Position numbers and translations under genes: made by a program
Notes under the pieces: generated by a model
What the model saw: the letters and a program-made list of their open reading frames with translations, nothing else
What the model was told of the DNA's origin: nothing
The model's database searches: none
Assembly (NCBI GenBank): GCA_035221665.1
Contig: CM069154.1
Location: 5,704,001 to 5,768,000 of the forward strand
DNA: 64,000 nt
Reading direction: 5' to 3'
DNA from: Okamejei kenojei
Lineage: Eukaryota
Shown: one piece after another, positions 1 through 64,000 of the stretch
Layout of the letters: each line of letters begins with the position of its first letter
Numbering within the stretch: the stretch's first letter is position 1

Positions 1-1922
1 GCGGTGGTGGAGGCACCGACAACATCGCCAGGCCAGGCCGACGCCTGCAACTCCCACCCAGTGCCGTCTCCATGACAACGGGCCTTTAAGCCCAAAATAA
101 GACTCTACTTTTTTACCAATTTGAAGTTTGAAAGAATATAAGATACCACCAGAAATGTGGAAACTCTTGTGTACTATATCATATAATCTGCTATTAATAC
201 ACTCTTGTCCTTAGCTTCAGCTGTGCTTATATAAAGTAAGATTTTTACTGAATTCTATGCAAGTGCATGAGACAATAAAGTATCATTGAACCATTGAGCA
301 ATGGGGATATAAAAACGGTTAAATGATTACAAATATTGAACTGTGGACACACGTTAGAAGAATAAGATAAAAATTGAGGGTAAACGTTATATTAATATTG
401 TTATTCTGATGGAATGATGCCCAATAATCACCGTTTAGCTTTTCAGGGCCAGAGAGGGTGTTCACCAGTTAGAGATGTACAAATCTCATCACCTTGACCC
501 TACAGCATCACCACACCCCATCTATGTCCAATCTTGAGGAGGAATTTCTTTAGCCAGAAGGTGATGAATCTGTGGAATTCATTGCCACAGACAGTTGTGG
601 AGGCCATGTCAATGGATATTTTTAAAGTGGAGATTGACAGGTTTTCTCATGGAGTCTAAGGTTGTGGTGAGAAGGCAGGAGAATGGGATGGAGTGGGAAA
701 GATAGATCATCCATGATTGAATGGCAGAGTAGACTCGATGGAGCAAATGGCCAAATTCTGCACCTATGTTTGCAGACACGTCTGCACATCCTGACATTCA
801 CCCAATAGACAGCAGTACATAGACCAGAACTCAAAGCTGGCTCTCCAGAATGTGAACTTTTAACTTTACTATCAATTGAATTGCTGTGTAAAACCCTGCA
901 CATTGAATAATGATTACAGAATAATGCCACAGAGGGTAGTTGAGGCCAGTTCATTGGCTATATTTAAGAGTGAGTTGGATGTGGCCCTTGTGGCTAAGGG
1001 GATCAGAGGGTATGGAGAGAAGGCAGGTACGGGATACTGAGTTGGATGATCAGCCATGATCATATTGAATGGCGGTGCAGGCTCGAAGGGCTGAATGGCC
1101 TACTCCTGCACCTAATTTCTATGTTTCTATGTTTCTATGATTAATATAATCGAACGTAAATAAAGATGGCTGCATTTTTGTCATAAGGCCATAAGTGATG
1201 AGAGTAGAATTAGGCTATTTGGCCCATCAAGTCTACTCCCCCATTCATTCATAGCTGACCTATCTCTTCCTCGCAACCCCATTCTCCTGCATTCTCCCCA
1301 TAACCTCTGACACATATACTAATTAAGAATTTATCTGGTGATGTGAGTGGACGTACCTGATCACGTTTGGTGTTGTCTTATCTCTCCTGGGTAATGTTTC
1401 AACACATGAGATGCTGAGGAAGGCTGGACAAATTAGCGACGCACATTTTGAGGTGGGTAAACTGATCACGTTTACACGTTCCATGAGTAGAATATGGTCA
1501 TTCTGCCCAACAAGTTTATTCCGCCATTCATACATGGCTGATCTCTGCTTCCTAATCCCATACTATTTCAGACACAGTGTGCCCGCATTTGGGGGAGGGG
1601 GTTGAGGGAGTGGGGAAGGGAATGTTTGCAGTGGTGGACTGTGCGCTAGTCAAGCGGGCAAATGTCACCAAGATGAAGCAGCGCTTCGAGGAGATGCTCC
1701 AATCCAGGCAACAGGAAAGCGTTGGAGCGCACTCCTGATAGGTGCATTGTCCGTGGTGAGGAGGCTGGGGGAGTTGGCAAGTGAGTCACCAAGTTAGTCT
1801 CGAACCACTGCAAAGTCGTTTCCTGAGCAAACGGAAATTGACTATTTGACTTAGGTTGTGAATGAGGAAGAGGATAACTCAAACGCAGTGCAGGAACCAA
1901 ACCGATCCAACGCAGCCAAGAC

Positions 1923-2019
1923 ATGGCGGTGGGACAGGGAGAATTCACCCACCAGAAACAGCCCAGATCCAGGCGAACGGTCACTCTGCTGGTTCTTGTC
2001 GTTGTTGTTCTCACACCAG
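1923..2019 (+). CDS. Gene A exon 1, signal peptide
   Basis: ATG at 1923 gives MAVGQGEFTHQKQPRSRRTVTLLVLVVVVLTP(G); phase-1 donor CAG|GTAAAT. Confidence 0.7.
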
Positions 2020-5000
2020 GTAAATCGTTGTTTTACAAAATGCTCTGTTCATTAGAATTAGCTACCAGCAGATGATAAATTGCTCAACACTCGTTAGTTC
2101 CTGTAGTGACTTCCATCAGCGGTTGTTGTCGTGTTGTGTGCAGCCAAATTGCACACAGCTAGCTCCCTGTGGAGAAGGGAGATAACTATCTACAGCTTGC
2201 CTTGCCTTGTGGACCTCACTGAAACTTACCAAACATACCAAATAGTGAAAGCCTGTATAGTGTGGATGGGGTGAGGATGTTTCCACTAGTGGGAGAGTCT
2301 AGGACCAGAGGTCGCAGCCTGAGAATTCAAGGGCATTCCTTTAGGAAGGAGATGCAGAGGAATTTCTTTAAAAGGTGGTGAAACTTTGGAATTCACTGCC
2401 GCAGAATGCTGTGGAGGCCGTCGATAAATATTTCTAAGGCAGAGATGGATAAATTCTTGATTAGTACGGGTGTTAGGAGTCTTGGGGAATAGGCAGGAGG
2501 ATTTAGTTGAGAGGGAAAGGTAGATCAGCCATGATTGAATGGAGGAGAGTAGACTTGATGTGCCAAATGGCCTAATTCTGCTCCTAGTACTAATTAACTT
2601 ATGATCTGTTCAGAATTATTTACTAACACCTTGAATTATTTTGAGCACAGAGCAGACTACTGGGCTACAAGCTGGTAAAGATAAAGTGCTTGCAGACTTG
2701 TTCTTTCCTGCACAAACGACTGTTGTGATGCTGTGCACACAGCTAACTACCTGTAGAAAATGACCCGACAGCTGGCCTTGTTGATTATGGGTGTAGGGGT
2801 AATTCTTGCCCCCCAGACCAGAGAGTTTGTTCCACTATTCTGGTGCAAACTATCTCCAGGTGAACTTTCTCAGTAACTTTACAGCAGACCAGCTAAATGC
2901 TTTACCCCTTGCATATCTCTTTACTTCCACCCTCGCTGACTGTTGGTCTGAAGACGGGTCTCAACTCGAAACCTCACTCTTTTCTTCGCTCCAGAGATGC
3001 CACCTGACCCGCTGCGTTACTCCAATATTTAGTGTCCATCAAAGACACACGGCACTCCCTTGACGCACTGCAATGGGAAATGTTGAACCTAAACCTTAGC
3101 ACATTCAAAGAAAAAACCTGTGAAAGCCAGCCATTGGGAACAAGCGGGCATCTCAAATGAGGAAGCAGCAGAGTGACTGTCCAATTTAGCATTTGGAGAA
3201 GTTGTGGTAAACTCTCCCTTCTGAGAAAAAACAGCTGGACTGATCTGATGTGTCTCCACCCCAGCTCCTGAATCTGCAGAGTTTCACATGTGTTCGAGTC
3301 ATAGAGTGATACAGTATAGAAACAGGCCCTTCGGCCCAACTTGCCCACACCGGCCAACATGTCTCAGCAACACTAGTCCCACCTGTCCACGTTTGGTCCA
3401 TGTCCCTTCTAACCTGTCCTATCCATGTACCCGTCTTAACTGTTTCTTAAATGATGGGATAGTCCCTGCCTCAACTAGCTCCTCTGGCAGTTTGTTCCAT
3501 ACACCCACCACCCTTTGTGTGAAAAAGACACCTCATGATTATTCCAGGTGGACGTGGAGTTTGAAACATCAGTGGGAGATCCAGCTTCCTCCAACGCCCG
3601 GGAAGTTTAGTTCAATGGGGCAGAAAGTGCTGGCGTAACTCAGTAGGTCAGGCAGTATCTCATGGGTCTTGACTTTTTTTAACGTCACCTATCCATGTTC
3701 TCCACAGTTGCTGCCTGACCTGCTGAGTCACCACAGGCAACTGGCTATTCAACTTTGGTAAAACACAAAGTGCTGGAGTAACACTGCAGCTTCAAGCTGC
3801 AGCTCTTGGTGACTTTCCTTTAGTGACTTTAGAGACACAGCACGGATCAGGCCCTTTGGCCATCAAGACCATGCCGTTCCAGCGATCACCAGCACACTAA
3901 CATATCCTACTCACGAGGAACAATTTACAATTTTAACAGAAAGCCAATAACTACAAAACTTGCAACATCTTTAGAGTGTGGGAGTACTGGAGCACCAGAG
4001 AAAGTCCATGCTGTCACGGGGAGAACATACAAACTCCGTACAGACAGCACCCGATGTCAGGATCAAACATGGGTCTCTGACGCTGTAAGGAAGCAAACTC
4101 TACCCCTGTGCCCACCATGTCTCTCCCATAACATGTTCTCCAAGCGATGTTGCCTGACCCGCTGAGCCATCACAGGCAGCTGGCTAATCAGCTTTAGTAA
4201 AGCACAAAGTGCTGGAGTAAATCAGCAGGACAGACAGCACCTCTGGAGAAATAACATGGATAGGTGACATTTAGGGTTGAGACTAGAATGAGGGGTAGGC
4301 CATTTAGGAAAACTTTTCACCCAGAGAGTTCCACGTTCTCCAGAGTTAGTTCCTGACCCATTTGAGTTACTCCAACACTTTGTGTCCTTTTGGTGTATCA
4401 ACCAGCATCTGCAGTTCCTTGTTTCTACTAGTTCAATGGGGGGAAGTGGGTTTTTTGTAGTGAGATTGAACACGGGGTGGAGTCAGAGTGAGAGACAGGT
4501 TGGCTTCCTGTCACATGACCACCACTCAGGTCAAGCCACGCCACAGGGAAGGGAGGATCTGGGCGCCAGGTAGATTCAGGAGCAGTTCTGCTTTCACTGG
4601 AACTTGGGGAACAATACTTGGTGAAATGGGAATTAACCCCAGTGGGAAGAAAAGCATTAAAGTGCAACAGGATCAATGCAAAAGAAGAGAGACACAAAAT
4701 GCTGGAGTTAACTTAGCGCGACGGGCAGCATCTCTGGAGAGAAGGAAATGGGTGAGGAAAACCTCTCCATCAGTTTCTCCAGAGATGCTGCCCATCCCGC
4801 TGAGTTACTCCAGCTTTTGTGTCTATCTTTGGTGTAAACCAGCACCTGCAGTTCCTTGCTAACATGATCTATGCGAAAAAAACCCCATGAACCTGTCTGA
4901 ACAGCACAAATACATGTGTTTTATTGTTTAAACTCAGCTTGTGTTGCTGCAGTGTGAGTGATCTTTCATCAGTAATGTGCCAACAGGGTCAAGGGGAATA

Positions 5001-8000
5001 ACTGGACCGAGGAGGTGAGGGGAGAGTTGCGGCAGTCGGTCACTGTGGAATGTCAGTATGGTCAGGAATTTCAGTGACTACAAGAAGCTATGGGGAGTAA
5101 AGGTAAATATCACCTGTCATCATTCTACAGTGGTTTCTACTGATCAACCCACGACAAGGGAGAACATCGATGACTGATATCAAAACACAACGGATACTTT
5201 CAGTAACCATCGAACAACCTGGAGAAGAGTGATGAAGGATGATCTACTGGTGTGCCATAGACATACCATCGTAATCTTCGATGAATCGACCTCCATCTAA
5301 TTGAAGGTTTCGAAGGTACGTTGACGATCTCTCCTCATTCTCCAAAGGTGAATATTCCAGCCTGGGAAATGCGGCTTCATTCTGGACGGCGACTCGGGGG
5401 CCACACATCGCCGGGGATCAGTGTGAGGGGGGAGGGGGAGCACATTTACTGGGGTCCTGGCCCATGGGGCCACACAAGAGCCCACTGTCCAGGAGCAGTG
5501 TGTGTGGGGTGGGCGGAGCTGTGTGTGTGGGGTGGGCGGAGCTCATCAATGGGGACCAGCGGTTTTGCTGCTGGCGGCTCATTTCCCCCAAAGACGATCG
5601 CTCCAGGACCAGAACCTCTGCCGCCCCTCACTGGGGCAAGAGGGGGAACCGCCCCCTCACCCTCTCCCCCTGCCCATCACTGTCACACCCACCATGCACA
5701 CAACATCTGAAGAAGGGTCCCAACCCTATACATCGTCACGTTCATTCCTTCACAGATGCTGCCATGACCTGTGCTGAGTTACTCCAGACTTTGTGTTTTG
5801 CTCAAGATTCCAGCACCTGCAATTCCTTGTGTCTCACAAACTTTGGTGATTCATGAGCTCAGTTTATTGTTGTCGTCTGTACCGACGCACAGGGGAAAAA
5901 AGCTTTTACCGTGTTTCCAATGAAACATAGAAACATAGAAATTAGGTGCAGGAGTAGGCCATTCAGCCCTTCGAGCCTGCAACCGCCATTTCAATATGAT
6001 CATGGCTGATCATCCAACTCAGTATTCCCGTACCTGCCTTCTCTCCATACCCCTCTGATCCCCTTAGCCACAAGGGCCACATCCAACTCACTCTTTAATA
6101 TAGCCAATGAACTGGCCTCAACTACCCTCTGTGGCAGAGATGTTCCAGAGGACTCACCACTATCTCTGTGTGAAAAAAGTCTTTCTCATCTCGGTCTTAA
6201 AGGATTTTCCCCCTTATCCTTAAGTTGTGACCCCTTGTCCTGGACTTCCCCAACATCGGGAACAATCTTCCTGCATCTAGCCTGTCCAACCCCTTAAGAA
6301 TTTTGTAAGTTTCTATAAGATCCCTCTCAATCTCCTAAATTCCAGAGAGTATAAACCAAGTCTATCCAGTCTTTCTTCATAAGACAGTCCTGACATCCCA
6401 GGAATCAGTCTGGTGAACCTTCTCTGCACTCCCTCTATGGCAATAATGGTCCTTCCTCAGATTTGGAGACCAAAACTGTACGCAATACTCCAGGTGTGGT
6501 CTCACCAAGACCCTGTACAACTGAAGTAGAACCTCCCTGCTCCTGTACTCAAATCCTTTTGCTATGAAAGCTAACATACCATTCGCTTTTTTCACTGCCT
6601 GCTGCACCTGCATGCCTACTTTCAAATGACTAGTGTACATGACACCTCCAGGTCTCGCTGCATCTCCCCTTTTCCTAATCGGCCCATTTAAATAATAGTC
6701 TGCTTTCATGTTTTTGCCACCAAAGTGGATAACCTCATATTTATCCACATTATACTGCATCTGCCAAACATTTGCCCACTCACCCAGCCTATCCAAGTCA
6801 CCTTGCAGTTCCTTGCATCCTCCTCACAGCGAACACTGCCCCCAGCTTAGTGTCATCCGCAAATTTACTTGGAAGATATTGCCTTCAATTCCCTCATCCA
6901 GATCATTATATATATTGTAAATAGCTGGGGCCCAGCACTGTGCCCTGCGGTACCCCACTAGTTTATTGCCTGCCTTTGTGAAAAAGGACCCGTTTTACTC
7001 CTACTCTTTGCTTCTGTTTGCCAGCCAGTTCTCTATCACATCAATACTGAACCCCTAATACCGTATATGCTTTTAAGTTTGTTATACTAATCTCTTATGT
7101 GGGACCTTGTCGAAAGCCTTCTGGAAGTCCAGATATTACCACATCCACTGGTTCTCCCTTATCCACGCTACTAGTTACATCCTCGAAAAATTCCACAAGA
7201 TTCGTCAGACATGATTTACCTTTCGTAAATCCATGCTGACTTTGTCCAATGATTTCACCACTTTCCAAATGTGCTGCTATCCATCTTTAATAACTGACTC
7301 TAGCAGTTTCCCCACTACCGATGTTAGACTAATGGTCTGTAATTCCCCGTTTTCTCTCTCCCTCCCTTCTTAAAAGAGGGGTTACATTTGCTACCCGCCA
7401 ATCCTCAGGAAACTACTCCAGAATCTAAAGAGTTTTGAAAGATTATCACTAATGCATCCACTATTTCCTGAGCTACTTCCTTAAGCACTCTGGGATGCAG
7501 CCTATTCTGGCCCTGGGGATTTATCGGCCTCTTTAATCTATTCAATTTACCCAACACCACTTCCGACTGACCTGGATTTCACTCAATTCCTCTTTGACCC
7601 ACAGGTCCCCTGCTATTTCAGGCAGATTATTTATGTCTTCCTTAGTGAAGACGGAACCAAAGTAGTTATTCAATTGGTCCGCCATATCCTTGTTCCCATG
7701 ATCAAACTCACCTGTTTCTGACTGCAAGGGACCTACATTTGTTTTAACTAACCTCTTTCTCTTCAACATATCTATAAAAACTTTTGCAGTCAGTTTTTAT
7801 GTTCCCTGCCAGTTTTCTTTCATAATCTATTTTTTCCTTTCCTAATTAAGCCTTTGTCCTCCTCTGCTGGTCTCTGAATTTCTCCCAGTCCTCTTGGTAT
7901 GCTGCTTTTTCTGGCTACTTTGTACGCATCATCCTTTGCTTTGATACTATCCCTGATTTTTCCCTTGTTATCCACGGATGGCACTACCTTCCCCGATTTA

Positions 8001-11000
8001 TTTATTTTGCCAAACTGGGATGAACAATTTTTGTAGTTCATCCATGCAGTCTTTAAATGTCTTCCATTGTATATCCACCGTCAACCCTTTTAGAAATTAA
8101 TTGCCAGTCAATCTTGGCCAATTCACGTCTCATACCCTCAAAGTTGCCTTTCTTTAAGTTCAGAACCATTGTTTCTGAATTAACAATGTCACTCTCCATC
8201 CTAATGAAGAACTCAACCATATTATGGTCACTCTTGCCCAAGGGGCACGTTACAACAAGACGGCTAATTACCCCTTCCTCATTACTCAGAACCCAGTCTA
8301 AAATAGCCTGCTCTCTCGTTGGTTCCTCTACATTGTTGATTTAGATAACTATTCCCGCATACATTCCAAAAAATCCTCTTCCTCAGCACCCCTGCCAATT
8401 TGATTAACCCAATCTATATGTAGATTGAAGTCACCCATTATAACTGTTTTGCCTTTGTCGCACGCATTTCTAATTTCCTGTTTGATACCATCCCCAACTT
8501 CTCTGCTACTGTTAGGTGGCCTGTACACAACACCCACCAGCGTTTTCTGCCCCTTAGTGTTTTGTAGCTCTACCCATACCGATTCCACATCCTCCAAGCT
8601 AATGTCCTTCCTTTCCATTGCGTTAATCTCCTCTCTCTAACCAGCAACGCTACCCCACCTCCTTTTCCTTTCTCTCTATCCCTCCTGAATATTGAATATC
8701 CCTGGATGATCAGCTCCCAGCCTACGTCACCCTGGAGCCATGTCTCCGTGATCACCAACTATATCATAATCATTAATATCTATCTGCACGTTCTCAACTC
8801 GTCCACCTTATTACGAATACTCCTTGCATTGAGACACAAAGCCTTCAGGCTTTGTCTTTACAACGCAACTTACCCCTTATACAATTTTGCTGAAAAAGTG
8901 GCCCTTTTGAGGGCCAAGTCATTGGGTATTTTTAAGGTGGAGATTGACAGATTCTCAATTAGTATGGGTGTCAAGCGATATGGAGAGAAGGCAGGAGAAT
9001 GGGGTTGAGAGGAGGAGATACTGTATATCAGCCATGAATGAATGGCGATGTAGACAAATATGGGGCAAAATGGCCTACTTCTGCCCCTATCACATGAACA
9101 TAAACGAAGAATCCTCATGAGATGAGTGATATAGACTTTACACTGAGCCACACACACTGTACAAGATGAGATACTCAACGGGCCGGGCAGCATCTGTGGA
9201 GAGAGAATGTGAGTTAATGTTTCAGGTAGATACCTCCAGCCAAATTGCATTATTTCCAATTCAGTCCGTGTAACGCAAATGGTCCATGGATCCTCCCGCT
9301 CCCAAGTTCTTCTCCAACGTAGAAGACATGTGCCTAACTCTAGCAGTAGGAAGATAACACAGCCTGTGGGACTCTGAAGGGCATGAAAGAAGTCTCTGAA
9401 TGCTTGCGACCATCCAGTGGCATCTTAATGGGCGAGCCTCCTGTCTAGATCATGAGGCTTGGTCCATCTATGGTGGCCTCAGAAGAATCCTTGCTTAAAT
9501 CTCTGTAGTGGGATTCAAACCAAGAATCTCCCAAACACCACTAAAGTGGCACAGAACGTGCTTTGTGACATTTAATGTTCAAAAACTTCATTTTCTTCAT
9601 CTCCACAAGGGTCTCAAACAAGCCGCCCAGACATGGTCACCTCCACCTCTACAACAATGAGCACAAGGGCTTCCACCACAACCACTCTGACCACCCTGAC
9701 TCTAGATGCACCAACCACCAAGGAAGCAAGTTCCATTGAGGCTTCTGGTTCAACATCTCCAAACAGGTCTGTAACTCGAAGAGCCAACTCAGCCTCACCT
9801 GAGAACAAATTAGTTAAGTTCAATTCAGCTCGGTTTAAAGATACAGTGTGGAAATGGGCCCTTTAGCCCGCCGAGTCTGCTCTGAGCAGTGATCACCCCA
9901 TACTCCAGCTCTGTTCTACACACTGGGACATTGTACAGAAGCCAATTAACCTACAAACCCGCACGTCTTTGGAATGTGGGAGGAAACCGGAGAACCTGGA
10001 AAAAACTCTTGCGATCACAGGGAGAACGTACAAACTCTGTACAGACGGCACCGGTAGTCAGGATCAAACCCGGGTCTCCTGCGCTGTGAGGCAGCAACTC
10101 TACCACTGCGCCACCGTGCCAACCCTAAATGGTCAGCATGGTCTCAATGGGCCAAAGGGCCTATTCCCATGTCATATATATTTAAACTCTAAACTACTTT
10201 ATAGTTCCTTAAATATCAATAGAATTATTGATAATGTTCTAGAATTTAACCTGCACTGCATTCAAATCTAGTTCCACATTTTACTTTCTGGATCGAAACA
10301 CATGGTTCATTACTGGGGAGGGAAACAGTCCTATTACCATGAGCTCGTCATTGTTTTTTCTTGTATTTTGCAGGGAGGCAGATACATTTCCATGGCAGTT
10401 TGTTCTTGCGATTGCCTTGACAATTGTCTTTCTTCTGTTAATTGCTGCCATTATCCTATGTGTAAAAATAAGGCAGAAAAAGAAAACCGGTAAGTTCCGT
10501 TGAATGTACGTAAATATCAAAGGGCACTCTTGTTGATGAACAAAGATTTGGCACTTCTCTCTGAGGTGTCTTTCACAAACGCAAACCATTCACCTAGCGT
10601 ATAACAGCAGGGAAAGACACCAAGTGCTGGAGTAACTCAGCAGGTCAGGCAGCATCTCTGGAGAACATGGACAGGTGACATTTCAGGGAGGCCAGAAACC
10701 AGGGTTCGATCCTGACTATGGCTGCTGTCTGTATGGAGTTTGTACGTTCTCCCTGTGAGTGTGTGGGTTTACACCAGAGAGACAGGTCCTTTGGCCCAAC
10801 TCGTCCTTACTGACGTCCAAGGTGCTTCCCTACGCACGTCCCACTTACCTGTGCTTGTCCCACATCACTCATCCCAACCTGTGCTTGTGCCACATCCCAA
10901 GCATTCATGTATCTCTCCAAATGTCTTTTAAACACTGGAATTGGACTTGCCTTTACTACTCCCTCTGTCGGTTTGATCCGTGTGATGAGAGTGGTCAAAT

Positions 11001-14000
11001 CTGGGGTGAATTGACAGGAAGACGGGGCGAATAAAATGGGATTGTGGAGATGAATGGAAATGGATGCTTGATGGGCCAGCATGAGCCCAAAGGGCCTGCT
11101 TCCCTACTGATGGTTCTGTGAAAACCATCTGGTTAGAAGCTGCAATAATATGCAGCAGTGTGTCAGTCTTATCCAGATTGAACAAGAATATTTTCATCTG
11201 CAAATGGTACAGAGGTAGTGATGGCCACAGGAAGCCAGGAGACGATTGAGATCTTTCAGAAGCAGAAGGAGACAAACATATTTCTCAACAGGTTCAGACA
11301 TCGACGTCCTGTTATTTAGCTTAGTGATGACACGTCAAACCCACTGAATCTCCATGCAGTGAAATTATCCGGAAATTGTAATGCTGTTTTGAAGTAGAAC
11401 CCTTGGAAATGTCCAGGAGTGGTGGATGTAAGATCTGCAGGAGGAAGGCAGGAGAGATGACTGGTGACAACTTTGCTGAATTCATCAAGTCATAGAACTA
11501 AACAGCACTGGCTATGCACTGAAGTTTAAATGTGTTCTGCTCCTTCCCTGTTCACAACCTAATGCTTCACACCAGAAACAAGGCTCAGTTCATTTGTAAA
11601 TGACTAAATGAGTATTTGGTTTAGTTTAAGAAAGAACTGCAGATGCTGGAAAAATCAAAGGTAGATAAAAATGCTGGAGGTATACAGTGGGTGAGGCAGC
11701 ATCTATGGGGAGAAGGAATATGTGACGTTTCGGGTCGAGACCCTTGCCTTAGGAGGGTCCCTGACCTAAAAGTCACCTATTCCTTCTCTCCATAGATGCT
11801 GCCTCACCCGCTGAGTTCCTCCAGCATTTTTGTCTACCTTTGGTTTAGTTTACAGATACATCGTGAAAACTTTGGCCAAAGCGTCCACACCAACCATCAA
11901 TTATCCGCACACTAGTCATAGAGTCATACAGCATGGAAACAGGCCCTTCGGCCCAACTGATGCACACCGACCAACATGCTCCATCTACACTCGTCCCACC
12001 TGCCTGCATTAGCCCGTATCCCTCCAAACCTGTCCTTTCCATGTACCTGTCTTAATGTTTATTAAACGTTGTGATAGAATTGAAGACTGTGCAGTGTTAC
12101 AATTTCTGAACGCATTTGTTTCGCTTAGTTGGTAGATGGAGCATGGAAACAAGCCCTTCAACCCACCAGGTCCACGCGACCCCACATCCCCCCCCCCACC
12201 CCCCCGAACATTGATCATCCATTCATACTAGTTCTACATTATCCCACTTTCTCATCCATGCCCTGTATACCCTGGGGGCAATTTCAACAGATTTGCAGCA
12301 GTTCAAGAATGTGGGTTCACCAGCATCTTTGCATGGTTTTTGTTGCATTGACCACTTTTGAGGTCGCTCCCTGTTATGTCAGCTCCATTTTCATGGCCAA
12401 AGTGTTACAACGCAGGCCAGGCATGGTGACTATTCTCATCATCGGCATGGCCTCTTGCTCATCGGCCTGTGTCCAAGCAACACGAGAGATTTTGCTAATT
12501 TTAGTCTCAAATGAAAAGGAAGTGTAGGTGGTAAGGTTTGGGAATCTGAAACCAGACAGGGCCTTTGACAAATAGAAAGAAAGCAGAAGAGAACTTAAGC
12601 AGAGAATCAGGAGGGCTAAAAGGGGCCTTCAAATGTCCTTTACGAAAACAGACACAAAAATTGTTCCTAGTGTGTAGGATAGTGCCAGTGTACGGGGTGA
12701 TCGCTGGTCTCGCGTGGACTCTAAGTCTAAAGATGTAATCAAAGCATCTAATCCCCTTCCTTATGGAAGCACCAAGTACCCGTACACTAGTTCTATTCTA
12801 CACACCAGGAAACCTCTTAATGCACAAACCTACACATCCTTGGAATGTGATGGGAAACCGGAGCACCCACGTGGTCACGGGGAGAGAATGTACCGACTCT
12901 GTTACAGACAGCATCCATAGTGAGGATCGAACCCGGGTCTCTGGCGCTGTGAGGCAGCAACTCTACCGCTGTGCCACCGTGCCGTCCATTGCGAGGAGGC
13001 ATTCCCCTGATACTTTTCCTCGATGCAATAGATTATATTAGATAGACACATTCCTTCTCTCCAGAGGATGTTGCTTGTCCCGCTGAGTTACTCCTGCATT
13101 TTGTGTCTACCTTCGGTGGTAAACCAGCATTCAGGAATACATATTTGTCTTGCATCCAATCCGCAAAGAGAGTGGTACCAACCATGCTGTGCCTTTCAGA
13201 GGGTAGTTTGACCATGGTTTTTCTCCGACTTTGGTACCCTCCCACACTCCAAGAGACCGTAGGAGGATGTCCTCAAATAGTATAGCTTCATGCAGGATGG
13301 GATGATGTAGCAAAGGTTTACATGGGTGACTTAGATTGGGGCCAACCAAATTGGTAACACACTGAGAGGCGGATGTTCCTCAAATGATTTCGGGATGGGT
13401 TTTTAACCAATATGTAGAGGAACCGACTAGAGGGCAGGCCATCCTAGACTGGGTATTGTGTAATGAGGAAGGTTTAGCAATCTTGTTGCGCAAGGCCCCC
13501 GTGGGAAACAATGACCATAATAGAGTGGAATCCTGCATTAGGATGGAGGGTGACACGGTTAATTCAGAGACTAGGGTCCTAAACTTGATTAAAGTAGACT
13601 TTGAAGGTATGAGACGGGAATTGGCTAGGATAGACTGGCAAACTATACTTAAAGGGTTGATAGTGGAGATTATTTATTTTTTTTTTTTTAATTTTTGCAA
13701 TGGCAAAGATTTAAAGACCGCAAGGATGAACTCCAGAAAATTTTCATCCCTGTCTGGTGAATAAATAAAACTGGGAAGGCGGCTCAACTGTGGTTGATGA
13801 GGGAAGTCAAGCATAAACCAGAGGACTGGGAGAAATTTAGAACTCAACAGAGGAGGACAAAGGGGTTAATTAAGAGGGTGGGGGGGGGGTGGGAAGAGCA
13901 TGAAAGAAAGCTTGCGGGGAATAGAAAACTGACTGTAAAGGTTTCTTTAAGTATGTAAAAAGGAAAGGATTATTGAAGACGAATGTAGGTCCATTACAGT

Positions 14001-17000
14001 CAGAGACAGGTGGATTTATAATAAGGGCAGAACCACAGGCCCTTCGAGCCTGCAGGGGATCCGTACAGGGCAATCAGTTGGCTCAACTAACTGGGCAGAG
14101 AGTACTTTGGTTTTTTCTCATCTAGTCTTATCACTAAAAGCTGTGAAGACATCTTCCTGCATAGACGGTCCAACCCCTTAAGAATTTCCCGGAGTCAAAC
14201 CGAGTCTACTCCAGGACAGATCACTCCTCTATGGCAATGGGGAGGTAGAAGGAGTGGTGGAAGGGACTCAAATCCTTTTGGGCTAATACATACCATTCGC
14301 TTTTAATTAGAATCGGCCAATACTAATAGTCTGTTTTACTGTTTTTGCCACCAAAGTGGATAAACATCACATTTATCCAAATTATACTGCATCTGCCAAA
14401 CATTTGCCCACTCACCCAGCCTAAATGACAGAACAGTGTTGGGACTGAGGGAAGAGGGAGGTAACTGAGAATAATTCCCCAGGGCCTGATGGTCTGCATC
14501 CCAGAGTACTCAAGGAGGTGGCCGAGAAATCGTGGATTAATTGGTGATAATTTTCCAATGTTCTCTCGACTCGGATCAGTTCCTGTGAACTGGAGGGTAG
14601 CCAATGGAACTCCACTTTTTAAGAAAGGAAGGAGAGAGAAAACGGGGAATTATTGTCCAGTTAGCCTTACATTGGTAGTGGGGAAGATGCTGGAGTCGAT
14701 TATGAAAGATGTTATAGCAGCGCATTTGGAAAGCAGTGACAAGATCAGTCAAAATCAGCATGGATCTATGAAGGGGAATTATTCATGCATTACTAATCTT
14801 TTGGAATTTTTTGAGGATGGATGGATAAGTAGAATGGATAAGGGAGAACCAGTGGATGTGGTGTATCTGTCTTTGACACGGTCCCACATAAGAGATCAGT
14901 GTGCAAAATTAGAGCACATGGTATTGGGGTAGGGTATTGACATGGATAGAGAACTGGTCAGCAGACAGGAAGCAAAGAGTAGGAATTAATGGGTCCTTTT
15001 CAGAATGGCAGGCAGTGACTAGTGTGGTGCCGCAAGGTGCTGGCATCCCAGGTATATACAATATATATTAACGATTTAAACGAGGGAATTAAATGTGACA
15101 TTTCTAAGTTTACGGATGACGCAAAGTTGGATGGTAGTGTGAACAGCAAGGAGGATGCTATGAGACTGCAGGGTGACTTGGATAGGTTGGGTTAGTGGGC
15201 AGAAGCATGGCAGATAGAGTATAATGTGGATACATGTGAGGTTATCCACTTTGGTGGCAAGAACATGAAGACAGATTATTATCTGAAGGGTGTCTGATTA
15301 GGAGAAGGGAAGGTGCAACGAGACCTGGCTTTGCTTGTACATCAGTCACTGAAAGTAAGCATGCAGGTACAACAGGCAGTGAAGAAAGCCAATGGCATGT
15401 TGGTCTTTATTGCGAGAGGATTTGAGTTTAGAAGAAAGGAGATCCTACTGCAGTTGTACAGGGCCCTTGTGAGACCACTCTGCAGTATTGTGTGCAACTT
15501 TGGTCTCCTAATTTGAGGAAGGACATTATTGCTATTGAGGGAGTGCAGCGTAGGTTCACCAGGTTATTTCCCGGGATGACAGGCCTGACATATGATGATA
15601 GAATGTGTTGACTGGGCTTGTATTAGCTGAAATGTAGAAGGATGAGAGGGATCTTATAGAAACATATAAAATTCTTAGAGGATTGGACAGGTTAGATGCA
15701 GGAAAAAATTCCCGATGTTGGGGGTCCAGAACCAGGGACACAGTTTAAGAATAAGGGGTAGGCCATTTTGGACTGAGATGAGGAAACCTTTTAACACCCA
15801 GAGAGTTGTGAGTCTGTGGAATACTGCCACAGAGGGCAGTGGAGGCCAATTCACTGCATGTTTTCAAGAGAAAGTTCAATTTAGCTCTTAGGGAATCAAG
15901 GACTATGGGGGAAAAAGCCAGAGTGGGGTACTGATTTTGGATGATCAGCCATGATCATATTGAATGGCAGTGCTGGCTCAAAGGGCCAACTGGCCTACTC
16001 CTGCATCTATTTTCTATTTCTCCATGTAAAAATTGTCCCTTATGTTGGATAGCGTTCGTGTGCGGTGATCGCTGGTCGGTGCGGACTCGGTGAGCCGAAG
16101 AGCCTGTTTCCACGCTGTATCTCAAAACTAAACTTCACCATATTCAAAGAATGGTAAATATGTTACCTGTCAGGTCATAATGAGGTTTCCCATGAGATTT
16201 AACATTGTTCTACAGTAGACTGTGTCAGGAAGCAACTATTCCATAACCCAATGGAACTTCCTGAAGCTTTCATAAAATGCTACATAAATACAATATCCTA
16301 CTTCAGACCTTCTGATGCAGAAAATTTCCATCAAGTCTCTGTAATTCTTATAAAGGGTAGTGCAGTGGCACAACTGGTAGAGCTGCTACCTCACAGCACC
16401 GGAGTCCCGAGTTCGATCCTGACCTCGGGTGTTGCCTGCATGGAGTTTGTACGTTCTCCCTATTGACCGTGTGGGTTTCCTCCAGGTGCTCCGGTTTCCT
16501 TCCACATCCCACATTGGGACATGTACATGGATAGGAGAGGTTTAGAGGGATATGGGCCAAATGCAGGCAGGTGGGACTCAGGTAGATGGGGGCATGTTGG
16601 TCGGCGTGGCCAAGTTGGGCCGAAGGGCCTGTTTTCGCACTGTATGACCCAATCCCAAAGACGTGCAGGTTAGTAGGTTAATTGGCCTCTATAAATTGCC
16701 CCACTGCTGTCGGTGGCAGAGAATTCCACAGATTCACAATTCTCTGGGTGAAGATTCCACAGATTCACAACTCTCTGGGTGAAAAGTGTGCCCCTGGGAG
16801 AACTAATGTGAACGGGTGATCAATGGTCGGTGGGCCGAAGGGCCTGGTTACATATTGTATTTCTAAACTAAGTTTCATGAAAGGGATTCAAGTTTGACAT
16901 CAATGGATAAAATGCAACATTATCCTTTGCATGTTTGACTTCAATGAAGTCCATATCAGAATTAATTATCATTATATTTTTCAGGCTCAAATGGAAAGAG

Positions 17001-18841
17001 AATTATAAGTCAGGAAAATCCAGCAGAAAGTTTCACGGTAAGGCAATGCCACAGCATGTTGTAGCCCCAGGGAAATAAAACAACCTTACTGGAAGTCACC
17101 TCTGAAGGGTCACACATCACATGACATATCGATCACTTGACCGCTTATAACATGGCACCTAAATGAACGAGTGCCCATCCTTGGCCTTCTCCACTGCCTT
17201 GGTGAGGCCAGGCACAAACTAAAAAGCACAACATCTGGGTTCGATTCTGACCACGGGTGCTGTCTGTGTGGAGTTTGCAGGTTCTTCCTGTGACCACCTG
17301 GGTTTCGTCTGGATGCTCCGGTTTCCTCCCACATCCCAAAGACGAGCGGGTTTGTAAGTGAATTGCCCTCCATGAATTTCCCCCAATGTGTAGGGAGTGG
17401 ATGAGAAAGTGGGATAACATAGATCTAAGGTGGACAGGTGATCGATGGTCGCTGTGAGGCAGTAGGTCTACCAGCTGCGCCACTGAGCCCATCCTTTCAC
17501 TTCCTTTGTTGCCATTAATGGTCTCGACTGAGTTCACTCCTGTTGTCAGTGGGCGGCACAGTGGCGCAGCGGTAGAGCTACAGCCTCACAGCGCCAGAGA
17601 CCCGAGTTCCATCCTGACCTCGGATGTTGTCTGTGCAGTGTTTGCGCAGTCTCCCTGTGACCGCCCGGGTTTTCTCCGGGTGATCCGGTTTGCTCCCACG
17701 TTCCAAAGATGTGCAGGTTTGTAGGTTAATTGGCTTCTGTAAATTGCCCCCAGTGTGTAGGGATAACATGGAACGACTGTGAACGGGTGACTGATGGTCA
17801 GCGTGGACTTGGTGGGCCAAGGGGCCTGATTCCATTCAGCATCTCTAAACTAAACTAAACTAAGTAATTATGTTTAGGTCTGAAGAAGGGTCTCGACCCA
17901 AAATGCCACCTATTCCTTTTCTCCAGAGATGTTGCCTGACCCGCTGGTTACTCCAGCATTTTGTGTACGCTGTCCTAAAAAAGGCAGCCAGCATCATCAG
18001 AGACCCACAGCACCCTGGCCGCGCTCTCATTTCACCTCTGCCATCAGGAAGAAGGTACAGGAGCCCCAAAACTGCAATGTCCCGGTTCAGGAACAGCTTC
18101 ATCCCTACAGCCATCAGGGTGTTAAACACAACTACCTCAAATAAGGTCCAAACTACATAGTCTTGGGGGCATTAGTTTTAACTTTTATGTACTTTTACGT
18201 GTATGTGGGTATGTGTGTGTGTGTGTGTGTGTGTCTGTCTCTCTCTCTCTCTCTCTCGCACATACACATTTGGGACATATGACAATAAAGTATTCCTGAC
18301 ACTATCTTTAAGAAAGAACTGCAGATGCTGGAAAAATCGAAGGTAGACAAAAATGCTGGAGAAACTCAGCGGGTGAGGCAGCATCTATGGAGCGAAGGAA
18401 TAGGTGACGTTCCGGGTTGGAGATGTCAATGTTCAAGCTGCCCTTGCTTTCCCTCTCTCTCCATCCCTTCCCCCTTCCCAGTTCTCCCACTGGTCTTACT
18501 GTCTCCGAGTACATTTTATCTCTGTACCGCCCACTCCCCTGACATCAGTCCGAAGGGTCTCGACCAGAAACGTCACCTATTCCTTCGCTCCATAGATGCT
18601 GCCTCACCCGCTGGGTTTCTCCAGCATTTTCGTCTACCTTCTGACACTATCTTTAAGTAATTATGTTTCTCACTTGACTCCAAAGGAAACCCCTGTCATT
18701 TATACCACCGTGACAAACCGTTCTCCAGCTAGCACGGAGAATACTTACATGAACCTTCAGGATCTGAACACACAAGGACAAGCCAAGAGGCAAGGTGCCG
18801 CAGAAGTTGTGTACGCAACAATTCTCACTGATAATAATTAA
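1923..18841 (+). CDS. Gene A: CD300/PIGR-like (MDIR-like) inhibitory receptor; exons 1923-2019, 4987-5315, 9610-9766, 10374-10489, 16985-17037, 18686-18841
   Basis: Six GT-AG exons encode leader, IgV, Ser/Thr stalk, TM and a tail with VIYTTV, TYMNL and VVYATI. Phases are compatible except within the IgV exon, which carries several 1-bp indels. Confidence 0.8.
4987..5315 (+). pseudogene. Gene A IgV exon with multiple frameshifts (true lesion or consensus error)
   Basis: After CAACAG| the pieces GSRGITGP / EEVRGELRQSVTVECQYGQE / FSDYKKLW / QGRTSMTDIKTQRILSVTI / NLEKSDEG / IYWCAID appear in changing frames; donor GAAG|GTACG. Confidence 0.8.
5922..8905 (-). mobile_element. CR1/HER1-type LINE ORF2 (endonuclease and RT), frameshifted
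   Basis: ITETWL, VGVVYRPPN, MGDFN and VRPHLEYCVQFWSP motifs; (GAAACATA)n 3' tail at 5922. Confidence 0.95.
9610..9766 (+). CDS. Gene A mucin-like Ser/Thr-rich stalk exon
   Basis: GSQTSRPDMVTSTSTTMSTRASTTTTLTTLTLDAPTTKEASSIEASGSTSPN(R); pyrimidine-rich acceptor, phase 1 to 2. Confidence 0.8.
9828..10120 (-). mobile_element. HE1-type tRNA-derived V-SINE (representative of dozens of copies and fragments in the window)
   Basis: A box TGGCGCAGTGG, B box GGTTTGATCC, conserved core and AACT-type repeat tail. Confidence 0.85.
10374..10489 (+). CDS. Gene A transmembrane exon
   Basis: EADTFPWQFVLAIALTIVFLLLIAAIILCVKIRQKKKT(G); TTGCAG| acceptor and |GTAAGT donor, phase 2 to 1. Confidence 0.9.
13370..16025 (+). 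mobile_element. CR1/HER1-type LINE, degenerate, with an anomalous internal segment
   Basis: EPTRGQAILDWVL and WRVANGTPLFKKG motifs, RT core, and the shared 3' UTR and tail. Confidence 0.93.
16985..17037 (+). CDS. Gene A cytoplasmic exon 1
   Basis: (G)SNGKRIISQENPAESFT; TTTTTCAG| and |GTAAGG, phase 1 to 0. Confidence 0.75.
17551..17862 (+). mobile_element. HE1-type V-SINE
   Basis: GGGCGGCACAGTGGCGCAGCGG head and (AAACT)n tail. Confidence 0.88.
18212..18258. repeat. (TG)n(TC)n compound microsatellite
   Basis: Visible directly in the sequence. Confidence 0.95.
18686..18841 (+). CDS. Gene A terminal cytoplasmic exon with ITIM-type motifs
   Basis: ETPVIYTTVTNRSPASTENTYMNLQDLNTQGQAKRQGAAEVVYATILTDNN*; phase 0. 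Confidence 0.85.
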   Translation, partial: ETPVIYTTVTNRSPASTENTYMNLQDLNTQGQAKRQGAAEVVYATILTDNN

Positions 18842-20075
18842 TTCAAGCACCGGAGAACACCAAGAATGCATTGGAAACGGACAGTCTGTTAAAATTGTCT
18901 TTGCTTGCCCACATTTGCGTTCACATCGCACTAAGAACAGTTTATGGTCATCAAGATAACTGCAGATTTGGGGAATCTGATAAAGATAGAACATAGGAAA
19001 GTACAACAGACCCTTTGGCCCACAATATCTGTGACGAAAATGAAAAATGTGAAAACACTCAGCAGGTCAGGCAGCACCTGTATAGATAGAAACAGGGATA
19101 ACATGATAGTTTGATGACCTTAAGGTGAGGGGGAAAAGATTTAGTAGGAACCCGAGGTTCAACTTTTTCACTCAGAGGGTGGTGGGTGTAAGGAACAAGC
19201 TGCTAGAGGAGGCAGTTGAGGCAGGTACTTTAACATAATTGAAAATACTTTTGGACAGGTACATGGATAGGAAAGGTTTAGAGGGATATGGGCCAAATAC
19301 GGGAAGGTGGGACTATCATAGATGGGTTGGCAAGGACAAATTGGGCCAAATGGCCTGGTTCGTGCTGTATGTCTCTTAGAGTTTGTATTCAACATAAGAA
19401 AATAAGAGCAGAAATAGGCCATTCAGCTCTTCAAGCCAATTCCGCCATTCAACACAATCATGGCTGATCTGCCTCCAACCTCATCCCCTCTCATGTGCCA
19501 GTTCCTCAATGCCCTCGACTCATTGCCCCTTCAAACTCCTCTTTAAATACCCCTAATGATCCAGCCTCAATAACCTCCCAGTAGCAGGTTATTCCATGGA
19601 TTTATCCCTCCGTTCCGCTTTCCACAAATGCCACCGAACATATTGAGATTTTCCACCATTTTGCTTTTGCCTTAACAGAACAGCTGTGGAATTTGAACTC
19701 TGTTATTAATTTGTGATTTAAAAATAAATATCGAATTACGGGTTGAGTGATGGGTGGGAAGAGATACGAAGTAGGTATATCATCATTTTTTGTTTTTCTT
19801 TCTGTTTTTGTCTTTTTATTTCTTTACATTCTTCTCATTTCTTTTATTGGACTCTTTGGCTACACCAATTTGGTATTCTAGGTTTCTATTCTTGCACATT
19901 CACTTTCTCTCTTCCTTTTTCTCCTTTCTTCTTCTCATCTTTAGCTAAAAATTAAAATTGAAGCTGTACAATAAATGTATTATGCCACGGTTTATACTTT
20001 TGTACACTGCTTCTAATAAAAATATTAAAAAATAAATAAAATTAAAAAATTAAAATGAATATGTATATGTACTGT

Positions 20076-21873
20076 TGAACAACAATTGTTCATCCCAGTA
20101 TGGCAAAAGAATAAATCATGGAAGGTGGCGCATCCGTGGATAACGAGGGAAATCAGGGATAGTATCAAAGAAAAAGATGAAGTGTACAAATTAGCCAGAA
20201 AAAGCAGCCTACCAGAGGACTGGGAGAAATTCGGAGACCAAAAGAGGAGGACAAAGGGCTTAATTAGGAAAGGGAAAATGGAGTATGAAAGAAAACTGGC
20301 AGGAAACATATAAACTGACTGCAAACGTTTTTATCGATATGTGAAGCGCAAAAGATTAGTTAAAACAAATGTAGGTCCCTTGCAGTCAGAAACGGTGAAT
20401 TGATCATGGGGAACAAGGACATGGCAGACCAATTGAATAACTACTTTGGTTCTGTCTTCACTAAGGAAGACATAAATAATTTGCCAGAAATAGCAGGGGA
20501 TCGCGGGTCAAATGAGATGGAGGAAATGAGTGAAATCCAGGTTAGCCGGAAAGTGGTGTTAGGTAAATTGAATGGATTAAAGGCCGATAAATCCCTGGGG
20601 CCAGATAGGCTGCATCCCAGGGTACTTAAGGAAGTAGCCCCAGAAATAGCAGATGCCTTAGTGATAATTTTTCAAAACTCTTTAGATTCTGGAGTAGTTC
20701 CTGAGGATTGGAGGGTAGCTAATGTAACCCCACTTTTTAAAAAGGGAGGAAGAGAGAAAACGGGGAATTACAGACCAGTTAGTCTAACATCGGTAGTGGG
20801 GAACCTGCTAGAGTCAATTATTAAAGATGGGATAGCAGCGCATTTGGAAAGTGGTGAAATCATTGGACAAAGTCAGCATGGATTTACAAAGGGTAAATCA
20901 TGTCTGACGAATCTTATTGAATTTTTTGAGGATGTAACTAGTAGAGTGGATAAGGGAGAACCAGTGGATGTGTTATATCTGGACTTTCAGAAGGCTTTCG
21001 ACAAGGTCCCACACAAGAGATTGGTATACAAACTTAAAGCACACGGTGTTGGTGGTTCAGTATTGATGTGGATAGAGAATGTGAGGTTATCCACTTTGGT
21101 GGCAAAAACAGGAAGGTAGACTATTATTTGAATGGTGACCGATTAGGAAAAGGGGAGATGCAGCGAGACCTGGGTGTCATGGTACACCAGTCATTGAAAG
21201 TAGTCATGCAGGTGCAGCAGGCTGTGAAGAAAGCAAATGGTATGTTGGCATTCATAGCAAAAGGATTTGAGTACAAGAGCAGGGAGGTTCTACTGCAGTT
21301 GTACAGGGTCTTGGTGAGGCCACACCTGGAGTATTGTGTACAGTTTTGGTCTCCTAATCTGAGGAAAGACATTCTTGTCATAGAGGGAGTACAGAGAAGG
21401 TTCACCAGACTGATTCCTGGGATGGCACGACTTCCATATGAAGAAAGACTGGATAGACTCGGCTTGTACTCGCTGGAATTTAGAAGATTGAGGGGTGATC
21501 TCATAGAGACAAAATTCTTAAGGGGTTGGACAGGCTAGATGCAGGACGATTGTTCCCGATGTTGGGGAAGTCCAGGACAAGGGGTCACAGTTTAAGGATA
21601 AGGGGGAAGTCTTTTTGGACCGAGATGAGAAAATCGTTTTTCACACAGAGAGTGGTGAATCTGTGGAATTCTCTGCCACAGAAGGTAATTGAGGCCAGTT
21701 CGTTGGCCATATTTAAGAGGGAGTTGGATGTGGCCCTTGTGGCTGAAAGGGATCAGGGGTATGGAGAGAAGGCAGGTACAGGATACTGAGTTGGATGATC
21801 AGCCATGATCATATTGAATGGCGGGCCGAATGGCCTGCTCCTGCACCTAATTTCTATGTTTCTATGTTTCTAT
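20076..21873 (+). mobile_element. CR1/HER1-type LINE, 5'-truncated, with an internal RT deletion
   Basis: ORFs 20400-21119 (YLDFQKAFDKVPH) and 21068-21538; (TTTCTATG)n tail. Confidence 0.95.
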
Positions 21874-24014
21874 GTAACACAATACCGGCTTGTTGTTAAA
21901 ACTCACTGGTTGACTTTCCACCATCCAGTTTACCAAGAAAAACAGTACTGTTACTAAGTCATAGTAACAGTAACTTGCCCACATCAACCAACATGACCCA
22001 TCTACATTAGTGCCAACTGACTATGTTTGCCCAATATCTCTCTAAACCTGTCCTATCCATGTACCTGTCTAATTGTTTCTTAAACATTGCAATAGTCCCT
22101 GCCTCAACTACCTCCTCTGGCAGCTTGTTCCATACACCCACCACACTGTGCGTGATTGTCAGACCTATATACGGTATGGAATTTAGAAAGGTACAGCACA
22201 GGAGCAGGCCCTTCGGCCCACAATGCGGGTGCTGAACATAATGTCAACATGAACTAAACTCATTTTCCTGCACATGATCCATAACACCCTCCCCCCCCCC
22301 CCATTTCCAGGATATCCACGTGCCAATCTAAAAGCCTCTAAAGAATGCTACTATCTCATTTGCCGCCATCGCCATCCCTGGCAGCACGTTCCAGGCACCT
22401 CACATATGCTTGGATTAAGCACCATGAGGGCAGCACGGTAGCGCAGTGGTAGAGATGCTGCCTTACAGCGCTTGCAACGCCAGAGACACTGGTTCGCTCC
22501 AGAATGGGTGCCGTTTGTACGGAGTTTGTACGTTCTCCCTGTGACTTGCACGGGTATTCTCTGAGACCTTCAGTTTCCTTCAACACTCCAAAGACGTACA
22601 GGTTTGTAGGTTAATTGGCTTGGTATAAATATAAATTGTCACCAGTGTGTGTAGGAATAGATAGTGTTAATGTGCGGGGATCGCTGGTTGGCATGGATCC
22701 GGTGGGCCGAAGGGCCTATTTCTGCGCTGTACCTGAAACTAAAAGTTCCCTCAACATCTCCCAAGATCCCAGACTAGATCAACAGTTGTTTGAGACGTCA
22801 GTTGCAGGGTTGTGGACCTATTCTTGTACTGCTCCTGTGAAGGTTTCCACGTGCTTTCCAGACAATTGCTTTCATTTCCCTGTATTTTGTGAATGTTTAC
22901 GCGAAGCGCAGTGGCTTGCAAATATGTGTATGAGGAACAGGAATCGCAAGTGAGAGATTGTGTAAATATGTACAAATGTTGTGTAATGGAACATCTACAG
23001 ATGACATGGGAGATGTTGTAAGCATACAATAAAGTACACTTGTCTTCTGAATACCTGGTGAGCCCAAGATCTTACCGACTTTGTCGAAGGTGGTTTTGCG
23101 GATGGACGTAGAACACAGAACAGCACAGGGACAGGCCCTTCGGCCCACATTGTCCATGCCAAACATGAGGAAAGTTAAACTGATCTCATCTGCCTGCACA
23201 TAGTCCACTATCCCTCCACCCCCTGCATGTCTATGTGCCTATCTTATACTTGTACTGAAATGTATACAAAAATGAATTTCACTGTACCTCGTTACATGAC
23301 AAATAACGTACCATACCATACTATCTAAAAGACTCAATGGGCTGAAGGGCCTCTATCTCTAAAGTCTAAAGCAAAGTGCCACAGCGGTAGATTTGCTGCC
23401 TCATGGCGCAGGAGACCCAGCTACGATCCTGACCACGGGTGCTGTCCGTGTGGAGTTTGTACGTTTTCCCTGTGATCGCGTGGGCTTTCTCCGGCTTCCT
23501 CCTCCATTCCAAAGACGTGCAGGTTAATTGGCTTCTGTAAATTGCCCGTAGTGTGTAGGATAGAACTAGTGTGTGGGCGATCGCTGGTCGATGTGGACTC
23601 AGCGGGCCGTAGGACCCATTTCCACACTGTATTTCTAAACTAAACTAAAGCATTACACATAAGATGGGAAATGGGATAAATCAACAGCTGAAGCAAAGTC
23701 AGCTGCATCAGAGGACCATCGGTCTACAATCGAGCTTCACTACTCATGTGGAAAGAGAAGTTGTTTCAATAGCAATGTCCTCCAAGCAGCAACTCTACCG
23801 CTGCGTCACCGTGCTGCCTCGTGAAAAAGCCTCTGGTTATTAAACTGGAAGAGACGTGGGGAGTGGGGGGGCACAAAATGTGGTGAGTGATGGGTGGATA
23901 CAGGTGAGGAGGGGTGGGGGGGTTACCAGTGCTATACACTTGTACTGTATCTGAGATGCTTATCTAAGATATATCTAAGTGCTTATGTATAGTGGTACTT
24001 GTACTGAACATTAC

Positions 24015-24574
24015 ATAGAAACATTGAAACATAGTCAATAGGTGCAGGAGTAGGCCATTCGGCCCTTTGAGCCAGCACCGCCATTCATTATGATCACGGC
24101 TGATCATCCAAAATCAAATTCAAGTTCACATTTATTGTCACATGCACCAATTAAGGTTCAGTGATATCAGTACCCAGCCTTGCAGCACCCCACTAGTCAC
24201 TGCCTGCCATTCTGAAAAGGACCCGTTAATTCCTACCCTTTGCTTCCTGTCTGCCAATCAGTTCTCTATCCATATCAATGCCCTACCCCCAATACCATGT
24301 GCTCTAATTTTGCACACTAATCTCTTGTGTGGGACCTTGTCAAAGGCTTTTTGAAAGTCCAGATACTCCACATCCACTGGCTCTCCATTATCCATTCTAC
24401 TTGTTACACCCTCAAAAACTTCCAAAAGATTAGTCAAGCATGATTTCCCCTTCATAAATCCATGCTGACTTTGACCGATCTTGTCATTGCGTTCCAAATG
24501 TGCTGCTATAACACTCTTAATAATCTTCCCCACTACCAATGTAAGACTAACAGGTCTATAATTCCTTGTTTTCA
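24015..24574 (-). mobile_element. CR1 LINE fragments
   Basis: YRPVSLT...QHGFMKGKSCLTN...DFQKAFDKVPH plus a piece of 3' tail. Confidence 0.85.
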
Positions 24575-27043
24575 CATTCTCGAGTGGTCCCCGTAACCTT
24601 TGATTCTCTTACCCTGAGTCAATCATGCTTACAATCTTCGCAATGTAAAGTTCTGCGATTGGAGCTCACGTCCCTGGTCACACTATGCTTGACACTTTCC
24701 CAGCACCGCTGACATGCTGTAAATGATTGCATTCATTGCACAATCTCCATTTTTACTCATACCAATAACAAATTGCTCAAAACTGCAAACCAGAACTGTC
24801 CCATTGAAATTCAAGGCACAGTACTCTCCTTATTACTGAAAGGCCACTCAGCTGACCGGCATTTCTAAGTTTGGTTTAGTTTAGAGGAACAGTGACGGTG
24901 GAGGCCGGTTTTCTGGATACTTTCAAGAGAGAGCGAGATAGGGCTCTTAAAGATGGCGGAGTCAGGGGGTATGGGGAGAAGGCAGGAACAGGGTACTGAT
25001 TGGGGATGATCAGCCATGATCACATTGAATGGCGGTGCTGGCTCGAAGGGCCGAATGGCCTAATCCTGTACCTATTGTCTATTGTCTATTGAAACAATCC
25101 CTTCGGCCCACCAAGTCTGCGGCGACCAGCGATCCCCACACACTAACACCATCCTGGGACAATTTACAATTATACCAAGCCCGTTAGCCTACAAACTTGC
25201 ACATCTTTGGAGTGTGGGAGGAAACTGAAGATACCGAAGAAAACCCACGCAGGTTACGGGGAGGACGGACAAACTCCATATAGACAAGCACCCGTAGTTA
25301 GGATCGAACCCGCGTCTCTGGTGCTGTCGGGCAGCAACTCTACCACTGTACCCCAAAATATTATGATACCTTATGATATTCCAAGTCTGTCTACATTGAG
25401 ATACAAGAAGACCTTCATACCTGGTCTACTCCATCCATGGAGGTCAAGATCACATTGACTCTCATCTTCCTAGTTGTAGGATTTGACCATCGTGGAGCAT
25501 GTCTCCGCAGCATCAGAGAGGTTATCATGGTAATAAATTAGAATCATAGACTCATAGTTATATAGCGCAGAAATAGACCCTTCACTCATCCATGCTGACC
25601 AAAATGCCCCACCTGAGTGGTCCCATTTGGCCGTATTTGATCCGTATCCCTCTGAACCATTCCTATCCATGTACCTGTCCAATTGACTTTTAAATGTTGT
25701 TATAGTAGGTGCCTTAGCTACCTCCTTTGACAGCTCGTTCCATATACCCACCACATTCTGAGTGAAAAGCTTGCACCTCAGGTTCCTATTAAATCCCTCC
25801 CCCCTCAATTTAAACTTGTCTGGATTTTGATTCCCCTTTTACTCTGGGTAAAAGACTCTGTGAACTCCCCCTATCAATTCCTCCTCATGATTGTATACAC
25901 CTCTATAAGGTCACCCCTCAGCCTCCTGTGCTCCAAGGAATAAAGTCCTAGATTATCCAAATTTAGTTTAGTTCATCATTTAGTTTATCACATGGACCAA
26001 GGCACAATGAAACACTTTTTTCTTGCATGCCATCCAGTCAGCAAAAGGACAATACGTGATTACAATCAAGCCACCCACAGTGTACAGATACAGGATAAAG
26101 GGAAATACTGTAGGTTTAGTGCAAGTTAAAGTCCAGTAAAGTCCAATTAAAGATGGTGCAAGGGTCTCCAATGAGGTAGATGGTAGGTCAGGATCACTCT
26201 CTAGTTAGTAATAAGAAGGTTCCGTTTCATGATAACATGAAGGCAGGAAGAAACTCCGTGAATCTGCAGGTGTGCGTTTTCAAACTTCTGTACCTCTTGC
26301 CTGATGAGAGAGGGGAGAAGAGGGAGTGGCCAGGGTGAGACTCGTCCTCCTTGTAGCTCAGACTTTCGAGTCCTGGCAAAATCCTGATAAATCTTCTTAG
26401 CACTCTTCCCAGCCATGAAGGAATCATTTCAACTGTTTAGGAAGGAACTGCAGATGCCGGTTTAAATCGAAGGTAGACACAAAAAGCCGGAGTAACTCAG
26501 CGGGTCAGACAGCATCTCTGGAGACAACCCCATACTCTAGGACTATCCGACACACTAGGGACAATCTACAACTTAGCGAAGCCAGATAACCTACAAATCC
26601 ACACGTCTTTGGATGGTGCGAGGAAACCGAACACCCGGAGAAAATCACGCGGTCATGGGGAGAACGTACAAACCCCGTACAGACAGCACCCATAGTCACA
26701 ATTAAACCCAGGTCTCTGGCGCTGTAAGTTCAGCAAGTTGTGAAACAGGATGTTTGTCAATATTCCTTATTCTAGATTGGATTGCAAAGTATTAATTTTA
26801 AAAGTGCATCACCAAACACTGATCTAAAAGTGCATGATCTTTAAGGAGGACAGGATTGGAATATGTGGATACCCTCACTGGAAACCTGCTTCAGTTCAGC
26901 TTGTCTTCTGCCCAAACCTCTGCCAACCACAGTTAATCCCCCAAAGTGGAACCGTTGGCAATGAGCACGCAACAGATGGCAAAATAGGATATGGGTCAAT
27001 GTTGCTTACTCTAAGTCACATTGCAAAGCATTTGTTCATTCGT

Positions 27044-27051
27044 GAGGAAGT
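27044..27051 (+). promoter_or_regulatory. Candidate PU.1/ETS site in the gene B promoter (second copy at 40124-40131)
   Basis: GAGGAAGT about 110 bp upstream of the ATG, retained in the duplicated promoter; motif match only. Confidence 0.35.
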
Positions 27052-27157
27052 TTGCACATGGAACAAGTGATTAAATCAAACAAGAGTAAGTCGTGAACAG
27101 AGCAAATTGGAGACCGCTTCATCGGCAAACAAGGACCTCTCTCCCTCTGGAGCCACG

Positions 27158-27194
27158 ATGTTTTACATTCTGCTGTTTCTGACTGTGACTTCAA
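27158..27194 (+). CDS. Gene B signal-peptide exon
   Basis: GCCACGATG Kozak-like start; MFYILLFLTVTS; donor |GTAAGT, phase 1. Confidence 0.85.
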
Positions 27195-30100
27195 GTAAGT
27201 TTTTTCACTTAAAGCTAAGATGGACTGATTCTAGATTAGTATGGGTGCCAGCCGATGGGCCGAACAGCCTAATTCTGCCCCATTAACTTATGGTCATGGA
27301 ACCATAGCGCAGTTATATGTTAACACGAAGATTAGCTCTTGTTGTTTAAATAAGTGATGATACACTGCTGTTCAGCCAAAGGACCAGGAGCCTAGAAAGG
27401 AACAAAATAACTTTACATTTTAGCAAGAGTCAAAATGAACTGTGACAAGAGCATGGGATTTAACAGAGGATATAAGAGACTTTCGGACTGGCACATGCAT
27501 GTAAGAGAAAAAAGATACAAAGTGCTGGAGTAACGCAGCGGGTCAGGCAGCATCTCTAGAGAACATGGATAGGTGATATTTTGGGCCAGACCCCTTCTTC
27601 AGACTAATTGTGGTGGGGGGAGAGGGGTGGGGAGAATGCCCCACCACCTCAATCAGTTTTTAAGACTCGTTGGCAGGGGCAGATAAGGGTTGGTCGTGGC
27701 ATCATGTTCAGCATAGCGATTGTGGGCCAAATGGCCTGTTCCTGTGCTGCACTGTTCTAGATTTTAGTGAAGATGCAGCACAGAAGATTTTTACGGTACA
27801 ATCTTTCCTCGGATGCTGTCTTTGTGGAGTTTCTCCCCGTCACCGTATGGGTTTCTTCCGGATGATCCAGTTTCCTCAGCTTATTCTGAGGCTGTGCCAG
27901 AGTGCACAGCCTCAGAATAACAGGACGTTTAGTTTAGTTTGGAGATACAGCATGGAAACAGGCCCTTCGACCCACCGAGTCCACGTTGACCAGCGATCCC
28001 CGCACATTAGTTCTATCTTAAACACTGGGAACGATTTTTACCGAAGCCAATTAACCAACAAACCTGCACGTCTTTGGAGTGTGGGAGGAAACCGGAGAAC
28101 CCGGAGAAAACCTATGCAGGTCACAGAGAGAACGTACAAATACCGTACAGACTGCACACGTACGCGGGTCTCTGGCGCTGTAAGGCAGCATCTCTACCCC
28201 TGCGCTACTGTCCTGTACCTGTACCTGTTACAAAGGACATACCTGTACAAAGGAGTTGTGGATTCATTTCTTTAGTCAGAGGGTGGTGAATCTGTAGAAT
28301 TAGTTGCTACAGATTGTTGTGGCGGCTAAGTCATTGGGTGTTTTTAAGGCGGAGATTCTCCGATTCTTGGTGAGTAGTACGGGTATCAGGGGTTATGGGG
28401 AGAAGGCAGGAGAATTGGGTTGAGAGGGAGAGATAGATCAGCCATTATCGAATGGTGGGCCAGACGATGAACCGAATGGCCTAAATGTTCTCCTATAACT
28501 TTTGAACATGAGATTATGTCCGGGGGGGGAGGGAGGGGTGGTTATGGGAATATTTTGATGTGATTCTGTAAAATTTCCAGCATTAAATTTCACCCAACAG
28601 GTTCCCTAGCACAGCTTCACCTGATGGTGATAAGAGCTGGAGAGGGAGAAACAGTGACTATAGAATGTCCAAACGCTCAGAAAACAGGACCTGTCAGCTG
28701 GTGCAAAGCCTATTCTCGAAATGAGTGTCAAATAATAGTCAACACTGAGCAAGACGAGAACCGTAGTGGAAGGATATCAATGAGAAGACTCAATGGGTCT
28801 GTTTTTGTAACAAGTCAACTTCACAAGAATGATGCAGGAACATACTGGTGTGGAACAATTCAGACAAATGGAATCCGTGTTTCAGATATTGTCATGCTGG
28901 ATGTATTCACAGGTAAGAGGTTTTCCGAAGATTTTAAGACTGATAATATGCTTCACTGATAATATACACTTGGACTGCTGTGCCATAATGAGCATACTGA
29001 TTGTTATGGAGAGGTGCTGCCCGACCTGCTGAGTTGCTCCAGCACTTTCTACGCAAGATTCCAGCATCTGCAGTTCCTTGTGTCTACCGATTGTTAAGCG
29101 AGTTTAAGTTACAAAGGTGTGTTGGAAGGATGATGGTGTGCACCGAAGATAGACACAAACAGCTGGAGAGGCGGGATAGGCAGCTTCCCGGGAGAAATAG
29201 AATACGAGACATTTTGGGTCAATAGACAATAGACAATAGGTGCAGGCCATTCGGCCCTTCTAGCCAGCACCGCCATTCAATGTGATCATGGCTGATGATC
29301 CCCAATCAGTACCCCGCTCCAGCCTTCTCCCCATAGCCCCTGATTCCGCTTCCTTCAAGAGCCGTATCTAGCTCTCTCTTGAAAGTATCCAGAGAACCGG
29401 CCTCCCCCAACATTGTGAACATGTTTCCTGCCTCTAGCGTGTCCAAGCCCTTAATAAACCTATATGTTTCAATAAGATAGCCTCTCATCCTAAATTCCAG
29501 ACTATACAAGCCCAGTCGCTCCGGGTCAGGGCAATTCCTCAGACTGAAAGTAGGGAGGTGGGGAAGAGCGGTGGAACTGGGGTGGAAGGGGGCAAGGCGG
29601 GAGGGGAGTGTAGTGTTAGTAGAAATTACTTAAAATTAGAGAATTCAACATTCATACTGCCGGGTTGTAAGCGAACCAAGCAAAATATGAAGTGCTGTTC
29701 CTCCAATTTGCGCATGGCCTCACTCTGATAGTGGAGGAAGCCCAGGACAGAAAGGTCAATGTGGGAATGGGAAGGGGAGTTGAAATGGTTGACAAGCGGG
29801 AGATCCTGTAGGCCTTGGTGGACCGAGCGCAAATGTGCGTCGAAACGGTCACCGAGTCTACGTTCGGTCTCACCTCGTTATCTCTCCATCTTCAGCGGCA
29901 CTCCTCCTGCCTGTCGCTTCGCAATGCGTTCGACGATATGTCGCGCATGCTTGCTGGCGGGGTCTTCACGTAGTCACTCACGTGACTCCGAAGTAAAATT
30001 GGCTTCAGTAAAATTATAACTCATCCCTTGTGTGTGTAGGAAAGTGTTAATGTGCGGGGATCGCTGGTCGGTGCAGACTCGGTGGGCTGTATCTTTAAAC

Positions 30101-33100
30101 TAAACTAAGGTTTGTGGATCCTTGGCTCTTCCCGACTAAAGTCAACAGTCAGCATCTCTGATATCTCATACCCTCATTTTGTTTCCATTACAGCAGATTC
30201 ACGGATACTAAACCGTACCACAGTCAAGGGCGTAATGGGCAATGCCACCACTATACATTGCCGGTACAAGGTGCAATTTAAAGCATATGTGAATTTCTTG
30301 TGTAAAGTTGTCTCTGTGAATAGTTGCCGCATCATAGCGACACCTCAACACTACAACAGCAGCAAATTATCAATCAGTGAGAGCAAATTCAACAACTTTG
30401 CTATCACGATCAGGAACACTGATGAAGGAGATGTGGGGGAATATTGGTGTGGGGCCAGGACACCAGTCGACTTTGAGATCTCACAAGTTAAAACCGTGAT
30501 GTTTAAAGGTATCAATCAACATAAAATTTCTGTGACTCAACATTTACGTAGATATTCAGCATGCAAACAGTCTTTACTGATATTATATTCCATGTATCTC
30601 TCTCCATTCTCGTAAGTTGTTGGAGTAGAATTAGGCCATTCGGCCCATCAAGTCTACTCCGCCATTCAATCATGGCCGATCTCTCTTTCCCTCTCAACCC
30701 CATTCTCCTGCCTTCTCCCCATAACCCCTTACACACGTACAAATCAAGAATGTATCAATCTCTGCCTTAAAAATATCCATTGACTTGGCCTGCACAGCCG
30801 CCTAATTCTTCTCATCTCCCCCAACCTCGTATCTTCAAAGCTTTCCCTAAACCGTGTCCTGATATTCGCCTGAGTTTTACCTTCTTACTAATCTCTGATT
30901 GTGGGATTTATCACTAAATATTTCACTCATGTTTATTACTCTTAGACAGACTTTCTGAACCTCTTTTTAATATACATATTAATTGAATTGAAAGAGGCAA
31001 CAGGGAAGCAGGCTCTTCAGCCCATCTAGTCCATGCCAACCATCCATCATCCATTCACACTAGATTTATGTTATCCCATTTTTGCATCTACTCCTTACAG
31101 ACTGAAGGGCAATTTGCAGCATCTGCAGTTCTTTAAGTTATGTTGTGTTGTAATTGATATGAATTGGTATAATATGTTTATTTTAACAACCTACCTCAGG
31201 AACGATAACAAAACCAGAGGTACCAAGCAACAAAGCAAGGTAAGATTTCTGCAGTCATCCTCAATCTAATAATTATTTACTGATTGTTGTTGGTATTGGT
31301 TCAATACGTCATGTTTAGTTTAGTTTAGTTTAGAGATAGAACGCCGAGACAGGTCCTTCGACCCACCGAATCCACACTAACCAGCGATCCCCGCACACTA
31401 CAGTATCCTACAGATACCAGGGACAATTTACATTTATACCAAGCCAAGACATTTATGCACCTCTTTGGAGTGTGGGAGGAAACTGAAGATCACGGGGAGA
31501 ACGCACAAACTCCGTACAGACCGCTCGCGTGGTCAGGATTGATCCCGGATCTCTGGCGCTGCGCCATTGTGCCACACCGTCTCTTATTCTAAACCAGCAT
31601 CTGCAGTTCCTTGCATCTTGCTTCCAGTTTCATCCACATTCTAGTTTGTCAACATAAAGAACTGCAGAAGTTGGTTAATACATGAAAGGGATACAAAGTG
31701 CTGGAGTAACTCAACGCGTCAGGCAGCATCACTGGAGAATATGGATGGGTGACATTTCAGGTCAAAACACTTCTTCAGATTCACGTTTCGGGTCGACACC
31801 CTTCTTTGATCCGAAGAATGGTCCCAACCTGAAACATCACCTGTTCCCATTCTCCAGGGATGCTGCCCGACCTGCTGAGCCACTCCAGCACTTTGTGTCC
31901 TTCCTCATTCTAGTTCAATTTAGTGTTGGAGATATTTTTCCTTGTCTCATTGAATGTTTCTCAATCATGTTTTAATAGCGGCACCCCACAGATATGGCAC
32001 ATTATACTTCCACTTTTGTTGGGACTATTGATTGTAATCCCGATAGTTCTAATTGTAAAGAAGAGGAAACAGTCAGAAACTATCCCTCAAAAAAGTAAGT
32101 AGCCAACAAAATATTTCTTCTGCAGTTAAAATGATAATAGAACAGTAACTGCGTATGGATTTATTATTGTCGTACAGTGAAAAAACGTTGTTTTGCATGC
32201 CACCCAGTCAAATCCTACTGGGCACCAGTATGTGTAGAAAGGAACTGCAGATGCTGGTTTAAACCGAAGAAAGGCTCAAAAAGCTGGAGTAACTCAACGG
32301 GACAGGCAGCATCTCTGGAGAGAAGGATGGGTGATGTTCTGAGTCAGATGTTTCAACCCATCTGAAAAGGTCTTGATCCAAAACATCATCCATTCCTTCT
32401 CTCCAGAGATGCTGCCTGTCCCACTGAGTTACTCCAGCATTTTGTGCCTATCTTCTGTACACGAGTACATCAGGTTATGCATGAAAGAATATGGTGTTAC
32501 AGCGTCAGGGAAAATGCCAATAAAAATGTTGAAGGACTGCAAAGAGGCATAAATTGCAATAAACGTCCGTAAATTATCCCTAATTTGAGGATTAGTTTAG
32601 ATTAGGGATACAGCGTGGAAACAGGGCCTTCGGCCCACTGGGTCTGCACCAACAAGTGATCCACTTACACTGGCACTATCCTACACACAATAGACAATAG
32701 ACAATAGGGGCAGGAGTAGGCCATTTGGCCCTTCGAGCCAGCACCACCATTCAATGTGATCATGGCTGCTCATCCCCAATCAGTACCCCATTCCTGCCTT
32801 CTCCCCATATCCCCTGACTGCTATTTTTAAGAGTCCTATCTAGCTCTCTCTTGAAAGCATCCAGAGCACCTGCCTCCACCGCCCTCGGAGGCAGAGAATT
32901 CCACAGACTCACCACTCTCTGTGAGAAAATGTGTTTCCTCGCCTTCCTTCTAAATGGCTTACTCATTCTTAAACTGTGGCCACTGGTTCTGGACTCCCCC
33001 AACATCGGGAACATGTTTCCTGCCTCTAGCGTGTCCAAGCCCTTAACAATCTTATCTGTTTCAATGAGGTATCCTCTCATCCTTCTAAACTCCAGAGTAT

Positions 33101-36100
33101 ACAAGCCCAGCTGCTCCATTCTCTCAGCATATGACAGTCGCATCATCCCGGGAATTAACCTTGTAAACCTACGCTGCACCCCCTCAATAGCAAGACTGTC
33201 CTTCCACAAATTTGGGGACCAAAACTGCACACAATACTCCAGGTGTGGTCTCACTAGGGCTCTGTACAACTGCAGAAGGACCTCTTTGCTCCTATATTTG
33301 ATTCTTCATGTTATAAAGGCCAACATGCCATTCGCTTTCTTCACTGCCTGCTGTACCTGCATGCTTACTTTCATTGACTGATGTACAAGGACCCCCAAAT
33401 CCCGTTGTACTTCTCCTTTTCCCAACTTTACACCATTTAGATAGTAACCTGCCTTCTGTTTTTGCTACCAAAGTGGACAACCTCACATTTATCCGCATTA
33501 AACTTCATCTGCCATGCACCTGTCCCATCCCCCAACCTGTCCGTCACCCTGCATTCTCATAGCATCCTCCTCACTGTTCACACTGCCACCCAGCTTTGTG
33601 TCATCTGCAAATTTGCAAATGTTACTTTGAATACTTAATCCAAATCATTGATGTATATTGTAAACACCTGCTGTTTTTGTTCCACTGACATCCCTGCTAG
33701 TGTATCTTTCCAGTCACCTTTGGCCAGCTCCTCCCTCATGGCCCCATAGTCCCCCTTTTTCAACTGCAACACTGACACCTCTGATCTACTCTTCTCCCTC
33801 TCCAAGTCCACACACTAGGGTATATCGGGAGAAGGCAGGAACGGGGTACTGATTGGGGATGATTAGCCATGACCACATTAAATGGCGGTGCTGGCTCGAA
33901 CGGCCGAATGGCCTACTCCTGCACCTATTGTCCAATGTCTATTGTCTATTGATACAAACAGTGAAACTCAGCAGGACGACAGTGAAACTCGTGCGATGAC
34001 CAGATTGGGGGAGAGACGTGCCTTTCAATAATTTATTCTATGTACCTTTTCATATCTCTCGTTTCCATCTCCCCTGACTCTCAGTCTGAAGAGTCAGGTT
34101 TCAGTGGTGGGTCTTGAACCCACAACCACGAGCGTCTCCTCAGTGTATGACAGTGAAAAGGAAGTGGTACTCGGTTGCTAAGACCGGAAAGTAACATGTG
34201 GTTGCAGCTTCTGGTAAAGTGCTTGGTTGGTTTGTGGGAGGGGGGAGGGGGGAGCATGAGTGGGGAAGAGAGTGGGGAACTGAGATGTGTGCTGCGGTTG
34301 ACACCTCATCACAAGCGGAACAAACCTGCTTCCAACCACCTCCATCAAGACGTCTACCATCTCCGTGTTCCCCAGAGCTACAGTATTTATTTTTAAGAGA
34401 AACAGTGTGCAAACAGGGCCCTGGCCCACCGTGTCCACACCGACCAACACTCACCCATACACTAGTTCTATTCTACACATTCGGGACAATTTACAGAAGC
34501 CAATTCACTGACAAACCTGCACGACTTTGTAACGTGGGAGGAATAGATACAGCATGGAAACAGGCCCTTGGGCCCATTGAATCCGCGCCAACCGGCCCTC
34601 ACCCCGGTACACGAGCACAACCCTACACACCAGGGACAATTTACAATATTACAGGAGCCAATTAACCTACAAACGTGTACATCTTTGGAGTGTGGGTGGA
34701 AACCGGAGCACCCGTAGAAAATCCACATGGTTACAGGGAGAAGGTACAAACTCCACAGAGACACCACCCGTAGTCAGGATGGAACTCGGGCTTCTGGCAC
34801 TGTGAGGCAGCAACTCTACCATAGCGTTATGGCCAGCACTGCGGGGCAACATTTAAAGGAGACGGGCGGGGCAAGTGCGGGGAGAGTCGGAGACTCCTGG
34901 AATGTGCTGCCAGGGGTGGTGGTGGAGGCTGATACGATAGCGGCATTTACGAAGCTTTTAGACAGGCACATGGATATGCAGGGAATGGAGGGATGTGGGT
35001 CACTTGAAGGCAGAGGGGGTTAGTTTAACCTGGCACCATGTCGGGTGTAGACAATGTGGGCCGAAGGGCCCGTTTCCTGTACTGTACTGTTCAATGTTTT
35101 CTGCTACTCGGGGAAATATGAGAACTATTGTTATTCTAAATTACATGCTGTTACCTTCTTTGCAGATGATTGCAAAAACTCAGAAACTCCCACCACAGCC
35201 AAGGTAAGAATGTAGAGCTGTATGAAACCACTCTGTATTATTTGTCTTTTCAAATTCCTAACAAGATACATCTCTTCTTTACACATGTTGATCAGTAGAG
35301 GCTGATTTACAGAACAAGAACAAGAGTGCTGGAGTAGCTCAACCGGTCAGGCAGCATTTCTGGACAACATGGATAGGTGACATTTCAGGTCGGGACCTTT
35401 GAGTCTGAAGCAGGGTCCTGACTGATTCATATTCTCCAGAGATGCTGCCTGACCCGCTGAGTTAATCCAGCACTTTGTGTCCTTTCCTTCAACAAATTAC
35501 AACGCAATACTGCCCTTTGATTCGGTTTCTCTCTCCACGTTTGCTGCCTGACCTGTTGAGCTTTTCCTGCAGTTAGTTTATTTGTTCAAAGACACACCGC
35601 GGAAACAGGTCCTTCGGCCCACCGAGCCCGTGCTGACCACGAATTCCCGCACATTAACACGGCCCTACACACACCAGGGACAATTTTATATTTATACCAA
35701 ACCAATTAACATACAAACCTGTACGTCTTTGGAGTGTGGGAGGAAACTGAAGATCTCAGAGAAAACCCACGCAGCTCACCGGGAGAACCTACAAACTCCG
35801 TACAGACAGCACCCGTAGTCGAGATTGAACCTGGGTCTCTGGCGCTGTGAGGCAGCAACTCTACCGCTGCGCCACCCTTATTCTCAGATTTCCACAGTAT
35901 TTTCTTTTGGCCTTAAATATCTAACTGAATTTTTTTGTTTCAGTCTGAAGGAGAAACTGAAGATACGATTGCATATTCAACCGTGACCATTCAGTCGTCA
36001 GCTCAGACCGAAGCAAGCCCTGCAATTTATTCCAATCTTAAGGATCTAAAAGAACAAAATGAAGACGTCAAGATCCATTCGTCAGAATCAGTGGAATATT

Positions 36101-36123
36101 CTGCTCTGGTGTTCCATTCTTAG
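27158..36123 (+). CDS. Gene B: intact two-IgV CD300/PIGR-like (MDIR-like) inhibitory receptor, ~345 aa; exons 27158-27194, 28601-28912, 30194(30197)-30508, 31200-31239, 31979-32094, 35166-35203, 35944-36123
   Basis: Seven GT-AG exons with intron phases 1,1,1,2,1,0 join into one open frame: leader, two 4-Cys IgV domains, short stalk, uncharged TM, and a tail with IAYSTV, IYSNL and VEYSAL. Confidence 0.92.
28601..28912 (+). CDS. Gene B IgV domain 1
   Basis: AGEGETVTIEC...SWCKAYSRNECQIIV...GRISM...NDAGTYWCG; has the extra C-C' cysteine pair typical of CD300/PIGR/TREM domains. Confidence 0.93.
29620..29875 (-). mobile_element. Penelope-like element, C-terminal GIY-YIG region fragment
   Basis: HLRSV...VNHFNSPSHSHIDLSVLG...RKLEEQHFIF...QPGSMNVEF, a typical PLE ORF end. 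Confidence 0.75.
29880..29998 (-). mobile_element. Isolated left terminus of a DIRS1-like element
   Basis: Reverse complement begins TTTTACTTCGGAGTCACGTGAGTGACTACGTGAAGA, the same as the DIRS start at 54865. Confidence 0.8.
30194..30508 (+). CDS. Gene B IgV domain 2
   Basis: GVMGNATTIHCRY...FLCKVVSVNSCRII...DEGDVGEYWCG; CAGCAG tandem acceptor; phase 1 to 1. Confidence 0.92.
31200..31239 (+). CDS. Gene B short stalk exon
   Basis: (G)TITKPEVPSNKA; CTCAG| and |GTAAGA, phase 1 to 2. Confidence 0.78.
31979..32094 (+). CDS. Gene B transmembrane exon
   Basis: GTPQIWHIILPLLLGLLIVIPIVLIVKKRKQSETIPQK; |GTAAGT donor, phase 2 to 1. Confidence 0.9.
32688..33790 (-). mobile_element. CR1 LINE 3' portion
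   Basis: YRALVRPHLEYCVQFWSP ORF; (CAATAGA)n tail. Confidence 0.9.
35166..35203 (+). CDS. Gene B cytoplasmic exon 1
   Basis: (N)DCKNSETPTTAK; TTTGCAG| and |GTAAGA, phase 1 to 0. Confidence 0.8.
35944..36123 (+). CDS. Gene B terminal exon with two ITIMs
   Basis: SEGETEDTIAYSTVTIQSSAQTEASPAIYSNLKDLKEQNEDVKIHSSESVEYSALVFHS*. Confidence 0.9.
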   Translation, partial: SEGETEDTIAYSTVTIQSSAQTEASPAIYSNLKDLKEQNEDVKIHSSESVEYSALVFHS

Positions 36124-37534
36124 TGTAATTGCTCCAGCTTCCATAAACATCCCAAGTTAACGCCATTCTCGTAAACATGTACATTTGTAAAATGGAAACA
36201 GGCCCTTTGACCCATCGAGTCCACGTCAGCCACCGATCACCCATTCACATTTCAACATAGTTCTTAAGAAATTACTTACAAGCAAAAATAAGTCTGTCCA
36301 AGATCTTGAGATCACTGAAGTTTGCCTGGATTATAATCTTTGCTTGGCTTTCTAGTTTTAGATATAGTGTGGAAACAGGTCCTTCAGCCCACCAAATCCA
36401 CACCGAGCATGGATCATCTTTGGACACTTGTTCTATGCTACACACTCGGGACAATTTTTACACAGAGACCAAACCCGCACGTCTTTGGAGTGTGGGACGG
36501 AAACCCGAGCACCCGGAGAAAAAACCCACATGAAACCAATTGCCTCATGGATAACTCACTTCCAGCTTTAAATCTCAGGCATAATTTTGGCAAACGAGAG
36601 TATTTACCAAAACAGAAAGTGTTTTTTACTATATTACAGTATACAGCGATATAACTCATGGCTCTAAAATGCTGGAGAAAAGAAGATACAAAGAAAATAA
36701 TGACGACTGTTGTGTGTGACGTAGGGAGAACATGCAAACTCCGATCAGACAGTACCCACCATCAGAACCGAACCCGGTTGATTGAATGGCGGAGTAGACT
36801 TGATGGGCCGAATGGTCTAATTCTTCTCCGAGAACTTATGAACTATTCTACTTGAGGGGAAAATGAGGAAGGAAACAAAGTTTTTCCCCACTGTATCTCA
36901 GTACACGTGATCATAAACCAAGACATCTCCACTACGCTTGACTCATACACACTATTGCAGCACTCCTGGTCTACAGGAAAGGCTTAGAAATAATCCTTCC
37001 TCGTGTTTCTCTCATGCAAGAATGGCAGCCAAGCACACACTTGGTCATCCCTATTTGTCACGTGGTCTGACACCATAATATAATATCAGGAGCAGCAGGA
37101 AGGAATCAAAGTTCAATCACATGACTAAACAAGACAGATTTCCACAATGATCAAAGCGATCTCTGCAATACAAAAGGTTGTAATTAAGAGGTATGGAGAG
37201 GCTACAAATGTTGTGTCCATCCAGCCTGACGATAATCCATCAAGCAGACAAAACAGAGTGCTCACGTCTCAAGAGTGCGAGAATCCTAGAGAACAGAAAC
37301 AGGCCTTTCAACCCAACTTGCCCATGATGCCCCATCGAAGCGAGTCCAATTTGCCTGTGTTTGGTCCATTTCCCTCTAAACCTGCCCTGTCCATGTACCT
37401 GTCCAAGTGTCTTTTAAATTATGTTTTAGTAACTGCCTCAACTACCTCCTCTGGCAACTCGTTCGATGTAACCCACTTGAGTGAAAAAGTTGCCACTCTG
37501 GTACCATTTAAACGTTTCACCTCTCACTTTAAAC

Positions 37535-37916
37535 CAGGGGTTCCCAACCTTTTTCGTCCCGTTTACCCCTGGCAACTTTCTTCTTCTTGCATATGGCGCG
37601 CACATCCTAAAGATGTAGGACAACTTGTTCTATTTGGTCTTATTTGATTGTACACGCTAGTTGATTGCATTGGTTGAAACAGGGCGGGCCACGTGAAGGT
37701 TGCAATCTCCCACCCTGCCTGGCAACTTTAATAGCACAGACCACAGTTATTTCACTTATTTATGAAGAACTAATGATGAACAGATACCGGTATACCAGAA
37801 GCAAACACAGTTAGGCAATGAGAATAAGTTTGACAAGAATAACAATGAGAATAAATCTAGAATCAACAAATTTAACCCCTGGGTAGGCGAAATGTACCCC
37901 AGGTTGGGAACCCTTG
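37535..37916. mobile_element. hAT-type MITE with a nested short retroposon (37580-37717)
   Basis: TIRs CAGGGGTTCCCAACCT / AGGTTGGGAACCCTTG; imperfect 8-bp TSD CTTTAAAC/CCTTGAAC; inner insert flanked by a duplicated CCTGGCAACTTT. Confidence 0.75.
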
Positions 37917-39149
37917 CCTTGAACCCATGCCCGCTGGATCTTGATTCCTCTACTCGGAGCAAAAGACTCCGTGTATTCATCCCATTAATTCCGCTCATGT
38001 TTTTAAATACCTCCATAAAATCACCCCTTAACCACCTGTGTGTTTAATTGTCATATGTACCAGCAAAGCAACAAATAAATTGTTCGAGAACTCTTAGAAA
38101 AAAAGACTATTGTGGTTAATGTGCTAATTTTTTTTTTCCAACTTTCCTTTTTACCAGACCTTCATCGAAGGTTAACCAACCTCCTTTCATCCATCATTTC
38201 CAATTAACCATCTGAGTTCTCTGCTCTTCTGCTATTAATGTTCACTCTGATTCTACAGAATAGGTGCAGGTGTCAGAGGTTATGGAGAGAAGGCAGGAGA
38301 ATGGGGTTAGGAAGGAGAGATAGATCATCCATGATTGAATGGCGGAGTAGACTTGATGGGCCTAAAGGCCTAATTCTACTCCTTGCACTTATGACCTTAT
38401 GAATATTTTTTTAAATTGACGTGTCATTTGGTTTGGAATTTGCGGAACTTTTGAAGTTCCTGAAAAATGAACTTCCCAAAACATTTTTGAGAAGTCCCAA
38501 AAAAATGGTCTTTAATTTGATTTGAAGAAATTGGTTGATGGACCACAGCGTCACCAAGTTCCCCATCAAGTCACACATCCTGACTTGAATGATAAATGAG
38601 TGGTGGAGTCCGATACAGTTACAGGAAACACCTTGTTTCTACAGAACTCTTTATAGAAACATTGAAAATAGGTGGAGTAGGCCATTTGGCCCTTCGATCC
38701 AGCACCACCATTCAATATGATCATGGCTGATCATCCAGAATCAGTTCCCGTTCCTGCTTTCTCCCCATATCCCTTGATTCTGTTAGCCCTAAGAATATCT
38801 AACTCTCTCTTGAATACATCTAATGAATTGGCCTCCACTGCCTTCTGTGGCAGAGAATTCCACAGATTCACAACTCACTGGGTGAAACAGTCTTTCCCCA
38901 TCTCAGTCCTAAATGGTCTACCTCTTATTCTTAAACTGTGACCCCCGGTTCTGGACTCCCCCAACACGGGGAAACATTTTTCCTGTATCTAGCCTGTTCA
39001 ATCCCTTAGGAATTTTATGTGTTTCTATGAGATCCCCTCTCTTTATATCGCACCGATTATAGCGGAGAGACTGACCGAACTTCACTGCCAGGCCGGGCTG
39101 CCGACGCCACCCCGTGCCACTTCCTCGCCCTTGGACCTTCGCTTAGTTT

Positions 39150-39443
39150 TTAGGTTAGTTTAGAGGTACAGCACGGAAACAGGCCCTTTGGCCCACCGAG
39201 TCCGCACCGACCAGCGATCCCCGCACACTAACACTATCCTACACACACATTATTCATGATTTACATTTTTCCCCAGCCAATTAGCCAACAAACTTGTACG
39301 TCTTAGGAGTGTGGGAGGAAACCGAAGCGGGTCACGGGGAGAAGGTGTAAACTCCGTACAGACAGCACCCCGTAGTCAGGATCGAACCCGGGTCTCTGGC
39401 GCTGTAGCTGTAAGGCAGCGACTCTACCGCTGCGCCACCGTGC
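39150..39443 (-). mobile_element. HE1-type V-SINE
   Basis: Full head-to-tail match to the other copies. Confidence 0.85.
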
Positions 39444-39904
39444 TTTAATGTTTCAGCTGAAAAAAGGAGCCTCTGTCAGTGCAATCCCTGCTCAGCCTAA
39501 ATGTTATTGTTGGGTCTCTACACATGAAACGCCACATAGCACACTCTGTTGTAGCAGACAATCAGCTATAACGGACACAACTCTCCCCGTTACAACAAAG
39601 GTTTACTGTATTATGTTTAGACCCTTAAGTATGCAAAGCACTGACGGAAATGGACCTACTGCAGGCAAACTAGATCAGAGTACAAGGTTTCGCTTGGAGG
39701 TGACAGATCGAAGGGCCCCATTTCAGAGTTGTGCAAGTTGTTTCATGTGTGGCGTCTAGCAGAGATGGGGAAACATTATCCATGCAGTTGGCACAGTGAC
39801 TGGCATAAGCCAGTTAATCCCACACCAAGATAAATCAGAGGGAAAGCAAAGGTGAGCTTGTTATTGTTATTTGGGACAGGGCTCTTAAATATCATTGAGG
39901 ACTT

Positions 39905-40716
39905 TCTTTAAGGAGGACAGGATTGGGATATGACCACGCAAGCTGTGGATACCCTCACTGGAAACCTGCTTCAGTTCAGCTTGTCTTCTGCCCAAACCTC
40001 TGCCAACCACAGTTAATCCCCCAAAGTGGAACTGTTGACAATGTGCACGCAACAGATGGCAAAACAGGATATGGGTCAATGTTGCTTACTCAATGTCACA
40101 TTGCAAAGCATTTGTTCATTCGTGAGGAAGTTTGCACACGGAACAAGTGGTTAAATCAAAGAAGAGTAAGTTGTGAACAGCGCGAATTGGAGACCGCTTC
40201 ATCGGCAAACAAGGACCTCTCTCTCTCTGGAGCCACGATGTTTTACATTCTGCTGTTTCTGACTGTGACTTCAAGTAAGTTTTTCCACTTAAAGCAAAGA
40301 TGGACAGATTCTTGATTAGCACGGGTGCCAGGAGTTATGAGGAGAAGGCAGGAGAATGGGGTCAATGGAAAGTTAGATCAGCCATGATTGAATGGCGGAA
40401 TAGACATGATGGGCCGAACAACCTATTTCTGCCCCATTAACTTATGAACTTATGGTCATGGAACCATAGCGCAGTTATATGTTAACGTGAAGATTAGGTC
40501 TTGTTATTTAAATCAGTGATGATACACTGCTGTTTAGCCAAAGGACCAGGAGCCTAGAAAGGAACCAATTAACTTTACATTTTAGCAAGAGTTAAAATGA
40601 ACTGTGACAAGAGCATGGGATTTAGCAGAGGATTTAAGAGACTTTCGGACTGGCACATGCATGTAAGAGAAAAAAGATATAAAGTGCTGGAGTAACTCAG
40701 CGGGTCAGGCAGCATC
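39905..40716 (+). repeat. Direct duplicate of the gene B promoter, leader exon and start of intron 1 (26838-27554)
   Basis: Near-identical colinear sequence offset by about 13.08 kb; similarity ends inside a Penelope-derived repeat. Confidence 0.95.
40238..40274 (+). CDS. Unit C leader exon, identical to the gene B leader
   Basis: ATG...MFYILLFLTVTS|GTAAGT; no Ig exon seen downstream. Confidence 0.65.
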
Positions 40717-41387
40717 CTGTTGTCGGTAAAATCAGTCCCAGTACTTTGAGAAGGCGTGGCTGATCACATTGCAGTCCATTGATAAATACTCCTTGGCCCT
40801 GACTAAAGTCCCTCTGTCCTTAGTACATCCAGTTTCCCTACCATTGTGAATGTCTGCCCTTATTTGCCAAAAACAAATAACTTCACACTAATCACGGTTC
40901 AATACCTGCTGGCATTGCTCTGCCCAACATACCAGTTGCTTCTCATCCCTCTGTGGTCTATGATTATCGTACTATCCAAAATGATACAATTTTGGTGTAA
41001 TCTGTAAACTCGTTAATCATACTTCCAACATTAACATCTAAGGCCTGCAGATGGGACTAGTGTAGATCAGGGCATCTTGGTCGGCGTGGGGAAATTGGGT
41101 CAAAGGACATGTTTTCGTGCTGTATGTCAGACCACCAACATGAACATCTAAGTTGTTAAGGTGTCAGCGGGTGCAGCAGCATCTAATAGGCGACGTTTCG
41201 GGTCGAGACACCATGGAACACCTCCAAGGAATGGGTGCATGTTGCGATATAAACATCTCACCAATGTCTACGCCACAACCTTGGATCACACTGAATGATT
41301 CCGTGTGCAATATGATGAAAATAAATTGTCCAGCGTTGACCTTTGATGACTCTGTGTGGAAGTAATAATATTTCCGTGGATTTCCAG

Positions 41388-41495
41388 GGACATCGTGCTG
41401 AATGTTTGCCGTGTTTGGGGTGTGTTACGCTGGGTAATCTTTGGAGTTCTGCTTCTCTTCCTGGTTTCCATCAGCTGTGTGACAACTTTTAAAAG
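41388..41495 (+). CDS. Unit C activating-type TM exon with Arg in the membrane segment
   Basis: TTTCCAG| DIVLNVCRVWGVLRWVIFGVLLLFLVSISCVTTFK |GTAAAA; phase 2 to 2, open frame. Confidence 0.75.
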
Positions 41496-41593
41496 GTAAA
41501 AGTTTGCAATCTCTTCACTCTGGTGTACACATTCAATTCAATTGGAAATGATGGGAATTTACTTTAGAATTGTAGAGATAAAATGTGGACATA

Positions 41594-43443
41594 CAGTGCC
41601 CTCCATAATGTTTGGAACAAAGACCCTTCATTTATTTATTTGCCTCTGTATTCCACAATTTGAGATTTGCAATAGAAAAAATCACGTGTGGTTTAGTGCA
41701 CATTGTCAGATTTTATTAAAGGGTATTTTTATACATTTTGTTTACACCATGTAGAAATTATAGCTGTGTTTATACATAGTCCCCCCTTTTCAGACACCAT
41801 AATGTTTGGGACACATAGCTTCACATTGTAATTGCTCAGGTGTGCTTAATGCAGGTATAAGAAAGCTCTCACCACCTAGTCTTTCCTCCAGTCTTTCCAT
41901 CACCTTTGGAAACTTTCATTGCTGTTCATCAACATGAGGACCAAATTCGTGCCGATGAAAGTCCAAGAAGCCAATATGAGACTGAGAAACAAGAATACAA
42001 CTGTTAGAGACTTCAGACAAACTTTAAGCTTGCCAAAATCAACTGTTTGGAACATCATTAACATCCAATCACCGAGCTCTATCCTCAGTCCCACCCCCTC
42101 CTACTCCTCCCTCCTCCAATTATCGAGCTGAATCATCATGTCCCGCCCCCATTGCCTGATGACCGACGTATCTCTCGTCCAATCGGCGCCCTCGATCAGC
42201 AGTCCCACCCCCAGTCTCGCGGAAAGCAGAGATTGCACCGGGTTTTAAAATCCGGATTACAAAAACTGGGGGGGATCGTCCCCCACTTCTCAAACCAGAG
42301 TGGGACGTGTCACCCTGCTGGTGAGCTTACTAATAGCAAACGGACTAGCAAGCCAAGGAAGACCACAGCTGATAACAGAGGAATTCTCTCTATAAAGAGA
42401 AAAATCTCAAACACCTAGTCCGACAGATCAGAAAGTCAGGTGTGGATTTGTCAATGACCACTGTCTGCATAAGACTTCATTAACAGAAATACAGAGGCTA
42501 CACTGCAAGATGCCAACCACTGGTTAGCCACTAAAATAGGATGTCCGGGTTACAGTTTGCCAAGAAGTACTTAAAAGGGCAACCACAGTTCTGGAAAAAG
42601 ATCTTGTGATCAGATGAGACGAAGATTAACATATCAGAGTAATGGAAAGAGCAAAGTATGGAGAAGAGAAGGAACTGCCCAAGATCCAAAGCATACCACC
42701 TCATCTGTGAAACACGGTGGTGGGGGTGTTGTGGCCTGGGCATGTACGGCTGCTGAAGGTACTGACTCACTTATCTTCATTGATGATACAACTGCTGGTG
42801 GTGGTAGCATAATGAATTCTGAAGTGTATAGACACATCCTATCTGCTCAAGTTCAAACAAATGCCTCAAAACTCATAGGCCGGCAGTTCATTCTACAGCA
42901 AGACAATGATTCCAAACATATTGCAAAAGCAACAAAGGAATTTTTCAAAGCTACAAAATGGTCAATTCTTGAGTGGCCAAGTCATTCTGAACCCAATTGA
43001 GCATGCCGTTTACATGCTGAAGAGAAAACTGAAGGTGACTCGCCCCCAAAACAAGCATAAGCTAAAGATGGCTGCAGTACAGGCCTGGCAGGGCATCACC
43101 AGAGAAGACACCCAGCAACTGGTGATGTCCACGAATCGCAGACTTCAAGCATTCATTGCATGCAAAGGATATGCAACAAAATACTAAACATGACTACTTT
43201 CATTTACATGACATTGCTGTGTCCCAAACATTATGGTGCCCTGAAATGGGGGGACAATGTACAAACACTGCTGCCATTTCTACATGGTGAAACCAAAATG
43301 TATAAAAATGGCCTTTATTAAAATCTAACAATGTGCACTTTAACCACATGTGTTTTCTTTCTATTACAATGCTCAAATTGTGGAATACAGAGACAAATAA
43401 AATAAATGATGGGTCTTTGTCCCAAACATTATGGAGGGCACTG
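41594..43443 (+). mobile_element. Tc1-like DNA transposon, degenerate, IR/DR type
   Basis: TA-CAGTGCCCTCCATAATGTTTGG termini, about 220-bp TIRs with internal direct repeats; KHGGG, QQDNDSKH and NPIE transposase motifs with frameshifts. Confidence 0.95.
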
Positions 43444-44133
43444 TAGGTCCTACATCCAACCAAGTCCGCGCCACGAGGGACAATTTACGATTATACAGAG
43501 GCCAATTAACCCACAAAACTACACGTCTTTGGTTTGTGGGAGGGAACCAGAGCACCCGGATAAAACCCAGGCTGTCACAGGCAGAACATGCAAACTCCAT
43601 ACAGACAGCACCCGTAGTCATGATCAAACCCGGGTCTCTGGCGCTGTAAGGCAGCAACTCTACCGCTGCGCCACTGTGCCGCCCTGGGTCATTTCCTCGG
43701 GTAAAATTTGATGGTAGAGATTATAAACTGCGTTGTAATTGTTATTCAAGGAAAAAAACAGCCGAGACCTTGGAGATGGGGTCGGCAGTGGTGGAGGGAG
43801 GAGAGGAACAGCGCCGGTGAGCTGGCTGGGTGGGGCTTCACCTCGCATGGAGATGGCCGTGGGAGGCGAGGGGAAAAGGATGCGTTGGTGGGTCGAGGTG
43901 TGGGGGGAGTGCGAGTGGGCTGCTGGAGGCCCTGCAGCAGCCGGTGGATCGGGTGCCGCTGGAGGTGCAAAGAGGTCGGGGACGAGCCCGCAGATCCGAC
44001 ACGGCCTGCAGCGGCATGGGGCAGCGGTGGAGGCACCGACAACATCGCCAGGCCAGGCCGAACCCTGCAACTCCAGCTTGTGCCGTACCCATGACAACAA
44101 GCCTTTAAGCATACGAGGAATTTCATTGTCCAG

Positions 44134-44182
44134 GTCAGTCATACCAATAAAAAGCATCAGATCACCCAAAAACACATTTTAA
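44134..44182 (+). CDS. Unit C candidate short tyrosine-free terminal exon
   Basis: TTTCATTGTCCAG| phase 2 gives (R)SVIPIKSIRSPKNTF*; AATAAA at 44314-44319. Confidence 0.45.
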
Positions 44183-45289
44183 CACATTTTAACACGTGAT
44201 TCAATGCCAAATTCCACCTGGCATGGTGATGTGATGAACCTCAAGACATTTCCATCACCTTTAAGGCACTGTTGAAATGCAAGTTGTTGTTGCATTATTG
44301 CAAATAATAGCTCAATAAACCTTTAGTCAGAGGGTGATGAATCTGTGGAATTCTTTGCCACAGAGGCTGTCAGTGGATATTTTTAAGTCAGAGATAGATA
44401 AATTCTTAATTAGTACAGGTGTCAGAGGTTATGGGGAGAAGGCAGGAGAATGGGGTTGGGAGGAAGAGATAGGTCAGCCGTGATTGAATGGCGGAGTAGA
44501 CTTGATGGGCCAAATGGCCTAATTCTACTACTATCACTTATGACCTTATGTCAAAATTCAGCCATCTTTTATTACATTGGATTACTTTAATAATTAATCA
44601 ATGTGCGCGTTTTACACGGCAATTCAATTGATAATAAAGTTAAACATTCACAGTCTGGAGAGCCAGCTTTGAGTTCTAGTCTACATACTGTTGTGTTTTG
44701 GGTGAATGTCAGGATGTACAGAAGTGTCTGCAAACATTGGTGCCTTTTTGAGGCAGCGACTCAGATAAATAAAAAGTTTGGAGCAGAGTTCCAGAGGTCA
44801 CCCCTCACCCTGCCACTATGTCCTACAGTGGTAGAGGACAGTCAGCACATCCTCCCCACTGACGAACAAGGAGCCTCTGTGTGGAGATAGATGATCAGAT
44901 CAATCCAGGTCATGTTCATAAGTTATAAGAGCAGGATTAGGACATTCGGCCCATCAAGTCCACTCCGCCATTCAATCATTGCTGATCTATCTTTCCCTGT
45001 CGACACCATTCTCCTGCCTACTCCCCATAACCCCTGACACCCGTACTAATCAAGAATCTATCAATCTCTGCCTTAAAAATATCCATTGACTTGGCCTCCA
45101 CATCCTTCGGTCGCAATGATTCACCACCCTCTGACTAAAGAAATTCCTTCTCATCTCCTTTCTAAAACACTATTGAATGTATGTTTCACCTCCGAGAATG
45201 TCGGATGGAGTTTTGTAAGGATCATGTATTGTATATATTTATTTTTCGAATAAAGTTTATTTTAAAATTTAAAAAAAACGGAGTCAGAG

Positions 45290-45870
45290 AGTTGTTGGTT
45301 CAAATCCCACTCCTGAAGCCCGAGGACTGATGGAGTGCGGTACTGAGGGAGCTCGCTACTGCTGGAGGTGAAGTCACTTTGCCGAGGCATTTAGCTGCTC
45401 TGCTGTCTGCTCTGTCTCAAGTCACTGAGAAAGGTCACCAGGAGATAGTTCATGTCAGAATAGTGGAGAGACTCCTTGTTCTGGGGGCAAGAGTTATCCG
45501 TACAAACCAAGATCAACAAGGCAATCTGTAGGTAGTTATCTCCCTTCCCTACAGGGAGCTAGCTGTGTGCAATTTGGCTGCACACAACACGACGACAATC
45601 ATTGATGGAAGTCTCCACTGAAACTATCGAGCGTTGAGCAATTTATCATTAGCACCTCACCCAGTACAGTGAGGCGCGTGGCTAAACATAATTCAAGGCG
45701 AGAAGTAAATAATTCTAAAGAACAGAGCATTTTATAATGGTTCACACCAGGATAGTGGAGGATCTCCTTGTTCTGGGGCAAGAGGTATCCCATCAACCAA
45801 GGACACCAAAGTAATCTGTAGGATAGTTGTTGTTTTTTAAAGGGAGCTTGTTGTGTCCAAATTAGATGCA
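45290..45870 (+). mobile_element. Tandem degenerate DeuSINE (SacSINE1/AmnSINE-like) copies
   Basis: GGTTCAAATCCCACTCC...GTACTGAGGGAG...GGAGGTG...GCTGTGTGCAATTTGGCTGC matches the Deu-domain SINE pattern as I recall it; further pieces at 46460-46790, 53060-53240 and inverted at 2030-2910. Confidence 0.55.
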
Positions 45871-46812
45871 CACGAGACTGCAAGGGCAGAAATGTAGAAA
45901 CAAGGAACTGCAGATACTGGTTTATACCAAAGATAGGCACAAAGTGTTGGAGCATCTCAGCGGGTCAAGCTGCTTCTCTGGAGAAAAAGGATGGGTAACA
46001 TTTTGGGATGGGACCCTTCAGAATGGTCCTGACATCCCAACTACCCCATTCGAGACCTTGGAGCTATCTTTAATTGGATTTTACTAGACTGTATCTTGCA
46101 CTGAACATTATTCCCTTTATCCCGTACCGGTACCCTGTGGATGGCTTGATTGTAATCGTGTACAGTGTTTTCGCTGACTGGATCGCGTAGAGCAGAAAAG
46201 CTTTTCACTCCACCTCAGTACACGTGACTATAATAGGTTAAACTAAAGAGGTTGCCACAGATTACTTGAATGCAAACATGACAAGTCATCGTGGTGCTTC
46301 CTCATTTCAGAAGCAGTTGGGTTTCACATGCTTTTTCTATGTGTGACCTGTGGTCTAGGTTCAACATTTCCAACACTGTTTCTAGCAGGAGCCCTGTGTG
46401 ACTTTACCACGCTAACCGAGCCACACCAAGGCCCAGTGCTGGGTTCTGCAGTGCAAGCTCAGTGGGTGAAAACTATTGAGTGAGTTAGAGAGATGTTGGT
46501 TCAGTTCCCACTATAGAACGCCGAGCACAGAGGGAGAGTTGTACTGAGGGAGCTCCGCATTGGAAACATAGAAGCATAGAAAATAGGCGCTGGAGTAGGC
46601 CATTCGGCCCTTCGAACCAGCACCGCCATTCAATATGATCATGGCTGATCAACCTAAATCAGTATCCAGTTCCTGCTTTCTCCCCATATCCCTTAATAGC
46701 GTTAGTCCTAAGAGCGTTATTGAAAGTTGCTGGAGGTGCTGTCACTCTGATGAGGCATTTAGCTGGCCTGCTGCTCTGCTGTCTGCTCTCTCCAGCCCGC
46801 TCTCTCTCTTCA

Positions 46813-47135
46813 GTGTGGCACGGTGGTGCAGCGGTTAGCTGCTGCCTCACAGCGCCAGAGACCCGGGTTCGATCCTGACTACGGGTGCTGTCAGTGTGGA
46901 GTTTGAACGCTCTCCCTGTGACCTCGTGGGTTTCCTCCAGGTGCTCCGGCTTCCTCCCACATCCCTAATACATGCGAGTTTGTAGGTTAAATACCTCTGC
47001 AAGATTGTCGCAAATGTGTAGGGAATGGATGAGAAAGTGGGATAACAGAACTAGTGTGTACAGGTGATCAATGGTCGGAGTGGACTCGGTGGATCAATGG
47101 TCCTGTTTCCATGCGGTATCTCTAAACCAAACTAA
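46813..47135 (+). mobile_element. HE1-type V-SINE
   Basis: A/B boxes TGGTGCAGCGG and GGTTCGATCC, core and tail. Confidence 0.85.
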
Positions 47136-47142
47136 TCAATCA

Positions 47143-47613
47143 AACGAGATTGATCCCTGGGATGGCGGGACTGTCATATGAGGAAAGATTGAAAAGACTA
47201 GGCTTGTATTCACTGGAGTTCAGAAGGATGAGGGGGGATCTTAAAGAAACATATAAAATTATAAAAGGACTGGAAAAGCTAGATGCAGGAAAATTGTTCC
47301 CAATGTTGGCTAATCCACCACAGTTTTGGAATAAAGGGGAGGCCATTTAAGACTGAGGTGAGAAAAACTTTTTCACCCAGAGAGTTGTGAATTTATGGAA
47401 TTCACTACCAGAGAGGGCAGTGGAGGCCAAATCACTGGATGGATTTAAGAGAGAGTTAGATAGAGCTTTAGGGGCTGGTGGAATCAAGGGATATGGGGAG
47501 AAGGCAGGCACGGGTTATTGATTAGGGACGATCAGCCATGATCACAATGAATGGCGGTGCTGGCTCGAAGGGACAAATGGCCTCCTCCTGCATCTATTTT
47601 CTATGTTTCTATG
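47143..47613 (+). mobile_element. CR1 LINE 3' fragment
   Basis: IPGMAGLSYEERLKRLGLYSLEFRRMRGDL plus tail. Confidence 0.88.
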
Positions 47614-49226
47614 TTAATCTTTCTCATACCCCACATGTTATCCTTGCCTGTTCCTCCATGAAAACTAGCACCGATCTGAAATAAATAGCTACATGAACCA
47701 TATTACCAGATACAGCACCCCAAGTATTGTATAAGCATTGTATAATCACTTGCTTTTAGGATAGAATTATGCCAAACAGCAGAACTGGTTTATTAACAAA
47801 CATATTTTATTGGTTAACCTAAGCTGCTCTTGTCATTAGAGGTGAGAACAGTAATTAGTGATCAATTGATATAATAACCAGATGGGTCTTTCAAAAGCAT
47901 CGTGTTATAGGAAAGATGTTGTCCAGCTAGAAAGGGTACAGAGAGGATTTATGAGGGTGTTGCCAGGATTACATGGTCTGAGTTATAGGGAGAGGTTGAG
48001 TAGGCTGGGATTCTATTCATTGGAAGCGCAGGAGGATGAGGGGTGATCTTATAGAGATGTATAAAATTACGAGAGTAATAGATCGGGTAGATGCACAGTG
48101 TCTCTTGCCTAGCAGAAGTGAATCGAGGACCAGAGGGCATAGGTGTAATGTGAAGGAGAAAAGATTCAATAGGAATCTGAGGGGTAACTTTTTCACACCA
48201 AGGGTGGTGGGTGTATGGAACAAACTGCCAGAGGAGGTAGTTGAGGTAGGGACTATCCCGACGTTTAAGAACCTGTTACAGAGGGTACTTGGATAGGACA
48301 GGTTTCAAGGGATATGGGCCTGGTGGGACTAGTGTAGCGTGCCTGGTACATGTTGGCTGGTGTGTGAAAGTTGGGCTGAAGGGCCTGTTTCCACACTGTA
48401 CCACTCTATGACTCCATGTGTATGGGAATTAGTTTGGAAAAGAGCTTCATGAAAGGATTTGAAGGCATTTCCTCTGTAAAACCAAGGTAATGGTTCTGTG
48501 TCTGAGGGTGAATCGAGAAGTTGACCCTCACTCTGGTTTAGTGCAGAGTTACCCCTTCTACTCAAGTAGTGTCACAGTACACTGATGTGAGGCATTTATC
48601 TGTTTACAACACTGACATTAGGGTGGCATAGTCGCGCAGCGGTAGAGTTGCTGCCTCACAACACCAGGTCAAACGCGGGCAAGTGGGACTAGTGGACTAG
48701 GGTGGCAAGGTGGCGCAGTGGTAGAGTTGCAGCCTCACAACGCCAGAGACCCAACTTTAATCCTGCCTACGGTTGCCGTCTGTATGAAGTTTGTACGATC
48801 CTTCTGCGACCACATAGGTTTTCTCCAGGTGCTCCGGCTTCCTCCCACATTCCAAAGATGTGCAGGAAGGAACTGCAGATGCTGGTTTACCCCGAATATA
48901 GACGCAAAATGATAGAGTAACTCAGCGGGACAGGCAGCTTGTTTGTAGGTTGATTGGCCTCTGTAAATTGTCCCTAGTCTGTAGGGTAGAACCACTGTAC
49001 AGGTGATCGTTGGTCAGTGCCGACTTGGTGGACCGACCGAAGGGCCTGTTTCCGCGCTGTATCCCTAATTTAAAAGTAAAACTAATTAACATATGGACTC
49101 TGATTCAATGCCAGGCTGTAGAAATGAAGCTATTAGCTGAGTTGAAAGGACCCATTAAAGTTAAGTACACGTTTGAAGTGTTGATAGCAGATGCACTATA
49201 ATTATAATGCAATTGTTGAGAACGGA

Positions 49227-49364
49227 TCAATTCTGGCATGAGATATTCTCCTTCTCTTCGTGGTCTGGTGTCTGATGAATATCACGGAAGGTTTCTTCTG
49301 TCTGAGTGCTGGATTTATCCGTAGTCGTGTCACTTAATTTATCTTCTTCGTCATCTCTGGAAGA
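49227..49364 (-). CDS. Gene D terminal exon, acidic and tyrosine-free
   Basis: SSRDDEEDKLSDTTTDKSSTQTEETFRDIHQTPDHEEKENISCQN*; resembles the gene B tail (ED...SSxQTE). Confidence 0.7.
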   Translation of the reverse strand, partial: SSRDDEEDKLSDTTTDKSSTQTEETFRDIHQTPDHEEKENISCQN

Positions 49365-52300
49365 CTTTCAAAGGAAGGTCAATATTTTATTGTTAAGCAG
49401 TATGTCAGCAGTCGATCTTTAAGCTAAAGCAAATTGAAATATTTTATTGTTTATAGCTTCCACCACAGAATGCTGAATATGGCTCTCTTTTAATTCTTGT
49501 CATGAACATGGGCTTGTACACTCTTGAGTTTAGAAGGATGAGAGGGGATCTCATTGAAACATATAAGATTGTTAAGGGTTTGGACACGCTGGACGCAGGA
49601 AACGTGTTCCCGATGTTGGGGGAGTCCAGCACCAGGGGCCACAGTTTAAGAATAAGGAGGAAGCCATTTAGAACAGAGACGTGGAAACACTTTTTCTCAC
49701 AGAGAGTGGTGAGTCTGTGGAATTCTCTGCCTCAGAGGGCGGTGGAGGCAGGTTCTCTGGATGCTTTCAAGAGAGAGCTAGATAGGGCTCTTAAAAATAC
49801 CGGAGTCAGGGGATATGGGGAGAAGGCAGGAACGGGGTACTGATTGGGGATGATTAGCCATGATCACATTCAATGGCGGTGCTGGCTCGAAGGGCCGAAT
49901 GGCCTACTCCTGCACTTATTGTCCATTGTCTATTGATTTAATTGGAACAATAAATGAAATGGGTTAGCTGTACATTTTGCACAAAGGACTATATTGTACT
50001 TTATGTTATTTTTTTTATGATTAGCATGGTTCAGTTAGAATTTGCCATTGAGCCATCTTTATATAGAGTCACAGAGTGATACAGTGTGGAAACAGGCCTT
50101 TCGACCCAATTTGTCCACACCAGCCGACACGTCCCAGGTACACTAGTCCCACCTGCCTGCGCTTGGTTCATATCCCTCCAAACTTAACTGTTTTTTAAAT
50201 GTTGGGATAGTCCCAGCCTCAATTACTTCCTCTGGCAGCTTGTTCCATACACTCACCACCCTTTGTGTGAAAAGGTTCAAGAGTCAAGAATGTTTTATTG
50301 TCATATGTCCCAGATAGGACAATGACATTCTTACTTGCTGCAGTAAACATAGTAATAACGGGAGAAGGTCAGTGTGTATATATACACATACACACATACT
50401 CAATAAACAAATGATTATCATGCAATAATCACTAGTTTACCTCAATAGTTACCCCTCAGATTCCTATTAAATCTTTTCCCCATCACCTTAAACCTATGTC
50501 CTCTGGGCCACAAATTCCCTTACTCTGGGCAAGAGACTCTGTACATATATTTAGATTAAAACCCAGGGCTATATTGTCCTTCTGTTTTAATGTAAATATA
50601 TGAAGAGTGATACGCTCTAACTGAACCATGCTCATCATAAAATAATATACCAAGCAGAAGCAAAGGGGATGATCTGCCTCTTTACGCCAGATCTGCCACG
50701 TGTTCTCTGGAATGCCGGAGGTTGAGGGGAGACCTATATAAGATTATGAGTGGCATTGAGATGGGAGACAGTCAGAAACATTTTCCCACCCTGGAGAGCA
50801 TTGCTTTAAGGTGTTTGGGGCAACGTTTAAAGGACATGTAAGGCCCAAGTTCACTTTTCTTTTACACAGAGGGTGGTGGGTGCCTGGTATGCACAGCTGT
50901 GTGTGATGGTGGTGGAGGCAGATTATGAAAGTGGCATTTAAGAGGCTCTTGGACAAGCACATGGATATGCAGGGATACTGATTATGTGCAGGCAGATGGG
51001 GGTTAGTCTCGCTATCATGGTCAGTACAGGGGCGGCACGGTGGCGCAGCGGTAGATTTGTTGCCTTACAGCGCCTGTGACCCGGGTTTGATCCTGACTAC
51101 GGGTGCTGTCTGTATGGAGTTTGTATGTTCTTCCTGTGACCCGCGTGGGTTATCGCTGGGAGCTACGGTTTCCTCCCGCACTCCACAGACGTACAGGTTT
51201 GTACGCTAATTGGCTTTGTGAAATTGTAAATTGTCCTGGTGTGTGTAGGATAGTGTAAGTGTGCGGGGATCGCTGGTCGGCGCGAACTCGGTGGGCCGAA
51301 GGGCCTGTTTCTATACTGTATCTTTAAAATAAACAAAACTAAATTACAGACATTGTGGGCCGAAGGGCCTGTTCCTGTACCGTACTGTTCTGTAATCTGT
51401 ATTTTTAATCTTATACGCCAACTCCATCTAATCCCCATAACCCTTGGACACTCACATGCGCCCAGATTGTACTTGGTGTTTCGTGGATTATGTGGAGGGA
51501 TATTATAGAGAACACACCGCATAAATAAATATCCAAGAGATAGCATAGAGACACATTCTATTAATGATCAGACATCAGATGTGAATTCCTTACCACAGAA
51601 TTGCAGACTGCATTATATTCTTCCTCTTTGTAACTGATTCCTTTCCCCCCTGAGGATGATAAAGAAATAGGTTGCAATAATATGACTAAAAATTAATACT
51701 GTAAATCCGTTGCAGTACATATTTAAGGAATAGTTGTCTGCAGTGTGTTTTGACATTTGCAATAGACAAGTCGACTGAAACGTAATCTTTTACTTCAAAG
51801 CAGCACAGTGGCGCAGCGGTAGAGTTGCTGCTTTACAGCGCCAGAGACACCGGTTCGATCCTCATTACGGGTGCTGTCTGTACGGAGTTAGCACGTTCTC
51901 CCCGTGACCTGCGTGGATTTTCTCCGGGTGCTCTGGTTTCCTGCCACACTCCAAAGACGTGCAGGTTTGTACGTTAATTGGCTTCTGGAAATTGTCGCAA
52001 GTGTGTAGGATGGAACTAGTGTAGGGGGTATTGCTGGTTGGTGAGGACCCGGTGGGCTGAAAGGACCTGTTAGAAACATAGAAACATAGAAAATAGGTGC
52101 AGGAGTAGGCCATTAGGCCTTTCGAGCCTGCACCGCCACTCAATATGATCATGGCTGATCATTCAACTCAATGTCCTGTACCTGCCGTCTCTCCATACCC
52201 CCTGATCCCTTTAGCCACAAGGGCCACATCTAACTCCCTCTTAAATATAGCCAATGAACTGGCCTCAACTACCTCTATGGCAGAGAATTCATGTGAAAAA

Positions 52301-55300
52301 TGTTTTTCTCATCTCGGTCCTAAAAGACTTCCCCCTTATCCTTAAACTGTGACCCCTTGTTCTGGACTTCCCCAACATCGGGAACAATCTTCCTGCATCT
52401 AGCCTGTCCAACCCCTTAAGAATTTTGTAAGATTCTATGAGATCTATCTGTTTCCATGCTGTATCTCTAAACTAAACTAAATTAAACTAAACTAAACTAA
52501 ACTCCAAACATGTGCAGGTTTGTAGGGTAATTGACTTCTGTAAATTGTCCCTTGTGTGTAGGATGGAACTAGTATACGCTGGTTGGACTCAGTGGGCTAA
52601 AGGGCCTGTGTCTACGCTGTATCTCTAAACTAAACTAAACAGCAGCAAACAATTATATCTCAGAAGATGCCCTTTTAAAACACTTCCAAGCACACAGAAA
52701 AATGTGTCACTGTAGGATTGCTATTTTTAAAATGTCAGCCTGACTTTAATTCACCTGAAAACACCAGAATGGCACCTCTTGCTCTTGGTACTGATTTAAT
52801 AATTCAGTAAATAAATAATTGAACCATACTGTGGTGATGGAGAATGGACTTGAATGAATGTCACGCACACAGGACCTCGTTTATCACTCCTATGATTGGA
52901 ACATTATGTTACTGTCCTTGTGCATACTTGTGTCTTGTATGTACAGCATTGTATATTGTTCTCTGCCGATTGCTCGATTTGCGTCTGTAGTGTTAGGGCA
53001 TATTCTTAGTCATTGTTCGTCTCGAGTGCAGCCTCTCCATAGATTCCTGCAGGTGTCAGCTGGCATTCAGCTGGTGACACTGTGAGCCAGAGGTTGGGGG
53101 TTCAAATCCCACTGCCATGTGAGTTGAGCACAATGATCGTGTCTAACCATTCAGCGTGGAACTCAAGCAGTGAATTATTGTTGGAGATGCTGTCAGATGA
53201 GACAAGTAACCTTGGCTTTCCCTGCTCTCTCTGATGAGTCTGTTAAGCTGCTGCAAGTAAGAATTTAATTGTTCTGTTTTCAGTAAGTATGATAATTAAA
53301 TACTCTTAATTCTTGGATTGAGGATATATGAGGTCCTTTGCCAAGGTGAATTGATTATTATTTGTCCCACATGATCCATGTCCTCATTTTAATGAAAACA
53401 CAAATAATATGAGTATTAACACATCAATTTGCATGTTTTCCCCGTGTGGTTTTTCTCTGCGCGCTCCTGTTTCCTCCCTAAACTTTAGAAGGATGAGAGG
53501 GGATCTTATTGAAACATGGAAGATTATTAAGGGATTGGACGCTAGAGGCAGGAAACATGTTCCCGATGTTGGAGGAGTCCAGAACCAGGGGCCACTGTTT
53601 AAATATAAGGGGTAGGCCATTTAGAACGGAGATGAGGAAAAGCGTTTTCACCCAGAGTGTTGTGAATCTGTGGAATTCTCTGCCTCAGAAGGCAATGGAG
53701 GCCAATTCTCTGGAGACTTTCAAGAGAGAGTTAAGGGCCTGTCCCACTTGGCGATTTTTTTCACCGACTGCCGGCGTCATATCAGGATCGCCAAAAGATT
53801 TTGAACATTTCAAAATCCAGCGGCTACAAAAAAAATGTTGCGACACTTGAAAAAACACCGCGCGTCAAGACGTCATCACGCCGTGTATTTTTCTGTGACC
53901 TGATACGTCAGTCAATGATGCCGGCAGTCGGCGAGAAAATCACCAAGTGGGACAGACCCTTTAGATAGAGCTCTTAAAGATAGCGGAGACAAGGGATATG
54001 GGGAGAAGGCAGGAACGGGGTACTGATTGTGGATGATCAGCCATGATCACAGTGAATGGCAGTGCTGGTTCAAAGGACCGAATGGCCTATTCCTGCTCCT
54101 ATTGTCCATTGTCTATCCCAAAAAACATGCGGTGTTTGTAGTTGAGTTTAGTCTCTTGAGTTTGGTTTATTGTCACATGTACCGAGGTACAATGAAAAGC
54201 TTTTAAGATAATTGACCTTCGTAAAATTGCCCCTGGTGTGTAGGGAATGGGCCTGAATGTGGGATAACGTAGAACTAGTGTGAGTGGGTGATCAATAGTC
54301 GGTATGGATTTGGTGGGCCGAAGGGCCTGTTGCCATGTCGTCTTTCTAAACTAAACTAATGATCTAATTTGTTGTCATTTTTTCCATATTTTAAACAACT
54401 CCAAAGTAATGTTTGATAGTGTGCTCTTTTTCTGTTTCTTTTCCCCTTTGTTTTAGCATCTATTTTTAGAAATGGAATTAGGATTTTGTTAATACATAAT
54501 ATATAATTTTGATAATTCAAGTATACCTCACAAGCACATGGATGGATGAAACTTCATTTTGTATCTTTTAGATGTAAATGCTCCTGGAGTATTTTTGTGG
54601 TCCCTTCAAATCAAATTTGCAACTGTACACAGTGGTGTGAATTTGCTTGGAGTTGCTGATCATCAAAGGGATCTAGTTCAAGTTCAAGTGAGTTTATTGT
54701 CATGTGTCCCTGATAGAACAATGAAATTCTTGCTTTGCTTCAGCACAACAGAACATAGTAGGCTTTGACTACAAAACAGATCAGTGTGTCCATATACCAT
54801 TATATAAATATATACACACATGAATAAATAAACTGATAAAGTGCAAATAACAGATAATGGGCTATTTTACTTCGGAGTCACGTGAGTGACTACGTGAAGA
54901 AGCCTCGCCAGGCGCATGCGCGTCATTACGTCCGCGCATGTCGCACTGAACGGGCTGGAGGGCACAGCTCCACCAGCGGGTAAGTAGGAACTTCTAAGGT
55001 AAGTGTTTTTACAAACTTTCCTTAGAAGTATTTCCACTCCGTAAAGCTGGCTCGAGCAGTCAGTAGGAGTGGGGACTTGGAGCTGTAATTTCTGAAGATC
55101 CGTCTTAGGGTCTAGGGATTCACCAATTTGATCGGGTCGGGAGATAAGCGCGGCAATGCCGGTTCCGATGCCGGGTGCCGTTTTACCGGCAGCAGTTAAA
55201 ATAGCGTGCTAATTTTCCCCACTAGCTCCATTGACAAAAGGCAGGCCAACTGGAATTTGATTCAGAATGAGCCTGGTCCATCTGTTTATTTCCAAGGGTA

Positions 55301-58300
55301 CTAAGCAGACTGAGGCTGCTCCTAGCCATGAAACGGCAAATATAAAGTCACAGACCTGGGTTCTCTGACAACAATGGTGACTCTTCCCCTGATCATACAA
55401 GACTGTGGGGGAGGCTGGGAAGATGCAGCTGATGCTCCAACCTTCATTACATAAGGGTCCAAGGGCCAGTAATGTCCAAGAGGGCCATACCAAGACCAAC
55501 ATATGGAGGGTCCATTTATTGGGGTTCCTACCAGCGCCTTGTTTAGGACTGGAGAATGCCTCCCTACTATATGATTTGGGAGAAGCGGGCAGATTGCAGC
55601 TGACCCTGATGCTAGTGTCCATGCTTATGTGCAAACACCAGCGCGCACAAGAGCCACGCTCCGGAAATGACACTGAGTTGCTATTCCGGAGGGGGCTGGT
55701 GAGTCAATGGAACAATCCCTTCCCAGCAGTATCAATTATGTAGTACCTCACCAGTTCCAGCAAGATATGATGCAAGTGACTGCAAACAAATATGAGACAC
55801 CTGTTTAATGTGCATTACTGAAAGTGCCTATGGTGACCCAGGTTCTGGGCACCCATGAGTCCTTCTTTGACGGGACAGGAGGTTCGGTGTTAACACGTCA
55901 TCCAACTGGTGGCTGCAGCAATTACTGCATTTGGCACTATGGTGCAAGGGACAATCATTCCTCAAACTCACAACAGGTATGCCAACTCTAAACCAAAAAT
56001 TTGCTGCTCTATGTAGGGCGACTACTGTACAAATGCCTGAAATATGGTTTGGAACGGACCTTGTCATGAAAATTCATGAAATTCATGATGAGGCCAAAGC
56101 AATTGGCTTAATGTAGTCAAGCATTTCGAGGCCACCTATTCGCAACCCTGGGTTAATACTGAAAGTCAGATCCAGGGGCTGAGTTCAGCAGGGACAGGCC
56201 AGTGGGGCAACGAGGGTACCCACCGAGACAGACCGGCTACAATCCCAATATGAGCAGACACCAGCTTTACAGGTCAACTGTAGAGGTACAGGGATTTTTC
56301 TTAACGATAAAGTTCTGGTGGCCAATCACCTATTGGAGGTTGATTACAAATGTTTTCTAATGAATGATGCTGTATAATGTATGATATGTTTATACTAAAT
56401 ACTGTCTCCCGTTGAGTTTATCTCAGGGATAGATCCACCTCAACAGCACGAGCCTAATAAAATGTGGGTGTTTTCTGCTCCAGAGCTTGAACATATAGAT
56501 AATGGTGATTGATAAAGCCATTAATCATCCTCCACAATTGTTTCTAATATTTCCCCAGATCTCAAAAAGATGGGTGTTGTAGAGTAATTCTTGTCCTCAA
56601 TCACTTAAATTCGTTACTGCTAAACACCTGCTATCACAGGGCTGTTATGTGGCAACTATTTGTTTGCAAGATGTGTATTATTCACTACCAATTCATGCTC
56701 ATTATCGCAGGTACTTGAAATTTAATTGGATGGCAAGCTGTGGCAATACAAAGCATTGACTCCTGGATTAAGTTCAGCAACCAGGCTATTTATTCAATTG
56801 TTAAAACCTGTGCTGGTGCTATTCAGCCCATCATCACATTGTAATGGCTTATTTAGCTGATATCTTAATTATCAGCAACACTAATCAGTCAGCTGAAGAA
56901 TCGGTGCTTGAGTCATAAGGGGTTGCTCCATCCAACTAATTATCAAGTTACAGCCAACCCAAAATATTGAGAATTTGGGGTTTCTTATTAATTCCGTTGC
57001 TATCACAGTAACATTACCAACAACCAAGGTTGTCGATGATGATGATGTCTGCACTTGCCTCCCACAAAACTTTATCCCTCCTTCCGAGAAGACGCTAAGG
57101 TCATTGGTAAATGGGGAGCAGATTCCTGCAGTACATTCGGGCCTTTGCATTATCAACATTTGCAGAGAGCACGTGAACTAGCACTAAAATCGAATGCAGG
57201 CCATTTTCATCAGGTTAACCAGTTACCAACCACAGCTCTCGCAAAATTGCAGTGGTGCATTGTTAATGTTAATCTAGCTACCAATAACATTTTGGGTACT
57301 AGACCCTTCACTAATCTTCCAGACTGATGTCAGCGCTCTCGGATGGGTAAAGGCATATTGCTCCTCAATGAAGGATTTACACATTCAACTCCAGATTGAT
57401 AACACCTCAGCCGTGGCATATATTAATCATATGGGAGGAGCACGGTCATTATCATGTGTTAACTGGGTACCGTCATGTGGCATTGGGGTATGCCAAGGCA
57501 TATCTGCGTTTCAGCCATTTATTCACCATCTATAGCTAATGTGGTGGCCGACCATAGGTCGAGTACGTTTCATGCCAATATAGAGTGGATGTTGAATTCT
57601 AAACTTTGTCACACAATTGTCACTTGATTTGGGTTGCCAGCCATTGATCTGTTCCATCCAGATTACATCACCAGTTGCCTAAATATGTTTCATGGGAGCC
57701 AGATCCAGGTGCAGTTGCTGTGGATGCAGTCTCGTTACATTGGGGGCACTAACATTTTATGCAATTCCTCCATCTTTTCATCCTGAACTGTCTCACCACA
57801 ATAGAGCGAGACTCCGCCACAGGTGTTTTGGTGGTCCCAGATTGCCCAACACAACCATGGTTCCCCTTCGTGTTTTCAATGATGGTTCAGTCATTCATGA
57901 TGATTCCCAGCAGCAATAATTTGTTGGTGCATCTGGTTACAGGAGAAAGTCACCCTTTACATAACTGTATTAATTGTTGGTCTGCAGGTTCTGACCAGAC
58001 AATTCCAAGGACTTGGATTGTCGAACAGGGCCATGGTGGTTCTCACTGCAGGCTGGCGAAATAGCACTCAAAACACACTATAAGGTTCACATAAAGAAAT
58101 GGGAACGGTTTCTGTGTACAATCCAATAGGTCTTATCATAATGCAAGCATATGTGATGTGTTGGAGTTCCTTGCTAAGTTGCATTTTGATGAGCATCTGT
58201 GTTATAGTGACATTACCAGCGCTCGGAGTGTGTTGTCCTCTTATTGCGTGCAGTCTTCAGAACAACATCCTATAGGGTCTCATCTGTTAGTATCCCGATT

Positions 58301-59972
58301 TATGAGGAATTTTTAATAAAAATCCTCCGAAACCTCGCTATACAGAAATCTGGGACATCACTCCTGTTCTCACAATGCTTCAGCAATGGGCTCCAATTAC
58401 TTCATTATTTACGAAGAGATTAACTCTTGCTGTGGTTATGCTAATAGAGCTGGTTTCAGCACAACGTGTACAAACATTACAATTCTTACGAATACCTTGT
58501 ATGCATTTGTCTGTCAATGACATTAACTTCTACGTTTATGATTTAATCAAACAAAGCAGGCCCGGTCTGGCTGGAATCAAGGTGACGTTTAAAGCCTATC
58601 TTGTTGACCAAATGTTATATGTAGTTACGCCATATAACTTAAGACAATATATTAAGGTAACAAGGAGTCTCAGAGGTTCTGGGACAGGACTGCTCATTAA
58701 TCACAAAAAGACATATAAAAGAGTGTCAGCACAAACTATTTCTACATGGTTGAAACAGGTTCTCAATTATGCTGGAGTCGACATTCCTGTCTTTAACTCT
58801 CACTCCACCAGGGCGGCATCAATCTCCGCGGCGAAGGCTCAGGACGTGCCGCTAGACCAAATCTTTGAGGCCGCAGGATAGTCTAGAGAAGCAACATTTT
58901 CTCAATTTTCTGCCAAATCTGTAGAGACCATGCCACGGTTTCAGCATGCTGTTTGGGTCACATTTAATTCATTTGCTTTGTTTTCTATCATTGTTTGTAC
59001 TTTTCCCTGAGACAGAGGGGTTATTCCTGTGTTTGTTCTTGTTAACAATAATTATTGATTAATTCGAAGCAATGTTCAATATATTATTTCTTCTCTACTG
59101 TGTCAACCGAAGCAGATTGTCGTATGGTGTGCATCTACTGCATGAAAATACCGAGCTTTGAAATCTTCATGTAGTCACTCACGTGACTCCGAAGTAAAAT
59201 AGTAAGATTAAACGAGAACTTACCAGTTCGAAGTTTGATCCTTATTTTATGAGGAGTGACGTTGAGGGATTACGTGCCCTCCGCTTCCACCCTCATAATC
59301 TAAGAGATCATCTGGTAGTTCTAGTCTTCTACGAGCCTTACTATGTTACTTCAGCTATTTGTTTTCTGCGTTTTCACGCCGCTGCTTTGAAGTATGACGC
59401 GCATGCGCCTGGCGGGGCTTCTTCACGTAATTCCTCAACATCACTCCTCATAAAATAAGGATCAAACTTCGAACTGGTAAGTTCTCATTTAATCTTACTA
59501 TTAACGTTCAGAGTTTTGTCCGAGCCAAGTTTAATAGCCTGATGGCTGTGGGGAAGTAGCTATTCCTGAACCTGGTCATTGCAGTCTCCAGGCTCCTGTA
59601 CCTTCTACCTGAAGGTAGCAGGGAGATGAGTGTGTGGCCAGGATGGTGTGGGTCCTTGATGATACTGCCAGCCTTTTTGAGGCAGTGACTGCGATAGATC
59701 CCCTCGATGGAAGGGAGGTCAGAGCCGATGATGGACTGGGCAGTGTGTACTACTTTTTGTAGTCTTTTCCTCTCCAGGGCCCTATCGTCTGATCTATCAT
59801 CATCAAAAAGGCAGCCAACAACATCAAAGACCCACACCATCCTGGCCATCTCACCACTGCCATCGGGAAGAAGGTACAGGAGCCTGAGAACTGCAACATC
59901 CAGGTTCAGGAACAGGTTCTTCCCTACAGGCATCAGGCTATTTAACACAACAATCTGAACTACAAAAGACTA

Positions 59973-60040
<68 letters not shown>

Positions 60041-63037
60041 GCACTGTTATATTGTTTATTCTTTTTTTCTGAGTTTTTGTTATATTATTTATTATGAATA
60101 CATATTCTGTTGTGCTGCAGCAAGTAAGATTGTCTTTGTTCTATCTGGGACATATGACAATAAAACCCACTTGACTCTTGTAGGGTTAGAACTGAAGGAA
60201 TGGGAGAGGTTTCTGGAGAATTCCACATTTCCCTCTTCAGCTCATCCACTGGAAGTAGAAAGTTTTCTCATGTACAATTGGAATGTTTAGAGTTGCGTCA
60301 CTTACTCGCTGCTGAATATTTCTTGCATTTTGTGACAAGAATAGCAGTAACAATCAAAATTCCAAATATGCTTCCCAGAAGAATGGATACATTTGCGAAA
60401 CTGTGGGAACAAAAAAAAAAGCAAAATTTAATTATCCCAAGCCAATTTTCATACTTGCTGTTTCTTACGTTTTTCAATTTTCTTCTCCCATTTCTGTTCG
60501 ATCATATCATAAATGACAGGAACAGAATCAGGCCATTCGGCCCGTAAAGTCTACTCCGCCGTTTAATCCTGGCTGATCTATCTCGCCCTCCTAACCCCAT
60601 TCTCCTGCCTTCTCCCTATAACCCCTGACACCCGTACTAATCAAGAATCTATCTATCTATTTCTGCCTTAAAAATATCCATTGACGGCCTTCTGTGGCAA
60701 AGAATTCTTCAGGTTCACCACCCTCTGACTAAAGAAATTCCTCCTCATATCCTTCCTAAAGGATTGTCCTTTAATTCTGAGTCTATGACCTCTCATCCTA
60801 GACTCTCCCACTAGTGAAAACATCCTCTCCGCCTAAGCCTTTCACTATTTCTTATGTTTCAATGCGATCCCCCCTCATTCTTCTAAAATCTTGCGAGTAC
60901 AGGCCCAGCGCCGTCAAACGCTCATTCATAACACTCATTCCTGGGATCTTTGGTGTAAAACTCCTCTTGACCCTCTCCAGAGTCAGCACATCCTTCCTCA
61001 GATACGGTGCCCAAAATTATTCACCATGCTCCAAAAGCCGCCTTACCAGCGCCTTATAGAGCCTCAGCATTACATCTCTGTCTTTGTATTCTAGCCCTCT
61101 TGAAATAATTGATAACATTGCTAGCATCTGTTGCTAAAACCACTGAAGTTTGTGGAATGCAGACCCCCAGACATTAACTATGTACCCAACACCATGTACA
61201 CACACAAGTAATATGCAGTTGGCTATTCAGCTTTAGTAAAGCATGAAGTGCTGGAGTAACTCAATGAGACAGGCAGCATCTGTGGAAGGAATGGATTGGC
61301 AATGTTTCAGGTCGGGACCCTGCTTAAGATTGAGATACAAAGAACTGCAGATACTGGAATTGAGAGTAAAATGCAAGTTGCTGTAGCAACGCAGCAGGTT
61401 AGATAGTATCTGTTGAAGGAATGGATAGGTGATGTTTCAGGTCTGGATGAGACTGAGAGGTCACAAACTGCAGATGTTGGAATCTTAAGAAAATACAAGG
61501 TAACTCCGTGGGTCAGGAGACACGTGGAACCCCAAAACTGCAGTCTTGACCCAAACCATTGTCTATCCTCAGTTGCTGCCCGACCTGCTGAGTTGCTCCA
61601 GCACTTTTCATCTTATTCAAGATTCCAGCATCTGCAGTTCCTTCTGTCTCCATTCAGCTTTAGTAGTTTGCAAACCCCCACATCGTTCATGTTCCCACGG
61701 AAACACAATTGAGCAAATTATTAGAGAGCGATCAAGAGAGGAAGCCCTGAGTAATATTCACCCTTAGAATGAAGTTCCCCCGAGAAACTACATAAGCGGC
61801 AACTCAGTTTAAGTATAGAATCATATTTACACCATAGCTTGTTGCAGGTTGTTATACTTCCTATTTAAAACTTTATTTTTCTTTTCAATTTGCAATAAAA
61901 GAGTAACTGAAAGCAACAAGGGGAAGTTTATTTTAAAATAGTTTGTGGTTTGGGCCATTACCAGAGGTGAGTGGTTTAATTTAGTTTAGAGATACAGTGC
62001 AGAAACAGTGGAGGCAGATGGAATGAAAGTGTTCGAAGGGGAACCAGGTAGATAGTTTAACATGAAAAGTGGAGAGTAAAGGACAGTGAGACCAACTGGG
62101 AATAATCCAACATCGAGCTAGTAGAGATTAGATGGATTGAACAGTCTTTTCCTATGATGTAACAATCCTGCAATTCTGTACATCAAATTGCTAGTAGTTT
62201 AGGTTACACAAAAATGCTGGAGAAACTCAGTGGGTGAGGCAACATCTATGGAGCAAAGGAAATAGGCGACGTTTCGGGTCGAGATGTCTATTTCCTTAGT
62301 CTGAAGAAGGGTCTCGACCCGAAACGTCGCCTATTTCCTTCGCTCCATAGATGCTGCCTCACCCACTGAGTTTCTCCAGCATTTTTGTCTACCTTCGATT
62401 TTCCAGTTTTGTCTACCTTCGATCTGCAGTTCCATCTTAAACGTTAGTTTAGATTAGTTCTGTTTGGAGATAAAGTGTGTGGAAACAGGCTACCGAGTTG
62501 GCCCACCGAGTCCGTGCCAACCAGCCATCATCCGTTCGCACCAGTTCTATGTTATCCCACTTTCTCATCAACACTCTACACACTAGCGACAATTTACAGA
62601 AGTCAATTAACCTAAAAAACCTGGACGTCTTAGGGATGTGGGAGGAAGCCGGATCACGCAGAGAAAACTAAAGGGGTCACAGGGAGAATGTACAAACTCC
62701 ATAGAGACAGCACCCGTAGTCAGGATCGAACCTGGGTCCCTGACGCTGTGAGGCAGAAACACTACCGCTGCGCCACCGTACCGCCACTGTTTGTGGGAAT
62801 TAGATCTGGAGATGCTTGGTGCTTTCATCAATGCAGTAACTGCAACAGCTGCACAATCCGAATCATTCCAGAGTTTGGATGCATGTTTAAGCTTCTACTT
62901 TCTCCACTCCTTCATCAACAGACTCATCTGGGCATTGATATTGAGCGGGTTACCTGGTTGTGGTTGAAATGTGGCTCGTAAAATGGAATTTGCTTAGTGA
63001 TGAGCGTTCTGGGCCCATTTGTTTCGACGAAGATCCA
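49227..63037 (-). CDS. Gene D (5'-partial): convergent receptor paralog; exons 63037-62954(?), 61860-61831(?), 60400-60306, 51649-51594, 49364-49227
   Basis: Phase-compatible exons with the same TM(2/1), cyto1(1/0), terminal layout as genes A and B; the ectodomain is presumed to lie beyond the window. Confidence 0.7.
49505..49935 (+). mobile_element. CR1 LINE 3' fragment
   Basis: GLYTLEFRRMRGDLIETYKI...LWNSLPQ plus 3' UTR. Confidence 0.88.
51030..51345 (+). mobile_element. HE1-type V-SINE
   Basis: A/B boxes, core and tail. Confidence 0.85.
51594..51649 (-). CDS. Gene D cytoplasmic exon 1
   Basis: (R)GKGISYKEEEYNAVCNSV; CCTCAG| and |GTAAGG, phase 1 to 0. Confidence 0.75.
51801..52502 (+). 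mobile_element. HE1-type SINE split by an antisense CR1 3' fragment (52072-52445)
   Basis: The SINE resumes after the insert, with CTGTT present on both sides. Confidence 0.75.
53734..53960. mobile_element. PIF/Harbinger-type MITE inserted in a CR1 fragment
   Basis: Long TIRs AGGGCCTGTCCCACTTGGCGATTTT / AAAATCACCAAGTGGGACAGACCCT; 3-bp TTA TSD; removing it restores GAGAGAGTTAGATAGAGC. Confidence 0.85.
54865..59500 (+). mobile_element. DIRS1-like tyrosine-recombinase retrotransposon, full structure, degenerate ORFs
   Basis: Inverted terminal repeats, ICR at about 59164-59277, decayed RT (~56560-56900), RNase H and methyltransferase-like region (~57300-57900), tyrosine recombinase. Confidence 0.93.
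58375..58881 (+). pseudogene. DIRS tyrosine recombinase fragment
   Basis: LVSAQRVQTL and FNSHSTRAASISAA catalytic-box motifs; premature stop after AAG. Confidence 0.85.
59501..59960. mobile_element. Rex1/Babar-like LINE 3' fragments in both orientations; host of the DIRS (other part at 54680-54864)
   Basis: IIKDPHHPGHTLISLLPSGRRYRSL motif; similar fragments at 17970-18140 and 26200-26345. Confidence 0.65.
59975..60039. repeat. (TTA)n microsatellite
   Basis: About 21 perfect units. Confidence 0.98.
60306..60400 (-). CDS. Gene D transmembrane exon
   Basis: Poly-T...CCCACAG| FANVSILLGSIFGILIVTAILVTKCKKYSAA |GTAAGT. Confidence 0.85.
61831..61860 (-). CDS. Gene D candidate small stalk exon
   Basis: AATAG| (R)KYNNLQQAM(V) |GTAAAT, phase 2 to 2; an alternative phase-1 reading GSITTCNKL is also possible. 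Confidence 0.4.
62207..62392. repeat. Palindromic Penelope-derived repeat with a hammerhead-like core
   Basis: About 75-bp inverted arms; CTGAAGA-AGGGTCTCGACCC-GAAACGTC at 62301-62328. Related copies at 4690-4860, 11627-11840, 18308-18640, 31690-31900 and 32240-32455. Confidence 0.7.
62954..63037 (-). CDS. Gene D candidate Ser/Thr-rich stalk exon
   Basis: GSSSKQMGPERSSLSKFHFTSHISTTT with CAG|GTAACC donor; acceptor is weak. Confidence 0.4.
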
Positions 63038-63323
63038 CTAAAAGCGTTCTCATTCCATTCTCTTATTAGTACTCGTGCGATGGCAAATGTGTCTTATATT
63101 TTGCACACATTTTTCAACACTTGGTCAACACAGTTAATATAACTGAAGTACTCAAAGTTTACTAAAGGTCAAATCAGCGGAAAAATGGCTCAGTTTTGTT
63201 GATTACGTGACATAGATTTGTCACGGAAGTGGTTGAGAAAGTGGGATAACGTCGGAGCTAGTCTGAAAGGGTGATCAATGGTCAGGATGGACTTGGTGGG
63301 TTGGAGGGCCGGTTTCTATGCTA

Positions 63324-64000
63324 CAGTGGCTTGCAAAGGTTTTCATTCCCCTTGAACTTTTCCACATTTTGTCACGTTACAACCACAAACGTAAATGTAT
63401 TTTATTGGGATTTTATGTGATAGACCAACACAAATTGGCGCATAATTGTGATGTGGAAGGAAAACGATACATGGTTTTCAAATTTTTTTACAAATAAAAA
63501 ACTGAAAAGTGTGGCATGCAAAAGTATTCAACCCCCCTGAGTCAATACTTTGTAGAACCACCTTTCGCTGCAATTACAGCTGCAAGTCTTTTGGGGTATG
63601 TCTCTACCAGCATTGCACATCTAGAGACTGAGATTTTTGCCCATTCTTCTTTGAAAAATAGCTCAAGCTCAGTCAGATTGGATGGAGAGCGTCTGTGAAC
63701 AGCAATTTTCAAGTCTTGCCAGAGATTCTCAATTGGATTTAGGTCTGGACTTTGACTGGGCCATTCTAACACATGAATATGCTTTGATCTAAACAATTCC
63801 ATTGTAGCTCTGGCTGTATGTTTAGGGTCATTGTCCTGCTGGAAGGTGAACCTCCGCCCCAGTCTCAAGTCTTTTGCAGACTCTAACAGGTTTTCTTCCA
63901 AGATTGCCCTGTATTTGGCTCCATCCATATTCCCATCAACTCTGACCAGCTTCCCTAGCCCTGCTGAAGAAAAGCATCCCCACAGCATGATGCTGCCAAC
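63324..64000 (-). mobile_element. Tc1-like transposon (DD34E), partial, with an uninterrupted C-terminal transposase ORF (63542-63988)
   Basis: TA-CAGTGGCTTGCAAA terminus; WGCFS...QQDNDPKH...SPDLNPIE with 34 residues between D and E. Confidence 0.95.

Follow-up and report, generated by a model that had tools for sequence, protein, structure and literature searches.

What does a stretch of skate DNA hold that, at first reading, looked like a hidden locus of paired immune receptors? The original prediction placed four CD300/pIgR-like receptor units in this 64-kb window (the whole stretch of DNA that was analysed). We found four transmembrane (TM)/tail modules, but the count of four receptors did not hold: an intact ectodomain was found only in unit B (tblastn, six-frame HMM), and B is the one complete receptor gene of the window. 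All four TM exons enter in phase 2, as had been proposed: A at 10374-10489, B at 31979-32094, C at 41388-41495 and D, on the minus strand, at 60400-60306. Three approaches (motif scans, a six-frame HMM scan and tblastn searches that used over 180 relatives) agreed on two intact IgV exons, both of unit B, and beyond these neither tblastn nor the HMM scan returned an intact IgV exon in the window. Inhibitory-type, activating-type and motif-less modules are each present, at least three receptor subfamilies share the 64 kb, and no non-receptor flanking genes were found inside the window. The best matches were Rajiformes proteins, from Leucoraja erinacea and Amblyraja radiata (76-94% identity per exon), in agreement with the chondrichthyan host proposed earlier. 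In our judgement, the window is very probably one segment, in mid-turnover, of a large skate array that comprises many CD300/pIgR-like (MDIR-type) immune receptor genes: B is intact, A is broken, C is without an ectodomain and D is represented by its 3' half.

Unit B (27158-36123, plus strand) has seven exons and 345 codons for two four-cysteine IgV domains, a stalk, a TM segment and a two-ITIM tail; splice sites follow the consensus and phases are compatible throughout all seven. Exon 1 (27158-27194) carries the start codon and signal peptide, leaves in phase 1 and matches the N-termini of P0001 and P0182. The two V-set exons, exon 2 for IgV1 (28601-28912) and exon 3 for IgV2 (30194-30508), are both phase 1-1 and showed 79% and 90% identity, respectively, to L. 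erinacea P0001. They are followed by a short stalk, TITKPEVPSNKA, in exon 4 (31200-31239; phase 1 in, 2 out) and by an uncharged TM segment in the 116-nt exon 5 (31979-32094; phase 2 in, 1 out; 83% identity to P0001 residues 243-283). When read through its donor, exon 5 ends with ...QKSK before a stop codon; the L. erinacea model has its C-terminus at the corresponding place (...RESK). A splice/phase search yielded the small cytoplasmic exon 6, NDCKNSETPTTAK (35166-35203; phase 1 in, 0 out), which matches NGCKNSETPTTAK of A. radiata XP_032898784.1. The tail is encoded by exon 7 (35944-36123, stop at 36121-36123), which showed 93% identity to A. radiata P0182 and 78% identity to Pristis P0007, and it carries the ITIMs IAYSTV and VEYSAL (consensus applied: (S/I/V/L)xYxx(I/V/L)). 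Both motifs are kept in Amblyraja, Pristis, Hypanus, Pristiophorus and Heptranchias.

The whole of unit B aligned end to end and exon for exon with A. radiata XP_032898784.1 (354 aa; IgV1 76%, IgV2 86%, tail 93%) and with L. erinacea XP_055510919.1 (IgV1 79%, IgV2 90%). The expression runs X1-X4 had depth over repeats and none over the B stalk, TM or tail exons; two of them had trace depth in the bin containing the start of the IgV2 exon. Judging from its sequence, unit B is apparently a complete and working gene. Its product would be a type I membrane protein: a signal peptide is followed by two V-set domains, each with a C-C' disulfide in addition to the canonical B-F pair, and then by a short stalk, a TM helix without charged residues and a two-ITIM tail. 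If it works as CD300a/CD300f and other ITIM receptors do, a ligand bound at the outer domain should trigger phosphorylation of the ITIM tyrosines and recruitment of SHP-type phosphatases, which would damp cell activation. For the window at large, ITIM function and adaptor pairing are likewise predicted from motifs.

We then placed the V domains of B. Against the Pfam V-set profile PF07686 (cut-off 26 bits), IgV1 scored 39.9 bits (E 5.4e-10) and IgV2 22.2 bits, just under the cut-off. The four cysteines of IgV1 (C22, C34, C42, C83) are invariant in 13 orthologues, and those of IgV2 (C22, C36, C44, C85) in 14. The proposal that four-cysteine IgV domains mark this family thus holds for both B domains but not for the skate A-type IgV, which is without the second Cys pair (W-S/G-K-G there) and is therefore not a four-cysteine domain. 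AlphaFold2 models had a pLDDT of 92 (IgV1) and 83 (IgV2), with a V-type strand order in both. In Foldseek searches the leading folds were CD300c, pIgR and FcmuR for IgV1, and CD300c, CD300f, CD300a and TREM2 for IgV2; ranks 1-15 for the B domains were taken by CD300c, pIgR D1/D2, FcmuR, TLT-1, CD300a, NKp44 and TREM1/2. Phmmer against the PDB gave pIgR at 1e-17 to 1e-22, values inflated because several domains are summed (the fold ranking puts CD300c first), CD300 at 1e-6 to 1e-10, then NKp44, FcmuR and TIM. The strongest sequence matches were pIgR D4 and D5, IgV2 also matching pIgR D5 and CD300.

In a V-domain tree of few columns, built without teleost pIgR and CD300 sequences, B-D1 and B-D2 each formed a clade spanning rays, sharks and Callorhinchus, the A-type domains formed a separate clade, and tetrapod (bird, axolotl) pIgR D1-D4 stayed apart. 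In the phylogenetic check called for earlier, the domains thus formed clades of their own; for the B domains, the nearest structures and sequences lie in the CD300/pIgR/TREM group and not among antibody, TCR or adhesion V domains. By sequence and by modelled fold, the V domains of B belong to the CD300/pIgR/TREM/FcmuR/NKp44 group, as anticipated.

Downstream of B, also on the plus strand, lies unit C. Self-BLAST identified a copy of the 5' end of B (26838-27554) at 39905-40716, in two blocks of 95% and 92.6% identity. This leader copy spans ~0.8 kb, part of it an inserted repeat, and the coding sequence of its start/signal exon (40238-40274) is identical to B exon 1. The similarity ends at 27554/40716, and self-BLAST detected no non-repeat similarity farther on. 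Beyond the copy, the C TM exon with ...VWGVLRWVIFGVLLLF... (41388-41495; phase 2 in, 2 out) showed 81% identity to L. erinacea P0086 residues 409-450 and 75% to Rhinoraja P0159. The Arg (VLRWVIFG) near the outer end of the helix and the short tail, of 23 residues, agree with the original prediction; the last exon, KKTAETLEMGSAVVEGGEEQRR (43751-43820, stop at 43818-43820), matches the C-terminus of P0086. Between the leader copy and the TM exon we found neither an IgV nor a stalk exon, and splicing the copy directly to the TM exon gives a frame shift and a stop. The two C exons match the 3' end of L. erinacea XP_055510911.1, where an A-type ectodomain precedes the cassette; here the cassette follows a B-type leader copy. 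The likeliest reading, to which we give an even chance, is that C is the remnant of an activating gene whose IgV exons were lost. For a relic, however, two intact exons with good splice sites are unusual.

C may tentatively be seen as an alternative 3' module for B. It is possible, though hardly to be counted on, that B and C form one transcription unit, in which the same two-IgV ectodomain is joined to the ITIM TM/tail or, when the latter is skipped, to the Arg-TM cassette. Such mutually exclusive 3' cassettes would give an inhibitory ITIM form and an activating Arg-TM form pairing with an acidic-TM adaptor, that is, a single-gene paired receptor. In Hypanus sabinus, a pIgR-like gene resembles B in its two-IgV ectodomain (about 48% identity per domain) and in its ITIM tail (74% identical), and the annotation assigns both tails to isoforms of this one gene: XP_059806113/114 (X1, X2) have an uncharged TM and ITIMs, and XP_059806115/117 (X3, X4) an Arg-TM. 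The first 227 residues are identical in X1, X3 and X4, the isoforms compared. All four isoforms are, however, RefSeq predictions, and the Arg forms have a stalk segment of their own, whereas no such exon was found near C. The order in the window (ectodomain, ITIM cassette, Arg cassette, on one strand) is that of Hypanus sabinus, except that a leader copy stands between B and the Arg cassette. This duplicated promoter and leader suggests that C was formerly a separate gene and counts against a single transcription unit.

Both the end of the B stalk exon and the start of the C TM exon are in phase 2, so that their junction would read ...PSNKA-R-DIVLNV... in frame, but this match is a family-wide trait and not particular to B and C. 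A single gene would also account for C exons that are undamaged in spite of C having no ectodomain of its own, and the Rhinoraja model XP_078276461.1 combines an uncharged TM and, after it, an Arg-TM in one predicted transcript. Against this, none of the annotated relatives is a skate protein with a B-type ectodomain and an Arg-TM, and the L. erinacea counterpart of the Arg cassette sits on an A-type ectodomain (XP_055510911.1). Since the same arrangement is annotated in Hypanus sabinus, splicing from B to C may perhaps represent an old batoid route to a paired receptor from one gene. The junction from 31239 to 41388 is the only point of the window able to change thinking, namely towards one gene giving an inhibitory and an activating form.

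Unit A, on the plus strand upstream of B, has kept everything except its IgV exon. The leader exon (1923-2019; ATG at 1923, phase 1 out, donor GT at 2020-2021) showed 80% identity to residues 1-35 of L. erinacea XP_055510911.1, and its residues 1-17 showed 94% identity to A. radiata P0163. The mucin-like, Ser/Thr-rich stalk exon (9610-9766; phase 1 in, 2 out) has counterparts in the stalks of L. erinacea P0161 and A. radiata P0163, with 71-72% identity. It is followed by an uncharged TM exon of 116 nt (10374-10489; phase 2 in, 1 out; 78% identity to P0161 residues 410-446), by a small cytoplasmic exon found by splice/phase search, GSNGKRIISQENPAESFT (16985-17037; phase 1 in, 0 out; 89% identity to Rhinoraja P0160 residues 545-562), and by a last exon (18686-18841, stop at 18839-18841; 94% identity to P0161 residues 463-514) with the ITIMs VIYTTV and VVYATI plus NTYMNL. 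The ITIM tails proposed for A and B were therefore both recovered, in exons 93-94% identical to those of skate orthologues. The 3' exons of A showed 71-94% identity to L. erinacea XP_055510917.1, and unit A is the counterpart of XP_055510916/917, which have three or four A-type IgV domains, a mucin stalk, a TM segment and an ITIM tail.

The IgV exon of A (4987-5315) is disrupted by six frame changes and a TAA stop. Its tblastn pieces fall in three frames, and consecutive HMM positions 7-28, 27-57 and 58-79 lie in three different frames. As the only IgV exon of unit A is destroyed, A would be a pseudogene or at best encode an Ig-less product. The highly conserved, indel-free 3' exons are odd for an old pseudogene and count against that reading.

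That the breaks are assembly errors, and A a working one-IgV, mucin-stalked ITIM receptor, seems to us unlikely. It would fit with the other exons (leader, mucin, TM, small cytoplasmic and tail; about 580 nt), which have zero indels and zero stops and a tail 94% identical to L. erinacea, since uniform neutral decay would be expected there too. Yet six frame changes and a TAA fall within 329 nt, against none in ~2.2 kb of other receptor exons of the same window, and the length of the exon is not divisible by three. Moreover, a single IgV remnant stands between leader and stalk, where orthologues have two to four A-type IgV exons. We retain the reading of A as a broken gene.

At the far end, unit D consists of three exons on the minus strand, collinear with Hemitrygon XP_072886837.1. 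The TM exon with ...LLGSIFGILIVTAILV... (60306-60400; phase 2 in, 1 out) showed 48-50% identity to Hemitrygon akajei P0043 and P0191. Cytoplasmic exon 1, GKGISYKEEEYNAVCNSV (51594-51649; phase 1 in, 0 out), has consensus splice sites and collinear weak matches to P0032, P0043 and P0191, and the last exon, SSRDDEEDKLSD...KENISCQN followed by a stop (49227-49364), showed 51% identity to P0191 residues 313-353 (E 1e-4). D was described as having a GxxxG TM and no ITIM in its tail, and we observed both (GSIFG in the TM). Neither tblastn nor the six-frame HMM scan found an IgV exon for D within the window. We read D as a motif-less receptor gene of the opposite strand that the window contains in its 3' half only, with the ectodomain exons beyond the window.

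RefSeq names raise a further reading of B, as the cartilaginous-fish polymeric Ig receptor proper, transcytosing polymeric IgM. The leading PDB sequence matches of both domains (pIgR D4, D5) point that way, as do a two-domain layout reminiscent of teleost pIgR and the name 'polymeric immunoglobulin receptor' borne by the Callorhinchus relatives. B also shares tandem V domains and the same extra disulfide with tetrapod and teleost pIgR. A bona fide pIgR, which binds polymeric Ig/J chain and is syntenic with FCAMR/FCMR, however, has a cytoplasmic tail with sorting and transcytosis signals and no ITIMs, whereas B has two conserved ITIMs and the window receptors carry ITIM or Arg-TM signalling tails. 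The B-type ectodomain is joined to Arg-TM tails as well, in Hypanus, Hemitrygon, Mustelus and Callorhinchus, which is typical of paired immunoregulatory receptors. Finally, B-D1 and B-D2 fall outside every tetrapod pIgR domain clade (D1-D4), and the inflated E-values and the first rank of CD300c by fold weigh on the same side. We consider a true pIgR very improbable and keep B as a two-ITIM receptor.

A paired locus of four functional receptor genes in the window (two inhibitory, one activating, one neutral) is scarcely credible: it would explain four phase-2 TM exons with the tails and TM features described and leader exons for A, B and C, but the ectodomain is intact in B only, the A IgV is broken in six places, C has none and that of D lies outside. 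The ectodomains had been given as one IgV plus mucin, or two IgV; the two IgV domains of B and the mucin stalk of A are there, but the IgV exon of A is disrupted. The claim of a paired inhibitory/activating locus was not borne out, as no activating/inhibitory pair with closely similar intact ectodomains occurs inside the window. Matching ectodomains would be provided if B splices to C, or through genes outside the window. In contrast, the birth-and-death turnover postulated has left its traces: the A IgV exon has decayed, B was partially duplicated and the C cassette has no ectodomain.

A 2014 survey reported sharks to be without pIgR homologues (PMC4016189). The window and its RefSeq relatives show that cartilaginous fishes have an abundance of V-domain receptors of the pIgR/CD300 type. 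Skates, rays, sharks and a chimaera have the two-domain B type in common, which is therefore older than their split. Since exon phases are common to all subfamilies, ectodomain and signalling modules would be swappable. The window's own contribution is modest: shared exon phases, and genes seen at one moment of decay and partial duplication.

The family itself is already known, with RefSeq models in at least six cartilaginous fishes. The cluster was therefore not hidden: skate models named 'polymeric immunoglobulin receptor-like' or 'CMRF35-like molecule' match B, the 3' exons of A and the exons of C, and the order of L. erinacea accessions (...911, ...916/917, ...919) fits the order A then B. 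These models come from different species, at 76-94% identity per exon, and A has lost IgV exons here. The CD300 (CMRF35-like) receptors of mammals are encoded by clustered genes, with the ITIM members CD300a and CD300f and charged-TM members, and have a single Ig domain. They share with the window receptors a V-set fold with a second C-C' disulfide, and CD300c, CD300a and CD300f are among the leading structural matches; but B has two domains and A-type genes one to four, and sequence identity is as low as 22-31%.

The skate MDIRs of Cannon et al. 2006 (Immunogenetics 58:362) reportedly vary in Ig domain number and occur in charged-TM, ITIM and neither-type forms, and that work is said to be mainly cDNA-based. 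Another paper, which cites that work, describes the MDIRs as Ig-superfamily receptors, activating and inhibitory, that form a multigene family and have domains like those of CD300, TREM/TLT and pIgR, and it gives MDIR1-5 accessions that include ABC86796.1, ABC86797.1 and ABC86799.1 (PMC3031540). No protein named MDIR was among the annotated relatives retrieved. Compared by description only, the window resembles this family in its skate host, its multigene character and its three tail types (Arg-TM in C, two ITIMs each in A and B, neither in D). Beyond the MDIR descriptions, it shows how such genes are arranged in the genome, with their exon phases, one decayed exon and one ectodomain-less cassette.

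The original prediction placed four CD300/PIGR-like Ig-V receptor units, A to D, in the window. A, B and C lie on the plus strand and D on the minus strand. IgV exons were searched for in three ways: by motif scans in all six frames of the window, by tblastn against the window with 150 and then more than 180 relatives as queries, and by an unfiltered (--max) HMM scan of open stretches of at least 20 codons, using a profile made from 70 related domains. Every search took single exons. All three approaches concurred on two intact IgV exons only, at 28601-28912 and 30194-30508 on the plus strand, both bordered by phase-1 introns. The sole further IgV signal consisted of three short fragments in 4976-5229, whose matches followed one another along the profile but were spread over three reading frames. 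Motif scans, loose tblastn and the --max HMM scan found no further IgV exon in 44-64 kb or on the minus strand. The window holds one intact gene, unit B, and not four. The relatives retrieved with one Ig exon of the window were nearly all predicted proteins of cartilaginous fish. The nearest were those of two skates, Leucoraja erinacea and Amblyraja radiata, with 76-94% identity per exon, which marks the source as a skate other than these two.

The 64-kb sequence has no runs of N and is crowded by interspersed repeats, namely LINE reverse-transcriptase fragments, a many-copy SINE, Tc1/mariner remnants and a DIRS-like recombinase. LINE fragments were seen at 20400-21538 on the plus strand, and also at 5925-8034, 14471-16027 and 32690-33670. 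They are scattered across the introns of A and B, with 76-90% identity among copies, and 20400-21119 matched Pfam RVT_1 (E 1e-13). A SINE-like repeat was present in more than 15 copies (for instance 43406-43708, 9867-10268, 23369-23644 and 62634-62978), and its translation includes …GRTYKLHTDSTR…GAVRQQLYRCATVP…. Two remnants were of Tc1/mariner transposase type, one at 63542-63988 on the minus strand, with a DDE_3 match (E 4e-12), and one at 42614-43187 on the plus strand, in the intron between the TM (transmembrane) and last exons of unit C.

Unit B is the one complete gene of the window. Its seven exons encode the ATG and signal peptide (27158-27194), IgV1 (28601-28912), IgV2 (30194-30508), a stalk with phase 2 out (31200-31239), an uncharged TM segment with phase 2 in and phase 1 out (31979-32094), a small cytoplasmic piece (35166-35203) and the tail (35944-36120, stop at 36121-36123), all on the plus strand. 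All splice sites are consensus, the phases are compatible, and summing the exon lengths gives 345 codons. Exon 6 was located from splice sites and phase alone, and was then confirmed by A. radiata XP_032898784.1 (354 aa), which reads …NGCKNSETPTTAK… where the window has NDCKNSETPTTAK and which can be aligned with B across every exon. Two ITIMs, IAYSTV and VEYSAL, lie in the tail, which is 93% identical to that of Amblyraja and 78% identical to that of a protein from the sawfish Pristis, as compared with 54-58% for the two IgV domains of the latter; tail conservation is therefore far above that of the Ig domains. Such a conserved tail with divergent Ig domains is usual in immune receptors whose binding domains evolve fast. 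In L. erinacea, the model of gene B stops just past the TM exon, which corresponds to read-through of the donor at 32095 in the window (…QKSK, stop), so that a short-tailed form of B is also possible. Over 30150-36149, the four likeliest sequencing runs, X1-X4 (contigs, none recorded as RNA), had depth only on LINE/SINE repeats and zero depth over the B stalk, TM and tail exons, apart from a trace (about 3.5) that two of them had in the bin 30150-30349, where the IgV2 exon starts. None of the predicted splice junctions had read support from these runs.

The four-cysteine pattern is present in both B domains, and 13-14 orthologues keep all of these cysteines unchanged. Among solved structures, their closest relatives by sequence were pIgR (best stretches D4 and D5) and then CD300 members, followed by NKp44, FcmuR and TIM. 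AlphaFold2 models of IgV1 and IgV2 (pLDDT 92 and 83) had as closest folds CD300c, pIgR D1/D2, FcmuR, TLT-1, CD300a, NKp44 and TREM1/2. Sequence relatives, cysteines and model folds together bear out the proposed assignment to the CD300/pIgR/TREM-type family, and the domains did not group with a non-immune family. A domain tree was built on a short alignment of 109 columns without CD300, TREM or TIM references, and bears only on pIgR and the elasmobranch subfamilies. In this tree, B-D1 and B-D2, the two domains of the B type, each formed one clade, with members from rays, from sharks and from a chimaera, Callorhinchus (P0087). The A-type domains formed a separate clade with lineage-specific tandem duplications, and bird and axolotl pIgR D1-D4 remained apart. 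As judged from these sequences, this indicated that the two-domain B type is old and is not orthologous to any particular pIgR domain pair. Both the tail and the tree also set unit B apart from pIgR itself. Given the domain family, motifs and conservation observed, B would be an inhibitory immunoreceptor by analogy with CD300a/CD300f-like ITIM receptors: its outer V domain would bind ligand, and its two ITIMs would then be phosphorylated and recruit SHP-type phosphatases.

Unit A has lost its binding domain. Its leader (1923-2019), mucin stalk (9610-9766), TM exon (10374-10489; 116 nt, the length of the B TM exon), small cytoplasmic exon (16985-17037) and tail (18686-18838, with VIYTTV, NTYMNL and VVYATI) are all open on the plus strand and rightly phased. 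They show 71-94% identity to XP_055510917.1 of L. erinacea, which combines three IgV domains with a mucin stalk, a TM segment and an ITIM tail. Between leader and stalk lies a single IgV exon, 4987-5315, whose length of 329 nt means that phase cannot be kept. Compared with relatives, this exon shows six frame changes (0>2>0>1>2>1>0) and a TAA stop. The six indels in its 329 nt, as against zero in the ~580 nt of the other A exons, suggest continued use of the 3' exons or, alternatively, a recent and uneven decay. Since leader and stalk are both phase 1, skipping the dead IgV exon stays in frame. An assembly error is possible but unlikely, because no other receptor exon of the window carries an indel. 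A faint likeness of 4887-4985, upstream of the IgV acceptor, to another IgV end had been considered as a processed copy and was dropped as alignment spill-over. Just 5' of the leader, the open stretch 1577-1735 (plus strand) shares 66% identity with the final 53 residues of Rhinoraja longicauda XP_078276461.1, where the corresponding piece comes after an Arg-TM exon. Thus, an Arg-TM cassette may lie just before the window start, or the Rhinoraja model may extend into the upstream region of the next gene.

Unit D is a partial gene. Its TM exon (60400-60306; …GSIFGILIV…, phase 2 in, phase 1 out), first cytoplasmic exon (51649-51594) and last exon (49364-49230) are collinear on the minus strand, with consensus splice sites and compatible phases, and match XP_072886837.1, a Hemitrygon akajei protein whose two IgV domains are near-identical. 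The interval 60.4-64 kb contains neither an IgV nor a stalk exon for D. The tail has no ITIM, and its tyrosines lie within ISYKEE and EEYNAV. About 230 bp downstream of the TM exon on the minus strand, a long trinucleotide microsatellite (about 59950-60075) reads as poly-Ile or poly-Leu in two frames. In the long intron of D, the open frame 57759-58881 (plus strand) has a weak Phage_integrase (tyrosine-recombinase) match, below cut-off (E 0.0015), and is probably part of a DIRS-like element.

Unit C is a cassette, that is, TM and tail exons, lacking an ectodomain. The TM exon (41388-41495, plus strand; …VWGVLRWVIFGVLLLF…, phase 2 in, phase 2 out) is of the Arg-TM type, and the last exon (43751-43817, plus strand) encodes KKTAETLEMGSAVVEGGEEQRR; a G+C-rich region (43700-44180), both strands of which are open over long stretches in several reading frames, surrounds the latter. 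These two exons share 81% and about 83% identity with the 3' end of XP_055510911.1 from L. erinacea, where, unlike in the window, it sits behind three A-type IgV domains and a mucin stalk. Upstream of them, 39905-40716 is a copy of the B 5' end (26838-27554) in two blocks, of 95% and 92.6% identity, with a repeat inserted. Its start and signal exon, at 40238-40274, has the same coding sequence as B exon 1. The similarity stops, at 27554/40716, at a short dispersed repeat distinct from the SINE and with many copies in the window, and nothing more of B was found copied beyond that point. Neither an IgV nor a stalk exon separates the leader copy from the C TM exon, and a search of 36.1-41.4 kb gave no plausible stalk exon for it. 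As splicing the leader copy directly to the C TM exon breaks the frame and leads to a stop, C alone is unable to make a receptor. Its Arg is placed towards the outer end of the TM helix. Mammalian receptors with an Arg at this place go with FcRgamma-type adaptors, and judging from this position the C TM segment may pair with such an adaptor.

We give about even odds to C being a relic of a former gene. A second possibility, which we hold to be distinctly less probable, is that C serves as an alternative tail of B. Among annotated proteins of the stingray Hypanus sabinus, XP_059806113/114 (isoforms X1 and X2) have an uncharged TM segment and an ITIM tail, and XP_059806115/117 (X3 and X4) have an Arg-TM. 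The consecutive accession numbers and isoform labels are those of one gene, and the isoforms compared (X1, X3 and X4) are identical over their first 227 residues and differ only from the stalk onward. The Hypanus proteins that we labelled P0183, P0017 and P0184 are RefSeq isoforms of one gene, with an identical two-IgV ectodomain and either an ITIM tail or an Arg-TM. For at least one batoid, the annotation thus combines a single ectodomain with either an inhibitory or an activating 3' cassette; to our knowledge, the literature searched does not point this out. Order and strand in the window are the same as in Hypanus, the C exons are intact, and the phase 2 out of the B stalk exon fits the phase 2 in of the C TM exon, but this phase match is family-wide. 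Moreover, a leader copy intervenes between B and the C cassette, the surroundings of C yielded no cassette-specific stalk exon, and the annotated relatives included no skate protein that combines a B-type ectodomain with an Arg-TM. The remaining share goes to other arrangements, such as use of the cassette by an A-type gene. A relic is our preferred reading of C. Possible dual-tail use of B and C is the one testable and moderately novel lead from the window.

With regard to known systems, MDIRs, a skate multigene innate receptor family, reportedly include forms with a charged TM segment, forms with ITIMs and forms with neither (Cannon et al. 2006). These tail types are the three signalling architectures that the original prediction had distinguished. 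Skate MDIRs have been described as multigene families comprising activating and inhibitory receptors akin to CD300, TREM/TLT and pIgR (PMC3031540). RefSeq models of such genes already exist for Amblyraja, Leucoraja, Rhinoraja, Pristis, Hypanus, Hemitrygon, Narcine, Mobula, several sharks and Callorhinchus. Akula et al. 2014 stated that pIgR homologues are absent from sharks (PMC4016189), a statement that is outdated at the level of the domain family. Collectively, the receptor cluster is real and was rightly classified, but it is an ordinary member of a known receptor family.

Follow-up and report, generated by a model that had tools for sequence, protein, structure and literature searches.

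A two-exon cassette in Okamejei kenojei, composed of an orphan arginine-bearing transmembrane (Arg-TM) exon and a short tail exon, is probably (around 0.55) a relic, left by birth-and-death turnover, of an activating MDIR/CD300-like paralogue. It lies behind gene B, an intact seven-exon inhibitory receptor whose two V domains are followed by an uncharged TM and a pair of ITIMs, in a 64,000-nucleotide stretch of DNA (the window) that is part of a skate MDIR/CD300/pIgR-like paired-receptor cluster. The first-pass annotation of this DNA had proposed that the cassette could serve gene B as an alternative, activating 3' end, with the caveat that it may be a deletion relic. The testable evidence leans towards that caveat, and the cassette is probably not used.

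Table 1. Features of the receptor cluster, with positions counted from the first letter of the window
Feature	Position	Strand	Remarks
Gene A, sole Ig exon in window	4986-5300	+	Several frameshifts and stops
Gene A, S/T-rich stalk exon	9610-9766	+	Phase 2 donor, in frame with 41388
Gene B, leader exon	27158-27194	+	MFYILLFLTVTS, phase 1; matches A. radiata XP_032898784.1 N-terminus
Gene B, IgV1 exon	28601-28912	+	CD300/pIgR-type V-set; Pfam V-set E=5.4e-10; 76% identity to relative P0159
Gene B, IgV2 exon	30194-30508	+	Pfam V-set E=4.9e-5, 23.9 bits, under the curated cutoff of 26; 86% identity to P0159
Gene B, stalk exon	31200-31239	+	GTITKPEVPSNKA; phase 2 donor
Gene B, uncharged TM exon	31979-32094	+	In frame with the 31239 donor
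Gene B, small cytoplasmic exon	35166-35203	+	NDCKNSETPTTAK; loose end of spliced X2 contig maps here; matches P0159
Gene B, last exon	35944-36123	+	ITIMs IAYSTV and VEYSAL, then stop; 93% identity to P0159; X2 contig spliced at acceptor
Gene B, 3'UTR	36124-38136	+	Extent from RNA contigs; poly(A) hexamers at 37850 and 38074
Truncated duplicate of gene B promoter, leader and early intron 1	39905-40716	+	92% identical; equals 26838-27554; homology comparison
Orphan Arg-TM exon	41388-41495	+	AG acceptor, GT donor; phase 2 in, phase 2 out; encodes DIVLNVCRVWGVLRWVIFGVLLLFLVSISCVTTFK
Tc1/mariner-like transposon, in intron between TM and tail exons	41583-43455		Inverted ends 41583-41815 and 43218-43455; transposase-like ORFs at ~42.6-43.2 kb
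Conserved cassette tail exon	43751-43820	+	Reads (R)KKTAETLEMGSAVVEGGEEQRR and stop; match to relative
Tail exon proposed by first-pass annotation	44134-44182	+	Without support from any relative

Gene B carries the CD300/pIgR-type V-set domains, with an extra Cys pair, of the skate MDIR (modular domain immune-type receptor)/CD300 (CMRF35-like)/pIgR-like family. Its closest relatives bear the names pIgR-like or CMRF35-like, which are also the annotations of relatives in skates, rays, sharks and chimaera, and its sequence includes the motif WCKAYSRNEC. Members of this family are either ITIM-bearing or charged-TM receptors, gene B being of the former type and the cassette of the latter. In the clearnose skate, MDIRs form multigene families with both activating and inhibitory receptors (PMC3031540). 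Gene A, further upstream in the window, also encodes ITIMs (VIYTTV and VVYATI). The Ig exon of gene A is broken, and the only intact ectodomain upstream of the cassette is that of gene B.

Gene B is expressed, as seen in one RNA-like run (X2). RNA contigs were mapped on a single stretch, 35900-41600, and the 31239 stalk donor falls outside it. One X2 contig is spliced into the gene B acceptor at 35944, and contigs at a depth of 480-870 cover the 3'UTR up to 38136. Between the gene B stop codon (36121-36123) and 37850 there is no AATAAA, as had been noted by eye, and a search of 33877-37850 found ATTAAA to be absent too. Runs X1, X3 and X4 gave sparse unspliced contigs with 2-4% divergence, plus repeats, and are uninformative on expression.

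The description of the Arg-TM exon in the first-pass annotation holds, with canonical splice dinucleotides and phase 2 at both ends. Seventeen relatives, ranging over chimaera, rays and coelacanth, share its W...LRW motif. The exon was also correctly said to have no Ig exons of its own, as neither an Ig-like ORF nor a tblastn match was found between 36.1 and 41.4 kb, where no Ig or stalk remnant was seen. A private stalk exon (phase 1 in, phase 2 out) was sought across 32.1-41.4 kb with no convincing result; the best candidate, 37199-37274, was rejected as it sits within the continuously covered 3'UTR of gene B. The sequence 5' of the Arg-TM exon has no homology to the stalk-TM introns of gene A or gene B.

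The proposed tail at 44134-44182 does not stand, being an open frame behind an AG that matches no relative. A neighbouring homology between 44026-44110 and window positions 6-91 reflects a GC-rich repeat that ends before this segment. The tail is instead assigned to 43751-43820, which shares 20 of 23 residues with the Leucoraja erinacea XP_055510911.1 C-terminus and stops at the same place. This tail of 23 residues has no Tyr motif. If the 41495 donor is left unused, the frame stops at once (..TTFKR, stop), resembling the end of Hemitrygon akajei XP_072886348.1. Both cassette exons are open, the three splice sites are canonical, the stop is conserved and no disabling change is present, which counts against a relic.

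The origin of the cassette is indicated by the same little skate protein. XP_055510911.1 (pIgR-like, 468 aa) is identical to the Arg-TM exon at 30 of 35 residues, and its last two exons are orthologous to the cassette. Unlike the cassette in the window, it has an ectodomain of its own, with three V domains of type A on an S/T stalk, and its leader, Ig and stalk sequences map only to the gene A region (1923-9766), with none near the cassette. This orthology to a protein with a different ectodomain counts for a relic. Related Arg-TM exons of other rays and sharks each stand behind Ig domains in protein models, and the orphan exon is closer to those linked to type-A ectodomains than to those linked to type B.

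The truncated duplicate of the gene B 5' end lies ~1.5 kb upstream of the Arg-TM exon. Its leader copy (40238-40274) is identical to the gene B leader and likewise phase 1. Its homology to gene B, interrupted by a later repeat insertion at ~40331-40408, breaks at 40716 within a fragment of a very abundant transposon; a truncated duplicate with such an end counts for a relic. As had been stated of the nearby leader, the copy cannot be spliced in frame to the Arg-TM exon, since joining 40274 to 41388 shifts the frame and meets a stop after four codons. The cassette fragment therefore makes no receptor of its own, and this frameshift, together with the lack of an Ig or stalk remnant upstream, again counts for a relic. 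Splicing of the leader copy was suggested by an X2 contig (39414-40276) that ends at its donor. This contig is read as a chimera with the abundant 5' exon of gene B, because its last 140 bases bear all seven gene-B-type variants.

These observations are best explained if an activating paralogue, orthologous to XP_055510911.1, had 41388-41495 and 43751-43820 as its final two exons. The leader, Ig and stalk exons of this paralogue would have been lost from the O. kenojei genome, and the most likely history is that the fragment was left behind when the cluster was rearranged in the course of its birth-and-death turnover. The fragment would be transcribed at background or read-through level only. 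Unlike other MDIR/CD300/pIgR-like members, the cassette has no Ig exons and stands behind a truncated copy of its neighbour's promoter and leader. Birth-and-death clusters of the KIR/LILR/CD300 type hold gene fragments, which resemble the cassette in being partial genes, formed by duplication and deletion among repeats, beside intact paired receptors. As expected of a gene fragment, it lacks essential exons and yields no in-frame product from its own start. It differs from the known fragments in that the exons that remain are free of disabling mutations and fit the frame of the neighbouring gene's donor.

RNA evidence also favours the relic in part. The depth of X2 falls more than 10-fold beyond ~38.1 kb, to ~16 right after 38136 and 4-54 thereafter, and this low coverage is continuous across 38.3-41.6 kb, where it may reflect read-through, pre-mRNA or DNA. 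The exon's own contig has a depth of 11.8, which is not above that of the upstream intron, giving no exon-over-intron enrichment. A further contig at depth 19 apparently runs unspliced from 40689 to ~41409, into the exon, as judged from its length and variant offsets (the listed piece is 40689-41159). Both the drop in depth and this unspliced, unenriched exon count for a relic. So do two X2 variants within the exon, both protein-changing: V20D, which places an Asp in the TM, and V26A. Conversely, the exon's own short contig stops at 41496, no more than one base from the donor, where depth falls from ~12 to ~4, suggesting that the 41495 donor could be in use. This contig end and the RNA-like contigs over the cassette count against a relic.

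A rather unlikely alternative is the switch itself, in which some gene B transcripts would pass the poly(A) sites at ~38.1 kb and splice 31239>41388 and 41495>43751. This would give a 293-residue isoform with the two V domains of gene B on an Arg-TM and short tail, predicted to pair with an ITAM adaptor. The frame allows it: the phase 2 donor at 31239 joins 41388 in frame (..SNKA-R-DIVLNV..), as the first-pass annotation claimed, as well as 31979, and the model ends at the conserved stop. That the only intact upstream ectodomain has a stalk donor in frame counts against a relic, and the intact cassette exons and splice sites, the low continuous X2 coverage and the contig end at the donor are further points for a switch. 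The design also has a counterpart in Hypanus sabinus, where isoform X1 (XP_059806113.1) and isoforms X3/X4 (XP_059806115.1, XP_059806117.1) have 227 identical N-terminal residues. These computed RefSeq models place a gene-B-type two-V ectodomain on either a neutral TM with an ITIM tail or an Arg-TM tail, which again counts against a relic; their assignment to one gene is based on names and consecutive accession numbers. A Rhinoraja longicauda model (P0174) similarly joins a neutral TM and an Arg-TM exon within one transcript model. In H. sabinus, however, the activating cassette includes a private stalk exon; no such exon was found for that of the window. A word search of A. radiata and L. erinacea found no isoform in which an Arg-TM follows a B-type ectodomain, and the orthologous little skate exon is attached to another ectodomain. 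The loss of depth past 38.1 kb, the lack of enrichment of the exon over its upstream intron and the contig that apparently crosses the acceptor unspliced also speak against a switch.

The likeness to type-A receptors raises the further idea that a type-A gene has the cassette as its distal 3' end, its stalk donor (9766, or that of a gene lying before the window) being spliced across gene B to 41388. The frame is kept along the chain 9766>41388>43751, a type-A S/T stalk is linked to this Arg-TM exon in the little skate and Rhinoraja models, and the closeness of the orphan exon to type-A-linked exons fits. This is nonetheless very unlikely, as it requires a 31.6-kb intron enclosing the whole of gene B, the sole Ig exon of gene A in the window is frameshifted, and the gene A stalk is nearer to the inhibitory little skate P0176 (~77%) than to P0035 (~69%), with residues counted by eye. 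Most improbable is an assembly artefact, in which repeats at 40.3-41.2 kb collapsed and took with them the Ig and stalk exons of an activating gene that is in fact complete. The homology break does sit in a very abundant transposon, but the window contains no N runs and 40408-40716 is colinear with gene B intron 1. The independent X2 contig piece at 40689-41159 is also colinear with the window, although only 28 bases lie left of 40716 where 31 are required for a bridge. The other 211 letters of this contig appear to reach ~41409 with a deletion of ~39 nt. The relic of an activating paralogue remains the preferred reading.

The activating and the inhibitory receptor of a pair normally have a gene each, and the origin and loss of such pairs is a standing question. 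A literature search for a described single-gene swap of ITIM and charged-TM ends found looser parallels only, such as the splicing of horse CEACAM (PMC5856374). On the present evidence it is unlikely that batoid MDIR/CD300-like genes use an Ig-less cassette of Arg-TM and tail, placed behind an ITIM gene, as a functional alternative 3' end, such that one ectodomain becomes inhibitory or activating by poly(A) or splice choice, with Hypanus X1 versus X3/X4 as a second instance. The stingray RefSeq isoforms make this one-gene pair idea testable with existing RNA data. If gene B does use the cassette, both partners of a pair would come from one gene, and the annotation of such clusters and ideas on signalling balance would change. 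If it is a relic, it shows a receptor cluster of a cartilaginous fish cleanly caught in birth-and-death turnover, with an activating gene of which only the signalling end survives and a copy of its neighbour's promoter shortly upstream.

Gene B, a seven-exon CD300/pIgR-like ITIM receptor gene, yields an open frame of 350 residues that is colinear with a 354-residue protein of Amblyraja radiata (XP_032898784.1), with identities of 76–93% exon by exon. This protein is in turn 88% identical to Leucoraja erinacea XP_055510919.1, the top library match of the gene B IgV1 exon. Pfam recognises a V-set domain in IgV1 (E=5.4e-10) and, slightly below the curated cutoff of 26, in IgV2 (E=4.9e-5, 23.9 bits). 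Searches used single exons or database proteins as queries, and joined exon models were translated locally for frame checks only. The window is CpG-depleted, rich in repeats and has no N runs, and its coding parts best match skate (Rajiformes) proteins. Upstream, gene A (1923–18841, + strand) is an inhibitory MDIR/CD300-like gene of type A, a three-V-domain family, with counterparts in the inhibitory little skate protein P0176 and Rhinoraja P0175. Its single Ig exon contains stops and requires at least three frame changes; with the only such exon in the window broken, gene A looks, from its sequence, like a pseudogene or a gene that has lost its ectodomain.

Exons of genes A and B in the window
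Feature	Position	Strand	State	Phase out
Gene A leader	from 1923	+	intact	
Gene A Ig exon (sole one in window)	~4986-5300	+	broken	
Gene A S/T stalk	9610-9766	+	intact	
Gene A neutral TM	10374-10489	+	intact	
Gene A ITIM exon	18686-18841	+	intact	
Gene B leader	27158-27194			1
Gene B IgV1	28601-28912			
Gene B IgV2	30194-30508			
Gene B stalk	31200-31239			2
Gene B uncharged TM	31979-32094			1
Gene B small cytoplasmic exon	35166-35203			
Gene B last exon, two ITIMs	35944-36123			

Downstream of gene B lies a cassette of an Arg-TM exon and its tail exon, whose anatomy was described correctly by the first-pass annotation in all but one element. The Arg-TM exon (41388–41495) is bounded by AG and GT splice sites, with phase 2 at either end, and its hydrophobic stretch carries the Arg six residues from its start. 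As stated, it lacks Ig exons of its own: at 36.1–41.4 kb neither pattern scans nor tblastn searches with four proteins of the family turned up an Ig or stalk exon. The nearby leader (40238–40274), which has the gene B leader sequence, runs into a stop after four codons when joined to 41388, and the gene B stalk donor makes the in-frame join that had been predicted. The tail exon placed at 44134–44182 is the incorrect element, having no relative. An exon at 43751–43820, with a good acceptor upstream, encodes KKTAETLEMGSAVVEGGEEQRR and then a stop; it is identical to the C-terminus of L. erinacea XP_055510911.1 at 20 of 23 residues and shares its stop position. If donor 41495 is unused the frame ends immediately (..TFKR, then stop), an ending like that of Hemitrygon akajei XP_072886348.1.

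Four coded sequencing runs under one species label (X1–X4) were placed as contigs on 35900–41600. X2 behaves as RNA. One contig, with a depth of 661, shows splicing at the acceptor of the last exon of gene B, and its overhang, mapping to 35172–35201, reveals the small cytoplasmic exon. Depth in the 3'UTR is 480–870 as far as 38136, shortly past an AATAAA at 38074. Gene B thus uses distal poly(A) hexamers, and the absence of AATAAA and ATTAAA from 33877–37850, noted in the first pass for AATAAA from the gene B stop onwards, therefore has an ordinary explanation. After 38136 the X2 depth is 16 (38.3–38.7 kb), 23–26 (39.1–39.3 kb), 54 (39414–40276), 19 (a contig from 40689, apparently to ~41409) and 11.8 (41407–41496), with ~4 past the Arg-TM exon by arithmetic on the last bin. 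The depth-54 contig is read as an assembly chimera with the abundant 5' exon of gene B because it carries gene-B-type bases at 7/7 positions differing between gene B and its copy (40139–40224). Judged by its length (682) and variant offsets, the contig of depth 19 seems to read into the Arg-TM exon without splicing, a reconstruction in which the listed piece is 40689–41159 only. Depth in the Arg-TM exon is no greater than in the preceding intron, and its two X2 variants are both non-synonymous (V20D, V26A). A short contig over the exon terminates no more than one base from donor 41495, where depth drops; some molecules may use this donor, though contigs cannot prove it. X1, X3 and X4 comprise sparse, unspliced, divergent pieces that are uninformative on expression. 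One unspliced X1 contig of 295 bases (41305–41599) spans the Arg-TM exon with 11 mismatches (3.7%); it stems from a highly diverged allele or else from a paralogue of the cassette at another place in the genome.

The family was recovered by running the IgV1 exon through a full HMMER search, together with word searches and cluster look-ups. Its members, annotated as pIgR-like or CMRF35-like, occur in skates, rays, sharks, chimaera and coelacanth, and 17 of the 196 collected proteins carry the Arg-TM module of the cassette, with its W...LRW motif. The family itself is already known: clearnose skate MDIRs are described as multigene activating and inhibitory receptors, kin of CD300, TREM and pIgR (PMC3031540). 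The closest relative of the orphan Arg-TM exon is XP_055510911.1 (30/35 residues), whose ectodomain has three V domains of the distinct type-A subtype and an S/T-rich stalk. The leader, Ig and stalk of this protein map in the window to gene A, away from the cassette. Because the closest match is type A and its 5' parts map to gene A, the cassette is identified as the 3' portion of an activating type-A paralogue that lacks its 5' exons here, and a relic of such an MDIR/CD300-like gene is the favoured reading (probability about 0.55). That a type-A gene splices over gene B and has the cassette as its distal end seems highly improbable, and that the cassette arose by misassembly marginally more so; a share of probability as small as that of the type-A reading is left unassigned.

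The first-pass proposal that the cassette serves gene B as an alternative activating tail is better placed than these, but still unlikely. In its favour, Hypanus sabinus isoforms X1 (XP_059806113.1, ITIM tail) and X3/X4 (XP_059806115.1/XP_059806117.1, Arg-TM) are identical over their first 227 residues and diverge from the stalk onwards, pairing one ectodomain with either tail; the names and consecutive accessions of these computed models indicate one gene. Rhinoraja longicauda model P0174 also combines a neutral TM and an Arg-TM exon within a single chain. However, the stingray (Hypanus) cassette possesses its own stalk exon, and a word search found neither in A. radiata nor in L. erinacea an isoform joining a B-type ectodomain to an Arg-TM. 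Arg-TM exons linked to type A also resemble the orphan TM exon more closely than those linked to type B.

Among the H. sabinus RefSeq models P0160, P0164, P0009, P0161 and P0153, one gene has two alternative Ig-exon sets (isoform X1 vs. X2) and two alternative tails (X1/X2 vs. X3/X4), pointing either to a tandem array fused into one model or to genuine cassette-type splicing. Another gene (XP_059806639/640) departs from X3/X4 solely in the second half of IgV1. P0174, P0132 (Mobula hypostoma) and P0180 (H. sabinus), also RefSeq models, each contain an Arg-TM with a neutral TM or ITIM tail in a single chain; most likely, neighbouring activating and inhibitory units were merged or read through in these models. 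Judging by these three, annotation of the receptor cluster is unreliable across batoids.

Upstream of the Arg-TM exon, 39905–40716 is a 92% copy of 26838–27554, covering the gene B promoter and leader together with the initial 360 bases of its intron 1 (upstream 306/333, leader 37/37, intron 51/57 and 286/309), and holds a later repeat insertion. Its homology ends at 40716 within part of a transposon that is very abundant, and the 670 bases between that point and the Arg-TM exon bear no likeness to the stalk–TM intron of gene A or B. This short element (40675–40716, 41163–41250 and many other sites), starting ..AAAGTGCTGGAGTAAC..CAGCGGGTCAGGCAGCATC, reaches contig depths of >100,000 in all four runs and marks the breakpoint of the duplicate. 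The TM–tail intron of the cassette contains a Tc1/mariner-like DNA transposon (41583–43455) with inverted ends of 233–238 bp that are 88% identical and transposase-like ORFs; minus this element the intron would be only ~380 bp. The overall pattern is what would be expected where a birth-and-death cluster gains and loses parts by duplication and deletion, the exact event being an inference.
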